From: a virus
Lineage: Duplodnaviria > Caudoviricetes
Direction: 5' to 3' (one strand)
DNA length: 57,043 nt
IMG/VR virus record: IMGVR_UViG_3300007735_000759
Location: 1-57,043 of that record
How positions within the stretch are numbered: position 1 is the stretch's first letter; the number at the start of each line of letters is the position of its first letter. This document shows, in pieces, positions 1 through 57,043 of this stretch. Below the pieces are notes generated by a model. The model was not told the DNA's origin. It searched no databases and saw only the letters and a program-made list of their open reading frames with translations. The translations under genes were made by a program, and so were the position numbers.

Positions 1-127
1 ACGCAGAAATAACAGAGGAACCTGCACAATCTCTAGATTCTTTTAATGATTTTTTATCAAGCGAAATTAACCAAAAAATTAAAGAAATCAATGTACTCAA
101 CCACCAAAATCAAGGTTTTCAATCGGG
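1..127. repeat. 127-bp terminal direct repeat (copy 1), circular-assembly overlap
   Basis: Identical to 56917-57043; an ORF reads through the junction; 127 is a common maximum assembler k-mer. Confidence 0.95.
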
Positions 128-251
128 ACTAAGCGATGTTCGTGTTTCATTAAATGACGTAAAAATACGCTTTGAAGAAAAAATGAATAAAGGATTAACT
201 GCAAGTTTGGATTCCTCAAATGATAAAGGTGCAGCGGATGAACAAAACTAA
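3..251 (+). CDS. 3' part of a hypothetical protein spanning the circular junction (starts at 56736)
   Basis: Open frame continues from ATG 56736 through the repeat to TAA at 249-251 (…KGAADEQN*), overlapping the next start. Confidence 0.75.
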   Translation, partial: AEITEEPAQSLDSFNDFLSSEINQKIKEINVLNHQNQGFQSGLSDVRVSLNDVKIRFEEKMNKGLTASLDSSNDKGAADEQN

Positions 252-669
252 TATTACAAAAGAGTATTTAGGTTTTGAAGTGCGCCCAACCGGTCATTTG
301 CTTCTTTTGATGCCAATTCGTCCGTCAGAAAAAATCGGTAGTATTTACCTACCAAGCAATACGCAAGATTCCATGCAATCGCAGCAGGAAATTTGTCTTG
401 TTTTGGCTATGGGCGACAATGCTTATAGACAAGAAGGCGTCGGAGCTGAACTTTTTGCAAACGGCCCATTTTGCCAAGTTGGGGATTGGGTAGATACTAA
501 CCAATACGAAAAGCACCCGAAAAGATGGCAGCATTTGCCAAAAATCTTATGCTATTACGTGAACGACACGCGTATTCTTGGTACTTATTCTGATGAGGAC
601 GTGGAAAAGGCATTAGGAATGAAACTTACGGCTAATGAAATCCGCGAAGAAATGAAACAAAAAGGGTAA
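238..669 (+). CDS. GroES-like co-chaperonin
   Basis: RPTGHLLL…KIGSIYLP…VLAMG…CQVGDWV…VNDTRILG matches the GroES pattern; located before the scaffold gene. Confidence 0.85.
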   Translation: MNKTNITKEYLGFEVRPTGHLLLLMPIRPSEKIGSIYLPSNTQDSMQSQQEICLVLAMGDNAYRQEGVGAELFANGPFCQVGDWVDTNQYEKHPKRWQHLPKILCYYVNDTRILGTYSDEDVEKALGMKLTANEIREEMKQKG

Positions 670-673
670 ATAA

Positions 674-1816
674 ATGACTATTGGCCAGGATGATTTGTTA
701 GAAGACAACGGACCTCTTAAATTTACTGTACCTACTGGCGAATTGATAGAGCAACCTATATCAGAAAAAGTTACAGATATTGATATATTGCAAAAAAATT
801 CAGATGAATCTATTAAAACAAATTCAAATGAGACGTCATCAAATCATCCTGGCGAGCCTAAAAAAAATAAAATTGATCGAAATACAAAGCGATTTAATGA
901 AGCTCGCTATAAAGTCAAAGTTTTTGAAGAAGAAAATATACAGCTTAAAGCAAAGTTAATAGAAGCTCAGCGTGCCTTGCAGGAAAAAGAGCGTTTAATT
1001 GAGCATGAAAAGAAAATAAGTGATGAGAATTATCAAGCATCCGTAAAACTTAGCGAAGCTAATTTAATTGAAAAAATTAAAGAAGCTAGATTAATTGGCG
1101 ATTTCGATGCTGAAATAACTTATCAGAATAGGTTAAACAAACTCATCGCTGATGAATCAACCCATCAACTTTATAGACATCAGCAGAAATTAGAAAAAGA
1201 GAAAGAGCTCGCTGAATACCCGCAAGAATCAGATATTGTTGAATATCCTGTAGGAACATCAGCTTACGATCAATCTGATAGCGATGATTATGATAATGAC
1301 AATGAGTATGATAGCGTTTTTGAAGATTGGTTAGCTCGTAATCGTTGGGCAAATCCTGACGACCCTTTGTACAATGAGGAACTTTTAAATGAAGCTTCCA
1401 TTTATGACAAACATCGCAGAAAACAACTTGCGTTAAGCGGGCAAGAATTAAATTACGCTCAGCATTTGGATGAAATAGCAAACGCCGTTAAATCTGTTTA
1501 TTTGCAAAATCAATCTGTTGCTGGAAATCCAATCCAAACTAATCAAAATATGTACAGTAGAGAGCATCGAAACATGTCAGCGCCTCAAGTCGCCGCTGTT
1601 CCCCGCAACAACATCACAGACTCTTATGCTTCTAATGAAAGAAGAGGCGGCATAGAGCGTCATTTAAATCAAGAACAGACAGAGATGTTGAAACAAAGGA
1701 TTGCAAGCGATCCAAGTAACAGTCAAACAATTACTGCAAATTTTTTAAAAGCAATAGAGCAAGTAAACAAAAGTATACAGGCGAATGAAAAATCTGTTTT
1801 TAGATTACCGGGATAA
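674..1816 (+). CDS. putative capsid scaffolding protein
   Basis: Acidic coiled coil followed by WLARNRW; position between GroES and the capsid genes. Confidence 0.6.
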   Translation: MTIGQDDLLEDNGPLKFTVPTGELIEQPISEKVTDIDILQKNSDESIKTNSNETSSNHPGEPKKNKIDRNTKRFNEARYKVKVFEEENIQLKAKLIEAQRALQEKERLIEHEKKISDENYQASVKLSEANLIEKIKEARLIGDFDAEITYQNRLNKLIADESTHQLYRHQQKLEKEKELAEYPQESDIVEYPVGTSAYDQSDSDDYDNDNEYDSVFEDWLARNRWANPDDPLYNEELLNEASIYDKHRRKQLALSGQELNYAQHLDEIANAVKSVYLQNQSVAGNPIQTNQNMYSREHRNMSAPQVAAVPRNNITDSYASNERRGGIERHLNQEQTEMLKQRIASDPSNSQTITANFLKAIEQVNKSIQANEKSVFRLPG

Positions 1817-1819
1817 ATT

Positions 1820-2416
1820 ATGACATACGATCGCAGCGAAGCAGCCCGCAGAGGCCATTTAAATAAAAAAATTAGAAGGGAAAATGAAATGTCAATTAAA
1901 GAAAATCAATCCCAAATTCCTGACGATCTTAATCTAAAAGCTACTATTGAAAATGCTTTGGCAAATAGACGCGATCCATTTTCTATTATGGAAGACAGAA
2001 GAGAGCCTCGTGATCCCGTTTCGTATTTAGGTTTTGTTAGTATGAATTTGCCTCCTGAATATATTGCCGCAAATCCTCAATATGATTTTTGCATGGTTAA
2101 TTATAGATCTATGAATGAAAATTTTCCTCAAAAAATTGATGAGGCTTTACAATTAGGTTATGTGCCAATCGAATGTGACGAACATCCTTCCCTCGGAAAG
2201 AACATGACTTTAAATCTTTTTGGAAATGCCGATAATGATAATTATTACAGAAAAAACGGTCATATTGGAATGAAAAGGTTGAAAAGCACAACAGCGGCTC
2301 TTGATTTGCATTTTGCTAAAATCGCAAGGGATGAAGAAAATGCAATAAAAACATTTAGCCAAGAAAAAAGCAATGCAGAATTATATACATCAGTTGATGA
2401 TAGGCGTCATTATTAA
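1820..2416 (+). CDS. conserved head-module hypothetical protein
   Basis: Co-oriented and tightly packed; GYVPI…EHP motif recalled in this gene slot of related phages. Confidence 0.55.
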   Translation: MTYDRSEAARRGHLNKKIRRENEMSIKENQSQIPDDLNLKATIENALANRRDPFSIMEDRREPRDPVSYLGFVSMNLPPEYIAANPQYDFCMVNYRSMNENFPQKIDEALQLGYVPIECDEHPSLGKNMTLNLFGNADNDNYYRKNGHIGMKRLKSTTAALDLHFAKIARDEENAIKTFSQEKSNAELYTSVDDRRHY

Positions 2417-2420
2417 TAAA

Positions 2421-2448
2421 ACGCCCCTACTATTTATAACAAGGGCGT
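2421..2448. terminator. hairpin between convergent genes
   Basis: ACGCCC…GGGCGT inverted repeat just after the 2416 stop. Confidence 0.4.
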
Positions 2449-2473
2449 GTTCTTGGAGGAACCTGATTGTATT

Positions 2474-3076
2474 TTAACTCTTTTTATAAAGAAGATAACG
2501 GGACATTCCTGTTCTAAAGAAATCATAGAAATCATAGATATTTTCTTGAACAGTTAAAGTGTTTGGGATATTGTCTTTTAAATTATCTTGTAGACAGCAT
2601 AATGTTTCTACCAATGAATTATTACGAATCCCATCAACAATAACACATGATGCGTTTGAAAAGGTGTGCATAATATCCTCTACAGAGCAATCAAACAAAG
2701 ACAATTCGCCCCTTAAGTCATAAAAAGCCCTACAGAGATCCAGGCCTGGAACCGTAGCATTGCAGGGAACAGGAATATGAGGAAAATCATGTTCATGATG
2801 GCGTTGCAACTTCATTACAATACTATAAATTCCTACCCCTACTGCCGTCACAGCTGCTGTTGTGCCGACTACACCCATCCAAAATCTAGGTTTTCTATAA
2901 AAAGGAACAGCTATTGGTGCTAATGGCTCCGCTCTTTCCATCTCTAGCGCAACATGAGTTCTGGCTGGAGGTGTGAGCGGATGAGTTTCTTTTTCATCCA
3001 TCGCCAATACATTAACAGTTTTTAAAAGACTACATATAATCAATATGTATTTTAATTTTTTAATTGTTTTTGTCAT
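2474..3076 (-). CDS. secreted/membrane protein (signal peptide, TM helix, Cys-rich C-terminus)
   Basis: Basic-hydrophobic N-terminus ending VLA-MDE; TM FWMGVVGTTAAVTAVGVGIYSIVM; several Cys downstream. Confidence 0.7.
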   Translation of the reverse strand: MTKTIKKLKYILIICSLLKTVNVLAMDEKETHPLTPPARTHVALEMERAEPLAPIAVPFYRKPRFWMGVVGTTAAVTAVGVGIYSIVMKLQRHHEHDFPHIPVPCNATVPGLDLCRAFYDLRGELSLFDCSVEDIMHTFSNASCVIVDGIRNNSLVETLCCLQDNLKDNIPNTLTVQENIYDFYDFFRTGMSRYLLYKKS

Positions 3077-3097
3077 TTTCTCTTTCCTTTAGGTTTT

Positions 3098-3586
3098 TTA
3101 ATAAAATGTAAATCTTAATAAAGAAGGAAGCTCTATCCCGGAGCCCTCTTTAAATTTAGCTAAACGCCTTTCAATTAACGGCGCTTCTAAATTTAATAAA
3201 TGCTGTGAATTTGTTTTTATTTCCGCCAAAGGAACCCCTTTGATAACTGAAAAATCTTCTAAAGAAGTAACGATAAATTCCTTGAAATATTTCAAATATT
3301 CCAAAATATATTTACTTTGATAAAGAGAGTTTCCAGTTGGTATAATAACTTCAAAGTATCCTAAATCTTTCATAAATTCATGAGTAGCTATTATCTTATG
3401 AGTAATTATACGCTCTGGCCTCTCTTCAGCTATCGGACTTAATCTCATCTTTGCTCCTGCTAAAACTGATATCTCACTTTTCCTTACCGAAGATGCCCTA
3501 CCGTTCGTCTGAGGTGGCTCCGTTGGATCTGTTGCATAAATACTAAGAGTACTCATTATTAAAAAAGTCACCGCTTTAATTTGCAT
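3098..3586 (-). CDS. putative secreted protein
   Basis: Likely start MQIKAVTFLIMSTLSIYA-TD (signal peptide-like). Confidence 0.65.
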   Translation of the reverse strand: MQIKAVTFLIMSTLSIYATDPTEPPQTNGRASSVRKSEISVLAGAKMRLSPIAEERPERIITHKIIATHEFMKDLGYFEVIIPTGNSLYQSKYILEYLKYFKEFIVTSLEDFSVIKGVPLAEIKTNSQHLLNLEAPLIERRLAKFKEGSGIELPSLLRFTFY

Positions 3587-3860
3587 GATTAGTAAGCCCC
3601 TCAAGTTTTTTAACAAGATGTTTGAATCTATTTTCAGCATCTTCTTTCAATCTTGTCGAGATAAAGCCGCAATTAGGTAATTTTTCTGACATATCTGTGA
3701 TTTTTATAATATTCAAAATGTCTTCTTGGATTCCATCGAGACTTTCTTGAATTAATTTTAAATTATATAGGATTTTTTGATTAATTTCTGATTGCTCTAA
3801 TTTCTCTAAACATTCATCTATTTCTAATAACTTCTCTACATCATAAGCAAAATTTTTCAT
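3576..3860 (-). CDS. hypothetical coiled-coil protein
   Basis: 94-aa ORF overlapping its neighbours in an operon. Confidence 0.6.
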   Translation of the reverse strand: MKNFAYDVEKLLEIDECLEKLEQSEINQKILYNLKLIQESLDGIQEDILNIIKITDMSEKLPNCGFISTRLKEDAENRFKHLVKKLEGLTNHAN

Positions 3861-4156
3861 TTCTTACGAACTCCTTGCGGTGATTTTTTAATTATAGAAA
3901 AAAGTGATTTTCCTTTTTCGCTTTCCTGTAAGATTCTATCTACAATTAGATTTTCATATTTATCGAGAAAACCATGAAAAGAATCATCTGGAGCAACTGA
4001 GATTGGACGCGATGGCGAGCCTGCCGGCGTTCTGGCCCCCTCCCTGGCTATGTCATAATCACCTGTACAGGCAAGAGAAGATATAACAGAAATCCCCCCT
4101 ATAAAAATTAACTTAATTAACACTAGTAACTCCTCCTTTTGTGTCATACAACCCAT
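3857..4156 (-). CDS. putative secreted/lipoprotein-like protein
   Basis: Hydrophobic N-terminus ending SSLAC, then a Ser/Pro-rich segment. Confidence 0.55.
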   Translation of the reverse strand: MGCMTQKEELLVLIKLIFIGGISVISSLACTGDYDIAREGARTPAGSPSRPISVAPDDSFHGFLDKYENLIVDRILQESEKGKSLFSIIKKSPQGVRKK

Positions 4157-4211
4157 TTATATAAGGTTGTTTAACACATGTAAAGAGATTTTTTAAATAT
4201 AAGATATTTTC

Positions 4212-4415
4212 TTATTTGTTTTTTAGCTCTGCATCCGGACTTTCAATCTTACTTCGCATCCATTCTTCAATCTCACTTGAAAGCCAGCCAACAGTATTCT
4301 GACTAATCTTACGTCGTGCAGGAAATTTCCCTGCTTTTTCCAATCTCCATCTTGTACATCTGCTTAAACCTGTAATATTTTTGCATTCAGGTTCGCGAAT
4401 AAATTTTAATGTCAT
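4212..4415 (-). CDS. alpA: AlpA family regulator/excisionase-like protein
   Basis: FIREPEC…TGLSRCTRWRLEKAGKFP.RRKIS…VGWLSSEIEEW is a classic AlpA signature; SD AGGAG upstream. Confidence 0.9.
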   Translation of the reverse strand: MTLKFIREPECKNITGLSRCTRWRLEKAGKFPARRKISQNTVGWLSSEIEEWMRSKIESPDAELKNK

Positions 4416-4626
4416 TTAATACTCCTATTTAACCATTTCAGTTTCGCTCAACGGTATAAGCTGGCTTGATATGCATAGGGAAGGCATATAAATATAACTG
4501 ATGCAATTGCGCGACTCATTAGCTGTTTTCTACATATATGTTTCGGCTATAAACGCATATACAGACTGGCTTTATGGGCAAAAATGATAATTGAAAAAAA
4601 TGGAAAAATTAATTACTTTTCCAGAC

Positions 4627-4691
4627 GGCGACAATCTGTCACCTACTGACAAACCCGAATTCGGTTACGGATTTGCGCAGATACTGTGTAC
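4627..4691. repeat. cluster of three short imperfect palindromes
   Basis: GGCGACAATCTGTCACC (4627-4643), AAACCCGAATTCGGTT (4651-4666), GCGCAGATACTGTGTAC (4675-4691). Confidence 0.65.
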
Positions 4692-4711
4692 CCTAAAAAT
4701 TAATCATTGAT

Positions 4712-4728
4712 TTTTAATAAAATTTTAA
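4712..4728 (+). promoter_or_regulatory. repeated late-gene upstream motif; also fits CtrA box TTAA-N7-TTAA
   Basis: TTTTAATAAAATTTTA identical at 4712, 50089 and 56295; TTAA 4714 + TTAA 4725. Confidence 0.5.
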
Positions 4729-4890
4729 ATAAAATGAATTTATGCGTAAGTAAGAGCGCATTTACCAGGCATTTTGCCTTGGGTCTTATTCTTATTCAGT
4801 AAAAAGGTATGGAATCCTTCTTTACTTTCCCGTCCAAGCGACGTGGCACCTTTTCCACAAAAAATTAACTAATTTAAATGGAGTCCTCTT

Positions 4891-5604
4891 ATGTCTTATG
4901 GCAAAAATGGGCCACAAGGTGCAGTTGTCACAAAGTCTATTACTGGCGCACCTTGGACAGGCCAAGAAAACCCTTATCCTATTATTTCAGGTTATAGCAA
5001 CAATATTTTCAAAGGCGACTTAGTTGCAATTAAAGCCTTAACAGATCCTTCCACAGGCCTAACAGCTAATGTATTGGTAAATTATTGGGATTTAGTAACG
5101 GGTCAAAATCCGGCGAATGAAACTGTTGTAGCGGTAGGCGTTTTTAACGGTTGCGATTACGTTTCTCAAGATCAGACACAAATTGGAAATGCGCTCCCCG
5201 GTAGATCTTTTTGGCCGGCAGGCACCCTTACACAAGGGAATCAACCCGCGACAGCTTATGTAATCGATGATCCTAATGCTGTAGTCAATATCCAGGTAGG
5301 CGGCACGACTTCCGCAGGTATTAACAGCACCGCCGCGACTGCTGCAATGGCAGGAAAATTAATTGCCGTTAATTATCTTACAGATCCAACCAATCCAGGT
5401 CTTGTTTTAGGCAATTTTTCAAACGGCATGTCTTTGATGTTTGCAGACGCAACGCAAGTTGGACAACCAGGCGGGGGAGCTTATCGACCTTTGATGATTC
5501 AACGCTTAGTTGCCGCTGAAAACAACGAATGGGGCATTCCGTTTAACAACGTTGAATGCATTATCGCAAACCACATGTACCGCTTATCTTCACTTGGCTT
5601 ATAG
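4891..5604 (+). CDS. capsid-associated (decoration/cement-like) protein
   Basis: NIFKGDLV…VGVFNGC.Y…AYVIDDPN motifs; immediately upstream of the major capsid gene; GGAG SD. Confidence 0.65.
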   Translation: MSYGKNGPQGAVVTKSITGAPWTGQENPYPIISGYSNNIFKGDLVAIKALTDPSTGLTANVLVNYWDLVTGQNPANETVVAVGVFNGCDYVSQDQTQIGNALPGRSFWPAGTLTQGNQPATAYVIDDPNAVVNIQVGGTTSAGINSTAATAAMAGKLIAVNYLTDPTNPGLVLGNFSNGMSLMFADATQVGQPGGGAYRPLMIQRLVAAENNEWGIPFNNVECIIANHMYRLSSLGL

Positions 5605-5615
5605 GAGTTATTTAA

Positions 5616-6524
5616 ATGACTATTACACGCTCATATATAAATAGTACGCTCCTGCCAACCGCGTACGAATTATTTATCGATTTTAACACATTCCCGGATT
5701 TATGGCATCCTATCTACCGGCAGAATTCCTCAGATATGGCAATTGAAATTGTCCAGGAAATGAGAGGGTTACCGGCAGGTCAACTTAAGCTGGACGGCGG
5801 CCCAATTGCATCCGCAGACTTCGGGGATAGCTACAAAAGTAATTACATTAACCAGTACTACGGAATTTCTTTTGAAATAACCCGTGGCGCAGTCCGTGAC
5901 AACCAATATAAGAAACAATTCCCTCAACACGTCAAGCAAATGCGCAAATCGATGACTGAGGTTAAAAACGTTAACGCAATGAGGTTGTTTAACAACGGGT
6001 TTAATGCTAAATCAACCGGCTCAGATTTGCAACCACTTTTTTCGACTCAGCACCCTAACGTACAAGGGCCTCTTGCAAATACCTTTACAAATAACGTTCA
6101 GTTTTCTGAAAAAGCGCTTGAAGATGCAGTCACCATTATTACATCTCAATGGCGCACAAACTCAGGTCATTTAGGTTTTTACAAGCCAAAAAGTGTTCTT
6201 GTTCCGGCGCAGCGCCAATTTGATGCAATTCGAGTTTTACAATCCGATTATCAATCAAATAGCGCAAACAATGCTGTAAATGCTCTTAAAACCGGCGGAT
6301 TTATGCCAAAAGGACATCTGGTAAATCCGTATTTAAGCAATCCCTACAACTGGTTTGTTTTAACGGATTACGAAGAATACGGTTTTAACTATTTCCTTAA
6401 TGAACCTTTGGAATTCGATATTTCGAGCGATAACAGAACATACAACACTGTTTGCTCGTGTATAGAACGTTATGTGCATGGATATACAAACTGGCGCGGT
6501 GCTTTTGGCGCAAGAGGTTATTAG
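5616..6524 (+). CDS. major capsid protein (Mu gpT-like / HTVC023P-type)
   Basis: LFNNGF…D.QPLFSTQHP…VNPYL…WFVLTD…ERYVHGYTNWRGAFG signature; AGGAG SD. Confidence 0.88.
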   Translation: MTITRSYINSTLLPTAYELFIDFNTFPDLWHPIYRQNSSDMAIEIVQEMRGLPAGQLKLDGGPIASADFGDSYKSNYINQYYGISFEITRGAVRDNQYKKQFPQHVKQMRKSMTEVKNVNAMRLFNNGFNAKSTGSDLQPLFSTQHPNVQGPLANTFTNNVQFSEKALEDAVTIITSQWRTNSGHLGFYKPKSVLVPAQRQFDAIRVLQSDYQSNSANNAVNALKTGGFMPKGHLVNPYLSNPYNWFVLTDYEEYGFNYFLNEPLEFDISSDNRTYNTVCSCIERYVHGYTNWRGAFGARGY

Positions 6525-6535
6525 GAGTATTAAAA

Positions 6536-7507
6536 ATGCCTTCAACAAATGGTTCTTATGGAACTTATGTTTCCGACGGGTTAAGAACAGGGCCTTTATT
6601 CCCAGGTTCTACTATTTCTAATCCAGCAACAAATGCAATCTACAGCAGCCCTAACTTTAAGTTTGGGCCTGGAGTTTTGCAGGCCAATAATTACATGTAC
6701 ACAATCACTCCTTACGCTACGGCACCAGGAAATGTGGTTGCTACCATGACCCCTGGAGGGGCAGGGGCACTACCTCTTAATTCAGCAGGACTTGTTCAAA
6801 ACAGTTGCGTGACTTATTTGGGAGATCCTCAGTCTCAACAGGCTTATATACAGTTTGACTGGCCTAGAACATTGTCGGTGACGACTGGCGCGGGTATTGC
6901 CGCCAATACAAACATTACGTTTTTTGGGTATGATTATTGGGGCTGGCCAATGCAGGCTAGCATATTAAATCTTTCTTCAAGCGCGACAGCAAACGTATAC
7001 AAAGCATTTTCTTATATTACTCAAGTTTATATAAGTCAAGCACCAGGCACAACTATTACAGTACAGGCAGCTAATGCGTTCGGTTTGCCTTATGTTTTAA
7101 GTGATGTAGGCGCAGTTTATTGTTTTGGATGGAATGGAACATCATATTTGACGTTTGGAGGAGGGGTAACACCTTCTGTAAATCCTCCCCCAGCAAACAT
7201 ATTAATCGGTGCGGCAGATGCAAGTGTACCTTCCCCAACAACAAGAGATGTGCGCGGTTTAGCCGTTGCTCCGTCTGCGCCCGACGCGGTGAAAACATTA
7301 TATTTTGGGTATTATGTGGAAGGTAATGATGTTTGGTTTGACCAGCAAAATGATTTTTATAGGGCACAAGCACAAGCGTTAAATACTCCTTATCCGGGCG
7401 TATGGGAGGCCGGTTTGGATAGCAGCGGCAATAGATTACCAATCCAGCCGTTAACAAGCCAGGGGCTGTATGGTTTACCTCAATATTATACGGGAGTGCC
7501 TGCTTAA
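6536..7507 (+). CDS. virion structural protein
   Basis: AGGAG SD before ATG 6536; FDWPR, GYDYWG, KAF and DVRG motifs; beta-rich; follows the capsid gene. Confidence 0.7.
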   Translation: MPSTNGSYGTYVSDGLRTGPLFPGSTISNPATNAIYSSPNFKFGPGVLQANNYMYTITPYATAPGNVVATMTPGGAGALPLNSAGLVQNSCVTYLGDPQSQQAYIQFDWPRTLSVTTGAGIAANTNITFFGYDYWGWPMQASILNLSSSATANVYKAFSYITQVYISQAPGTTITVQAANAFGLPYVLSDVGAVYCFGWNGTSYLTFGGGVTPSVNPPPANILIGAADASVPSPTTRDVRGLAVAPSAPDAVKTLYFGYYVEGNDVWFDQQNDFYRAQAQALNTPYPGVWEAGLDSSGNRLPIQPLTSQGLYGLPQYYTGVPA

Positions 7508-8445
7508 TGAGGCCTTATACCTATACATGGCTTCCTGCCACAGGAAATGAGTATACGATTGCAGGGGATCAAGCAACGACAACGGGGGTTCAGTCCCCAA
7601 CAGGCGATGGGACATCTTATTGGGATATCCCCTTAAACTCAAACATCTTGACGTCGCTGCCTCAAATCCCCTTTTTGCCGTTTAATCAGACAAAGCCATG
7701 GATAGTTGGTTATTATGCAGGATATACTTTTCAAAGCATCCCCCCTCAAGATAATGGAAACAACTTTGCTTATCGCTCTGTTTTAATCCAATCCGATGTA
7801 GCACCTGCTGACATTGATAGCATTACGGTTAATGGAATTGGGCTTACTTTAAATGTGACAGCTGGTGCGTCACCTTTTAATAAAAACCCGGCGACTTGCA
7901 CTCTTTCTAACCCTATCAACGCTGTAATTAGTGAGGATGTGACATTAGCAGGAGGAGGCCCTACTTATTCCGTCAAGACCGTAACATATTTTCAAACAAT
8001 TAATTATATTAGAGTTGTTTTAAAATCGGGCGCTCAAGGTACGTTTTGGGTTGGTTATGGCGATGAAGGAATTACCGACCCTATTATTTTAGATACTAAT
8101 AAGAAAGTATTTAATACAACAGCTCAAGTTCTTGCGAGTGGCACAGCTTCGGGGGCAAATTATACGGTCTGGCAGTCTGCGACAGATATCGCAAGGCCAG
8201 AATCATCTGCTGGAAGTCAGCAATTCTTTTTCAATCCTCTTGTAGGTTTCTATTACGGAGATTCAGCAATCGCCTATGCAGATCCCACCCATGGGAACAC
8301 GTCGGCGGATAACGGCAATCTCGTTAATAACAGTGATTCAGCGTGGGATACTGGTAACGCTCCTATGACAACTGTGTGGATGCATGTTTTAAACAACACC
8401 ACAGAAACATTCAACTTCACCTTTATCCAAGAGAGTAAGTTCTGA
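7507..8445 (+). CDS. virion structural protein
   Basis: Coupled start; Thr/Gly/aromatic beta-rich composition. Confidence 0.65.
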   Translation: MRPYTYTWLPATGNEYTIAGDQATTTGVQSPTGDGTSYWDIPLNSNILTSLPQIPFLPFNQTKPWIVGYYAGYTFQSIPPQDNGNNFAYRSVLIQSDVAPADIDSITVNGIGLTLNVTAGASPFNKNPATCTLSNPINAVISEDVTLAGGGPTYSVKTVTYFQTINYIRVVLKSGAQGTFWVGYGDEGITDPIILDTNKKVFNTTAQVLASGTASGANYTVWQSATDIARPESSAGSQQFFFNPLVGFYYGDSAIAYADPTHGNTSADNGNLVNNSDSAWDTGNAPMTTVWMHVLNNTTETFNFTFIQESKF

Positions 8446-9731
8446 TGAAAAATAAAGGCGCATCCAGTATTGATATTTTGAACATGTATTCCGGTGATTC
8501 TGACAATTCTTGCCAGAAAAAAGCTATGGGCGGCAAAATCTCCCCTCCAAAGCTCATGTCGCCTCTTGATAAGAGAATGACTCAAAACAAAATTATGAAT
8601 TCGGTAGGAAAGCCCTCTCGTGCGCGTAAATTTAGTGAAGGCGGTAGCGTTGATAAATGGATGCAAGATGTCCACCCTAAAAAAGGTGCTCTTCATAAGC
8701 AATTAAACATACCTGAAGATAAGAAGATTCCTACAAAAACTTTAGAAAAAGCTGCTCATTCATCCAAACCGTTACTCGAAAAAAGAGCTAACTTAGCATT
8801 GCGTTATCGAGGAAAGAAAAATGGCGGCGAAATTAAAAAATATGAAGTTGGCGGTCAAATTCTTGGCAATTTAGGCAAAGCGAATGAGGCAGAAGACGCT
8901 TATTACAATTCTTTAGCGAGCCATGACCCAAATGAACGATATACAGATATCGATAAATCTTCTTTAGCAGGATCTGCAAATCGTTATTACGACAATTATA
9001 ACGGGAAAGACCCGAATGCTGCGACAAATTTTGGAAAACAATATCAGTCTGATTACACCAAATTCGTCGGTGCAGATAATTCGAAAAGCCAAGGAATTCT
9101 AAATCAACCGCAAACAGTAGCACCGGGGCAGTCTAACGGCATTGATTACAATGCTATGCGCGCTCGCTTGCAGGCAAAAGGACAAGGCCAAACGTTAGCC
9201 CCTGTTGACAGAAGAAGTGATGCATACAAGGCAGAAATGGCAACAAGAGGAAACGCCTATAGAGACCAATCAATGGCAGAAACTCAAGCTGCTAAAAGAC
9301 GCTCAGGGGCCTTTCATCAAGAAATGCATGATCAGCGCAATGCTTACAACGCTAACAATGCGTTTAATGAAATGGCTAAGCACGGTTATCAGCAAGATGC
9401 AAATGGTAATTTCAAAAGAAGTATGTGGGATACCATGAAAGACGAAAACCCAGGATTAATGAAAGCGATGAGCTTTGTGCCGGGCGTGAATCAAGCAGGC
9501 AAAGCCATGGTTGATGCCGTTGAAAAGAAAGACCCTATGGGCATGGCCCAAGCAGGAATGCAAGCATTTAATGCAGGTAAAGGAACAGCAGACACAGCGA
9601 ATGGATACCTGGATAAAGGTCAAGGATATCTTAACAAGGCTAAAGGAATGATGGGCCGAAAAGCAGGCGGCGAAATCAAAAAGCCTGAAAAACGAGTCAT
9701 TAGTAAGAGATTTCATCGCAGGAGTCAATAA
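8445..9731 (+). CDS. probable internal virion protein with repeated xxxGG motifs
   Basis: AMGG, SEGG, KNGG, EVGG and KAGG motifs; basic KWMQ…KKGALHKQL…KKIP domain. Confidence 0.6.
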   Translation: MKNKGASSIDILNMYSGDSDNSCQKKAMGGKISPPKLMSPLDKRMTQNKIMNSVGKPSRARKFSEGGSVDKWMQDVHPKKGALHKQLNIPEDKKIPTKTLEKAAHSSKPLLEKRANLALRYRGKKNGGEIKKYEVGGQILGNLGKANEAEDAYYNSLASHDPNERYTDIDKSSLAGSANRYYDNYNGKDPNAATNFGKQYQSDYTKFVGADNSKSQGILNQPQTVAPGQSNGIDYNAMRARLQAKGQGQTLAPVDRRSDAYKAEMATRGNAYRDQSMAETQAAKRRSGAFHQEMHDQRNAYNANNAFNEMAKHGYQQDANGNFKRSMWDTMKDENPGLMKAMSFVPGVNQAGKAMVDAVEKKDPMGMAQAGMQAFNAGKGTADTANGYLDKGQGYLNKAKGMMGRKAGGEIKKPEKRVISKRFHRRSQ

Positions 9732-10823
9732 ATGGTTATTGACCCCAATGCTCTCAGTAATTCATACAGCTTTGGTAAAAATGCAAAACTTGATGAACTA
9801 ATTATCGAGGCATATCGAAATATCGGAATACCTTTAAATTTGCAGTCAGCAGAACAATTTGATTCCGCTGTTTATTCGGCAAATTTAGAACTTTCTACAT
9901 GGCCATCAAAAGGATTAAACCTTTTTTTGGTACAACCCATGATGGTATCGATTAACGCCGGTCAATCGTACTATCAATTGCCGGATTACGTACTTAGGAT
10001 TTTATATAATGAGTGCGTAATCTTACAGCCTATTCGTTTGAATCAAAACGGTACGGCGTTTTCGTCAGCTGGCGGAAACCCAAATAACTGCTTTGACCCA
10101 ACTCAAACGGCCGGCTGTACTCAAACAACACCGAACGGCTCAATAGGTTATGACTATGGAATGGGTATTACTAACAGTATTTTGTACGTGGGGGTCAGTT
10201 CTCTTAACCAAACTGATTATGCAATAGCAATTGACTGCTCAAATAATGGCACAGAGTGGCAACAAGTTTATTTGTCCCCGAAAACAACTTTTTATCCCTC
10301 TGTGACACAATGGTTTGTTTTGCAAGTTTCCCCGTCCGCCCAATATTGGCGGATTCGAGAAACGGGCGGCAACACTCTGGCGATTAATCAGATTTATTTT
10401 TCAGTCTCCAATTTAGCTGCACCCAACAGAACAATTGGGGCAATTTCTCGTTCTCAATATATGGCGATGCAAACCACAACTGCCATTGGGACAGCTATTA
10501 CAGGTTATTATCTAAATTTAATCAATCCTCCTGTTTTGGTGATCTATCCTCAGCCCATACAAGACGGATTTAATCTTCTATTCAATACAGATTGCTACCC
10601 GCCTGATGTTGTTTATTTGTTCCAAAGAACACCGGTGCCTCAAAACTTTTTAGATGCATTGATGCGCGGCATAGCATACCGACTTAGCACAAAATATAAA
10701 CCCGAAAAAGTTGCAGAATGCGCTCAATTGGCGGCAGAAGCTTATGATTTGGCAGGACGTTCTAATTACGAAAATGTGCCTATTAATTTCATGCCCAATA
10801 TTTCAGCATTTGGAGTGAATTAA
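9732..10823 (+). CDS. head-tail adaptor-like protein with an inserted beta-sandwich domain
   Basis: LIIEAY…SANLEL.TW..KGLNL N-terminus and VPQNFLDAL..GIAYRL C-terminus flank a discoidin-like insert (CSNNGTEW…YWRIRET). Confidence 0.65.
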   Translation: MVIDPNALSNSYSFGKNAKLDELIIEAYRNIGIPLNLQSAEQFDSAVYSANLELSTWPSKGLNLFLVQPMMVSINAGQSYYQLPDYVLRILYNECVILQPIRLNQNGTAFSSAGGNPNNCFDPTQTAGCTQTTPNGSIGYDYGMGITNSILYVGVSSLNQTDYAIAIDCSNNGTEWQQVYLSPKTTFYPSVTQWFVLQVSPSAQYWRIRETGGNTLAINQIYFSVSNLAAPNRTIGAISRSQYMAMQTTTAIGTAITGYYLNLINPPVLVIYPQPIQDGFNLLFNTDCYPPDVVYLFQRTPVPQNFLDALMRGIAYRLSTKYKPEKVAECAQLAAEAYDLAGRSNYENVPINFMPNISAFGVN

Positions 10824-11380
10824 TGAGAGCTGCATTTTATATAGGAAAATACTTAAGGCCGTCCTTTCAAAACCCATCTCCTTATGGTCGGTGCGACTAT
10901 TCAGGTCTTTTATGCCAATTAAAGGATTTAGTGCCGCAATTCCAATATAACGCGACGGGCTTATATGACACAGGCTTAAGGGTCAATTATCGGTTCTTAG
11001 ATAAGCCTAATATGACAAATTTAATGCCGCCGATTAAAATGGATCCGGAACCTGTCATATTGGGCCGCCCCGGCCCCACTACAATAACGCCGCAGATACA
11101 AGCTCAAACGTATGACGTTAGTGGCGATCAAGATTTTGCTCTCGATCAAGAGCAGTTTAATTATAACAATTTTTTGTTTACTGGAACGCTCACCGGGCCA
11201 GTAACCATCATAATACCCGCTCTATTTAACGAATTTAACGTCTTAAATCAAACAGAAGGCGACTATCCGTTAACAATTCAAATCGAAAATATCAGCAATT
11301 CAATTTTAGAACTCCCTGTAGGTCAATCTCTTTATTTGACAAATACAAATAGTTCTTTGTTAGTAACCAACCCTACTTAA
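10823..11380 (+). CDS. structural protein
   Basis: GRCDYSG N-terminal motif plus FTGTLTG…P…V.NQT domain also seen in 16199-18487. Confidence 0.55.
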   Translation: MRAAFYIGKYLRPSFQNPSPYGRCDYSGLLCQLKDLVPQFQYNATGLYDTGLRVNYRFLDKPNMTNLMPPIKMDPEPVILGRPGPTTITPQIQAQTYDVSGDQDFALDQEQFNYNNFLFTGTLTGPVTIIIPALFNEFNVLNQTEGDYPLTIQIENISNSILELPVGQSLYLTNTNSSLLVTNPT

Positions 11381-11392
11381 GGAGTTTTTAAA

Positions 11393-14197
11393 ATGGCAGT
11401 TATTGTTACGCAGCAAGGTAGTGATTTATCCATTCAGCAAAATTTAGTGGGAGATGGCACTAGTCTTGTTGTTTCTTATGGGACTCCTACCGCTACTCAA
11501 TGCAGAATAGGACTTACACCAAGCTCAAACTTGGCTGAGCTTGCAGCAATGACCGGAGGAGGTATTGTTGTCAGAAGTAATAGTACCGGTTCCATGAATC
11601 TGTGTACATTTTACTCATCTGACAGTTCTATCAGCATTAATTTCAATTCAACCCAAGCTAATTTCCAATTGGGCTCTACATTAACCGGGACTTACACGTT
11701 CTCTAATGCAATTACGTTACCCGTAAATTCGCTAGCTTTATCTGCCTTGTCAACAACTGGTTCTACCTCCGGCTATGTTTTAACTTCTAATGGCTCCGGC
11801 GTCGCGCCAACGTGGCAAGCAGCAGGTGGTGGCGGAGGCGGCGGCCTTACCAGTGTGGGATTAGGCGAGGTTTCCGGGGGGACTAATTTTGATTTTACAA
11901 ATAACCCACTAACGTCTAACGGAACTATCACGCTTGATATAGCGGTAGGTGGGTTGCCTTTATCAAGAATTGCTCAAGCTGGCGCAACTACAGGGCAAAT
12001 ATTAGCGTGGAGCGGTAGCGCGTGGACGCCTACAAGCGCAAGCGCATCTTCAATTGCTGTTGTGGCCCCCGGCTTATCTTCTACAACCGTAACGGGAATT
12101 ACTTTTACAGGTTCCGGAGTTACGGGAAGTGCAGCTGGTGGAATCGCAACAATTAATATCCCGGGAGGAGGGAGCGGCAGTGGGTTAACTAGTGTTGAGT
12201 TAGGCAATGAGGACGGAACAGAAACGATTTTAACGTTTACAAATAATCCCTTAACGTCTAACGGAACTATTGGAATTGGTTTTGCTGAAAATTCCCTGCC
12301 CCTTAGTAAATTAAAACAAACAGCAGCGACAGATGGTCAAGTTATGGCTTGGGATGCGGGGGCTACAAGCTGGAATCCTGCTAACTGGTCAGACATTCCT
12401 GCCGCCGGCAACGTAACAATCCCTATTGGGAGTTATATTGATTACGGAACAATTGCAATCAAACAAGTCCTTAATCTTCAATATTTACAAACTTATACTG
12501 GATCAAATGGAAGCGGTGCTATTTATGATAGTCAATTTTATCCAATTGGTGGTTTTGGAGGAACAGCAGGGCAGATTTTAAGCCTTGTAGCACCAGCTGC
12601 ATTTGGTTCGCCTGGAACTCCACAAGTTTTAGGCTGGATTGACAAAGGTGCTTCTACAATAAGTGTAACAGCCCCAGGACTAAGCGCAACCCCGGTAGGC
12701 AGCATCACATTTTCTGGTTCCGGTGTAACTGGAACGGCCGCAGCTGGCGTAGCCACAATTACAATTCCAGGCGGTGGGGGAGGTGGTGCTGTTTCAAGCG
12801 TTAGCGCAAGCGGAGGAACATCTGTTATTAACCCAACCACGGGCGCTGTTGTCTTACAAATGGATTTGCCCCTTTATGCCAATATTGAGAACCAAAACTT
12901 CTTTATTGGTGGAAATGTTGGGCCAATAGGAGACGGGAATTTCTTTGTTAATGGAGTTGGCGCACCTTCAAGCGCGACTTCGGCAACAGCAAACAATACA
13001 TCATTTGGTTCTTATGCATTACATGATATTGGCGCAGCTTCTAACAACACAGCCTTTGGTTTTAGCGCGCTTTACGGCGCAACAACAGCAACAAATAATA
13101 CAGCAGTCGGTTCTAACGCTTTAGTAAACGTGACCACAGGAAGCCATAACACGGCTCTTGGATATAGCGCAGGGCCTAATGCAAACGTGATTACGTCTCG
13201 ATGTACCTATTTAGGAAGCTCCTCTGAAACAACAACGACGGGAATATTTAATTCGGCTGCAATTGGATACAACAGCGTAGTAAACTCAAGCAACGCAACC
13301 GTGTTAGGGGACTGGACAAACCCCATGGAGGTTGTTGTTGGGGCAGCCACATCACTCGGCATGGAAACCCAAGCTGGTTATTATTCACTGTTAAGTCTTA
13401 GAAATGCCCAGAACTCAGGAATCTATCTTGATAACTCAACGGGCTTATCAAGCGCCCAATATGCCCAAATCCCGGGCACAGGTCTTTTGACCCAGCTTGT
13501 TGGAAATAATTTAATATTTATGAATACTGAGGGCTATGTTAGTCGAATGGCGACATATGCGAACGACTCTGACGCGTTCCCTAATGTTTATGCTCCTCCT
13601 GCAAACTCGTTGCTTGTGGGGAACTCCAATACAATCGGCACAACATCCCCCTCAAGTGGACGAGATTTTCTTGTTCTCACTCCGCCTGCAAGCTCATCCG
13701 GTTTACCAACCGGAGCCACCGGGCTTTTAGGGTATTCTCCCGCAGAAGGCACAACCTGGTTCTCTAGTGCCCCCGCTTTAGCGGCTTCTTTTTTGGCATT
13801 CGGTACAGATATAGCAACCCCCGTTGCCCCCGTCCAGCACGTTTCTTATATTGCGACTCCAGATCCAGAAGCTTTAGGGAACCCAACATTTTTCACTCTT
13901 CCCTCTGATTTTGCTGTGGGCTCCAGTTTTCGCGTCATCGGCAGTAATCCTTACGGATGGATTATCTCGACAGCAATTCCTGCTTCTGTAGCTCAACGCA
14001 TTGTTTTCGGTAACAGAATTGTTTCTAGCACTCTTTCTTCAGTGGCGGCGATTCAAACCGACCCTAACGCAGTTTATCCATCCCCTACAGGATATGTAGG
14101 AGATTGGGCCGAGCTAGTTTATACGACTGAAGAAGAAGATGGAACACAAGTTTGGACTGTTATGTCTCCTTGTAACTTAGACATGTTCCAATCTTAA
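11393..14197 (+). CDS. tail fibre
   Basis: Gly/Ser/Thr-rich; GYVLTSNG.G.APTW fibre motif; internal duplications; YadA-head-like NNTAxG..AL repeats. Confidence 0.85.
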   Translation: MAVIVTQQGSDLSIQQNLVGDGTSLVVSYGTPTATQCRIGLTPSSNLAELAAMTGGGIVVRSNSTGSMNLCTFYSSDSSISINFNSTQANFQLGSTLTGTYTFSNAITLPVNSLALSALSTTGSTSGYVLTSNGSGVAPTWQAAGGGGGGGLTSVGLGEVSGGTNFDFTNNPLTSNGTITLDIAVGGLPLSRIAQAGATTGQILAWSGSAWTPTSASASSIAVVAPGLSSTTVTGITFTGSGVTGSAAGGIATINIPGGGSGSGLTSVELGNEDGTETILTFTNNPLTSNGTIGIGFAENSLPLSKLKQTAATDGQVMAWDAGATSWNPANWSDIPAAGNVTIPIGSYIDYGTIAIKQVLNLQYLQTYTGSNGSGAIYDSQFYPIGGFGGTAGQILSLVAPAAFGSPGTPQVLGWIDKGASTISVTAPGLSATPVGSITFSGSGVTGTAAAGVATITIPGGGGGGAVSSVSASGGTSVINPTTGAVVLQMDLPLYANIENQNFFIGGNVGPIGDGNFFVNGVGAPSSATSATANNTSFGSYALHDIGAASNNTAFGFSALYGATTATNNTAVGSNALVNVTTGSHNTALGYSAGPNANVITSRCTYLGSSSETTTTGIFNSAAIGYNSVVNSSNATVLGDWTNPMEVVVGAATSLGMETQAGYYSLLSLRNAQNSGIYLDNSTGLSSAQYAQIPGTGLLTQLVGNNLIFMNTEGYVSRMATYANDSDAFPNVYAPPANSLLVGNSNTIGTTSPSSGRDFLVLTPPASSSGLPTGATGLLGYSPAEGTTWFSSAPALAASFLAFGTDIATPVAPVQHVSYIATPDPEALGNPTFFTLPSDFAVGSSFRVIGSNPYGWIISTAIPASVAQRIVFGNRIVSSTLSSVAAIQTDPNAVYPSPTGYVGDWAELVYTTEEEDGTQVWTVMSPCNLDMFQS

Positions 14198-14205
14198 CCA
14201 ATTTG

Positions 14206-14230
14206 AACTTGTAAGAAATACTTACAAGTT
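14206..14230. repeat. perfect palindrome with 10-bp arms and 5-bp spacer
   Basis: AACTTGTAAG-AAATA-CTTACAAGTT. Confidence 0.9.
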
Positions 14231-14238
14231 ACGAGCTA

Positions 14239-14305
14239 CCTCGTAGATCTGACTTAAAGACCCGGATTTACGAGGATAGGGGGGAGGGGACGCCTTCCCT
14301 TTATT
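14239..14305 (+). terminator. 13-bp G.U-containing hairpin followed by a terminator-like hairpin
   Basis: CCTCGTAGATCTG…CGGATTTACGAGG, then GGGAGG…CCTTCC followed by CTTTATT. Confidence 0.55.
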
Positions 14306-14335
14306 ACAAACGTCTTTATATAAAGGATATTTATT

Positions 14336-15076
14336 ATGGCTTTACAAAACCCTCTTAACTCGCCCGTCTTTGCAAATGTGGCATCTATTACTTCCGGTAA
14401 CGTACTTGTCGGTAACGGTACAGATCCTGTAACTTCTGTAGCTCAAGTTCCTGTAAGTAACGGTGGTAGCGGTGCAGCCTCCCTTACCGATCATGGTGTT
14501 TTGGTAGGTAGCGGGACAGATCCTTTTACAGCGCTTACGGTTGGTGCAAACGGGGAAATTCTGCTTGGCTCTACAGGTGCTGACCCAGTCTTTGGAGTAT
14601 TAGGAACAGCAGTTGGCTGCGGTTTAACTAAGACAACAGGAGCGGGGTCTTTAAGTCTTGCCGTTAATCTGACCGCAGGCTCTGGCATCACATTAACCCC
14701 AAGCGGCGCAGATACCTCTATCGAGATTTCCGCTTCTTCTGTTCCTGATTTGTCATTAGTTGCAGTAACAAGCGGCTCCTCCGCAACAGCTGTGGCGGGA
14801 AATCGTTATTCCGTTCAAACTGGCGCAGCCTATGCATATACATTGCCAGCAACAGGTATTCTTAATGCTCAATTCGCATTCTTAAATACAACAGCTTCCA
14901 GCTTGTTTTCTGTTGCCCCTGCCGCAGGTGGCTCTGTCTTGATTGGCGCAACTTCCAGTGCGACAGGATTTGATTCGACAGAATTAGGTGATGGCTTAAC
15001 TCTCGTTTGCGTTGTTGCTGGTGCAGCCCCTGTTTATCAGGCAGTTGCTTTCAACGGTAACTATAACGTTATTTAA
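14336..15076 (+). CDS. short tail fibre-like protein
   Basis: V.NGG.G…LTDHGVLVG.G…G..L.STGADP fibre repeats; small C-terminal beta domain. Confidence 0.75.
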   Translation: MALQNPLNSPVFANVASITSGNVLVGNGTDPVTSVAQVPVSNGGSGAASLTDHGVLVGSGTDPFTALTVGANGEILLGSTGADPVFGVLGTAVGCGLTKTTGAGSLSLAVNLTAGSGITLTPSGADTSIEISASSVPDLSLVAVTSGSSATAVAGNRYSVQTGAAYAYTLPATGILNAQFAFLNTTASSLFSVAPAAGGSVLIGATSSATGFDSTELGDGLTLVCVVAGAAPVYQAVAFNGNYNVI

Positions 15077-15085
15077 GTTAGCTAA

Positions 15086-15111
15086 AAGAAGGGGTTTTAA
15101 CACCCCTTCTT
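15086..15111 (+). terminator. intrinsic terminator-like hairpin
   Basis: AAGAAGGGG-TTTTAACA-CCCCTTCTT. Confidence 0.55.
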
Positions 15112-15132
15112 CTTCTAAAAAAAGAGGTATAA

Positions 15133-15537
15133 ATGGGACAAAATTCTATAAATCTGCCTACTGAAAATATTAATTACGTGAATTTTGGGACTTCTACGGC
15201 AGGCGGCTTTATTTATGCCAAAGATGTCTATTACACCACGGCAGGTGAAGGAATCGCGACTTTTTACATTCCTTTGAGTTCAGGCATCCAAGCAGGACAA
15301 TCTTTCCAAGTCATTTCGGGTGACCCCGCCGGTTGGCAACTTGTACCCGACACCGGGCAATTAATTAGATGGATAGATTCAGCCGGCGTCATGCATGCAG
15401 CAGATGGGACAGCCAATCAAAAAGTTTCATCCAATGGGTTAACGTCTCAAGTCACTTCGACATCCGCGACAGTTATGTATGTGGGCGGGGATGTTTTTAT
15501 TATCACAAGCTATACAGGCATCTTAACGGTTGCTTAA
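15133..15537 (+). CDS. small fibre-tip-like structural protein
   Basis: F.IP…AG.SFQVI…GW resembles the C-terminal domain of 11393-14197 (FTLP…VGSSFRVI…GW). Confidence 0.6.
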   Translation: MGQNSINLPTENINYVNFGTSTAGGFIYAKDVYYTTAGEGIATFYIPLSSGIQAGQSFQVISGDPAGWQLVPDTGQLIRWIDSAGVMHAADGTANQKVSSNGLTSQVTSTSATVMYVGGDVFIITSYTGILTVA

Positions 15538-15548
15538 AGGTATCATGA

Positions 15549-16196
15549 ATGGTTTTTGTTCTCACCAGCACATCAATAAAACAAGAGCTTATTTCTTATT
15601 TTAAAAGAAATGATACTGATTTTTTAACCAGTATTCCTTTTTTTATTATGTTAGGAGAACGCAGAGTCGCGACAGATTTAAAAATTTTAGGAACAAAAAC
15701 ATTTATAGACGGTAATTTAACGCCGGGGAATCCACGCCTGCAAAAAGATGTTCGCTGGCTTAATAACGCATCTTGTGAGATTGGGGTTATAAACCCTGAT
15801 TTTGACCCCAATAACTTTACAACAAAAAAGAAAATTCTAGAATGCTCTTATTTATGGGGAGATTCTTATTGGCCAAATCCCACAATTACAGGGGAACCCA
15901 AATATTACGCAGATCAAACTTACTTTGAATGGGTTTTTTATCCCACTCCTGATCTTGCGTATCCCTACAGAATAGGATTCTTTCAATTCCCTAATTTTAT
16001 TGATGACACGGAACAATCAAACTGGTTTACGGCGTTTGCTCCCCATGTTTTATGGAGCGCTATTTGTTTGGAAACGGCCATTTATCTTGAAGACGGCCCT
16101 CGCATTCCTATTTGGGAAGCTCAATACCAAAAAGACATCGCATCACTAACGACAGAAGACAAGCAACGTATGTATGACGAATATAGCGTGAGGTAA
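15549..16196 (+). CDS. tail/adaptor structural protein
   Basis: IPFFI.LGERR…PKYYA…PTPD…NW…AP..L motifs recalled from this phage group. Confidence 0.7.
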   Translation: MVFVLTSTSIKQELISYFKRNDTDFLTSIPFFIMLGERRVATDLKILGTKTFIDGNLTPGNPRLQKDVRWLNNASCEIGVINPDFDPNNFTTKKKILECSYLWGDSYWPNPTITGEPKYYADQTYFEWVFYPTPDLAYPYRIGFFQFPNFIDDTEQSNWFTAFAPHVLWSAICLETAIYLEDGPRIPIWEAQYQKDIASLTTEDKQRMYDEYSVR

Positions 16197-16198
16197 TT

Positions 16199-18487
16199 AT
16201 GGCAACATATTCTTTTAATCAAGGTTCAGTCCAAACCGCTTTTCCGTCGTATATAAATTATGACTTTAGTGTAATTGACCCCCCTCCGGTATTACTCCCC
16301 CCTAGTTATTTGGTGTCTGGAATTGTGCAATTAAATTGGCCGATTGCTTTTCAAACGTCTCAAAACGTTGTTGCCAGTTTTATCAATGTCACAGGCGTAA
16401 ATGTAACGACGCCCGCGGGTTTTATTTTACCCGACTCAACCCAAGTATCGGTCGGGACAGCTTTTGTTATTCAAAATATCTCTAATGTTAACATCCAGAT
16501 TTACCTAAACGATGGCACCACATTATTCAAAACTATTGCAGCAGGCGCCGTTTATCAATTTGTTTTGAATGATAATTCAACATCTGATGGAGACTATTAT
16601 TGGTTTCAATCTGGAGCGGCAGTCTCCCAACAAGACGCTGATGCTTTAGCGGGGATGGGTTTGATTGCGTCAGATAATGCAAAATTGAATACCAATTTCC
16701 CTGTTTTAGTTTTAGATCCTAGCGTTGCCCCCGTTTATGATATTACCGAATCGAGTAGAGCACAATTATTGGTATGGCCCGCTGATGCGCCTGCAATAAC
16801 GTTTAATCTGCCTTCTTTAGGGGACACATGGGGCGATGGATTTTATTTCGCAATTAATAATTTAAGTACAGCATCCATTACTTTAAATCCAGTCGCTGAT
16901 GCGGGAACAACAAGCCAAGTTTTACATGGCCAAACTTTTTATATTTCCATAGATGAATTTGGTGATTGGTATACGGTTGGCAAGGGTAATGATCTTTTTT
17001 TTAATTATACATCTAACTCACAAAACATTTCATCTCCCGGCCCTTTCCCGGTAACAGTTGATTTAACTGAAGGGCTGGAAGGCAATTCAATGATTAGATT
17101 AGTCGGAACATTGCTTGGTGATACGATATTTAGATTCCCGGCCACGCCTTTTGTTTGGTACGTGAATAATCAAACAACCGGAGATTTTACAGTCACATTA
17201 AGCTGTGAAGTGCCTTCTACTAATACTTACCTAATACCGCAGGGGCAACAATTAATTGTTGAATTTGATGATGCAGAGTTTTACAGCGTCCCGTCCACTC
17301 TTCCCTCTCAACAAAAAATAATTTTTGCTAATGGTTCCGCTGCCAATCCTTCAATTACATTCGCAAGCGATCAGCACACGGGAGCTTATTTAAGAGGCCA
17401 AAACATGGCCATTACCCAAAATAGCAATGAAGTCGTCGATTTTGAAAGCGATGCGGGAGTTTCTGTTTTTAACGTCCCAACATCTTATAGGCTCAGATTA
17501 TTAACCCCTAATACGTCAATAGACGTAAATACGGCCGAAATTGGAGGAACGCAAACAACCACATTAAAAACAACTGATGGTGCAATAAGTTTTTTGTGGA
17601 ATACAAACTCAGCGACATTATTTACAGATACCACACTTGTTTCAGAGCCGGTTACTTTTGCCGCTTATGATGACACCCAAACTAACCTTGCCAATCTGGC
17701 ATTTCAAAGCAGCGGCACATCTTTTTACTCTTTAAGTTTCCAAGTAGGTAAATCAACAAGTTTGTGCACTTCTAATTTTTGGGGAAACGTTACAATTAAC
17801 GGGAATGAAACAGTCACAGGTAATTTGACAGTAAACGGCACAATTACAGGGGGAGGTCTCCCAACATACCCCCTTTCGTTTGTAAATGGCGGAACTAGCC
17901 AAGCTTCTCAACCCGCGGCAATTAAAGCGCTGATAAATTTTACTTCTCAAGGCCAAATGATTTATGCGTCCGATGGTACGGGGACCGTAGGATACGTTAC
18001 GCCAACCGCCGTAGCGGGTCGTACCATGGTAACGACAAGAAATTCAACTGCACAAGCTCCTTCTTGGGTAGGGAAAAGTTTATTGCAAGTGCAAACAGGA
18101 GGCACTTTTTCAACTACCGAAAGTTTTTCAAGTGGCACTGTTTTGACGGGTTCAACTCTTACAATAACCCCAACGTATCAAAATAGTAATATTTACCTTA
18201 CTTTTACTTGTGTGGATTTTTCAGCAAGCGATAATACAACTTATCCTAGTGTAAATTTGGAAGTCACAACAAATGGCGGCGGCAGCTGGACATCTATTTT
18301 AACTCCGGCCTTTTTTGGACGTTTTGTCGGAGCCACCTCTCCTGCATGCTGTTCTTTTAACTTTATCTATTCTCCTAATATTACATCCGTAGTTCAGTTT
18401 AGACTAGTCTTGTCAAACAGTGCAGGCGGTCAAACTGTTACTTTGCAAAATGCAAACTTTATAGCTTTTGAGTTAGGGGGCATGTAA
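16199..18487 (+). CDS. tail spike/fibre-like structural protein
   Basis: Repeated LP…G..F.I.N modules; FANGSAANPSITF.SD..TG motif; gp53-like C-terminus. Confidence 0.75.
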   Translation: MATYSFNQGSVQTAFPSYINYDFSVIDPPPVLLPPSYLVSGIVQLNWPIAFQTSQNVVASFINVTGVNVTTPAGFILPDSTQVSVGTAFVIQNISNVNIQIYLNDGTTLFKTIAAGAVYQFVLNDNSTSDGDYYWFQSGAAVSQQDADALAGMGLIASDNAKLNTNFPVLVLDPSVAPVYDITESSRAQLLVWPADAPAITFNLPSLGDTWGDGFYFAINNLSTASITLNPVADAGTTSQVLHGQTFYISIDEFGDWYTVGKGNDLFFNYTSNSQNISSPGPFPVTVDLTEGLEGNSMIRLVGTLLGDTIFRFPATPFVWYVNNQTTGDFTVTLSCEVPSTNTYLIPQGQQLIVEFDDAEFYSVPSTLPSQQKIIFANGSAANPSITFASDQHTGAYLRGQNMAITQNSNEVVDFESDAGVSVFNVPTSYRLRLLTPNTSIDVNTAEIGGTQTTTLKTTDGAISFLWNTNSATLFTDTTLVSEPVTFAAYDDTQTNLANLAFQSSGTSFYSLSFQVGKSTSLCTSNFWGNVTINGNETVTGNLTVNGTITGGGLPTYPLSFVNGGTSQASQPAAIKALINFTSQGQMIYASDGTGTVGYVTPTAVAGRTMVTTRNSTAQAPSWVGKSLLQVQTGGTFSTTESFSSGTVLTGSTLTITPTYQNSNIYLTFTCVDFSASDNTTYPSVNLEVTTNGGGSWTSILTPAFFGRFVGATSPACCSFNFIYSPNITSVVQFRLVLSNSAGGQTVTLQNANFIAFELGGM

Positions 18488-20320
18488 ATGAAACTCATTG
18501 TAATCCCTCTCATTTCCGCACCAGGAATTCAACGGGATGGCACCCCTTATTTATCAAAATCATGTATAGATGGCCAATGGGTTCGATGGTATCAAGGTGT
18601 CCCCAGAAAGATTGGCGGCTATGTGTTAAAAGGGTCAGGTATTACAAATTCAACTTTGTATCCTAACGAAAATTACCCAGGTCTAAATCCAAATTTGGAA
18701 GAAGGATTTGAGATTACAAACACAATTTATTCCGTTGTGCAATCGGATGATACTGTGGACGTTTATTTTGGCAAACCTAGCACGCTGTCTTATATTGACT
18801 ACGACCAAAATAATAATGCGATCGGAGTTGAGCAAGACAGAACCCCCCTTTTAAGCAGTGAGCCGGCTTCTGATCCCCCTGGCAGTGATGGCGGATTTGT
18901 GCCAAACCCCAATAACTCATGGACACTTGATTTAGTTACAGTCAATCAAACAACTGGAGATTCTCAAGGAAATGCTACTTATATTATTGCTCACCCTGCT
19001 TTGAATCGGATTAATATAGCTAACCAAATTCCGTCAACCGTTTTTTATGGCCAAACCTATTCAACGGCACGCTTGCAACCTATTAAATGGGTGGCATATG
19101 AGGATAACCCGGCAGATCCACCAACTCCGCCTCTTATTCCTATCCCAGATCTAAATGACACCCCCGTGCAAGTAAGCGGAGGCGTCGTATTCCTTAATCC
19201 CATCACTGTTTTTTATGGGAATAATGGTATTATTTATTTTTCAGACCCTCAAGTAAGAATAATTCCTAACGGATCAGAGCTGGACATTACAATCACCCCT
19301 CCCTCTCAAATTTGGTACGGGAATTCAGTTTCGTTAACAAATACCAAAATTGTAAAATGCATTCCTTACCGCGGCGCAAATGCAAATGCCGCCGGAGGTA
19401 ATAGCCCATCTATGCTGGTTTGGTCAATCAATGCCTTGTTAAAAGCTAACTATGTCCCCTCTTATACAGATTCCGCAGGGCTTGAAATAGATGCGACATT
19501 TACCCCTCAAATCATCCAATCGGGGATTAGTATTTTATCCGCAAAGTCAATTGTTGAATATAACAATATAGTTTACTGGATTGGCGACAATCATTTCTAT
19601 TATTACAACGGAATTGTAAATAAAATAGAAAACACGATGAATACTGATTATTTCTTTAATGGGTTAAATGCTGCTTATAAAGGCCTTGTTTTTGCTTACG
19701 CGAATCCTCGCTATGATGAAATTTGGTTCTATTATCCTCGTGATGGCGCAACTGTTTGCAATGCAGCCGTTGTTTATAATGTTAAAGGTGAATTTTGGTT
19801 TGATGCATTTAGCAGTCGATCAGCTGCTCATATTCCGGTCACTTTTGAGCGTCCTATTTTAGCCTCCAGTGAATTAGAAAATCTTTTCAATATAGGCATT
19901 AACAAAAATGCTTATCCAATTTGGCTTCATGAAAAGGGATTAAACAAAGTAAAAGGAGCATCTCAATACGCCATTCAATCTTATTTCCAAACTCATTTAA
20001 TCGATTTGTTTTCGAATGATCCTGAAAACAACAATTTTTTAAAAACAAGAAGATTAGAACTTGATTTAATTCAGTCAGGGCCTATGACGGTAAGTATTTA
20101 TAATTATCTGAGGCCAAGATCTAGTCCTATTATAGGTGGCCCTTATTTATTTTTTTCAAGTGACGCTGCTGTTGAAGACATAACCTCTCAAGGATCTTTG
20201 GTTAGTTTTCGTTTTGAAAGTAACACTGCGGTCGGCGATACGGATGCACCTATACCAGGAGGATACTACCAATTTGGTAAAACGCTTTTAAATTATACGG
20301 TTGGGGACGAAAGAAAATAA
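18488..20320 (+). CDS. tail nozzle / P22 gp10-like DNA stabilisation protein
   Basis: PGIQRDGT…DGQWVRW.QG.PRKIGG and YWIG…FYYYNG…EIWFYYP…VYN motifs. Confidence 0.8.
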   Translation: MKLIVIPLISAPGIQRDGTPYLSKSCIDGQWVRWYQGVPRKIGGYVLKGSGITNSTLYPNENYPGLNPNLEEGFEITNTIYSVVQSDDTVDVYFGKPSTLSYIDYDQNNNAIGVEQDRTPLLSSEPASDPPGSDGGFVPNPNNSWTLDLVTVNQTTGDSQGNATYIIAHPALNRINIANQIPSTVFYGQTYSTARLQPIKWVAYEDNPADPPTPPLIPIPDLNDTPVQVSGGVVFLNPITVFYGNNGIIYFSDPQVRIIPNGSELDITITPPSQIWYGNSVSLTNTKIVKCIPYRGANANAAGGNSPSMLVWSINALLKANYVPSYTDSAGLEIDATFTPQIIQSGISILSAKSIVEYNNIVYWIGDNHFYYYNGIVNKIENTMNTDYFFNGLNAAYKGLVFAYANPRYDEIWFYYPRDGATVCNAAVVYNVKGEFWFDAFSSRSAAHIPVTFERPILASSELENLFNIGINKNAYPIWLHEKGLNKVKGASQYAIQSYFQTHLIDLFSNDPENNNFLKTRRLELDLIQSGPMTVSIYNYLRPRSSPIIGGPYLFFSSDAAVEDITSQGSLVSFRFESNTAVGDTDAPIPGGYYQFGKTLLNYTVGDERK

Positions 20321-20568
20321 TGAGTGATTTTCTATACCCAATAAAAATTGATTTTGTTGAATGGGCTTCGCAAATTCGAATTTTGGCACCCAATTACAGT
20401 TTCCCTAACCCGGAGAAAGAAGAAGATTGGAGAGATTGGGCGGCACAAGTTATTAACTCAAATTCTTTATCACAAATCCCCATTCCAACAAAGCAAATTT
20501 ATCCCGAAACAGAAGATTGGAGAAAGTGGGCGGCTTTCTTGCTCGGAACAATAACCAACTCATCTTAA
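20320..20568 (+). CDS. small Trp-rich virion-module protein
   Basis: EWA, DWRDWA and DWRKWA repeats; coupled to the nozzle gene. Confidence 0.7.
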   Translation: MSDFLYPIKIDFVEWASQIRILAPNYSFPNPEKEEDWRDWAAQVINSNSLSQIPIPTKQIYPETEDWRKWAAFLLGTITNSS

Positions 20569-20582
20569 ATGGTGCAATTAAT

Positions 20583-20597
20583 TTAAATTTTAGTTAA
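20583..20597. promoter_or_regulatory. CtrA-like box
   Basis: TTAA-ATTTTAG-TTAA followed by TATAAT and an AGGAG SD. Confidence 0.45.
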
Positions 20598-20624
20598 AAT
20601 TAGATATAATTTAGGAGACTTTTA

Positions 20625-21767
20625 ATGTATCAATATCCCGACCAAAACCAACAACCTGCATCCCCTGCAAGCTCACCATATGGCCCTCCTCCTCAACCCG
20701 CAGCTTCTGCAGATATGTCACAGCCGATGCAACAAGAAAACCCGCAAAGTTTTTCTCATGGGGGAATGCCTTCTTTAAATTTTAATCACGGAGGAATGGC
20801 ACATTTATCCAAGCCCCATAGATTGGGAAGTATGATTGATGTTCATGCTAACAAAAAAGAATTAGATGTCTTGGATTATCTGCAAGGCAAGAAAATGGTA
20901 GATCGTAGAACCGGTCATCGTATTTATCCTGGTCTAGAACATATGGTAAGCAATCCTCATTTCAGAGAAACAGTTCATGGACATTTTAAAGATCATCTGG
21001 CTACAGGCGGTCATGTGGCTCATCAAGAAGCAGGCCAACATATGCATGCGCTTGCAAGAAATGGAAGGTTTGGCGACACAGAAATTGCCAAGATAGGCCC
21101 GCATTTGCACGTATTGTTAAATCATATGGCAGGTCACGTAACCCATAACCCGCATGACGGCCATCCTGAATATTGGTCATTAGGCGGCGCATTTGGGAGC
21201 CTTTGGAATACTTTAAAGGGCGTTGGAACTTCTGTAGGTAACAAAGCTAGAGCAGTAGGAAGATCTATCGCCGGAGCTGCACCGGGAGCCGCTAGAAGCG
21301 TTGCCTCTAATCTAGCCCCTATGGCCGCTGAGAAATTAGGCCAACGGTTCGGCGGCAATACTGGCGCACAAATTGGCAATCAATTGGGATCTATGGCTGG
21401 AAAAGCATTAGCCCCCACCGGTCCAATGACGCCTATGCAAGAAGCATTGTCCAAAGGGTTTACGCGCGCGGGTTCCGGTTTAATGGCTGGAGAAGGAGCA
21501 AGAAGTGCTATTGGCGAAGGATTGCATACAGCAGGAAGTACAGCGGAAAGCGGGCCATTAAGCTCAGGTGTAGCAAGACTCGGCCAAGGGTTAGGGTCCG
21601 GGCAAAGCCCAATGGATGCGATTAAAGCGGGTGCTAATGAAACATTGAATCAAGGCGCAAAGCAAATGTATGGCGTAAATTCTGCTCGTGAAGCTATTGC
21701 CCCCGCATTATCGGACGCAGCCCGTGGGATTGTAAATGGGCTTATGCCGCAAGATCAGCCTGCATAA
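20625..21767 (+). CDS. DNA ejection/internal virion protein
   Basis: HGG/TGG motifs; GRFGDT…NP.DG.PEY domain; Gly/Ala-rich C-terminus. Confidence 0.65.
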   Translation: MYQYPDQNQQPASPASSPYGPPPQPAASADMSQPMQQENPQSFSHGGMPSLNFNHGGMAHLSKPHRLGSMIDVHANKKELDVLDYLQGKKMVDRRTGHRIYPGLEHMVSNPHFRETVHGHFKDHLATGGHVAHQEAGQHMHALARNGRFGDTEIAKIGPHLHVLLNHMAGHVTHNPHDGHPEYWSLGGAFGSLWNTLKGVGTSVGNKARAVGRSIAGAAPGAARSVASNLAPMAAEKLGQRFGGNTGAQIGNQLGSMAGKALAPTGPMTPMQEALSKGFTRAGSGLMAGEGARSAIGEGLHTAGSTAESGPLSSGVARLGQGLGSGQSPMDAIKAGANETLNQGAKQMYGVNSAREAIAPALSDAARGIVNGLMPQDQPA

Positions 21768-21777
21768 GGAAAGTTCC

Positions 21778-21802
21778 AGTTGTACGAAAAAATCGTACAA
21801 CT
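21778..21802. repeat. perfect palindrome with 10-bp arms and 5-bp spacer
   Basis: AGTTGTACGA-AAAAA-TCGTACAACT. Confidence 0.9.
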
Positions 21803-21823
21803 CAACAATAGAAAGGTTTTCTG

Positions 21824-23602
21824 ATGGCTCGCAATATGGAAGCTAGAATATCGAGGCAATTGCAAAATTTGCCTCCTCCTCCTCCTTGGGTGCAAGAAAT
21901 CCAGAAGGCACGCCCCGATTTGTTTTTATGCCATATGCAAACAGATGAGCTGGAGGCATTGGATAATATGCAGCACGGGCCGTCTTTGGATGATGCCACA
22001 GGTATTAGAGAATATTCGCAATTAGAGCCTGTTATAGACAATCCTGAAGTTCAGGAAATTCTAATGACTATTTTTAATGATTTGAGCGACGATGGTGAAT
22101 TAGAGCCGGCTCTAGAAGCTGAATATCAAGAAGCCAAAAAAATATCTTTACCTTATCGGGAAACCCCTATTGAGAAAACGAAAGCAGTTGATAATCTAGA
22201 GGAAACCGGTAGAAATGGAGACAATAAATTTGCATTTTTACCAAAAAACCTTATTTTCTTTCTTTGGGATTTAAGAGGCGGCCCGGAGAATATTACTTTT
22301 AATCCAGAGACGGGGTTACCGGAATTCTTTTTCAAAGCTATTCGAAATATAATATCTGCTCCGATTAATGCAATTAATAAAATTACAGGCACAAAAATTG
22401 GCAGCGAGACTCTTCGTATTGGTGGTACATTAATTGGAGCGCTTTATGGCGGCCCTATGGGCGCTGGTTTGGGAAATGCTGCGGCGAGTTGGGCAACTGG
22501 AAAATCCCCAATGGATTCTTTGTGGTCAGGTGCCAAAAATTATGGTTTAGCTTCGGGAATCCAGGCAGCAGGGAATGCCGCTGGACTGTCGCCCCAAGGA
22601 GCTATGTTTGGGGGGCAAGGATATGGCTTTGAAGGAAAATTAGGTGCTTCGCTGCCCTCTTGGGCCGGTGGGAATGCACAGGCAACAACTACGGCGGCAG
22701 AATCATTAGCGCCGGCAGCTACAGGAGGGGCCAAAACAACTGTAGCCGCTACAAACGCTACGAATGCAGCGAAAGAAGGTGCAAAAGGTCTTGGTTTTTG
22801 GAATACGATAGGGGAAATAGCAGGTCATAAGGCCTTTTTACCGGCAACTATGGCAGCGTCTACAGCACTTTCTTATTTGGGACAAAAACAGACCGACAAG
22901 AAACAAAGACAGAAAGATCTTGAAAAAGAAGAAAAATTTCAAAGAAATCAAGAACGATTAGGCGTCTATGATCCTCTTGTTAAAAAAAGAATGAGTTATC
23001 GCCAAAATCCGCTTTACGAAGAGAACAGGGCCTCAGGTCGCTATGACCAGCCAATGTATCTTTATGAAGAACAACCTTTTAAAAAAGGCGGAAAAATAAA
23101 AAAACCAAAAAGATATAACCATGGCGGCCATGTTTTAAATTCAGCCTCTGAGGGTAAACTTATTGAAGGGCCGGGAGATGGGCAAGCTGACAAAATCCAA
23201 ACGCATATTCCTGCGGATTCTTACATTATTGACGCTACTACGGTTGCTCATTTGGGCAATGGAAGTTCTGAAAACGGCGGCGAGCGTATAAAAGAAGCCT
23301 TTACTATTTTAAAAAACAAAACCCCTCCTGATTTAATCAATCATTTAGAAAAATATTTTAATACAAATAGCCCCCAAACCCCTGTTTATTTATCAAATCG
23401 AGAGTGGGGAGAAGGTCCCGTTGGTATAGCTGTGACAGGATATCATAAGGGCGCAAAGACTATAGATCAGATGATTAAACAAGGCGCTAAAACCATGAAA
23501 TCAATGGTGCATGCTGTCCGTAAAGATAAAGCTAGAAATGGCTTGGGATTGCCACCCCCTGCTAAGCATCCTTTAGAATATATGAAATTGAATGAGAAAT
23601 AA
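21824..23602 (+). CDS. DNA ejection/internal virion protein
   Basis: GRNGD…NPETGLPEFF domain, glycine zipper, GPGDGQADKI domain, KKGG motifs. Confidence 0.7.
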   Translation: MARNMEARISRQLQNLPPPPPWVQEIQKARPDLFLCHMQTDELEALDNMQHGPSLDDATGIREYSQLEPVIDNPEVQEILMTIFNDLSDDGELEPALEAEYQEAKKISLPYRETPIEKTKAVDNLEETGRNGDNKFAFLPKNLIFFLWDLRGGPENITFNPETGLPEFFFKAIRNIISAPINAINKITGTKIGSETLRIGGTLIGALYGGPMGAGLGNAAASWATGKSPMDSLWSGAKNYGLASGIQAAGNAAGLSPQGAMFGGQGYGFEGKLGASLPSWAGGNAQATTTAAESLAPAATGGAKTTVAATNATNAAKEGAKGLGFWNTIGEIAGHKAFLPATMAASTALSYLGQKQTDKKQRQKDLEKEEKFQRNQERLGVYDPLVKKRMSYRQNPLYEENRASGRYDQPMYLYEEQPFKKGGKIKKPKRYNHGGHVLNSASEGKLIEGPGDGQADKIQTHIPADSYIIDATTVAHLGNGSSENGGERIKEAFTILKNKTPPDLINHLEKYFNTNSPQTPVYLSNREWGEGPVGIAVTGYHKGAKTIDQMIKQGAKTMKSMVHAVRKDKARNGLGLPPPAKHPLEYMKLNEK

Positions 23603-23605
23603 GCC

Positions 23606-25828
23606 ATGACAAAATATGCTAACGCAGACCAAACCATTGGAGAGAATGCGCCCCTATATCACAGGCAGGCCCAAAAAGATGTTTTAGAGAAAGCATTTAG
23701 AGCATTTAGCCCCGAATATGTGCCTTATCTTAAAGAGCGTGTAGCCCCACGTCAGCGTGAACATGAATTAGCCAATACACGCTTGATGGATGAAGTCAAA
23801 AGACGTTCTTTAAATGATCAATTTCATTTAGCCACAAAAGAAATCGATGCGGCGAGCAAAACCAAAGGGCATGAAGAAGCATTTTCGCTTTTAAAGGGCA
23901 TGGTTGAGCGCCCGGAAGAACTTATACATAAATTTTACAATAAGTTTGATAAAGATGTTTTAAATACAATTGAAGACGATAGACAAGAGCAATGGTTTAG
24001 AAGAATTGCACCTTCTTTAACAGGGCAATCTATAGAGCGCGGCACTTTTGGCAGCCCCTCCTATAGACGCATGATGCAGAAAGCTTCTAACGACTATAGA
24101 ATTGCGCTCGATAGAGAAAAAACAAAATTTAAACAAGACCAATTTAATGAGTCAATCCGCCACGCAGCGGCGCATACAGGGCAAGCCGCTAATGCAGCCA
24201 GCTTAGGCCTGGCTAATACCATGCAAGAACGGCAAAGTCGAATGAACCTTGCAGATCAAAGAATGAGAACGGACGCATCAAAATCTGCTCAAGAGCTAGC
24301 GTTATCCTCTGCACTGTCTTCTGAAGGCGCAGCAAAGCAAGCGCAAGAACAAGAAAAATTAAACAGAGAATATGAACGCTTTTTAGAAGGTCAAGAACAT
24401 CCTTTAAGAATGGCAGAAAGACAAGCCGCCATAGTTGCTGGTGCCCCACAGCTAGGAAGAGACGTGAGAGTGGCAGTCGCAAGTCCTAGCGGCGCCCCAT
24501 TAAACCCGTTAGCAGCAAGCGCCAGCACTTTAGCAAGTTTAGCAGGTGCTATGAGAGAGAACGCAGGCAAGAAAAAAGGCGGCAAGATTGAACACCCGTT
24601 AACATATAAAAAAGGTGGAAAAGTTAAAAAATTTGCTGAAGGGGGCGACGTTAACCCTTATTCTTTGCCAGATTCAGAGAATGCCGCTATGAATACGCCC
24701 GAAATGACTGAATTAAGAGGAATGGGGGCAGAAAAAAGCAAACAACGCGATCCCATAGCCGAATACCTGATGTCAATGGGCGCAACTATGGCAGCCTCTC
24801 ATAAAGAAGGGCCATGGGCATCGTTAGGCCACGGGCAGCGGGCAGGTCTTGAAGCAAAAAATAAGGCTATGGATACCAATGATGTTAATAAAGAAAGGCA
24901 AGTAAAATTACTTGAGGCTATCCAAAACACAAGATCAAGAACACAGGAATTATTAGCCGATTATCAATGGAAACGAGAGCAGCTGAAAAATCAAAAAGAA
25001 GTAGATGCATCCAATATCAATTTGCACAATGCCCATGCAGATTATTATAAGGCCCAAACCGCTGCGCTGCCGGAAAAGATGGAAATGAAAACATCTAAAA
25101 AATTTTTATATGACCAAGAAGGTAAGCCATACGCGCCGAGAACAGAAGCAACAAATAAGAGAATGGCTGAAATTTTAAATGCGGTGAGAGACACATCAAA
25201 AGGAATTAATTTATTAACGGATGCTGCAATAGCAACAGCAAATGCGGATACCGGCCCATGGAAAGGTTGGCTGCTAAACCCAGAAAAATACATTAACTCA
25301 AAACTTCCAAATATTGGAAAAGCGATTGTGCAGGGGATGTCAGGGGGACTAGAAGAATTATTAGAAGCTCAACAGAAACAAGAAAAATATGTAGGACATG
25401 CAACAAATGCAGGAAAATTAAGAACAAACATGGGCTTAAGGCAAAATCAAGCCAGTAAAATGAGCGTAGAAGCTCCAAGGCCAGTAAATAAAAATAATTA
25501 TAAATCAAGTATTGAAACTGAATTAGAAACATTAAATGATTTGTACGATATGGCTGTTATAGAAGGCTCTGATCCTGAGGAAAGAACTTTTATTAGAAAA
25601 AAGATTCAAGAAGCGGAAACACGTAAAGCATTGGCAATAGAGGCATTTGGAAGAAGACCCAATCAAAACCCAAAAGTCAAAAAGCTTTCTGAGCAAATCG
25701 GCGAAATATTGCCGGGCACTCAGCCGCAAGAATCTGAATCACAAGATGAAAGAGCACAATTGCAGCAAAATATTCAGGCGTTGACAGAAAAAAGAAACGC
25801 ACTTTTAGCGCAAAAAGGAGCGTCTTAA
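23606..25828 (+). CDS. DNA ejection/internal virion protein
   Basis: Ala/Gln-rich helical protein; G.FGS motif; KKGG and FAEGG motifs. Confidence 0.65.
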   Translation: MTKYANADQTIGENAPLYHRQAQKDVLEKAFRAFSPEYVPYLKERVAPRQREHELANTRLMDEVKRRSLNDQFHLATKEIDAASKTKGHEEAFSLLKGMVERPEELIHKFYNKFDKDVLNTIEDDRQEQWFRRIAPSLTGQSIERGTFGSPSYRRMMQKASNDYRIALDREKTKFKQDQFNESIRHAAAHTGQAANAASLGLANTMQERQSRMNLADQRMRTDASKSAQELALSSALSSEGAAKQAQEQEKLNREYERFLEGQEHPLRMAERQAAIVAGAPQLGRDVRVAVASPSGAPLNPLAASASTLASLAGAMRENAGKKKGGKIEHPLTYKKGGKVKKFAEGGDVNPYSLPDSENAAMNTPEMTELRGMGAEKSKQRDPIAEYLMSMGATMAASHKEGPWASLGHGQRAGLEAKNKAMDTNDVNKERQVKLLEAIQNTRSRTQELLADYQWKREQLKNQKEVDASNINLHNAHADYYKAQTAALPEKMEMKTSKKFLYDQEGKPYAPRTEATNKRMAEILNAVRDTSKGINLLTDAAIATANADTGPWKGWLLNPEKYINSKLPNIGKAIVQGMSGGLEELLEAQQKQEKYVGHATNAGKLRTNMGLRQNQASKMSVEAPRPVNKNNYKSSIETELETLNDLYDMAVIEGSDPEERTFIRKKIQEAETRKALAIEAFGRRPNQNPKVKKLSEQIGEILPGTQPQESESQDERAQLQQNIQALTEKRNALLAQKGAS

Positions 25829-25829
25829 A

Positions 25830-28067
25830 ATGTCAGACATTCAAGATTTGCGCAATCAAGAAGCTGCTTTACTTGCCGAAATAGAAGCTTTGAGCAATAA
25901 TGCAGACCAACCTAATTCAAAACCAAATTTAACGGTAGATCAGTTAAGAGAACAAGAAGATAGGTTAAAAAAAGAAGTGAGTTCATTAGAAGGTAATTCA
26001 GATATTTCTCAAAATGAATTTCAACGTTTAATGAAAACAGATCCCGAATTTAGGGAATCAATAGAAAATACCAAAAGAACTTTGAAAGTTGGCGCGAGAT
26101 CTGTAGGTAGTAATCTTATAGGAGGAGCCGCAGAATTGGCTATGTTAGCTCCCAATTTAGCAGGAATGTTACACGGGCGCCCTTGGGTGTCCCCTATTGC
26201 CGCAGCTGAAAAACTTTTTCCGGAAGATTGGGCGCCTAAAACTACGGGTGAAAGGACTACATCAACAGTAGCAGGTCTTATGACACCTACGCACATAGGT
26301 AAAGTTGTTTCCAAAATCCCAGAAATTACAAAGAAAATAGCCCCAACCGTATCGAATTATGTAGGAAAATTTGCAAGAGAATTACCGTCCTCTGTAAGTA
26401 AAGGATTTAAAAAAATAGGGAATGCTATAGCGAATGAATCTCCTGCTGCATTGGCAAAGACGCTCCCAGCTGGCTTAGCAGGCCATATTGCGATTGAGAA
26501 TGATGCAGGCCCTGTAGGTGCTATTGCAGCGTCCTTAGCAACAGGTGTCCCCGTCAATTATGTATCATCAAAAGTAGCAGGAATCCCAAAAACAATAGGA
26601 AATTGGAAAAAAAACGCAGCATTAAACGATTTAGACGTACAGAGAGATCTTATTAATCAAGAAAGCAAGAGAGTTTTTAATAAGCGAGTTATTTCACCCC
26701 AAGAATTTGGGAATGAAGTTCAGGGCGTCACTCAAGAGTACGCCAAAAAGCAAAGTAAAAATTTTCAAAAAGAGTATGGGCCTATAGTTAAAGATTTAAC
26801 AGAAACCCCACGTCTTAAACTTGATAATGTTATAGATAAATGGACGGCTCCCCTTCATTCAAAAGAAAATTTGTTAGAAAAAAATATTTATTTAAAATCT
26901 CCTGAAGGCCAAGATTTTTTACGATTAATTAATGTTAAAAAAGGCACTAATTATGAAAATTTAGAGCATCAAGTTTTATCTAAATTATTTCAAAAATCGT
27001 TAGAAGGAGAGACAGGACGTAATGTGACTGACTCAACAAAAAAACAAGCGAGAACTGTCAGTATTTTTGATTTAAGCCCTCAATCTATTCTTGAAAGAGA
27101 TCCTGTATTATCTAAAATTTTATCAAAATCCACAAAAGATACTTTTGCTGAAAACTTTAATTATTACAAAAATGTAATTTCAAATCCTGCATCTGAGCAA
27201 AAAGAGTTAAACAATGCACGTCGTTTTTTTAACACATTACAAAACAACAGAACAGAAATAGACGCTTATAAAAATGCAGCAACAATTAGACAAATGAGTA
27301 TTGAAAACGCCTCAAAGGCAAAATATCACGGCTTGCCAAGCTCTGAGCAAAGAAAACATTCAAACGAGGCTTACGTATTAAAGCAAGAATTATTACACCC
27401 TGAATTAGAAAAAGTTAGCCTGGAAACTTCTAAGGCATTAAAAAAGGCAGATAAAGAGAATCAATTTTGGCAAAAAAGAAAACATATGGTTGAATCTCTT
27501 ATCGGCAAAGAAAATATGACTCCGGAACAAACCCAAAAAGCCGTTTTGTCTGATTTTGGAGAAGGTTCTTATCATTTAAAATTTACAAAAGGCATAGCCG
27601 GGGAAAAAGCATCAAAAATTGCTGAAGGTGCATTACATGTTCTAGGAAGAGAAGGAGAGGGGGCAAATATTGTTAATTTATATAAAGAATATAAAAAATT
27701 ACCAAAAGAGGACGCACGCATATTTTGGCTTGGTTTAACTCAGGAAACAAAAGATAAAGTGAAAGAATCTTTTGATTTTATTGACAAATTAAATGCAAGA
27801 AACATTTCCAGGAAAAAAGAAGTTAATCCCGTTGAGTGGTATGTTAAAACACCAACTCTTAGCTGGAGCAAAAGGATTAAGAAACAATTATTAAAAGCAA
27901 CTTCAGCTAATAAATACTCTAAACCCGCAGGCATGAGAGTATTAAAAGAACATTTGTTAATGCCTTCAAATTTACCGAGCCCTGCATGGAAAACAACAAA
28001 AGAGAACATAAGTCAATTGCCTAGACTTGTTGCAAAACAAGAAGCAAGGCGCACATCTAAAGAGTAG
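25830..28067 (+). CDS. large ejection-module protein
   Basis: Last gene of the structural operon; helical, with Gly/Ala membrane-like segments. Confidence 0.55.
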   Translation: MSDIQDLRNQEAALLAEIEALSNNADQPNSKPNLTVDQLREQEDRLKKEVSSLEGNSDISQNEFQRLMKTDPEFRESIENTKRTLKVGARSVGSNLIGGAAELAMLAPNLAGMLHGRPWVSPIAAAEKLFPEDWAPKTTGERTTSTVAGLMTPTHIGKVVSKIPEITKKIAPTVSNYVGKFARELPSSVSKGFKKIGNAIANESPAALAKTLPAGLAGHIAIENDAGPVGAIAASLATGVPVNYVSSKVAGIPKTIGNWKKNAALNDLDVQRDLINQESKRVFNKRVISPQEFGNEVQGVTQEYAKKQSKNFQKEYGPIVKDLTETPRLKLDNVIDKWTAPLHSKENLLEKNIYLKSPEGQDFLRLINVKKGTNYENLEHQVLSKLFQKSLEGETGRNVTDSTKKQARTVSIFDLSPQSILERDPVLSKILSKSTKDTFAENFNYYKNVISNPASEQKELNNARRFFNTLQNNRTEIDAYKNAATIRQMSIENASKAKYHGLPSSEQRKHSNEAYVLKQELLHPELEKVSLETSKALKKADKENQFWQKRKHMVESLIGKENMTPEQTQKAVLSDFGEGSYHLKFTKGIAGEKASKIAEGALHVLGREGEGANIVNLYKEYKKLPKEDARIFWLGLTQETKDKVKESFDFIDKLNARNISRKKEVNPVEWYVKTPTLSWSKRIKKQLLKATSANKYSKPAGMRVLKEHLLMPSNLPSPAWKTTKENISQLPRLVAKQEARRTSKE

Positions 28068-28081
28068 CAACGCAAATTAAC

Positions 28082-28116
28082 TTTTCCACAAAATCTGTTA
28101 ATAACCCTGTGGAAAA
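28082..28116. promoter_or_regulatory. inverted DnaA-box-like pair
   Basis: TTTTCCACA…TGTTAATAA…TGTGGAAAA. Confidence 0.4.
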
Positions 28117-28180
28117 AAGATTAACAAAGACGAGAAAGCTTTTATATATAATCCGCCAAGCCAATTTGTTTAATTTTTAA

Positions 28181-28474
28181 TCATCGTAAATTTTCAATAG
28201 CTTCTTCAAGTTCTTGATCGTGCTCATCATGGTTATTATCCTGAGGTACAGAATCGTCATCTTCCGGAATAATTCCTTCTTTGATATAAGCCTCCAATTC
28301 ATTGGCAAGCTTAAAAAGATCTGTATATGTGCGAACATTCCAGCCCTCATTTAGCGTGCTGCTACTCAAAGGCCATCTTGGATTTACATGGGCAAAGTCC
28401 CCGGGGAATGGATGGCTGGAGCAGGTAAACAAGCGAATCGCATAATCAAGGGCAACTTGACGGGTATTGGACAT
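28181..28474 (-). CDS. hypothetical protein
   Basis: 97-aa ORF with an acidic tail. Confidence 0.6.
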   Translation of the reverse strand: MSNTRQVALDYAIRLFTCSSHPFPGDFAHVNPRWPLSSSTLNEGWNVRTYTDLFKLANELEAYIKEGIIPEDDDSVPQDNNHDEHDQELEEAIENLR

Positions 28475-28521
28475 GTGTTATGATATTCCCATAATTAGAT
28501 TAATTTAAAGATATCACCTTT

Positions 28522-28893
28522 ATGCGATTTGGCCAGAGAAAAATCAAAACAGAAATTGTAAATTTTGATAAACAAAAAGTGTTGCAAGAAATTCAGGAAA
28601 TTTTAAAGAAACCAAATTATTCGGGATGGGTCATTGTGGAAGGCCAAAAAATTTGCGATTTACTTTTAATTAAAAATACAAAACAAGTTGTTGAAAAAGT
28701 ATTTAATCAAAATAATACAGCTACATATTCAACCACAGAGCAAAAAACGTTTCAAATTGTTGTCGCCATCGATATATTAAAATCTAATGAAGCCCCTTCG
28801 TCTCGTACCATAAGCTTATTAAAAAAAATGACAACAATTCATTATATAGCCGACAATTCTAAAAATATTGAAAATTTCTTGCAAAGAATATGA
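28522..28893 (+). CDS. hypothetical protein
   Basis: 123-aa ORF. Confidence 0.6.
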   Translation: MRFGQRKIKTEIVNFDKQKVLQEIQEILKKPNYSGWVIVEGQKICDLLLIKNTKQVVEKVFNQNNTATYSTTEQKTFQIVVAIDILKSNEAPSSRTISLLKKMTTIHYIADNSKNIENFLQRI

Positions 28894-28928
28894 TATAATA
28901 TATTTAGATTCTATGTGGAGCGTAATAG

Positions 28929-29237
28929 ATGAAATATTTTTTACTCTTAATGGTCGCTGTTACCTTTTTGCATGCAATGGAAGCAGGAGAGGACGTTACT
29001 AATAGTAGCCCCATATCCGCTTCAAGATCTCATCAATACGTACAATTAATAAATGTCGATACATTGCAAATTCGTGATATCGAGCGGCTTCAACGCGCCC
29101 CTCTAATCCCCATCAAAACTTCTATTTGGTGTGATACAAATTTTTACTGGAAACTATTAGCTTTAGCTGGCGTAGGAGGGGTTATTTCACTTGTTTCTAT
29201 AATGTTGAAATATCCGTGTGAATGTAAATGCCCATAA
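28929..29237 (+). CDS. signal-peptide protein with a C-terminal TM helix
   Basis: MKYFLLLMVAVTFLHA-ME; TM LLALAGVGGVISLVSIML; CECKCP end; GGAG SD. Confidence 0.7.
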   Translation: MKYFLLLMVAVTFLHAMEAGEDVTNSSPISASRSHQYVQLINVDTLQIRDIERLQRAPLIPIKTSIWCDTNFYWKLLALAGVGGVISLVSIMLKYPCECKCP

Positions 29238-29389
29238 AATTTATTAAAATTATTATATTGGGCATCGCTCTTTTAATTTTATGTTTAGCAATTTTTGAAG
29301 ATGTTTTTAAAGACGGGGAAATAAGCCCGACATGGTCATCAATGGCCGTGATTGGGGCCTTAATAACTGCTGTAAGTTTAGTAAAGTAA
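29228..29389 (+). CDS. 53-aa two-TM protein, holin candidate (below the ORF-track cut-off)
   Basis: MPIKFIKIIILGIALLILCLAIFEDVFKDGEISPTWSSMAVIGALITAVSLVK; adjacent to the endolysin. Confidence 0.5.
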   Translation: MPIKFIKIIILGIALLILCLAIFEDVFKDGEISPTWSSMAVIGALITAVSLVK

Positions 29390-29422
29390 TTAGAATATCA
29401 TAAGTGCTTGCGGCACAGATAA

Positions 29423-30031
29423 CTATTCCCCAGCAATTAATCGATTAACGCGTCGAATCCATCCCCTACCATATCTATCAAAATTCTTAAATTCGCTATA
29501 TTTACTACAAATATTCGCAATTAAAATTGATGACATTAGGCCAACATTTTCTAAATCAACATAAGCATTTGCAGCACCCATTGTCCTTACCCCACAAACT
29601 CCGTCAACAACTAACATCTCACCGCCTATACCGGTGAATGTATCATAATCATTAAATGTTTTTTGCAAAACTTTGATCGTTTGTTGCGGAGTCGAATTAT
29701 ACAAAAAGCCAAAAAATTGAACGTAAAATAAAATTGCGCTGCTAAAATCAGCCCCGTCTTCATAGTGTTCTTTATCCTCCTCATAGTATTCGATGCACTC
29801 GGTGTTTAGTCTGCCAAAAAGACCAAAATATGGATTAAAATAATTTTCTACAAAAATTTTTTTAGCATCATCTTTTGTGAGATTTTTAATATCAACATGA
29901 GGGTAAGAGCGCTTTGATATCCCGTATTTAGTTTCTCCGCCAGGATCATTCGGATCATTTACATAACCGCCTTCAACGACTAAAAGACGTTCCCAAACCT
30001 TATCAATTATAATGTCGCGATCATCATCCAT
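29423..30031 (-). CDS. endolysin, glycoside hydrolase family 108 with peptidoglycan-binding C-terminus
   Basis: EGGYVNDPNDPGGETKYGIS; VDG.CG.RT; YGRGWIRRV. Confidence 0.93.
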   Translation of the reverse strand: MDDDRDIIIDKVWERLLVVEGGYVNDPNDPGGETKYGISKRSYPHVDIKNLTKDDAKKIFVENYFNPYFGLFGRLNTECIEYYEEDKEHYEDGADFSSAILFYVQFFGFLYNSTPQQTIKVLQKTFNDYDTFTGIGGEMLVVDGVCGVRTMGAANAYVDLENVGLMSSILIANICSKYSEFKNFDRYGRGWIRRVNRLIAGE

Positions 30032-30203
30032 TTTGCTTTTCTCTTTTCTTCGCCAAACGTTTTTCTTTGCGCGCCTTTGCTAAATGAGGCAAGTACCATT
30101 CTTTGTTTTCGTTATACCATTTTTGATATCGCTCTTTTTCTTTTTGTTGATTTTTCTCACGATACTTTTTTTGAGAAATTTTCTTTCTTTCTTTCGCGTC
30201 CAT
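30024..30203 (-). CDS. 59-aa highly basic protein
   Basis: MDAKERKKISQKKYREKNQ…KQNG; GAGGA SD; stop overlaps the endolysin start. Confidence 0.6.
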   Translation of the reverse strand: MDAKERKKISQKKYREKNQQKEKERYQKWYNENKEWYLPHLAKARKEKRLAKKREKQNG

Positions 30204-30257
30204 AAAATCCTCTTGAAAAAAATATTATACAACAACCCTTTACTGGTGGACAATGTT

Positions 30258-30272
30258 TTAATTATAGGTTAA
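30258..30272. promoter_or_regulatory. CtrA-like box
   Basis: TTAA-TTATAGG-TTAA in a divergent intergenic region. Confidence 0.45.
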
Positions 30273-30321
30273 GGTTGTATGATCATTTTTATTAGCTCTT
30301 AGATAAAGAAGGATATTTATT

Positions 30322-31233
30322 TTGTTGACAAAAAAACAACTGGAAGCACGCAAAAATGGCATAGGTGGGAGTGATATTGCGAAAATTTTAGGGGAGTCGT
30401 CATATGGGGGGCCTCTGGATTTATATCATGAGAAATTAAATGATTTTACTGAAGAATCAAATGATGAAAACATCCCGGCAGAGATTGGGAATGAACTAGA
30501 AGCTTATTTGAGCAAGAAATACACTCAACGAACAGGCAAAAAAGTTTTTGTTGTTGATACAATATATCACAAAGAATTTCCGTTTTTATTTGCTAATGTG
30601 GATGGGGTTATTGAGGACAATGGCATTTTAGAATGCAAATGTGCAACACATAGGCAGTTTGTAAAATGGGGTGAAGAAGGCACTTTTGATATTCCAGACC
30701 CGTATAAATTGCAAGTAGCTTACTACGCATCAATTACAGGTGCCCCGTACGTTGATATTATTGTCAATTTTGGGAACCTTAATATAAACATTTATCGGTA
30801 TGAAAGAAATTTAAAGTTTGAAGAAATTATTGTTAAAAAAGCTAAAGATTTTTGGTTAAATCATGTAATTCCAAGAATACCCCCAGAACCCTTAACGCCC
30901 CAAGAAACATTTAGGAATTACGGAGTATTACAAACACATAAAGACAGCATTAAGCAAATTGACGGTGTTCACTATTCTTCTTACGAAAAACTTGTTTATC
31001 TAACAAAACAAAAAAAAGAATTGGATGAAAAGATAGAACAAGAAAAAGCTAAATTATGTCTTTTTTTGAAAGAAAATGAAGTTCTCGTTGATTCAGGAGA
31101 TAAAGTCTTAGCAACATATAAAGGTTATCAGACAGAAAGATTCGATACAAAATTGTTTAAAGAGAAGGAGCCGTTGCAATACAGAGAATATTTAAAAAAA
31201 ACAAATACAAGAAAGTTTTTAATAAAGGAATAA
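30322..31233 (+). CDS. YqaJ-like (lambda exo family) exonuclease
   Basis: RKNGIGGSDIA…G.ELE…ANVDG…LECK…Y.LQV..Y motifs. Confidence 0.92.
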   Translation: MLTKKQLEARKNGIGGSDIAKILGESSYGGPLDLYHEKLNDFTEESNDENIPAEIGNELEAYLSKKYTQRTGKKVFVVDTIYHKEFPFLFANVDGVIEDNGILECKCATHRQFVKWGEEGTFDIPDPYKLQVAYYASITGAPYVDIIVNFGNLNINIYRYERNLKFEEIIVKKAKDFWLNHVIPRIPPEPLTPQETFRNYGVLQTHKDSIKQIDGVHYSSYEKLVYLTKQKKELDEKIEQEKAKLCLFLKENEVLVDSGDKVLATYKGYQTERFDTKLFKEKEPLQYREYLKKTNTRKFLIKE

Positions 31234-31242
31234 TTGAAACAG

Positions 31243-31470
31243 ATGATTAGTGAAGAAAAACTCAGATTAATACACGCAGAATTATCACAAATTCTGAAAG
31301 GGCAAGATATATTTATTGTTTTGGAAGCCTTGAGGCAATTGACTATAGGCATCTTTGATTGCGTTAAAGAAGAAGCATCTTCGGAAGTTTTTGATTTTAT
31401 ATATATTAGATTTTATCAAAAATTAAAGAACTATGAGAAATTCAACGGAGAGGCATTTAATGAAAGATAA
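31243..31470 (+). CDS. small helical protein, paralogue family member 1
   Basis: Ungapped similarity to 31460-31684 and 31720-31956. Confidence 0.65.
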   Translation: MISEEKLRLIHAELSQILKGQDIFIVLEALRQLTIGIFDCVKEEASSEVFDFIYIRFYQKLKNYEKFNGEAFNER

Positions 31471-31684
31471 TTTTGGAGTGTCTGTAATAATAGCTTCAGG
31501 AATGGTAACAATTTTAAACGGTTTAAAATTCCCAGTAGGTTTAGCAATTATAGATTGTTTGTTGGAGAGTGCTTTCAGACAATTAAAGGAAGAACTGCCA
31601 GCATCTGAATATGAAGAATATAAAAAAGATTTTATTAACAAATTATTTGACGCTGAATTTATAAAAAAAATGGAAAAGAAATAA
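31460..31684 (+). CDS. small helical protein, paralogue family member 2
   Basis: GAGG SD before ATG 31460; similarity to neighbours. Confidence 0.65.
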   Translation: MKDNFGVSVIIASGMVTILNGLKFPVGLAIIDCLLESAFRQLKEELPASEYEEYKKDFINKLFDAEFIKKMEKK

Positions 31685-31719
31685 ATTTACATTAAAAGAA
31701 AGGAATTATAGGTAATAAG

Positions 31720-31956
31720 ATGCAGCCATTCGACACAAAACAGAAAACAATAATATGCGAGATATTGGATTTATTAGATGGATTAGCAAATAACGATTGT
31801 GAAAATATTATTTGTGCGATAATAACATCAATTTATGGAGGTTTAAAAGATTCAGGACAGGAAGAAATCGCAGAATATTATTTTGAAGTAATGATAAAAA
31901 AAATTAATTATCTTTATGAAAACAGAGATCGTTTAGATAAAACAGAGATCGTTTAG
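31720..31956 (+). CDS. small helical protein, paralogue family member 3
   Basis: Similarity to neighbours. Confidence 0.65.
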   Translation: MQPFDTKQKTIICEILDLLDGLANNDCENIICAIITSIYGGLKDSGQEEIAEYYFEVMIKKINYLYENRDRLDKTEIV

Positions 31957-31980
31957 AGAAAACGGAAGAGAGAGAAGATA

Positions 31981-32796
31981 ATGATGGAAAATAACGCAAT
32001 TGAAAAAAGACAGGATAATAATCAAAATAAATTAGACGCGCCTATTATGAAAGTAGATGCAGCAATTGATACGCAAATTATGACAGCTAAATCATTTCCT
32101 CGTGATTTGAAAAAATGTATGAAAAATATTATAGATGCGGCGACATCTGATAATGAGATTGCTGAAACATGTTTTTATGTGCTCCCCCCAAAAAAAGGAC
32201 AACAAGAATCAATTAAAGGCGCTTCAATTAGGTTAGCAGAAATTTGTTTTTCTTTTTGGGGGAATATCAGAGGAGGAACAAGAGTAATTAAAAATGATGG
32301 CCGTCATGTTATAGTAGAAGGCTACGCTTGGGATTTAGAAGAAAATGCATACACATCACTTGAGATTATAAAAAGTATAAGAGACAGAAATGGAGAGACA
32401 TACTCTCCTTCAATGCAGGCAATAACAATAAGCGCGGCGTCTGCTATTGCCTTTCGAAATGCAATTTTTAAAGTTATACCGTTTGTTTTTGTTGAAAAAG
32501 CTTATAAAAAATGTATGGAAATAACCCAAAATGAAAATGAATTTAACAAAAGAAGATCAAAAACATTTGAAAGAATGATTGAGTTAGGAGTTAACAAGGA
32601 AATTATCCTTGATTTCTACAAAATAAAAACCATCGATGAAATAACGCCCGATCAGTTGACAGAAATTATAGGCATCGGTACTTCAATAAAAGAAGGCTAT
32701 ATTAAAAAAGAAGAAGCTTTTTGTTTTGATGCTAAAACTGGTGAAGTTTATGCAAGATTAGAAGATCGGTTAATCGAAACGGAAAATAAGGAATAA
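31981..32796 (+). CDS. putative single-strand annealing/recombination protein
   Basis: QIMTAK.FPR…AETCFY.LP…G.SIRLAEI…WGN…AWDLE.N family recalled next to YqaJ genes; occupies the RecT/Erf slot. Confidence 0.55.
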   Translation: MMENNAIEKRQDNNQNKLDAPIMKVDAAIDTQIMTAKSFPRDLKKCMKNIIDAATSDNEIAETCFYVLPPKKGQQESIKGASIRLAEICFSFWGNIRGGTRVIKNDGRHVIVEGYAWDLEENAYTSLEIIKSIRDRNGETYSPSMQAITISAASAIAFRNAIFKVIPFVFVEKAYKKCMEITQNENEFNKRRSKTFERMIELGVNKEIILDFYKIKTIDEITPDQLTEIIGIGTSIKEGYIKKEEAFCFDAKTGEVYARLEDRLIETENKE

Positions 32797-33115
32797 TTTG
32801 TGTTATTAGGTTTTAAAATAAAAAACGCCGTTATTCCTGATAGATACCTTTGAGTTAACACAAATGGATAAGAATTTTTATAAAAATTTTATAAAAGAAC
32901 GGATAGATTAAAAAAATGCTTGAAGATAAACATAGGTTAACAATTATTATTTGCACAATAATATGTCTTTTTTTATAGTATTAGCCTCAATAGCAAATGG
33001 GTTTGTTAACAGACTTGATAGTCAAAATGACAGACTTATTAAATTAGAAACTCAAATGGAATATTTAATTTCTAAAAATATTGATTAATGAAAATATTTA
33101 TTTTATAATAAAATT

Positions 33116-33188
33116 ATCACAAAGACAAACTCCTTAATCATAACTTTATAAATTTCCGTTAGAGAAGTTAAAAAGTTGTCTTTGTGAT
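33116..33188. repeat. long intergenic hairpin
   Basis: 13-bp perfect arms ATCACAAAGACAA/TTGTCTTTGTGAT with an inner TAACTT/AAGTTA stem. Confidence 0.7.
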
Positions 33189-33228
33189 TCATTAATCCCA
33201 AACCTAAATAAAGAAGTTTCATTAAAAA

Positions 33229-34080
33229 ATGGTTAGTAGCATGTACGAAAAAACAAAGTTAGATGATTATGGCATCTTAGAAACATTTTCAATTGTGAAA
33301 ATAGGGACTTATTTCGGAGTATTAGAGGGGGTGACACAACACTACCCCCTCAACACCCTTTCGTCTTATGCGAAAATGCTAAATACGATGCAAAAAGATA
33401 ATCTTTTTGTATACATATATGTGCACCAAAAAAAAGGTAGTCAGAAAATCCCAAATCTTAATAAAAACATTGTTATATCAAATGATCCTTTTCATTTTTT
33501 CTTAATGGATGAAATGGAAAACGGTTTTAAAAATCGCAAGCTACCCCTAAGTCAAAGTGAAAAAACAAAATTTTGTAGATTTTTGTCAGATTTTATTACA
33601 ATTGAGAAAAAAATACCTACAATAAAAGATTTTACCCCCGGCTCAATGCTTTTAATTTGCAAGAAAAACGAAGACTGGACATTGGAAATTAAAAGAAACT
33701 ATGAAAAGTTTTATTACAGTGTGTTAGCAATTGAGGGGAGACCCGAACGTTGGTATTCTGATAATAGGGAAAATTTAATCCATAAGATAAAAGTCTGGAT
33801 AACAGAAGGTGTAATTGATTCTAATTTAGATGATAAAGATGTACGCCCAATATTAAGATTGTTAAAATATTTTGTAGATTACGATTATGAACAAGATAAA
33901 GATGAAGCTGTAGCAAAAGAATATTTTACAGAGAAAGAAATTGATCATCTAAACAAAGTAATAGATAGGTGGGCAAATGGTGATAAAAGGTATGCACCTG
34001 AACGTTTTGTTCATAGCTTAAAACCTGTCTTAAAAGAAATGATAAAAGAAATAAAAATTGGCAGTCTAGATGATGACTAA
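33229..34080 (+). CDS. hypothetical protein
   Basis: 283-aa ORF; no recognised motif. Confidence 0.7.
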   Translation: MVSSMYEKTKLDDYGILETFSIVKIGTYFGVLEGVTQHYPLNTLSSYAKMLNTMQKDNLFVYIYVHQKKGSQKIPNLNKNIVISNDPFHFFLMDEMENGFKNRKLPLSQSEKTKFCRFLSDFITIEKKIPTIKDFTPGSMLLICKKNEDWTLEIKRNYEKFYYSVLAIEGRPERWYSDNRENLIHKIKVWITEGVIDSNLDDKDVRPILRLLKYFVDYDYEQDKDEAVAKEYFTEKEIDHLNKVIDRWANGDKRYAPERFVHSLKPVLKEMIKEIKIGSLDDD

Positions 34081-34235
34081 ACAATTCCCCATATCTTCCT
34101 TTATTGTACTAATTACATTAGTAAATTTATTTTTCATTTTTGTAAATTACATAATGAACTCGTATACTCACGACATTGTTTCAGAAACAATGTCGATTAT
34201 CAAAGAAGAAATTGCAGCGAGTCACGAGATTAATA

Positions 34236-34601
34236 ATGAGTAAAATTTACATCTCAACATTACGTCCCAACAAAAACAGAAGACTCCCCTATGCAGAATT
34301 AGTAAAAGATGTAGCTTTGTATCCTGTGTCAACAAACAGGGAGAGAGGGGAGCGTTTGGGGCAATTGGGTGCCGACATTATTTTTCACATGCTTAAAAGA
34401 TTAAATATGAAATCTCAGGCCTCCGTTGGGAGACCTTTAAAATTAACCGAAGAGCAAGTAACAAAATACGTTATGCAGAATCCCCATTTTAAATTATTTG
34501 ACATGTCTAAGTATTTTAATTGCTCAATGACGGCGTGCTGGAACGCCCTAAAGAGAAATGGTATTGTAAAAAAATACACAGGAATACAAGTAAAAGAATA
34601 A
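34236..34601 (+). CDS. protein of two tandem IS630-transposase-type HTH domains (no DDE domain)
   Basis: LVKDVALYP….ERGERLG…LKRL and YV.QNP…L..MSKYFNCS..A…ALKR.GI.KK. Confidence 0.65.
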   Translation: MSKIYISTLRPNKNRRLPYAELVKDVALYPVSTNRERGERLGQLGADIIFHMLKRLNMKSQASVGRPLKLTEEQVTKYVMQNPHFKLFDMSKYFNCSMTACWNALKRNGIVKKYTGIQVKE

Positions 34602-34609
34602 ATTTAAAA

Positions 34610-35116
34610 ATGGATTCTATAATTTTCCCTCTTTGCGTTTTTATTTCAGTTTGGGCCATGGTAGGGCTGGTTCAAATCTTAATCTGGATAAAAAATAAGA
34701 AAACCCAAAAATCGATAGAAACATACATTGAATCAATAAAGTCTATTTATATTCCTTTTAAAGGCGCCGTTAAATTTATGTTTAATTCAGGTTATTATGA
34801 ATATAATGAGCAGGATTTAATGAACCAATTAGAAAGGATTACGCCAGAAGCTTATTATAGGCAATTATTAATTATTAAAATTAAAAAAAAAGAGATTTGC
34901 TTATATGCAAGAAAAATCAATGGTCCTAATTCCGAAATGCAAAAAATAGACGTGAATCAATTTAAAAAACTTTACCTAGAAACAGATTGTAATTTTCTGT
35001 CAACCCCCATTTACAGTCAAGATCGAGAAAATGTCTATACTGATTTAAGTTTTGAGGAAAATGAATTAAATTTGTTATTGGAAAATTTAAAAAAAACAAA
35101 CAACACGAATGTCTAG
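34610..35116 (+). CDS. membrane-anchored hypothetical protein
   Basis: N-terminal TM IIFPLCVFISVWAMVGLVQILIWI. Confidence 0.65.
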   Translation: MDSIIFPLCVFISVWAMVGLVQILIWIKNKKTQKSIETYIESIKSIYIPFKGAVKFMFNSGYYEYNEQDLMNQLERITPEAYYRQLLIIKIKKKEICLYARKINGPNSEMQKIDVNQFKKLYLETDCNFLSTPIYSQDRENVYTDLSFEENELNLLLENLKKTNNTNV

Positions 35117-35120
35117 AAAA

Positions 35121-35197
35121 AATGATCCCCACTAAAATGCGATTTTAGTGATATCATTAATCTTTAAAAATTACATCACCAAAATGACATTTGTGAT
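35121..35197. terminator. two related hairpins between convergent genes
   Basis: CACTAAAAT-GCG-ATTTTAGTG and ATCACCAAAATGACATTTGTGAT. Confidence 0.45.
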
Positions 35198-35213
35198 TTT
35201 TGTGAATAAAATA

Positions 35214-35441
35214 TTATCTACCTATAATAATAACGGCATATTTATACCAATTTATTTCTTTTGATTTTCTAACTTTTTCGTCATAGACATCTTTATCAAA
35301 AGATCCATATAAGCTACGTGTTGCAATACTTATCAAAAAATCACAATCCTCTGAACTTAAATTAAACAAATTTAAATCTTTTCCTTTAACAGTTACATTT
35401 AAAGGTTCCTCAGGATAAAAATACTTATTTTCAACCGACAC
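35214..35441 (-). CDS. hypothetical protein
   Basis: 75-aa ORF in a minus-strand cluster. Confidence 0.45.
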   Translation of the reverse strand: MSVENKYFYPEEPLNVTVKGKDLNLFNLSSEDCDFLISIATRSLYGSFDKDVYDEKVRKSKEINWYKYAVIIIGR

Positions 35442-35520
35442 TGAAGTTTCATTTTTTTTTGATATTGTGAATCAATTGTAGCAAGAATTTTCATTAGATC
35501 ATTATTTAGGGAGTTCATAA

Positions 35521-36009
35521 TTAATCTTTACTTAAATAATCAAAAATTATTCTTGCAGTTGCGTAATCAGTAGAAAAATCACCTGTTTTATAATACTGAA
35601 GCATATATTCAAATGCTTCTTTTTTGGTAATCGTAGAACTTGGAGAAATTTCTTGTATTTTAAGCTCCTCCACCATCATCTCGTCAGAGATATGCTCTTC
35701 TCTTTGTGTGATTGGAAGATTATTAATATTAGGCACCGATATTTGATTTAAAAATTCACGAGTAAGTTTTTCTTGTGATAAACTTAGTGTTTTTCGTTCT
35801 CTAGCAAGTCGCCGCCCTTCTTTTAATTTAGCTAAATGCTCAGGAGATAACGTTTTTTTAGTTTTTTGCTCAATTGTCATTTCATTTTTCTCATTCATCT
35901 TTTTTTTATAAGCGTTCCATATTGCCTCGGCCCATCCCCCCAAATCGCAGTCTCTATAGACTATTTTATACATAGGAAGTAAAGTATGGTAGTTGTCCGA
36001 CGTAGCCAT
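35521..36009 (-). CDS. hypothetical protein
   Basis: ORF with basic helix LSPEHLAKLKEGRR; start uncertain. Confidence 0.6.
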   Translation of the reverse strand: MATSDNYHTLLPMYKIVYRDCDLGGWAEAIWNAYKKKMNEKNEMTIEQKTKKTLSPEHLAKLKEGRRLARERKTLSLSQEKLTREFLNQISVPNINNLPITQREEHISDEMMVEELKIQEISPSSTITKKEAFEYMLQYYKTGDFSTDYATARIIFDYLSKD

Positions 36010-36012
36010 ACG

Positions 36013-36444
36013 TTATTTTCTTAACCCTGGTTTTAATTCGTCTATCTTCTGTTTCAATTTTTTAATGAGCTGTTGTTCTTTTGTCTGTTCTGGCCCTGAT
36101 TCAGGGAATTCTTTTATATATAAATTTTCTGAATGAGGACGGAACAATCCTTTGCGATCGTTTATCCTAAATAAAGCGAAAGGCGTATTAATTAAGCGGT
36201 CTGTTAAATACATTTTAAGATCTTTTTTTGATATTTCAAATCTTTTTAATTTTGCAAGGGTTTCCCATAATAAATTATGAACCTCTGTTTTTTCCAGAAA
36301 TCCCCTATCAGAAACAAAGAACATCTCTTGATCCTCATCTTTCCTTTCTTTTTTTACAAACAAAATCAAATCATCTGTTGGGAAAAGCGAGGAATTATCA
36401 AGTATTTCAGGGTAATTATATATTGCGGTCATATTAATAAGCAT
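36013..36444 (-). CDS. hypothetical protein
   Basis: 143 aa, tightly packed. Confidence 0.65.
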   Translation of the reverse strand: MLINMTAIYNYPEILDNSSLFPTDDLILFVKKERKDEDQEMFFVSDRGFLEKTEVHNLLWETLAKLKRFEISKKDLKMYLTDRLINTPFALFRINDRKGLFRPHSENLYIKEFPESGPEQTKEQQLIKKLKQKIDELKPGLRK

Positions 36445-36446
36445 GG

Positions 36447-36746
36447 CTATTTTTCCTCTTTTTCGTTAGCTTTATCAAGCATTTCAGGAAAATTAAATTT
36501 ATTTCTTACATTAATAAGATGCGCAATAACATCCGTAGCCTTTCCATTTAATTCTGAAGAATATTTATTAAATGTTCCCTCTAAGAATCCTTTAAAATAT
36601 TCGTTTACAGCTAAACATTCGCCAACAAATTTCTTTAAATCTTCTATTTCTTCGTTTTTTTCTTTTATTAAAGCGCGAAGCTCTTTAATTAGTTTTTGAT
36701 CCTCAGAAAGAGGGATTGTTTCTTTCCATTCACTCAAAATATACAC
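36447..36746 (-). CDS. hypothetical coiled-coil protein
   Basis: 99 aa, tightly packed. Confidence 0.6.
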   Translation of the reverse strand: MYILSEWKETIPLSEDQKLIKELRALIKEKNEEIEDLKKFVGECLAVNEYFKGFLEGTFNKYSSELNGKATDVIAHLINVRNKFNFPEMLDKANEKEEK

Positions 36747-37031
36747 CGCCTAAATATCAATTTTTTGTTTTTTAATCATACGGATTGACACCCCTACTGT
36801 AATTAACAAAAGAGCTGAAAGCAACCATAATGATGCAGCGAGCATAAAGACACCTTAAAAAAATAGTGATGATGAAAATGGATGTAAGTGTTATTTATAA
36901 ACTTTTTATTGTATAACAAACAACACCCATAAAGATAATATGCTAAAAGCAAATATAAATGCAAGTACATTTCTATACTTTTTTTCTGGCCATGCCGTTT
37001 TATTCATAAAAGTTACTCCCGTTTTTAATAT

Positions 37032-37337
37032 TTATCTTTTAATAAGAACTGGTAATTTTTTTGGGTCACCTCCGCTTTCAACATATTCTATAACTTCTTT
37101 TATAGAATGAGATTCAAAACTCCTACATTTATCGTCCGTGCAATGCCATTGTTTGTTATGACGGCGAATGAATGCAAATGACTGTCGATCATTGCCTTGA
37201 TTATTTAAAGAAAAATAATCTAAATTATCAATTCTATTCAAAACAGTCTCAAAATAATCTAAAACGTCCGTTTTATCTGTTAATTTATCTAAAGGGACGG
37301 TTGATTTAATCTTCTTTTTTTTGAAAAACGGTAACAT
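37032..37337 (-). CDS. hypothetical protein
   Basis: GGAGGAG SD; 101 aa. Confidence 0.65.
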   Translation of the reverse strand: MLPFFKKKKIKSTVPLDKLTDKTDVLDYFETVLNRIDNLDYFSLNNQGNDRQSFAFIRRHNKQWHCTDDKCRSFESHSIKEVIEYVESGGDPKKLPVLIKR

Positions 37338-37339
37338 AC

Positions 37340-37861
37340 TTACTCCTCCTGTTTATTACCAAGTACCAATCCTTTGTATCCTGTGTGAATAAAAAGACAT
37401 TCCTCACCATTAGCGTAAATAGCTATTAACAGCTCCCCTGTTCTTGGGGTAAAAAAATGATAATCCATTTGGCCGTCATAACATATATTTACTTGACCTT
37501 TTTTAACCATTTGCAAAAGACTGTTATAATAAAAATCTAATTCGTTATCTTCTGAGTTAATGATCTTTTCGTAATTACTTAAATTAAGCGTTATGCTTTT
37601 AGATGGCTTTTTATTTGATATCTTTTCCTCAGGGGATGGAGGTAATTGAGAGACATAAACGAAAAGTTTTCTAAGCACATACACAAAGAAAAAAGACAGA
37701 TATGCCACCCTAATTCCAAAATGAATTTTTGAAAAATGAGTTTTTAGCAAAAGATGACTCAATATCATTGTGAGGGATGAAAGAAACAACAACACTTCTC
37801 CATACCAATCATCCAAAAAATAAAAAAATTTCTTATTAATTATATTAATTAAATTAATCAT
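37340..37861 (-). CDS. two-TM membrane protein
   Basis: Two hydrophobic segments followed by a soluble domain. Confidence 0.6.
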   Translation of the reverse strand: MINLINIINKKFFYFLDDWYGEVLLFLSSLTMILSHLLLKTHFSKIHFGIRVAYLSFFFVYVLRKLFVYVSQLPPSPEEKISNKKPSKSITLNLSNYEKIINSEDNELDFYYNSLLQMVKKGQVNICYDGQMDYHFFTPRTGELLIAIYANGEECLFIHTGYKGLVLGNKQEE

Positions 37862-38024
37862 AAAACCCCAACCAAAACAAACTCCCCGCGTGATAGAGAA
37901 AACTTAAAAAAGTTATTTCAAAAAAAGATGAAGATCTTTTATGGATTTTCTTCATAAGTAATTGTGAAAGGGAAAAGGTAATAGAAGAAAAAAGACAATA
38001 TAAAAAAAAGGAAAAAAGCATTTT

Positions 38025-38327
38025 CTATTTCTTTTCTTTATGCGGAGTAAGCCCTTCATAATAAGGGCATTCAGGATTTAATATTAAATAAAAATCCTCT
38101 TGTATTTTTTTAAATTCCTGTAATGTTTTAACAGATATAAAACAATTCAAACCTAAACCTATAATTGTTATTAGTAACGCAACCTTTGCCACAACATCAA
38201 AATTATTCATAATACTACACACAAAAAAAGGAAACTGCTTGATCATTAGCACGTATTGTAATTTAAAAAAAGAAGAAATATCGGCATTTTTTCTAAAAGA
38301 AATAGAATTTTTTAAAAATGCAGGCAA
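38025..38327 (-). CDS. small membrane protein
   Basis: TM VALLITIIGLGLNCFISV; true start probably downstream. Confidence 0.5.
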   Translation of the reverse strand: MPAFLKNSISFRKNADISSFFKLQYVLMIKQFPFFVCSIMNNFDVVAKVALLITIIGLGLNCFISVKTLQEFKKIQEDFYLILNPECPYYEGLTPHKEKK

Positions 38328-38541
38328 TTAAAAGAGAAATTATCGCGCTCGCTGCTGTACCAATAATAGTTATCAACGTTGAATATTGCATTTTACCATT
38401 ACTTTTAATATGCACAAACTGATATAGTTTGCGAAATAAAGAACTTTCCAAGAACCAATATAAACCATACATTACAATAAACAACATGAACCCACAAAAG
38501 CACACCAGGAAAATAAGAATAAGGAATTGAATTTCAATCAT
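38293..38541 (-). CDS. two-TM small protein
   Basis: Two hydrophobic helices. Confidence 0.55.
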   Translation of the reverse strand: MIEIQFLILIFLVCFCGFMLFIVMYGLYWFLESSLFRKLYQFVHIKSNGKMQYSTLITIIGTAASAIISLLIACIFKKFYFF

Positions 38542-38618
38542 TTAAAGAAAAAAGCCCAAATTACAAGCATTTGAAAAAGCATTAAAAAAATTATCAAAGA
38601 AAATCATTCTTTATCCAT

Positions 38619-38912
38619 TTAAAATAAACTCAAAATCTCATCAAGAAATCTTATAGCCCCATATACAGCAACTGGTGTAAGAATTACAATAATTCTTTCG
38701 TATTCCGAATTTGTCCTTTTCAACATCTTTGTTATCTCGTTCAGTTTATTACAATAGTCTATTAACTGCTCATAAGTTACATCAACATACTCACCTTTAT
38801 ATTCTTTTTTTAAATATTTTTCATCCCGAACTTTCCTATATCGAGGCTCAAGAGAATAAATATTGTCCTTTACATGGATGTAATCTTTATTGTTGGCTCG
38901 TGTTTTTTTCAT
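38619..38912 (-). CDS. hypothetical protein with C-terminal hydrophobic segment
   Basis: 97 aa. Confidence 0.55.
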   Translation of the reverse strand: MKKTRANNKDYIHVKDNIYSLEPRYRKVRDEKYLKKEYKGEYVDVTYEQLIDYCNKLNEITKMLKRTNSEYERIIVILTPVAVYGAIRFLDEILSLF

Positions 38913-39309
38913 AATAGTAAAACTCTTTCAGGTTATAATTAAAATAAGAAGGGTTCCCTTCAATTAAATCTTGAATAATTAAATCTTGAGCTGCCTCTTT
39001 GGTTAAAAGCAATTCGGACCCTTCTTTTTTTGATTTAATCCGGTTATATCCGATACGATAATCTTCTATTGCCCATGGCTGTAAAATTTCTTTAAATTGC
39101 TTTAACGTGATTTCGATTTGTTCATATCGATAACAGGGCAACGAGTTGTTATAACGTTTTGTTAGAATCTCTTTAAATAATTGAATGCGATATCTTAGCC
39201 GCTTTCTTATTTCAAATAATTCGGAAATCACTAGCTCAAAATAAGCAAGTAGCAAACTTGTAACAAGAAAAACAAAACATATAATAAATTTTTCACCCAT
39301 ACCAAACAT
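38887..39309 (-). CDS. membrane-anchored hypothetical protein
   Basis: N-terminal TM. Confidence 0.55.
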   Translation of the reverse strand: MFGMGEKFIICFVFLVTSLLLAYFELVISELFEIRKRLRYRIQLFKEILTKRYNNSLPCYRYEQIEITLKQFKEILQPWAIEDYRIGYNRIKSKKEGSELLLTKEAAQDLIIQDLIEGNPSYFNYNLKEFYYYEKNTSQQ

Positions 39310-39574
39310 CTTTCAGTGCGATTGAATCTTTTATTAACTTTTTGGGATCTGTTAATCTTTTCCCAGAAGAAAGGCCTGTTTTATTTTTATTAGATTTTTT
39401 ATAACCATTCAACCGCAGCTGTTCTCTAGCTTCTCTTTCTTGAGGTGTTAAGTTGGCATAATATTCTTTCATTTTTCCAGATAATTTTTTACGAACTTCT
39501 AAAGAATGTCGATAAGTCATATGATCAATATCAATAATATTGTATATTTTTAATATAAATACCATGAAAGCCAA
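39293..39574 (-). CDS. small basic protein with a NUMOD3-like motif
   Basis: HSLEVRKKLS; true start probably MTYRH. Confidence 0.5.
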   Translation of the reverse strand: MAFMVFILKIYNIIDIDHMTYRHSLEVRKKLSGKMKEYYANLTPQEREAREQLRLNGYKKSNKNKTGLSSGKRLTDPKKLIKDSIALKDVWYG

Positions 39575-39611
39575 AAACTGTCAAACGGATAAGTGCGAAA
39601 GTTATGAGATT

Positions 39612-40838
39612 ATGACAGCAAAACAAAAACTGGAACTTACGTGGATTGGGAAAGATCAGCGGCCTAAGCTGGAACCAAGAATCTTATTAGAAAATAAAGA
39701 AAAATCTTACCATGCAAAGCATCGGGTTACTGAAAATGACGTTTTTGATAATAAGCTGATCTTTGGTGACAACTTACTGGCACTTAAAGCACTTGAACAG
39801 GACTATACTGGCAAAGTTAAGTGTGTCTTTATTGATCCACCCTACAATACCGGTTCTGCTTTTCAACATTATGATGACGGTCTAGAACATTCCATCTGGC
39901 TTGGTTTGATGCGTGATCGACTAGAAATTATCCGAAAACTTATATCAGATGATGGTTCTTTATGGATAACCATAGATGATAATGAAGCACATTATTTGAA
40001 AGTGCTGTGTGATGAAGTTTTTGGGAGGGACAACTTTGTAGCAAATGTAGTATGGCAGAAAAAATACACTACTGCCAACGATTCAAAGGGCATCCCAGCG
40101 TCGCACGATCACATTTTAGTCTATCAGAAATCCCATGTTTTTGAGAGAGGCTTATTTCCCAGAACTGAAAAACAAAATGATTTTTATAAGTATGATGATT
40201 ATGACGGAAGAGGAGCTTATCGTACAGATAATGTACTTGTAAAAAGTTTTTCTCAAACAGGTGTATTTCCAATAACTAATCCTAATACAAGTCGCATTTA
40301 TATGCCACCAGAAGGAAGGTGTTGGAGAACAAATGAGAAAACTATGCAAAAATGGCTTGTTGAAAATCGGATATATTTTGGAAAGGATGGAAAAGGAGCT
40401 CCACAACTTAAAAGATACCTAAATGAAGTTAAACAAGGAATAGTACCGAATACGTGGTGGTCATTTGATGAAGCAGGACATAACGATCAAGCAAAAAAAG
40501 AACTGCAAAAATTGTTTACTAAGGACATTTTTGATACTCCAAAACCTGAGAAACTTCTCTATCGTATTTTAACCCTTGCTACTAATTCTGGTGACCTTGT
40601 TCTTGATTCTTTCGCTGGTTCTGGTACCACAGGTGCTGTGGCTCATAAAATGGGGCGTCGATGGATTATGATAGAGCTTGGCGATCATTGCCACACACAT
40701 ATTATTCCAAGGCTTCAAAGAGTGATTGGCGGCGATGATAAAGGTGGTGTGACTGAAATTACGGGTTGGAAAGGCGGGGGCGGTTTTCGTTATTATGCTT
40801 TGGCACCATCCTTACTTGAAAAAGATAAAGCCAAATGA
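39612..40838 (+). CDS. mod: Type III Mod-like N6-adenine DNA methyltransferase (beta class), apparently C-terminally truncated, no Res gene
   Basis: KQKLELTWIGK N-terminus; IDPPYNTG; TPKPE.L; DSFAGSGTT; ends abruptly at LAPSLLEKDKAK. Confidence 0.88.
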   Translation: MTAKQKLELTWIGKDQRPKLEPRILLENKEKSYHAKHRVTENDVFDNKLIFGDNLLALKALEQDYTGKVKCVFIDPPYNTGSAFQHYDDGLEHSIWLGLMRDRLEIIRKLISDDGSLWITIDDNEAHYLKVLCDEVFGRDNFVANVVWQKKYTTANDSKGIPASHDHILVYQKSHVFERGLFPRTEKQNDFYKYDDYDGRGAYRTDNVLVKSFSQTGVFPITNPNTSRIYMPPEGRCWRTNEKTMQKWLVENRIYFGKDGKGAPQLKRYLNEVKQGIVPNTWWSFDEAGHNDQAKKELQKLFTKDIFDTPKPEKLLYRILTLATNSGDLVLDSFAGSGTTGAVAHKMGRRWIMIELGDHCHTHIIPRLQRVIGGDDKGGVTEITGWKGGGGFRYYALAPSLLEKDKAK

Positions 40839-40885
40839 TCACAAATTGTGACCGGTTGAAAACTGATTGCAGAGGATAAGGAAAA
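40837..40885 (+). other. palindrome plus Bro-N-like gene snippet at the Mod 3' junction
   Basis: TCACAAATTGTGA palindrome; reads ITNCDRLK then, after a frameshift, LIAEDK. Confidence 0.6.
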
Positions 40886-40895
40886 GTAAAAGAGA

Positions 40896-41810
40896 ATGAC
40901 CAAACATTACAAATTTATCGATTTATTTGCTGGTATAGGCGGGTTTCATTATGCTTTTCATGAGCTTGGCGCAGAATGTGTCTTTGCCTCTGAAATAGAC
41001 CCCTACGCTCGTAAAAGTTACGAAGCTAATTTAAAGAAATTATCACCCGAGTTATTTGCTTCAGATAAGTTTAATGACGATATTTTAAAAATTGCTTATG
41101 AAAATATAGATAAAGAAATTCCCGATTTTGATATTTTATGCGCTGGCTTTCCATGCCAACCGTTTAGTCAGGCAGGACTTAAGCGCGGCTTCAAAGAAGG
41201 AAAAGATTTTCGTGGCAACATGTTTTTTAAAATACGAGACATAATAAAAGTTAAAAGGCCGAAAGCTATATTTCTTGAAAATGTCAGGCATCTTTTAAAA
41301 CATGACAATGGTCAAACATTTTCGATTATAAAAGATACCATAGAAAAAGAGTTAGATTATGAGTTTCATTATGAAATAGTAAAGGCTTGCGATTATGGGC
41401 TCCCTCAACATAGGCCACGGGTATTTATGGTGGGTTTCAGAAAGGATTGTAAGTATAAGCTTCCGTTCAAGATTCCTGAGAAAATACCTTTGAATATGAC
41501 TATGTCCGATATATTCGGAGGTGAATGCAATAAAAAAATCGGTTATACATTACGAGTATGTGGCAGAAATTCCAGTATTTATGATAGAAGAAATTGGGAT
41601 TCTTACTTAGTAAACAATCAGCATGTGCGCCTAACTCCTAAAGAGGGGCTTATTATGCAGGGTTTCCCTAAAAATTTTAACTTTCCCGTATCACAGACTC
41701 AAGCAATGAAACAGCTCGGTAACAGCGTTGCCGTTAATGCTGTACGAGCCTATGCTGAAGCTATTATAGAAAGACTCAATTATGAGATAAAAACCGACAA
41801 AATTTCTTAG
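40896..41810 (+). CDS. C5-cytosine DNA methyltransferase (orphan)
   Basis: DLFAGIGG, GFPCQPFS, ENV, Q.R.R and QLGNSV motifs all intact. Confidence 0.95.
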   Translation: MTKHYKFIDLFAGIGGFHYAFHELGAECVFASEIDPYARKSYEANLKKLSPELFASDKFNDDILKIAYENIDKEIPDFDILCAGFPCQPFSQAGLKRGFKEGKDFRGNMFFKIRDIIKVKRPKAIFLENVRHLLKHDNGQTFSIIKDTIEKELDYEFHYEIVKACDYGLPQHRPRVFMVGFRKDCKYKLPFKIPEKIPLNMTMSDIFGGECNKKIGYTLRVCGRNSSIYDRRNWDSYLVNNQHVRLTPKEGLIMQGFPKNFNFPVSQTQAMKQLGNSVAVNAVRAYAEAIIERLNYEIKTDKIS

Positions 41811-41837
41811 GAACAAATTCCTTATAAATTTGATTTT

Positions 41838-42242
41838 TCAGGAAAGCTCTAACCCAAAAGTAATATTAGTCCAATCCCTGACAAATCCCATCAAAGCAAA
41901 ATCACTTACTTTCATTGCCGCCTTAGGGCAAAGATTATAACATTGACAAAATTTTTCAAAATTAGGGCTATCTCTTTGAGGAATAGATTTCGTAAATAAA
42001 GATAAATCAATATCTAAATAATAACTTCTTGAAATATCATAAGGATAAAAACCATTACAGCCACGCGCAACAGCTTCTTTATACTGGTGACTATTCCAAA
42101 AATAACATAATTTATATATATCATAATCTGCTCTCGCCAATTCACCTATATTAAACTTCTTTTTTGTTCCACCAGTTCGGGAAGGATGTTGCCAAAACAT
42201 AAACAAGCGTTTTGGCTCTATGATATTTTTAATAAAAGTCAT
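41838..42242 (-). CDS. HipS/HIRAN-associated N-terminal-domain-like protein
   Basis: LFMFWQ.P…IGEL…Y…GF.PY…LF…IP.RD.P.F resembles the N-domain of HIRAN proteins next to HipA-like kinases (recall). Confidence 0.5.
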   Translation of the reverse strand: MTFIKNIIEPKRLFMFWQHPSRTGGTKKKFNIGELARADYDIYKLCYFWNSHQYKEAVARGCNGFYPYDISRSYYLDIDLSLFTKSIPQRDSPNFEKFCQCYNLCPKAAMKVSDFALMGFVRDWTNITFGLELS

Positions 42243-42558
42243 TGTGATAACCAAATCCAATTAAATCATCGTATTTATCATTAATAAACAAAATTTCCGG
42301 TGTTATTAAATAAGGATCTAAATAGTAAAACACGTTTTGGATTGGTCGGCCGTGAAAACATTTTAACTTTAAATAAAGAGATTTTAACATAGGCCCACAT
42401 GCCCAAGCTTGAAAATCCTCGTCAATTAAAGGTCCATTTTTGTTATCTAGATAAAATAAATGGAGTAAATGCAATAATGCGTTCAGTTTATCGAGGTTAA
42501 TAGTCCAATTACTAAGACGACAGACTTCATATGCCGCTTCTTGCGCTGTAATAGTCAT
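42229..42558 (-). CDS. Panacea (SocA/DUF4065) domain protein, short and degenerate
   Basis: LDKLNALL…PLIDEDFQAWACGP….LY; paralogous to 54827-55294. Confidence 0.75.
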   Translation of the reverse strand: MTITAQEAAYEVCRLSNWTINLDKLNALLHLLHLFYLDNKNGPLIDEDFQAWACGPMLKSLYLKLKCFHGRPIQNVFYYLDPYLITPEILFINDKYDDLIGFGYHNDFY

Positions 42559-43110
42559 TTAATATCCTCTTTGCTCTTCTAATAATTTTTTGAAGTAATT
42601 TTTTATATCTTGATTGCTAATTTCTTTTCCTCTAACAATTCCTTCTTGTTTGGCGATTTTAATAGCCTTTCTCCAAGGATTGTCTGGGTCATCATAACAA
42701 ACCATTTGTGAAAGTTGAATGGCGTCAAACTTAGAATACTTTACCCACACCTCTTCTAATAAATTTCTCGCTTTTTTATCGGTAGGCGAAATATCACGAG
42801 GTTCAATTTTAAAACCAGGCGAGTTTTTTGATATAATGATTTCTCTCATCAAGTAATTCTTTGAGATGGGGTTACTGCCAAATCCTTTAAATTCATGATA
42901 AATGGAAGCACACACTGGCCCGTATTCCCATGCTTGAAATGGTTCGTTTATAAGAGGTAGCACTTCATCTTCGTTTTTATTAAATGCCATATGCCAGCCA
43001 TTTGCAAAATACACAAGTTTTTGCAAGCTCAAAGGCGTAAGTGCGGGGCCTTGTTCCCAAGATTTTCGTAAAAAGTAATTAGCAATAGCTCCTGGGCTAT
43101 AATTTTTCAT
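42559..43110 (-). CDS. Panacea (SocA/DUF4065) antitoxin-like protein
   Basis: IANYFL…LTPLSLQKLVYFA…FQAWEYGPV…IYHEFK…PW. Confidence 0.92.
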   Translation of the reverse strand: MKNYSPGAIANYFLRKSWEQGPALTPLSLQKLVYFANGWHMAFNKNEDEVLPLINEPFQAWEYGPVCASIYHEFKGFGSNPISKNYLMREIIISKNSPGFKIEPRDISPTDKKARNLLEEVWVKYSKFDAIQLSQMVCYDDPDNPWRKAIKIAKQEGIVRGKEISNQDIKNYFKKLLEEQRGY

Positions 43111-43239
43111 GTTATTTGACGGTCATTTGATAAAAGTTCTTATATATGCCTACTAAACCTTAAAAAACTGTTGATTTCTCTTGATTTGCAGAAAAAATCT
43201 TATTTGATGCTCATTTGCTCATCTAAGATTTTTTTATCT

Positions 43240-44607
43240 CTACTCAAAATAATCCATATTTCTAAAAACGGTCAATTCTTTGTCGAAAAATACTGGCACC
43301 TCCCCGGTTCCGCCATACCTATTTTTTGCAATAATAATGAGGTTTTTGCCGCCATTTTCTGTATTTATACATATATCTTTCCCGGCTTCTTTTTTTCGAG
43401 CAGGGTAATAATCGTCCCGATGAACAAACATGACAACGTCAGCGTCTTGCTCAATGCTACCTGAATCTCGTAGGTCAGATAGTTGAGGGTATTTGCTATC
43501 ACGCTGCTCAACGGCGCGTGACAACTGGCAAAGAACCAAAATAGGCAAGTTCAAGTCCTTCGCTAAAGCCTTAAGGGCGCCAGAGACGAGCGTGGTTTTT
43601 TCATAAAGCGACGAGCTTTTGCGATCTTCATTGATTAATCCTAAATAATCGATTACAATAAAATCAAGATCGTATTCTTTTTTCATTAAAAGGCACCGTT
43701 CTTTTATTTGCGATATTGTTGCCGATCGCTGATCTATATACAATTTTGCGCGACTGGAATCGTACCTTTCCAAAAGATCAAGATCAAGCTCCGAACTGGT
43801 GCCCATATGCAACCGTGCGCTAGGAACGCATATTTCGGCCGCCAGCACCCTTTGTGCTAAATCCTGGCTAGACATCTCCAAACTCAAGAAAAGCGTTCTA
43901 GCCCCCTTTAATGAGGCATTAAACGCTATGTTAACTGCCAAGGTAGTCTTTCCCATTCCGGGACGACCTGCCAAAATGTAGAGATGGGAGTTGGAAAAAC
44001 CACCTCTCAAAAACCTATCAAGCCTTATGAAACCTGTCTTCACGCCTACGGATTCGTTGTTTAAAACTCGTTTTTTCCGTTCAATCGCATCAGCCAAAAT
44101 TTCTTTGTGCAATTCTTGCAATGTTTTGATTGCCGAAATTGGAGCAGCCGATAACTCAAGCAACTGACCGTGTTCTTCCACTCGCCGAGAGTATTCTAGA
44201 ATAATTTTTTCAGAAGAAAAACCGCCTTCTTTGGCAATTTCTAAATCGTCAAGAAATTGTTGTTCTCGCCAGAAAACATAGTTTTCAAGCAAATATTTTT
44301 GAATTTTTTTAAACTCAGCAATGTTTTCTTCTTGGTTTTTTTTGATAACCAAAACACTATCGGTCATGATCTCAACCAGAAAATCACGCTCTGATTGAGT
44401 TAGCAAAAACTTAAGATTTTCCAAGGTTACAGACTCACCCGAGTCTTTCAGTTTTCGAAAAATTGCTAAAAATTTGCGTAGCAAAAAAGAAGAAATATGA
44501 TATTCTTTCAAGAACAAATGAGATAACAAACTATCATCGTCAATTAAAAATGTAATAATTGATTCTTCTAATTCTTTTCTTAATTCAAAATTTAAATTTT
44601 TATTCAT
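43240..44607 (-). CDS. dnaB: replicative DNA helicase
   Basis: AGRPGMGKT, SLEMS, IDYLGL, QLSR, DLRDSGSIEQDAD, AKNR.G. Confidence 0.96.
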   Translation of the reverse strand: MNKNLNFELRKELEESIITFLIDDDSLLSHLFLKEYHISSFLLRKFLAIFRKLKDSGESVTLENLKFLLTQSERDFLVEIMTDSVLVIKKNQEENIAEFKKIQKYLLENYVFWREQQFLDDLEIAKEGGFSSEKIILEYSRRVEEHGQLLELSAAPISAIKTLQELHKEILADAIERKKRVLNNESVGVKTGFIRLDRFLRGGFSNSHLYILAGRPGMGKTTLAVNIAFNASLKGARTLFLSLEMSSQDLAQRVLAAEICVPSARLHMGTSSELDLDLLERYDSSRAKLYIDQRSATISQIKERCLLMKKEYDLDFIVIDYLGLINEDRKSSSLYEKTTLVSGALKALAKDLNLPILVLCQLSRAVEQRDSKYPQLSDLRDSGSIEQDADVVMFVHRDDYYPARKKEAGKDICINTENGGKNLIIIAKNRYGGTGEVPVFFDKELTVFRNMDYFE

Positions 44608-45682
44608 AATTTGAAATTACCTCCCAAGGATTTTCGCCCACAAGAGGAAAACCGTTTGTCATGCAATGATCAATCCCCCCAGCACGGTCTACCAAGCGTC
44701 GATACCGAGTATTGGGGTTTTTTATAAGCTCTAAAAAGCGGGGATAATCCGTTAAATCCATGATGACCTCATCTGATTTTTTGCTCCCGGGTTGAGGGGA
44801 ATGATAGATTTTTGGGGCCTTTGACACCCAATGTGTCCATGCTCTCTCCCATCCAGCCTGTGATTTGGACGGTTTGTTTTTGGGTTTTGCTTCTTCTGCC
44901 CACCAACCCGTAAAGTTGTCAAAAATCACCCGAATCCATGTCGGGTCAATCTCATGCGTCACCGCAATCGATTTCATTCGCAGGTTTAGCCGCAGCTGAT
45001 CCGCTGTGAATTTCTCAACCACTTGCCGAGAAAAAGGCTGTTTGGCTGTTAGGTTGCCAACGGCAACGGTGGAAGGCTGTTTAATTTCCCTTTCAACTCG
45101 TGAACGTTTGGATAGGGTATTTTGTATTTTTGTTACCTCAGGGGAGTGTAAACGAACCCTCTTATTTTTGTCATTCGATTCGTCAGAATCGGAATGTGAA
45201 GATATAGATAAATTAATATCTGTAGTAGTCTCTGTAGTATATGGTCCCTTTCGGCCCATACAAACGGTCCCTTTCGGCCCATACAAACGGTCCCTTTCGG
45301 CCCGTTTTGTTGGACACTTTTTCTCCTCATTTTCACCAGAAATTCCCTGAAATTTAATTACAATATCTTGTAACTTAGTTTCGTTAATGATGTAGTGTGA
45401 TTTTGGAGGCAATCCTTTTTTAACAATTGAAATTAACCCTAACTCCCGTAATTTATTTTTAGCTGTTTTTATTTCCTTGGAAGTCAAGCCGGTCTCACTC
45501 TCTAAATCGGCATTGGTTTTATAAAATTCTTTTTCTTCCATTTTTTTGTACCAGTACATAATTTGAGAAAGTAAAATACCGCATGTTACAGAGCCTGTGA
45601 TTTTTGTGTAAATCGGGTAATAAGCTATGCAATTTTTGGCGGAATTAACGTCAATCATCTTCAAACTTTCATCGGTTTTCAT
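44600..45682 (-). CDS. replication initiator (lambda O-like, wHTH N-terminus, DnaT-like C-domain)
   Basis: GILLSQI.YW…ETGL…L…GLI wHTH; TTETTT linker with internal repeats; overlaps the dnaB start. Confidence 0.8.
   Translation of the reverse strand: MKTDESLKMIDVNSAKNCIAYYPIYTKITGSVTCGILLSQIMYWYKKMEEKEFYKTNADLESETGLTSKEIKTAKNKLRELGLISIVKKGLPPKSHYIINETKLQDIVIKFQGISGENEEKKCPTKRAERDRLYGPKGTVCMGRKGPYTTETTTDINLSISSHSDSDESNDKNKRVRLHSPEVTKIQNTLSKRSRVEREIKQPSTVAVGNLTAKQPFSRQVVEKFTADQLRLNLRMKSIAVTHEIDPTWIRVIFDNFTGWWAEEAKPKNKPSKSQAGWERAWTHWVSKAPKIYHSPQPGSKKSDEVIMDLTDYPRFLELIKNPNTRYRRLVDRAGGIDHCMTNGFPLVGENPWEVISNYE
45243..45303. repeat. 23-bp iterons (about 2.7 copies), probable replication origin
   Basis: GGTCCCTTTCGGCCCATACAAAC at 45243, 45266 and (partial) 45289, inside the initiator gene. 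Confidence 0.8.
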
Positions 45683-45723
45683 TCTTTAATTTTTTGTTAT
45701 TTTTTAGTAAAATTTTATATAAA

Positions 45724-45840
45724 TTAAGGCGGTGCTGTTTTAAATAAAAAGGAAAAATAAATTGTTGGGTGGATATCAACTTTTGTTGATTTATTATTGA
45801 CAGACGCCATATATAGCAATATAGTCTTATGCAAAGACAT
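45724..45840 (-). CDS. 38-aa leader ORF upstream of the initiator
   Basis: AGGAGG SD; MSLHKTILLYMASVNNKSTKVDIHPTIYFSFLFKTAPP. Confidence 0.4.
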   Translation of the reverse strand: MSLHKTILLYMASVNNKSTKVDIHPTIYFSFLFKTAPP

Positions 45841-45905
45841 AAATCCTCCTTCTAACTTGGTTTATGTTAAGGTATAAATTCTGATAAAATTTATACCTCG
45901 TTTTT

Positions 45906-45944
45906 AAAGTCCCTTAGTTTTCCACGTTCTAAGGGACTTTTTTT
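45906..45944. terminator. strong hairpin/terminator
   Basis: AAAGTCCCTTAG…CTAAGGGACTTT followed by a T-run; second inverted repeat AGGTATAAATT/AATTTATACCT at 45870-45898. Confidence 0.65.
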
Positions 45945-46084
45945 GTAACAATATTTCCAATAGTTAGCATTTCTTTTTTAGCTATTCAAGAACAATAGTT
46001 AAAATTTTTTCTGAGTTGCAAAAAATGCATGGCTAAGATTTTTTTTATATTTGCTACTTGAAAATATTTTTTAATTATGTCATT

Positions 46085-46099
46085 TTAATTAAGGGTTAA
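46085..46099. promoter_or_regulatory. CtrA-like box
   Basis: TTAA-TTAAGGG-TTAA upstream of the VRR-NUC/SSB genes. Confidence 0.45.
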
Positions 46100-46192
46100 A
46101 CTCGCTTTTTTGGTTTTTAGTGTTTTCTGAAAAAGTACTCCTCCTTGCACCTTTTGAAATGCTCTGGTACTTTTAAAAGGTGCATTTATTTT

Positions 46193-46609
46193 ATGAATCA
46201 ATCTCTACATTTTTATCTCCTCCACAATTCCGTATTTAAAGGCACTTTGAAATGCGAAGACTTGCTTGCGTATCAACTTGCTACTTATTTGCGCGAACAA
46301 TCCCTTGCAAACAAATTGCCTTTTGTCTGGTTCCACGTGGCCAATGAATTTGCTTCTAGAAATAAAACATTTGGGGCTAAATTATCGGCGCAAGGTCGTT
46401 TGACGGGTGTAGCTGATTATATTTTTTTGGGAAAGAATAAATGCTTTGCATTAGAGTTAAAATATGCAAAAGGTAAACAATCAGAATCTCAAAAATCTTT
46501 TGAAAACTGGTGTAAAAGCCTTGACGTTCCTTATTTTGTTGCGTATTCTTTAAATGAATCTATTAATTATATTAAGAATATGACAGATTATGAGTTACAG
46601 TGTAAATAA
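46193..46609 (+). CDS. VRR-NUC nuclease (Holliday junction resolvase-like)
   Basis: FHVANE…G…GVADY…LELK…GKQS.SQ. Confidence 0.88.
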   Translation: MNQSLHFYLLHNSVFKGTLKCEDLLAYQLATYLREQSLANKLPFVWFHVANEFASRNKTFGAKLSAQGRLTGVADYIFLGKNKCFALELKYAKGKQSESQKSFENWCKSLDVPYFVAYSLNESINYIKNMTDYELQCK

Positions 46610-46982
46610 AGCTATTTTGATTGGGAATGTTGGCCAAGATCTTCCTCACGATTCTCAAAAAAAACTTTCCTTTACTTTAGCAACAAATGAATCTTGGAAA
46701 GATAAAAATTCCGGCGAATGGAAAAATAAAGTTGAATGGCATAAAGTTGCAATTTTCAATGAAAAATTAGCGGAAATGGCGCGTGCTAATCTCAAAAAAG
46801 GCTCTCGCGTTTATGTTGAAGGTCAAATTCGAAATAATGAATATGAAGATAAGTTTGGCAACAAGAAAACATCAGTAGAAATAGTTGTCTCTCCTTATCA
46901 AGGCACATTGATATTTTTAGATTCAAAGTCTGAATCACAAACACAACCTAAAAAACAAAATAACGACGATTGGTACGCGTAA
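46590..46982 (+). CDS. ssb: single-stranded DNA-binding protein
   Basis: SVNKAILIGNVG…LATNESWKDK.SGE…EWH.V.IFNE…KKGS.VYVEGQ (alphaproteobacterial-type). Confidence 0.95.
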   Translation: MSYSVNKAILIGNVGQDLPHDSQKKLSFTLATNESWKDKNSGEWKNKVEWHKVAIFNEKLAEMARANLKKGSRVYVEGQIRNNEYEDKFGNKKTSVEIVVSPYQGTLIFLDSKSESQTQPKKQNNDDWYA

Positions 46983-47029
46983 GATATTAAATTCCATAAA
47001 CGCTATTTACCATAATCGCTTTAAAAGTC

Positions 47030-47311
47030 ATGCGCATGAAAATTAAAGGTCGTCCTACTTGGTTATTTGGGATAGTAGCTATTATTATACTTTCTGCTGT
47101 AGGTAAATATGATTTTTTACATACTCAACTTTGGCCATGGGATATAATAAAATGGTTGGTTGTCCCTTTTTTCTTTTTAACGTTAATAAATCTTTGCGCT
47201 AAAAAATATCAAGAAATAGATGATTTAAAGGGAATTATTCAACAGAGGAAGAATAAGGATAAAGTTGTTTTACAAATTGAAGCATTCCTAAAGAAATGTG
47301 AGCATTTATAA
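47030..47311 (+). CDS. two-TM protein
   Basis: Two hydrophobic helices followed by a coiled coil. Confidence 0.55.
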   Translation: MRMKIKGRPTWLFGIVAIIILSAVGKYDFLHTQLWPWDIIKWLVVPFFFLTLINLCAKKYQEIDDLKGIIQQRKNKDKVVLQIEAFLKKCEHL

Positions 47312-47531
47312 TGCTCATGGTTGGGTAAATACTGGTAGCCCCCTTTATAAAGAATCTCTTGAGATTTTAGAAAACAATCCAGCTGTTTCAAAAGAAGATG
47401 TTGCAATTTTTAAAAATGATACAAGACTAATTTCCCTTTATCCTGGGCATCGTCCTAATGCCGGTAAAGCGAGAATTCTGTTTTTGAATGATATAATAAT
47501 TAATTTTAGCGCAATTAAATCTCAGTTATAG
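47298..47531 (+). CDS. hypothetical protein
   Basis: 77-aa ORF overlapping the previous stop. Confidence 0.4.
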   Translation: MSIYNAHGWVNTGSPLYKESLEILENNPAVSKEDVAIFKNDTRLISLYPGHRPNAGKARILFLNDIIINFSAIKSQL

Positions 47532-47687
47532 ATTTCCTTCACAAACACCATTCTACCTAAAGTTTCTTGATCTTTTTTTGTAAGCGTTAAAATAGAAATC
47601 CTACAGAATATCCCTCTTTGGTATTAATCATGGTGTATGGATGTTCAATCCTGTAGAATCTCTATCTTTCTAAAAGTAAAACAAATT

Positions 47688-47981
47688 TTAATGCAAATCA
47701 ACCTTAGACCCGCATAATTTCTTTATTTTTTTAAAACGGTTTTCGTCGAATAAGAGTGACTCTATTTCTTTAAAGATGTCTATTTTAAAATCTTCTGCAT
47801 TGAACATTGGATCTAAATTTATTCGAACAAAGCACGTTATGTAAAACATTAATACAGCAACCCCTGCTACTGACGCATTTTCTCTTTGTAGTATTTCTCG
47901 TAAATCGTCCATTGCTATCTGGATTTCTTCTTTTTGTTTTTCTGATAATTGTTTCAATGCTTCTGGTATCCAATCTTCCAT
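47688..47981 (-). CDS. small acidic helical protein (possible fourth paralogue of the 31.2-32.0 kb family)
   Basis: Hydrophobic periodicity matches that family. Confidence 0.6.
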   Translation of the reverse strand: MEDWIPEALKQLSEKQKEEIQIAMDDLREILQRENASVAGVAVLMFYITCFVRINLDPMFNAEDFKIDIFKEIESLLFDENRFKKIKKLCGSKVDLH

Positions 47982-47986
47982 TTTGT

Positions 47987-48799
47987 TTATTTCTTAATAA
48001 TAATTCCGTTTATTTGCTCTTTAGTTAACAGGGGCATTTCTTTCGAGAATTCTTTGTTAAAAACAGTATTACTGAAAATAGCTTTATGATACGTGTTGTC
48101 ATTAAAATCACATGTAGACAAATCATTGTTAGTAAAATCCATTACATCAAAATAACACATTCTATAATCGTTGTATTTATTTTCCCCAAAAAACATTGCG
48201 CAGTCCAGCTCGCACATAAAAAAAGAGCAGGACGTTGTATCTGGAAAATCGCAATTGGTTAATGAGCAGTGTATAAAATTGTTATGATCTAAGTATTCAG
48301 GTAATTGCGAAAGATCAATATTACATTCTACAAAACTATTTGAAATAATTGCCGAAGGGGCAATTTCAAATGGCTTATCCTCATAATTATTGCGCCTAAA
48401 AAGTATTGGGCACTCTCGAAAATAACAATTAATAATTTCTGAATCTGAAATATTACTTAATATAATATCAGTCTCTAAAAAACTGCATTTTCTGAATGCC
48501 ATTTTCTCTGAATAGTTTGCAAAAAGTAATGGTTGGAAAAGTTTGCATTTTTCAAAAACGACATTATCAAATGTATTCCCATTGTAAAAATAAAACCGAC
48601 TTTTTCTTATATTGCAATTATAAAATTTAGAATAAGATAAGTCTTCCTTTAACTCACAGTTATTAAACCTGCATTTAATAAATTTCGAACCCTCTAAATT
48701 TTCTTTAAAATTGCAATTTATAAATTCTACGTTTTTAAAGACATCTTGTTCACCTGGTTTCCCATATATGTCTTGATTTTCTATTTTTTTATATCCCAT
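47987..48799 (-). CDS. pentapeptide-repeat protein, copy A
   Basis: F.NC.F repeats; extensive nucleotide identity with 49104-49973. Confidence 0.88.
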   Translation of the reverse strand: MGYKKIENQDIYGKPGEQDVFKNVEFINCNFKENLEGSKFIKCRFNNCELKEDLSYSKFYNCNIRKSRFYFYNGNTFDNVVFEKCKLFQPLLFANYSEKMAFRKCSFLETDIILSNISDSEIINCYFRECPILFRRNNYEDKPFEIAPSAIISNSFVECNIDLSQLPEYLDHNNFIHCSLTNCDFPDTTSCSFFMCELDCAMFFGENKYNDYRMCYFDVMDFTNNDLSTCDFNDNTYHKAIFSNTVFNKEFSKEMPLLTKEQINGIIIKK

Positions 48800-48813
48800 T
48801 TTTTACTCTTTTT

Positions 48814-49098
48814 CTAACCAACAATTAAGTTTTTGTTTTTATTTGTTTGAATTTTTATGGCGTCCTTTAAACAAAATGATAAATGAGGAATGTCATCTAT
48901 TATGAATTTATTTTCATGATTGGGATCTTCTTTAATTCTGTATTTAGCCAACATCTCATTGTAATACTCCTCAAAATTACCTTTATAACTGCATCTTAAA
49001 TCACATTCTATTTGTTTGGTCACTTGATTATAAACAATTGCCCTATTAAGTATAGTTGCGTGAGCCTTTTTTATTAACTCAAATTCGCTCTTTTCCAT
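48814..49098 (-). CDS. hypothetical protein between the duplicated genes
   Basis: 94 aa, tightly packed. Confidence 0.65.
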   Translation of the reverse strand: MEKSEFELIKKAHATILNRAIVYNQVTKQIECDLRCSYKGNFEEYYNEMLAKYRIKEDPNHENKFIIDDIPHLSFCLKDAIKIQTNKNKNLIVG

Positions 49099-49103
49099 TT
49101 TCT

Positions 49104-49973
49104 TTATTCCTTAATAATAATTCCGTTTATTTGCTTTTCTGTTAACAAAAGAATTTCTCTCGAGGATTCTTTGTTAAAAACAGTATTACTGAAAATAGCT
49201 TTATGATACGTGTTGTCATTAAAATCGCATGTGGACAAATCTTTGTTAGTAAAGTCGGAGCTTTCAAAATTGCACATCCTATAATCGTTGTATTGACTTT
49301 CTTCTGAAAAAATTATTTTTGGCATGTCGCACATAGTAAAGGAGCAGCTTTGTGTGCCCGTAAGTTGACAGGTATCTAATGAACAGTGTATGAAGTTGTT
49401 GTGCTCTAAGTATTCAGGAAATTGTGAATAATTAAAATCACATTCTACAAAATTATTTGAAATAATTGCCGAAGGGGCAATTTCAAATGGCTTATCCTCA
49501 TCATTATTGTGCGTGAAAAGTATTTTGCACTCTCGGAAATAACAATTAATAATTTCTGAATCTGAAATGTCTCGTAATTCAATATCGGTCTCTAAAAACT
49601 TGCATTCAGAAAATGCAACATTCTTTGAATAATTTGTTTCAATTAATAAGTCGGAAAATTTACATTTTTCAAAAACGATATTATCGAAATTATTTCCTTC
49701 GCAACAATAAAGCCGACTTCTTCCTATATTGCATTTATAAAATTCAGAATTGGCTAAGTCTGTATCTAAATTACACTTATCAAAAAAACATGTTGTAAAT
49801 TTTGAGCCCTCTAAATCTTTTAAAAACATACAATTATTAAACCTGCATTTAATAAATTCCGAACCTTCTAAATTTTCTTTAAAATTGCAATTTATAAATT
49901 CTACGTTTTCAAAGATATCTTGTTTACCTGATTTCCCATGTATGTCTTGGTTTTCTATTTTTTTATATTCCAT
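49104..49973 (-). CDS. pentapeptide-repeat protein, copy B
   Basis: As copy A plus one extra 19-aa coil. Confidence 0.88.
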   Translation of the reverse strand: MEYKKIENQDIHGKSGKQDIFENVEFINCNFKENLEGSEFIKCRFNNCMFLKDLEGSKFTTCFFDKCNLDTDLANSEFYKCNIGRSRLYCCEGNNFDNIVFEKCKFSDLLIETNYSKNVAFSECKFLETDIELRDISDSEIINCYFRECKILFTHNNDEDKPFEIAPSAIISNNFVECDFNYSQFPEYLEHNNFIHCSLDTCQLTGTQSCSFTMCDMPKIIFSEESQYNDYRMCNFESSDFTNKDLSTCDFNDNTYHKAIFSNTVFNKESSREILLLTEKQINGIIIKE

Positions 49974-50088
49974 TTTTAAATCCTTAATATGTTTTGTTTT
50001 ACTAAACTTAATTTATCCGCTTGACACTTTTGTGTCGAGTTGAAAACTCTTTAATTTTTCTCTTTTTCCATGCATAAAAACGTGCTAT

Positions 50089-50104
50089 TTTTAATAAAAT
50101 TTTA
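50089..50104 (+). promoter_or_regulatory. repeated late-gene upstream motif
   Basis: TTTTAATAAAATTTTA before terS. Confidence 0.45.
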
Positions 50105-50183
50105 GTATATTTTTAATATTGTGGAATTCGGGATAGCCGAAAATTACCGCTTTTAAAATATGGTCTTTTGTAAAAGGTTGAAG

Positions 50184-50591
50184 ATGGCTGATAGAGATGA
50201 AAAAGGCTGGTTTTTACCAGGAAACCAAATCGCAAAAATGAAAAGGAAAGACACACCGAATATTCTCGCTCTGCAAGATAAAGTTGTGTTTGAAAAACTT
50301 GCTGATTGGGCCGAACGTAAAATCTTACAGGGCGATGAGAAATTCAATACGGCTCTTTACTTAAGTTTGGTGGGCAAATGCAATGCGGTTAAAGACTTGC
50401 CTGAGAAATTCGATTTGGGGAAAACTCAAAACTTTAAAGACATTGATGATGCTTTGGAAAAAGTTATTAAAGCTTTGGCGGATGGCGAAATAACCCATGC
50501 GGAGGCTGAATCGTTTGAAAAAAGATTGGCTTCAAAATTTTCTTTTTTACAAGCAGCATTGCAAATGCCTAAAGAAAATGTCGAATCTTGA
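50184..50591 (+). CDS. terS: terminase small subunit (putative)
   Basis: RDEKGWFLPGN N-terminal motif; GEIT..EA; directly upstream of terL. Confidence 0.7.
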   Translation: MADRDEKGWFLPGNQIAKMKRKDTPNILALQDKVVFEKLADWAERKILQGDEKFNTALYLSLVGKCNAVKDLPEKFDLGKTQNFKDIDDALEKVIKALADGEITHAEAESFEKRLASKFSFLQAALQMPKENVES

Positions 50592-50594
50592 TTT

Positions 50595-52244
50595 ATGGCA
50601 GTTTTTAAGGTTTTTAAACCTCAATACGATTCTTCGCTATTTGTCACAAAATCACAAAAAATTGTTGATGAGGCGGAGACGTTAAGCGATGATTTTTATT
50701 CTTTTGCTGCCGCCGCGTGGCCGATTGTAGAGGGTAAAGAATTAAAAAAAGCTTATTTCGTCGACGCAATTTGTTTGCATTTGGAAAGCTGTTATTACAG
50801 TTACATTAAAAACCTCATATTAAATTGCCCTCCTCGCATGGGCAAGTCTACATTAGTTTCTATTTTGTTTCATCCGTGGGTCTGGACTAAAGAACCTCAT
50901 TTAAAATTCATTTTTTCTTGTTATAACCAAGAACTGTCTCACCGCGACTCTCGAAAAGCATTACGTTTAATCCGTTCTGATTGGTATCAGCAACGGTGGG
51001 GTGATAAAGTAATCCTACAAAAAGATCTTCAAGGCGTAGGTATGTATGAAAACAAAGCGACCGGTGTTCGTTACTCAACATCTGTAGAGAGCGGCGGAAC
51101 TGGCTTTGGCTCTCATTTCTCTGTTTTCGACGATTTGAATAACATTCAACATGTTAAATCGGATGCCGATAGAAAGAACATAAACCGTTATTTTTCTGAA
51201 GTTATGACAACCCGTATTGAAGATGCTTACAGAAATTGCCGTATTATTACGCAACAACGTACGCATGTTGAAGATGTTAGCGGTTATACAATTGCTAACG
51301 ACAGGGCTGGCTCTTGGTGTGTTTTGTCGCTTCCAATGAAATACGAGACGGGCAATAAATGCACGACTTACCCTTTTGGTAATGACGAGCCTTGGGAAGA
51401 TTGGCGCACTCGCGAAGAAGAGTTATTGCACCCCGATCTTATCCCTCAGACAATGATTGATGAGTGGGAAGCTGGTTGGAATTATGATCCATATATTATT
51501 GCGGGCCAAATGCAGCAAAGACCTACGCCTTTGGGTGGTGGTTTATTAAAGGCGGATTATTTCCAAAAATGGAAAGAACCCGACTTGCCTTCGTTTAAAT
51601 ACATACTCCAAAGTTGGGACACAGCAACTACGGCTAAAGAAACTGATGGCAGTAGTTTTTCGGCTTGCACAACATGGGGTGTCTTCACCAACCGGGACGA
51701 TGAGTCATTAAACGATGTTATGCTTTTGTCGGCGTGTCAGGGTAAGTGGGATGCTCCCACACTATTTACAATGGCATTGAGGCTCTATCACAATATTTTT
51801 GATACAAATCCAGACGGCCCGGAGCTAAATAGTTCATTTAAGCCAAGTGTTGTTTTGGTTGAAAATAAAAGTAGCGGGCCTGGATTAATCCAAGTTTTGC
51901 AAAAACAAAATATTGACGTGAGAGGGTTTGAACCTCGCAAGTACGGAGACAAGACCCACCGTGTCATGATGGCTTCGCACATAATCGGCAATAAGCGTGT
52001 ATGGTTACGTACAACGAAAAGTTCTGATTATGAGGAGCTTACGGCTGAATCCGAGCTTGCTTTACGATATTTTGCAATGTTTGGCCCAACTTCCCCAAAC
52101 GATCTTACTGATACGTTAAGCCAGGCCATTATCTTTTTAGAAAAAAACAACTTATTGCTGCATTCGACTTACTGGCGACAAGCTACGTTGCCATGGCAGC
52201 AACCGAATTATACCGAATTAAAACGTTCCGATCTGATGATGTAG
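50595..52244 (+). CDS. terL: terminase large subunit
   Basis: NCPPRMGKS Walker A; VFDD Walker B; QQR; QSWDTA; VENKSSG; NDLTD nuclease motifs. Confidence 0.95.
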   Translation: MAVFKVFKPQYDSSLFVTKSQKIVDEAETLSDDFYSFAAAAWPIVEGKELKKAYFVDAICLHLESCYYSYIKNLILNCPPRMGKSTLVSILFHPWVWTKEPHLKFIFSCYNQELSHRDSRKALRLIRSDWYQQRWGDKVILQKDLQGVGMYENKATGVRYSTSVESGGTGFGSHFSVFDDLNNIQHVKSDADRKNINRYFSEVMTTRIEDAYRNCRIITQQRTHVEDVSGYTIANDRAGSWCVLSLPMKYETGNKCTTYPFGNDEPWEDWRTREEELLHPDLIPQTMIDEWEAGWNYDPYIIAGQMQQRPTPLGGGLLKADYFQKWKEPDLPSFKYILQSWDTATTAKETDGSSFSACTTWGVFTNRDDESLNDVMLLSACQGKWDAPTLFTMALRLYHNIFDTNPDGPELNSSFKPSVVLVENKSSGPGLIQVLQKQNIDVRGFEPRKYGDKTHRVMMASHIIGNKRVWLRTTKSSDYEELTAESELALRYFAMFGPTSPNDLTDTLSQAIIFLEKNNLLLHSTYWRQATLPWQQPNYTELKRSDLMM

Positions 52245-52250
52245 GGGGCT

Positions 52251-54803
52251 ATGATGGGATTAAACCAGCAAATTGGTCAAGAAATTGACTTAGGTAACCA
52301 TGGTGAGAAAATTAAATTTCTTGAGGATGGCACGTCTGTCTATCTTGGTAAACAGTATCCTGTATCTTTACGTAACGGAAATGATGTTGGTTTTTATGAT
52401 AACCTAGTTGAAGAGCTAGACCCTTTTGAATTGGGCCAGATTGGTAGTACGTTATCAGACTTAATTGAAAGTGACATTGATAGCCAGAAGCCTTATCGAC
52501 AGGGCCTTGCTGACGTTATTAAATTGCTAGGTTTGTCTTTGGATAATGCAGGGTCAACGGATGGCGGCACAATAAATGTTGTTTCAACGACGCTTTTCGA
52601 AACCGTTTGTCACATTGTTGCTTCGGCGTCTAATTCACTCCTCCCCGCGCAAAACATGGCTAAGACAGTTGTATTTGGTGAGATTACAGAACAAACAGAG
52701 CAAGTGGCTAAACGCCTTGAATACTATTACGATTATTACTTTCAAGAAAAACTTAAACATTTTAGAGCTGAACAGCTACGTACCTTTATGTGGGCATGTG
52801 TAGCAGGTTGCGTCTATAAAAAAGTTCTAATTGATCCTTATCATAACAGGCCGGACTCATTGTTTATTAGACCAGGTGATTTTGTAATTAACAAGGCTTA
52901 CTCTACTCATCTTTCGTGCCCGCGCCGAACGGAAATTAAAAGGATGACAAAGCGCGAATATGATTATTTAGTGAATACAGGATTTTACACTGATAACGCT
53001 TTTTATTCCGAAAATGTAAATAGCAGCGAAACGGGACATGAAATACAAACGGAACTTGATTCAATTTCGGGTACTCAACCCAATGTTTCTTCGGATGAAT
53101 ACGACCGAAACTATGTCCTTTACGAAAGCCATGTGCATTTTCTTGTAAAAAGTGATAGAGAAAAAAATCGGTATAATTATGTATCACCTTACATAATTAC
53201 ATTAGACTCACAAACCAAAAAGGTTGTAAGAATTTGCCGAAACTGGCGGAGAGAAGATATTACTCGTGAAGAAATACAATTCTATGTAGATTACAACCTA
53301 TTGCCGTCTTTAGAAGGGGATGGTTATGGCATGATGCACTATGCAGCGGACAGCGCGGAGGCTGCAACTGCAATGAAGCGTCTGATTTTAAAGGCTACAA
53401 CCTATGCCAGTTTCCCTGGCGGAATTTATGATGCAGGAGTTAGATTAGAATCTAATAGCATTAGTCCTATGCCAGGCCAATACGTGCCATTAAATTTAGG
53501 TGGGCGCAAAGCGTCAGAGGTGCTAGAAACGCTCCCTTTCCGTGATGCCTCCGATGTTGCTATTCAATTTCAAAAAGAGATTGAGCAAACAATACGAAAC
53601 CCTAGCGACATCATTAATGACACGATTGCAGAGATGGCCCCAAGCGCACCTACTGGTTCTGTACTTGCCATTCTAGAAACGTTACAACGTGTCCCTAATT
53701 TAATCCTCCAAGGTTTCCACTCTTCATTTTCTCTAGAGTTACAGCTTTTTCAACAAAGATTTTACGAATGGTTTTCGCCTACCGAGTCGTACCCCTTTTT
53801 AGTTCCTGGCGGCGAACATGCTTTAATGAAAGAGGATTTTGGACCTAAATATAAAGTCATGGCTTCTTCAGACCCTACCATGCAAAACTCAGCATATCGA
53901 TTGATGTTGTCTGAGCTTGTTCTTGGGAAAGCTTTAGAATCGCCTGACTTACACGATCTAAGAGAATCTTATTTGTATTTTTACAAGAACTTAGGTTTAT
54001 CGCAGGAAAAAATTGACAAAATCTTACTTCCAAAACCTGAGCAGCCAGAAATGAAACCTATTGACCCTGCAACAGAAAATGCAGATTTAATAAATGGTAA
54101 AGGAGCAAAAGCTTTTGTGTTCCAAGATCATTTAGCACATATGACGGTGCATGATATAATTCTGCAAGATCCAAATCAAGACCCTGGCGTTATCGCTGCT
54201 ACTCAAGCGCATAAAAAAGAGCACGAGGGGATGCAATTCTTAGTTGAGTTGCAAACGCGCATGAATACGCCAATCCCTGAAAACGTTTCAGATTTGCAGC
54301 CGCAAGAACAAAATCAATTGGCTATCTTGCAAGCTCAAGCTGTGCAACAAATGCAAAATGCAGATGCAGAGCAAAACCCTGCACCAGAAGCCCCGATAGA
54401 TCCAGGTCGTGCGCAAATTCAAGATGCGGAAATTAAAGCTCAAACGGCTCGTGAAAATTTGCAATTCGATATGCAGAAATTAGAAATTGATGTGCAGCTG
54501 AAAGAATCCCAAAGAGATTTTGAAATGCAAAAAGTTCAATTGGAAACAGAAATAAAACATCGTGAATTAGATTTGAAAGCGCAAGAGGCTGAATCTCGAC
54601 AACTGCAAGCGACCCATGCTATGCAAATAAAAGAACTTGAGTTACAATACAAAATGAAAATCGATGATCTTAAGAATCAATTGGCAGATAAGAAAATGCA
54701 ATTAGATCAAATCAATAAAGAGAAAGATTTTGAATTAAATTCGCTTAAGGCGGGTCATGACATGGCTAATCAGCAAAATCAATTTGTAGAGCAACAGGAT
54801 TAA
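52251..54803 (+). CDS. portal protein
   Basis: FYDNL.E, G..YKKV, GYG..H, AP.G..LA.LE and DPATEN…AF..QDH.AH motifs; long C-terminal coiled coil; follows terL. Confidence 0.88.
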   Translation: MMGLNQQIGQEIDLGNHGEKIKFLEDGTSVYLGKQYPVSLRNGNDVGFYDNLVEELDPFELGQIGSTLSDLIESDIDSQKPYRQGLADVIKLLGLSLDNAGSTDGGTINVVSTTLFETVCHIVASASNSLLPAQNMAKTVVFGEITEQTEQVAKRLEYYYDYYFQEKLKHFRAEQLRTFMWACVAGCVYKKVLIDPYHNRPDSLFIRPGDFVINKAYSTHLSCPRRTEIKRMTKREYDYLVNTGFYTDNAFYSENVNSSETGHEIQTELDSISGTQPNVSSDEYDRNYVLYESHVHFLVKSDREKNRYNYVSPYIITLDSQTKKVVRICRNWRREDITREEIQFYVDYNLLPSLEGDGYGMMHYAADSAEAATAMKRLILKATTYASFPGGIYDAGVRLESNSISPMPGQYVPLNLGGRKASEVLETLPFRDASDVAIQFQKEIEQTIRNPSDIINDTIAEMAPSAPTGSVLAILETLQRVPNLILQGFHSSFSLELQLFQQRFYEWFSPTESYPFLVPGGEHALMKEDFGPKYKVMASSDPTMQNSAYRLMLSELVLGKALESPDLHDLRESYLYFYKNLGLSQEKIDKILLPKPEQPEMKPIDPATENADLINGKGAKAFVFQDHLAHMTVHDIILQDPNQDPGVIAATQAHKKEHEGMQFLVELQTRMNTPIPENVSDLQPQEQNQLAILQAQAVQQMQNADAEQNPAPEAPIDPGRAQIQDAEIKAQTARENLQFDMQKLEIDVQLKESQRDFEMQKVQLETEIKHRELDLKAQEAESRQLQATHAMQIKELELQYKMKIDDLKNQLADKKMQLDQINKEKDFELNSLKAGHDMANQQNQFVEQQD

Positions 54804-54826
54804 CGGATAAATGGAAAGAGAACATA

Positions 54827-55294
54827 ATGACTATTTCTTCATTAGACGCCGCCAAACAAATGTGTGAATTGAGCAATTGGACTCTAACCCATCTCAAATT
54901 GCAGAAGCTTCTTTATTTAGCCCATATGGTGCATTTGGGTCGAACGGGGAAGCCTTTAATAAGTGAAAATTTTGAAGCTTGGACATATGGGCCAATTATT
55001 CCTTCTTTATATAAAAAATTAGGTTTTTTTGGAAATTCAGAAATTAAAAATATTTTTCATATGGTAAATTCACCTTCTTCTCATGATGAAATTATTAAAA
55101 GTATATATGATTTTTTTGGGAAAAAAGAATCGTGGGAGCTATCAAGATTAACCCGTTCTCTAAAGGGAGCGTGGGTGAAAAATTATAATTTAGACTGCCA
55201 AAGAATAATCCCAAATTCTGATATTTTAGAAGAGTACAAAAAAAGACAGATAAAGAAAGATGAACAAAATGTACACGCCTCAACATGTCACTAA
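54827..55294 (+). CDS. Panacea (SocA/DUF4065) antitoxin-like protein
   Basis: LTHLKLQKLLYLA…FEAWTYGPIIPSLY…GAW. Confidence 0.92.
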   Translation: MTISSLDAAKQMCELSNWTLTHLKLQKLLYLAHMVHLGRTGKPLISENFEAWTYGPIIPSLYKKLGFFGNSEIKNIFHMVNSPSSHDEIIKSIYDFFGKKESWELSRLTRSLKGAWVKNYNLDCQRIIPNSDILEEYKKRQIKKDEQNVHASTCH

Positions 55295-55754
55295 TTTCAT
55301 TCTTGAAAAAGCAGAAAGAGAAAGGCTGTCTATTACCCCGGTAAAGTTGTTTAAGCTAGTGTACTTGATATATGGATGGGTGTTAGCTGTTTTAGATAAG
55401 CGTTTGTTTGATGAACCGATCCAAGCATGGAAATTAGGCCCTGTTGTTCCTTCTTTATATCACGAATTTAAAAGATTCGGTGAGAATCCAATTACTGAAA
55501 AATCGGTATACATGGACGAAGAAAGCCAAGTTTCTTATCCCTTTTTAAACGTTGATGAATCAACTGCTATGGTGATGACTAAAGCCTGGGAGGTATATAG
55601 TCCTTTCGCCGCCTCTGCATTGGTTAATAAAACGCATGAGCCAGGAAATCCCTGGTTTAAATATTATACGAAAGAAGAAAAACACATTCTTATTCCTGAT
55701 GAAGAAATTAAGGAGTATTTTGTAAAAAAGATTAGTAGATATGTTGACTGTTAA
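55260..55754 (+). CDS. Panacea (SocA/DUF4065) antitoxin-like protein
   Basis: ITPVKLFKLVY…IQAWKLGPVVPSLYHEFK…THEPGNPW. Confidence 0.92.
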   Translation: MNKMYTPQHVTNFILEKAERERLSITPVKLFKLVYLIYGWVLAVLDKRLFDEPIQAWKLGPVVPSLYHEFKRFGENPITEKSVYMDEESQVSYPFLNVDESTAMVMTKAWEVYSPFAASALVNKTHEPGNPWFKYYTKEEKHILIPDEEIKEYFVKKISRYVDC

Positions 55755-55927
55755 CCATTTTGCTAACGTCAGCAAAATGGTGTTTCTAATTTCAATTCGC
55801 GGCAAATTGTCACGATCTTATTTTCTTAAAATAGTCGAAATGGCTGACTACCATTTTCGTGACGTTACGGAAATGGTCATTGGTAGCTTGCTGACTATTT
55901 TCAGTTATTCGATTTTTTCGAATAACT
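55754..55927. repeat. array of four to five different palindromes
   Basis: ACCATTTTGCT-N6-AGCAAAATGGT; TCGCGGCAAATTGTCACGA; ACCATTTTCGTGACGTTACGGAAATGGT; AGTTATTCGA-TTTTT-TCGAATAACT. Confidence 0.85.
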
Positions 55928-56135
55928 CAATTTCCTTTTCATTTGAAGGTGATTTGTTTAAAAGTTTTTTAATATCTTCAGCGCGCCATACTATAATTCT
56001 TGAGCTGAATTTGACTGGCTTAGGAAAAAGACCCGTTTTTACGCCTTTTAACCATGTAGTTCTGCCAACTGGGATAATTTTTAAAACAGAACGAAGAGAT
56101 AGCAATTTATTTTCTGACAGAAAATCTGGGTTCAT
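55905..56135 (-). CDS. alpA: AlpA family regulator
   Basis: LLSLRSVLKIIPVGRTTWLKGVKTG.FPKPVK…WRAEDI. Confidence 0.88.
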   Translation of the reverse strand: MNPDFLSENKLLSLRSVLKIIPVGRTTWLKGVKTGLFPKPVKFSSRIIVWRAEDIKKLLNKSPSNEKEIELFEKIE

Positions 56136-56294
56136 TAAAAAAACTCCTATTAAGATTAATATTTATTAACGAACAGTATCACACTTTGTGAAATTCTAAG
56201 ACAAATAAATTAAAGAATTTTAAAATGTCAATCGATCTTATCCGCTCTAGGTAGCTATCTTATTGCGCCCCTTCTCTCAATCGTATATAATTAA

Positions 56295-56310
56295 TTTTAA
56301 TAAAATTTTA
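56295..56310 (+). promoter_or_regulatory. repeated late-gene upstream motif
   Basis: TTTTAATAAAATTTTA. Confidence 0.45.
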
Positions 56311-56325
56311 TCAAACGAGAGCGCT

Positions 56326-56619
56326 ATGAAAAAGTGTAACATGAGCACAATTGAGATTCTTACTAAGCACGGGGGCGAGTCTGATCATAAAGCTGCCGGG
56401 GGTATGATGAAAATGATGCCGTCCGCTAACTTTAAAACAGGCGGTGTAGCAAAGAAAGCTGCTGGGGGAGGTATCGGAGGTCATGAAAAAGAACGTCGGG
56501 AAAAAATGGATTCTGGCAAGAAAATGTTTAGAAAAGAGGGTGGTACCATCCCTCTGCCTCATAAAGGCGAGAAAATTGCAACCATGATGAAAGTAAGAAA
56601 AGACACAGGGAAACTGTAA
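56326..56619 (+). CDS. small Lys/Gly/Met-rich protein with xxGG repeats (probable internal head protein)
   Basis: KHGG, AAGG, KTGG, AAGG, KEGG. Confidence 0.6.
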   Translation: MKKCNMSTIEILTKHGGESDHKAAGGMMKMMPSANFKTGGVAKKAAGGGIGGHEKERREKMDSGKKMFRKEGGTIPLPHKGEKIATMMKVRKDTGKL

Positions 56620-56735
56620 TAAAATTATATTTGATTTATCTAAAATTTTAAATTAATATTGTTTTAGGAAGTCAGTTATTCTCTTTCGGGCTTCCTACTA
56701 CAGGTCTTTAACTTTTTCATTATACAGGTCTTTTT

Positions 56736-57043
56736 ATGAATTTCATTGATGAATACCAAAAGTCAATTGCGTCTGCTATTCAAGATCAGATGCAACCACT
56801 AGCACGCAATTTGCTAGATGCAAGATTTACAACACTTGAGCAAACGCAAACAGCGTCAGGGTCATTTAATGCTTTAAAATTTGTTTTAGAATCATGGGCA
56901 GATTTAATTAAAAGATACGCAGAAATAACAGAGGAACCTGCACAATCTCTAGATTCTTTTAATGATTTTTTATCAAGCGAAATTAACCAAAAAATTAAAG
57001 AAATCAATGTACTCAACCACCAAAATCAAGGTTTTCAATCGGG
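56736..57043 (+). CDS. 5' part of the junction-spanning hypothetical protein (ends at 251)
   Basis: MNFIDEYQKSIASAIQDQ… is open to the end of the window. Confidence 0.75.
   Translation, partial: MNFIDEYQKSIASAIQDQMQPLARNLLDARFTTLEQTQTASGSFNALKFVLESWADLIKRYAEITEEPAQSLDSFNDFLSSEINQKIKEINVLNHQNQGFQS
56917..57043. repeat. 127-bp terminal direct repeat (copy 2)
   Basis: Identical to 1-127. Confidence 0.95.

What the first reader, a model, noticed from the sequence alone, without database searches (positions are those of the whole stretch)
4627..55927. Genome-wide set of short palindromes matching the variable cores of Bro-N, DinD, RhuM and KilA-N genes (candidate new system)
Seen: about ten intergenic 15-30 bp palindromes with different sequences, several of them 10-bp arms around a 5-bp spacer. 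They lie at 4627-4691 (three), 14206, 21778, 40839, 50020 and 55754-55927 (four or five). Translated, they give VTCKYFLQVQIG, QLYEKIVQL, ELFEKIE*LK, ITNCDRLK, VTDCRRL, AANCHDL, HFANVSKMV, HFRDVTEMVIGS and KPEFG. From recall, these match the short, variable, palindrome-encoded segments inside RhuM (TCKxFLQVQxEG), Bro-N-like (ELYEKIVQLK / VTNCxxLK), DinD (DHFxDVxKMV) and KilA-N (KPxEFxG) genes, which are common in restriction/defence islands. The phage encodes none of these genes, and only the palindrome plus a few flanking bases is present. Inference: the DNA site rather than the peptide is what matters. Options are (a) binding sites collected as decoys or self-marks against host defence-island DNA-binding proteins, (b) recombinogenic micro-elements marking gene-capture junctions, or (c) tiny mobile palindromes.
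Basis: partly seen in the sequence, partly recalled or inferred. Interest (0 to 1): 0.88.

Follow-up and report, generated by a model that had tools for sequence, protein, structure and literature searches.

The report
Defence-gene palindromes standing alone in phage
This phage carries short DNA palindromes that otherwise sit inside the coding sequence of a superfamily of candidate bacterial defence genes, which suggests they are protein recognition sites the phage may use as decoys.

Summary
The core observation holds. Six palindromes in the window (14206, 21778, 40839, 55754, 55850, 55903) have the architecture of palindromes embedded in DinD, Bro-N, RhuM and ORF6N genes, against about 0.12 expected from shuffles. 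The phage has no such gene. The other five or so reported sites are weak.

Three things show that DNA symmetry, not the peptide, is conserved:
- arm changes are compensatory;
- synonymous codons are frozen;
- one ORF6N subclass reads the same DNA in another frame.

Solitary copies are common in viral contigs: 111 of 116 RhuM-type hits lie outside RhuM genes. Some sit in back-to-back arrays of several families. Two control palindromes from this phage gave 0 hits.

Best reading (about 0.4): these are recognition sites for dimeric N-terminal domains of these candidate defence proteins. In the gene they would be self-sites, and in phages decoys or immunity tags, as with BstA-aba. The rivals are recombination junctions, RNA hairpins or terminators, and gene scars. 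Eight literature searches found no description of these palindromes.

The parts
14206..14230 (.). RhuM-type palindrome AACT-6-5-6-AGTT (10-bp perfect arms, 5-nt A/T centre). The RhuM-sense reading (VTCKYFLQVQ) is on the minus strand. It lies 8 nt after the stop of ORF 11393-14197.
   Evidence: The arms are identical to those in the RhuM-Fic gene of L152. The same arms occur in at least 116 viral contigs, 111 of them outside RhuM genes. RNA fold -12.1 kcal/mol, z -5.6. Not flagged as terminator-like.
21778..21802 (+). Bro-N-type palindrome AGTT-6-AAAAA-6-AACT. The 25-mer is identical to the segment coding QLYEKIVQL in Bro-N (PADLOC PDC-S13) genes. It lies 10 nt after the stop of ORF 20625-21767.
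   Evidence: The metagenome scan gave at least 118 hits, 37 of them with these exact arms. Pfam Bro-N and PADLOC PDC-S13 assignment of the carrier genes. Not flagged as terminator-like.
40839..40861 (.). ORF6N/Bro-N 'TNC'-type core TCACAAATTGTGA (40839-40851) plus the right flank CCGGTTGAAA. It reads ITNCDRLK on the plus strand. It starts directly after the stop of the N6-methyltransferase-like ORF 39540-40838 and lies upstream of the C5-methyltransferase ORF 40896-41810.
   Evidence: L583/L585 share the CCGGTT flank. In related phages this 23-nt piece is kept while 39593-40838 (run X11) or 40862-41756 (run X3) are missing or replaced. As an RNA hairpin it is weak: -3.2 kcal/mol, z -0.2.
55754..55781 (.). 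DinD-type palindrome, copy 1 (11-bp perfect arms, inner arm type GCT/AGC, centre AACGTC). It overlaps the last base of the stop codon of the Panacea-domain ORF 55260-55754.
   Evidence: The pattern is found in at least 120 genome loci from very diverse phyla, archaea included. It is the only site whose orientation and tail fit a lenient terminator scan for the upstream gene. In run X11 an indel starts exactly at its last base.
55850..55877 (.). DinD-type palindrome, copy 2 (inner arm type CGT/ACG, one T.G mismatch on the plus strand). It lies inside a 116-bp segment (55782-55897) that is replaced by 20 other letters in a related phage.
   Evidence: The DinD model NF008573 aligns weakly to 55840-55947 on the minus strand (12.3 bits, E 0.0023, 2 stops), so a little gene-like flank may remain.
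55903..55927 (-). AGTT-6-AAAAA-6-AACT palindrome with ATTCGA arms (Bro-N/RhuM-class-2 type). It contains the stop codon of the AlpA-like gene 55905-56135 (minus strand), whose last residues ELFEKIE it encodes.
   Evidence: The identical arms stand alone in L344, L364 and L387. They occur in 16 viral contigs; in L656, L659, L660, L662, L664 and L665 the surrounding DNA reads, by my own reading of the printed flank in another frame, as a RhuM-like coding sequence (SVIRKFRITA).
4627..4686 (.). Three short imperfect palindromes (4627-4643, 4652-4666, 4678-4686) in the 475-bp region between the AlpA gene 4212-4415 (minus) and ORF 4891-5604. They resemble ORF6N-type and KilA-N-type (GAATTC centre) cores but are not significant on their own.
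   Evidence: none reaches 8 matched pairs. KilA-N genes do carry GAATTC-centred palindromes.
54827..55754 (+). Two SocA/Panacea-domain genes (54827-55294 and 55260-55754), directly upstream of the palindrome cluster.
   Evidence: PF13274, E 4e-17 and 9e-16.

Best explanation
SHOWN. The six well-supported palindromes are solitary copies of family-specific palindromic DNA modules. Elsewhere these modules sit inside the coding sequence, at about residues 60-90 in or just after the N-terminal DNA-binding domain, of DinD, Bro-N, RhuM, ORF6N and KilA-N genes. Those genes match candidate-defence models in PADLOC. In the genes, two-fold DNA symmetry is maintained by compensatory changes even when the encoded peptide or the reading frame changes.

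INFERRED. Each palindrome is the recognition site of the dimeric N-terminal domain of its own protein family. The copy inside the gene is a tightly linked self-site, for autoregulation or self-immunity, like the aba DNA element of the KilA-N defence protein BstA. Solitary copies and arrays in phages act as aba-like decoys or immunity tags that titrate or switch off the host's cognate proteins. This phage, which has none of the genes, carries a set covering four families, partly next to other likely counter-defence genes (two DNA methyltransferases and two Panacea-domain genes).
For: (1) Gene-embedded palindromes were found in family-based samples, not sequence-pattern samples.
- DinD: 23 distinct genes from 27 positive of 401 genomes have 0-3 mismatched pairs of 15.
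- RhuM: 98 of 301 genomes positive; 22 of 30 loci scored, plus L152; 15 of 23 have perfect arms.
- ORF6N: 28 of 30 loci have 6-17 matched pairs, 11 or more in most.
- Bro-N/PDC-S13: 11 of 30 loci have a palindrome at the expected place.
- KilA-N: at least 14 of 30 loci have a GAATTC-centred palindrome at about residue 60-80.

(2) The conservation is at DNA level: covarying arms, frozen synonymous codons, a GAT..ATC compensation that pairs a synonymous change with V to I, and the same ORF6N DNA read in two frames.

(3) Solitary copies are frequent and independent. 111 of 116 RhuM-type viral hits, falling into 38 flank-unrelated groups, are outside RhuM genes. 106 of 112 hits of the looser DinD pattern are outside DinD genes. 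Two other perfect palindromes from this phage gave 0 viral hits.

(4) Arrays mix families. Bro-type, two RhuM-type and a DinD-type palindrome sit back to back in L446, L452, L484, L502 and L504. L181 has RhuM, Bro and DinD types within 100 bp. L226, L225 and L178 have 3-4 DinD variants in tandem. The window itself has two DinD variants and a Bro type within 175 bp.

(5) Extra DinD-type copies occur in 6 of 30 DinD-positive genomes but in 1 of 60 DinD-negative genomes.

(6) All the carrier families match PADLOC candidate-defence models: PDC-S13, PDC-S05 and PDC-S23.

(7) Precedent: BstA, a KilA-N protein, is suppressed by a cognate DNA element that overlaps its own gene, and phages given that element escape (PMC8585504; abstract and passages read).

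(8) A DinD homodimer model scored 0.60 against a best control of 0.00. That mark was reached by 21 of 30 solved homodimers and 0 of 23 solved monomers. The runs agree in at least 90% of contacts, and pLDDT is 87. The symmetric interface (residues 50-60 and 90-125) leaves the palindrome-encoded residues 64-73 free. This supports a dimer; it does not show one.
Against: - No binding, defence or decoy activity has been tested for any of these proteins or sites. PADLOC PDC families are candidates only.
- aba has terminal direct repeats and overlaps the gene start. It is not a palindrome inside the domain.
- Covariation would also be expected for an RNA or single-stranded DNA hairpin. The mismatch spectrum was too small to tell the two apart: 9 mismatches, of which 3 were G.T/T.G and 1 was A.C.
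- Some solitary RhuM-type copies are the stems of A-run/T-run terminator-like hairpins (L433, L477, L501).
- Mixed-family clustering is the exception. In the RhuM-anchored set, 4 of 116 loci have a Bro-type and 3 a DinD-type site nearby. In the DinD-anchored set, 1 of 101 has a RhuM-type and 1 a Bro-type site nearby. Several of these contigs are related to each other.
- The extra copies in DinD-positive genomes are partly local duplications. In 2-3 of the 6 genomes they are of a different arm type from the resident gene.
- The host of this phage is unknown, so no cognate match can be checked.
- About half of the PDC-S13 loci showed no palindrome.
Confidence: 0.4

Rival explanations
1. Recombination linkers. 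The palindromes are short stretches shared by many unrelated phages and host genes. Recombination or breakage happens at them, so they end up at the junctions of gene cassettes. Inside the genes they would allow in-frame exchange of halves in either orientation.
For: - In related phages, the 23-nt piece 40839-40861 is kept between two independently missing or replaced methyltransferase cassettes.
- An indel (55782-55897) starts exactly at the last base of DinD copy 1 and ends 2 nt before the extended hairpin at 55900.
- 27 of 118 Bro-type hits lack family sequence on at least one side. In several the homology stops at the palindrome (L323, L324, L339, L410, L332, L348).
- L087 holds duplicated DinD half-genes around four copies.
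- The DinD gene of L007/L026 is flanked on both sides by identical copies.
Against: - Other indels in the same phage lineage have gene-end or microhomology boundaries without palindromes, for example 55290->55786 through a 9-nt direct repeat. Junctions at gene ends are therefore the norm here.
- Only 11 of 6105 pairs of RhuM-type viral sites share one flank but not the other.
- The idea does not explain why symmetry is held by compensatory change in single-copy genes, nor the back-to-back arrays.
Confidence: 0.2
2. RNA-level hairpins. In the phage they would be transcript-end structures (terminators, 3' stabilisers or processing sites), and in the genes a regulatory mRNA hairpin. The sequence likeness would then be a by-product of shared ancestry or capture.
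For: - Five of the six sites fold stably as RNA, -12 to -15 kcal/mol with z -3.6 to -6.5.
- Five of the six touch a stop codon or lie within 10 nt of one.
- Some viral copies have A-run and T-run flanks like bidirectional terminators.
- Copy 2's only arm mismatch is T.G on the plus strand.
- GGCGTC centres, which give G.U in the sense strand, are common in DinD genes.
Against: - Only 1 of the 6 fits even a lenient terminator scan in the right orientation. Three are not flagged at all, and terminator-like sites are no more frequent than in shuffles: 10 against 9.2 and 15 against 11.5.
- The stems are AT-rich. The phage uses a canonical GC-rich terminator elsewhere (15086-15111).
- The RhuM-type copy is in antisense orientation to its neighbours.
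- The ORF6N-type core is not a stable RNA hairpin (z -0.2).
- Termination does not require identity with defence-gene cores across unrelated phages. The intergenic gaps are short, so closeness to stop codons is weak evidence.
- No Rfam family matches.
Confidence: 0.2
3. Decay scars. The phage lineage once carried DinD, RhuM, Bro-N or ORF6N genes, and only the most deletion-resistant or slowest-decaying piece is left, without any function.
For: - There are weak gene-like flanks. The DinD model aligns over 36 positions around copy 2 (12.3 bits).
- The sequence CAA follows the RhuM-type site, and CCGGTT follows the ORF6N-type core, as in the genes.
Against: - Solitary copies outnumber gene copies in viral contigs by about 20 to 1 (111:5 and 106:6).
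- The arms are still perfect while the flanks are gone.
- Arrays place cores of three or four families back to back with no flanks.
- Palindromes are normally deletion-prone (recalled general knowledge), so their survival argues for selection.
Confidence: 0.1
4. Tiny mobile palindromes of the REP or MITE kind, moved by a hairpin-recognising transposase.
For: - The same 25-28-mers occur in dozens of flank-unrelated contexts.
- One DinD-type copy (L240) is flanked by 24-bp direct repeats.
- Adjacent copies resemble REP clusters (recalled).
Against: - Each type occurs once or twice per genome, not in tens of copies.
- No consistent target duplication was seen.
- No transposase is linked in the window.
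- The gene-embedded copies are in frame and ancient.
Confidence: 0.05

Closest known systems
BstA-aba: a prophage KilA-N-domain abortive-infection protein with a cognate DNA self-immunity element (Owen et al. 2021, PMC8585504; abstract and passages read)
   Same: - A short DNA element lies within or overlaps the gene of a KilA-N-type defence protein.
- It acts as DNA, not as peptide or RNA.
- Each protein variant has its own cognate element.
- A phage that carries the element escapes.
   Different: - aba is 63 bp with terminal direct repeats and spans the promoter-proximal 29 bp plus the first 34 bp of the gene.
- The elements here are 25-35 bp palindromes inside the domain-coding part.
- They occur in five related families and stand alone in many phages that lack the gene.
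- No function has been tested for them.
Intrinsic (factor-independent) terminators and moron boundaries in phages (recalled general knowledge)
   Same: Stem-loops directly after stop codons and at the edges of accessory genes. Some solitary RhuM-type copies have A-run and T-run flanks.
   Different: In this window the stems are AT-rich and mostly lack a T tail. The sequences are shared with defence-gene cores across unrelated phages, which termination does not require.
REP/BIME elements and integron attC sites (recalled general knowledge)
   Same: Imperfect palindromes with conserved outer boxes and variable, covarying inner arms. They cluster, and they sit at cassette boundaries.
   Different: There is no multicopy spread within a genome and no linked RAYT or integron integrase. 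These are much shorter than attC, and the primary copies are in frame inside protein-coding genes.
RNA anti-CRISPRs: solitary CRISPR repeat units carried by phages as decoys (recalled; no paper read here)
   Same: A phage carries only the short nucleic-acid recognition element of a host defence system, without the genes.
   Different: Those elements act as RNA on Cas proteins. Here the cognate partners would be Bro-N/KilA-N-type proteins, and the active form (DNA or RNA) is unknown.

Membership tests
aba-like DNA self-immunity or decoy element | The element lies within or overlaps the gene of a KilA-N/Bro-N-type defence protein | tested here: met
   The gene-embedded copies lie at about residues 60-90 of DinD, RhuM, Bro-N, ORF6N and KilA-N genes. 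The window itself holds only solitary copies.
aba-like DNA self-immunity or decoy element | Variant proteins have distinct cognate elements | tested here: inconclusive
   There are many arm variants per family, and the encoded residues change with them. Whether specificity follows the variant could not be tested. Column entropy of the RhuM core (1.7-2.1 bits) is not higher than that of other variable columns.
aba-like DNA self-immunity or decoy element | The DNA element suppresses the cognate protein, and a phage carrying it escapes | not testable with these tools
   This needs plating assays and binding assays.
Intrinsic terminator | GC-rich stem followed by a T tract, oriented with the upstream gene | tested here: not met
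   1 of 6 fits in the right orientation (55754-55781). 3 of 6 are not flagged. 2 are flagged only on the strand that does not serve the upstream gene.
Intrinsic terminator | Transcripts end at the hairpin | not testable with these tools
   No RNA holder was listed for this phage.
REP/MITE-like mobile palindrome | Many near-identical copies within one genome | tested here: not met
   The window has one or two per type. DinD-positive genomes have 1-4 copies, and 59 of 60 DinD-negative genomes have none.
Pseudogene remnant of DinD/RhuM/Bro-N/ORF6N | Homology to the gene extends beyond the palindrome on both sides | tested here: not met
   Family models find nothing, or only 12-15 bits. Only 1-6 extra flanking bases match.
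Described RNA family (Rfam) | Match at the gathering score | tested here: not met
   0 matches in the window and in 4 gene loci.

The most novel reading that the evidence does not exclude
A whole superfamily of defence-island genes (KilA-N, Bro-N, ORF6N, RhuM, DinD) carries its own palindromic recognition site inside the DNA that encodes its DNA-binding domain, so that protein and site cannot be separated by recombination. Phages answer by collecting these sites, singly or in mixed arrays, as gene-free DNA decoys. That would extend the single BstA-aba case to a widespread defence and counter-defence principle found in bacteria, archaea and their viruses.
Probability: 0.3. Interest if true: 0.9.

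Novelty: new variant of a known kind. Interest (0 to 1): 0.8.

Why it matters
If the palindromes are cognate sites, three things follow.
- They give an immediate handle on the unknown function of very common defence-island genes. RhuM was found in 98 of 301 Bacteroidota genomes and ORF6N in 42 of 151.
- They predict which phage should escape which gene variant.
- They add a new class of protein-free counter-defence that gene-based annotation cannot see.

Even without that mechanism, a coding sequence kept palindromic across phyla is an unusual constraint. Compensatory amino-acid changes and a frame switch both preserve it. It should be taken into account when these families are aligned, when trees are built, or when selection is inferred.

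Tried and rejected
- **Close relatives.** Megablast of 20 kb against GenBank phages found nothing. The best terminase match is 35% identity. A search with ORF 52251-54803 in viral contigs found 2 distant loci. Presence or absence in close relatives could therefore only be read from metagenome contigs.
- **Expression.** No RNA holder was listed for the phage, so this says nothing about expression.
- **RNA against DNA by wobble asymmetry.** Only 9 arm mismatches in 23 RhuM genes, which is inconclusive.
- **Hypervariability of the RhuM core.** Not distinct from other variable columns.
- **Distance of solitary DinD-type copies to ORF ends.** 15 of 50 lie within 30 nt, against 20% of random positions. 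The gene calls were crude, so this is not used.
- **One-sided flank homology.** 11 of 6105 pairs.
- **Mixed-family clustering.** Real, but in few loci.
- **Solved structures.** None match the N-terminal parts by sequence.
- **Rfam.** No match.
- **First regular expressions.** They missed motifs and were corrected. Eight of 30 RhuM loci and 5 DinD loci were not scored by the final expressions.
- **Literature.** Eight searches (plus the read of PMC9881135) found no description of these palindromes.
Full report
**What the window is.** It is a complete record of 57,043 bases, a single contig with direct terminal repeats and a CheckV completeness estimate of 77%. It is a tailed phage with no close cultured relative:
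- megablast against GenBank phages found nothing;
- the large terminase (50595-52244) is at most 35% identical to that of Roseobacter phage CRP-901.

Recognisable genes:
- a major-head-like protein (5616-6524);
- a tail-spike-like protein (11393-14197);
- an N6-type methyltransferase (39540-40838) and a C5 methyltransferase (40896-41810);
- two SocA/Panacea-domain proteins (54827-55294, 55260-55754);
- two AlpA-like proteins on the minus strand (4212-4415, 55905-56135).

**Checking the observation.** Perfect hairpins with arms of at least 10 bp number 10, against 1.25 +/- 1.13 in 40 local dinucleotide shuffles. Six of them have a family-specific architecture:
- 14206-14230: AACT, 6 nt, 5 nt, 6 nt reverse complement, AGTT;
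- 21778-21802 and 55903-55927: AGTT, 6, 5, 6, AACT;
- 55754-55781 and 55850-55877: ACCATTTT, 3, 6, 3, AAAATGGT, the second with one mismatch;
- 40839-40851: TCACAA, 1, TTGTGA.

Detectors for these four architectures found 1, 2, 2 and 1 sites. The means in 300 shuffles were 0.033, 0.03, 0.047 and 0.007.

In related phages the 50020 hairpin carries substitutions at 50020 and 50032, and the one at 50032 breaks a stem pair.

*DinD.*
- A pattern built from the two DinD-type copies has 21 specified bases, so by my own arithmetic fewer than one chance match is expected in 596 Gb. The loci span Pseudomonadota, Bacteroidota, Planctomycetota, Verrucomicrobiota, Clostridia and archaea.
- Of 122 sites, 103 are perfect 28-mers. 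The three free inner pairs are complementary in 113. In 94, the site lies in the frame DHFxDVxKMV followed by x[LIVM]G[SLKY].
- The carrier proteins are DinD (NCBIfam NF008573, E 1e-107 to 1e-115) with a Bro-N N-terminal domain.
- To remove the bias of a sequence pattern I then searched by protein family. 27 of 401 Pseudomonadota genomes have a DinD match. In 23 distinct genes the 30-mer over the motif has 0-3 mismatched pairs of 15: 3, 11, 7 and 2 genes with 0, 1, 2 and 3 mismatches. Two spurious regex hits had 11, and five loci were not scored.
- His is CAT in 23 of 23, Lys is AAA in 23 of 23 and Phe is TTT in 22 of 23, in loci of 42-62% GC.
- The changes are compensatory: GTT/AAC, GCT/AGC, CGT/ACG, CCT/AGG, GCC/GGC and CCC/GGG. 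In GAT...ATC a synonymous Asp change is paired with a Val to Ile change.

*RhuM.*
- 98 of 301 Bacteroidota genomes have PF13310. In 22 of the 30 fetched loci, plus L152, the segment T-x6-V is encoded by AACT-6-5-6-AGTT.
- 15 of 23 have perfect 10-bp arms, and there are at least nine different arm sequences.
- The arms at 14206 equal those of the RhuM-Fic gene in L152.

*Bro-N.*
91 sites lie in Bro-N proteins of about 280-320 residues that read ELSEKIGQLK or ELYEKIVQLK, with TCC/GGA against TAC/GTA as compensating pairs. 27 sites lack family sequence on at least one side.
- A family-based sample (PADLOC PDLC04920; 31 of 201 genomes positive) showed a palindrome of 10-14 pairs at the expected place in 11 of 30 loci. 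These include variants that read ELSTICRQL, ELATNCSQL and YLGTNCPQV. About half of the loci showed none.

*ORF6N.*
- 42 of 151 genomes are positive. 28 of 30 loci carry palindromes of 6-17 matched pairs, 11 or more in most, centred on SQ[FI][AV]TS.
- A subclass (L582, L583, L585, L587) has the same DNA, with centre GTCGCAAATTGCGAC, read one base out of frame as LVANCDRF or ITNCDKL. This is the clearest sign that the DNA, not the peptide, is kept.
- The site at 40839 reads ITNCDRLK and shares the CCGGTT flank of L583.

*KilA-N.*
- 22 of 201 genomes are positive. At least 14 of 30 loci have a GAATTC-centred palindrome of 10-16 pairs at about residue 60-80.

All five recalled matches are therefore real.

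**Genes absent from the phage.** The phage itself has no Bro-N, ORF6N or KilA-N match. It has a 15-bit RhuM match far from any palindrome, and 12-bit and 4-bit DinD matches that lie on the palindromes themselves.

**Solitary copies elsewhere.**
Only 6 are in DinD genes. 43 of the sites with full flanks have complementary inner arms, and these fall into 35 flank-unrelated groups.
- The RhuM-type arms of 14206 occur in at least 116 viral contigs. 5 are in RhuM genes, and the 111 sites with full 150-bp flanks fall into 38 flank-unrelated groups.
- The arms of 55903 occur in 16 viral contigs. Some copies are solitary. In six contigs the flanking DNA reads, by my own reading of the printed flank in another frame, as a RhuM-like coding sequence (SVIRKFRITA).
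- As controls, the phage's two other long perfect palindromes (34171-34195 and 45870-45898) gave 0 viral hits. The wide distribution is therefore specific to the family-type sites.
- Several contigs hold arrays. L446, L452, L484, L502 and L504 have a canonical terminator followed, back to back, by a Bro-type, two RhuM-type and a DinD-type palindrome. L181 has RhuM, Bro and DinD types within 100 bp. L226, L225 and L178 have three or four DinD variants in tandem.
- Such mixed clusters are enriched near the anchor site, but they occur in few loci, several of them related: for example 4 Bro-type sites within 150 bp of 116 RhuM-type anchors, against 1 in the remaining 1.05 Mb.
- The window's own cluster (55754-55927) has two DinD variants and one Bro-type site.

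**Link to the genes in genomes.** Extra DinD-type copies occur in 6 of 30 DinD-positive genomes and in 1 of 60 DinD-negative genomes. Some flank the gene itself: L007/L026 have copies upstream of, inside and downstream of the gene. All four carrier families that I scanned match candidate-defence models in PADLOC: PDC-S13, PDC-S05 and PDC-S23. RhuM and DinD are known neighbours of type I restriction genes (PMC9881135; passages read).

**Related phages.** Contigs from freshwater and aquatic metagenomes cover much of 38000-57043 at 80-99% identity.
- One run lacks 39593-40838 (the N6 methyltransferase), with the joint at the first base of the 40839 palindrome.
- Another lacks or replaces 40862-41756. 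The 23-nt piece 40839-40861 is thus kept between two variable cassettes.
- One run replaces 55782-55897 by 20 other letters. The left edge is the last base of DinD copy 1, and the right edge lies 2 nt before the extended hairpin at 55900.
- Other indels in the same lineage have plain gene-end boundaries, or a 9-nt direct repeat (55290 to 55786).

**How it most likely works.** The shown part is that a DNA palindrome under symmetry-preserving selection is shared between the genes and solitary sites in phages. For the mechanism I commit, at about 0.4, to protein recognition sites. A two-fold symmetric site fits a dimeric DNA-binding domain. A DinD homodimer model scored 0.60 against a best control of 0.00, a mark reached by 21 of 30 solved homodimers and 0 of 23 solved monomers. 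The runs agree in at least 90% of contacts, and pLDDT is 87. The interface covers residues 50-60 and 90-125, not the palindrome-encoded 64-73. This supports a dimer; it does not show one.

The published precedent is BstA. This KilA-N-domain abortive-infection protein is switched off by aba, a cognate 63-bp DNA element that overlaps its own gene. aba works as DNA, in trans at high copy, and protects a phage engineered to carry it (PMC8585504). By analogy, the gene-embedded palindrome would be a linked self-site, and the phage copies would be decoys or immunity tags. This reading accounts for:
- the variant arms;
- tandem variants and mixed-family arrays;
- the excess of solitary copies in viruses;
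- in this phage, the closeness to methyltransferase and Panacea genes.

**Why the rivals remain open.**
- Covariation is equally expected for RNA or single-stranded DNA hairpins. The mismatch spectrum was too small to decide, and five of the six sites fold stably as RNA.
- Against simple terminators, only 1 of 6 fits a lenient scan in the right orientation.
- The junction reading is supported by the indel edges and by truncated genes, but it does not explain why symmetry is maintained in single-copy genes.
- The decay-scar reading is contradicted by the 20 to 1 excess of solitary over genic copies in viruses, and by the flank-free arrays.
- The mobile-element reading lacks multicopy spread and a linked transposase.

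**Novelty.** Eight literature searches and two papers read in part found no description of these gene-embedded palindromes or of their solitary copies in phages. Supplementary files could not be seen. I class the finding as a new variant of a known kind, the aba-type DNA immunity element. The observation itself is superfamily-wide and cross-domain, with a frame-independent DNA constraint, and it appears to be undescribed.

Noticed in passing
window 42559-43112, 47701-47981, 47981-48799, 49092-49968, 41844-42145: Related phages in metagenome contigs lack or replace whole small ORFs at these places. For example, ORF 42559-43110 is replaced by 16 letters in three runs. This is a cassette-like accessory region.
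   Followed up: partly
window 34171-34195: The longest perfect palindrome of the phage (12+1+12), at the start of ORF 34176-34601. It has no match in viral contigs, so it is not one of the shared family types. It may be a phage-specific operator.
   Followed up: partly
window 48660-48681 and 49834-49855: The same 8-6-8 hairpin occurs twice, inside two neighbouring minus-strand ORFs (47987-48799 and 49104-49973) that look like paralogues.
   Followed up: no
window 33892-33993: Weak match (15 bits, below the cut-off) of ORF 33229-34080 to positions 161-194 of the RhuM model, which is the part away from the palindrome.
   Followed up: no
L007 656-1838 and L026 1490-2701: A DinD gene carries the palindrome inside and also has identical copies about 70 bp downstream of its stop and about 220 bp upstream of its start. 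L007 has a fourth copy 4 kb away.
   Followed up: partly
L087 3419-4652: Four identical DinD-type palindromes with duplicated DinD half-genes, a shufflon-like arrangement.
   Followed up: no
L178 5920-6070: An open reading frame with a ribosome-binding site runs through four tandem DinD-like palindromes, giving a peptide with repeated H-x-x-D-V-T-x-M motifs. It is unclear whether it is translated.
   Followed up: no
L240 6720-6800: A solitary DinD-type palindrome flanked on both sides by the same 24-bp direct repeat.
   Followed up: no
L009 2682-4385: Two identical DinD-type palindromes bracket a 515-residue ORF that has no Pfam match.
   Followed up: no
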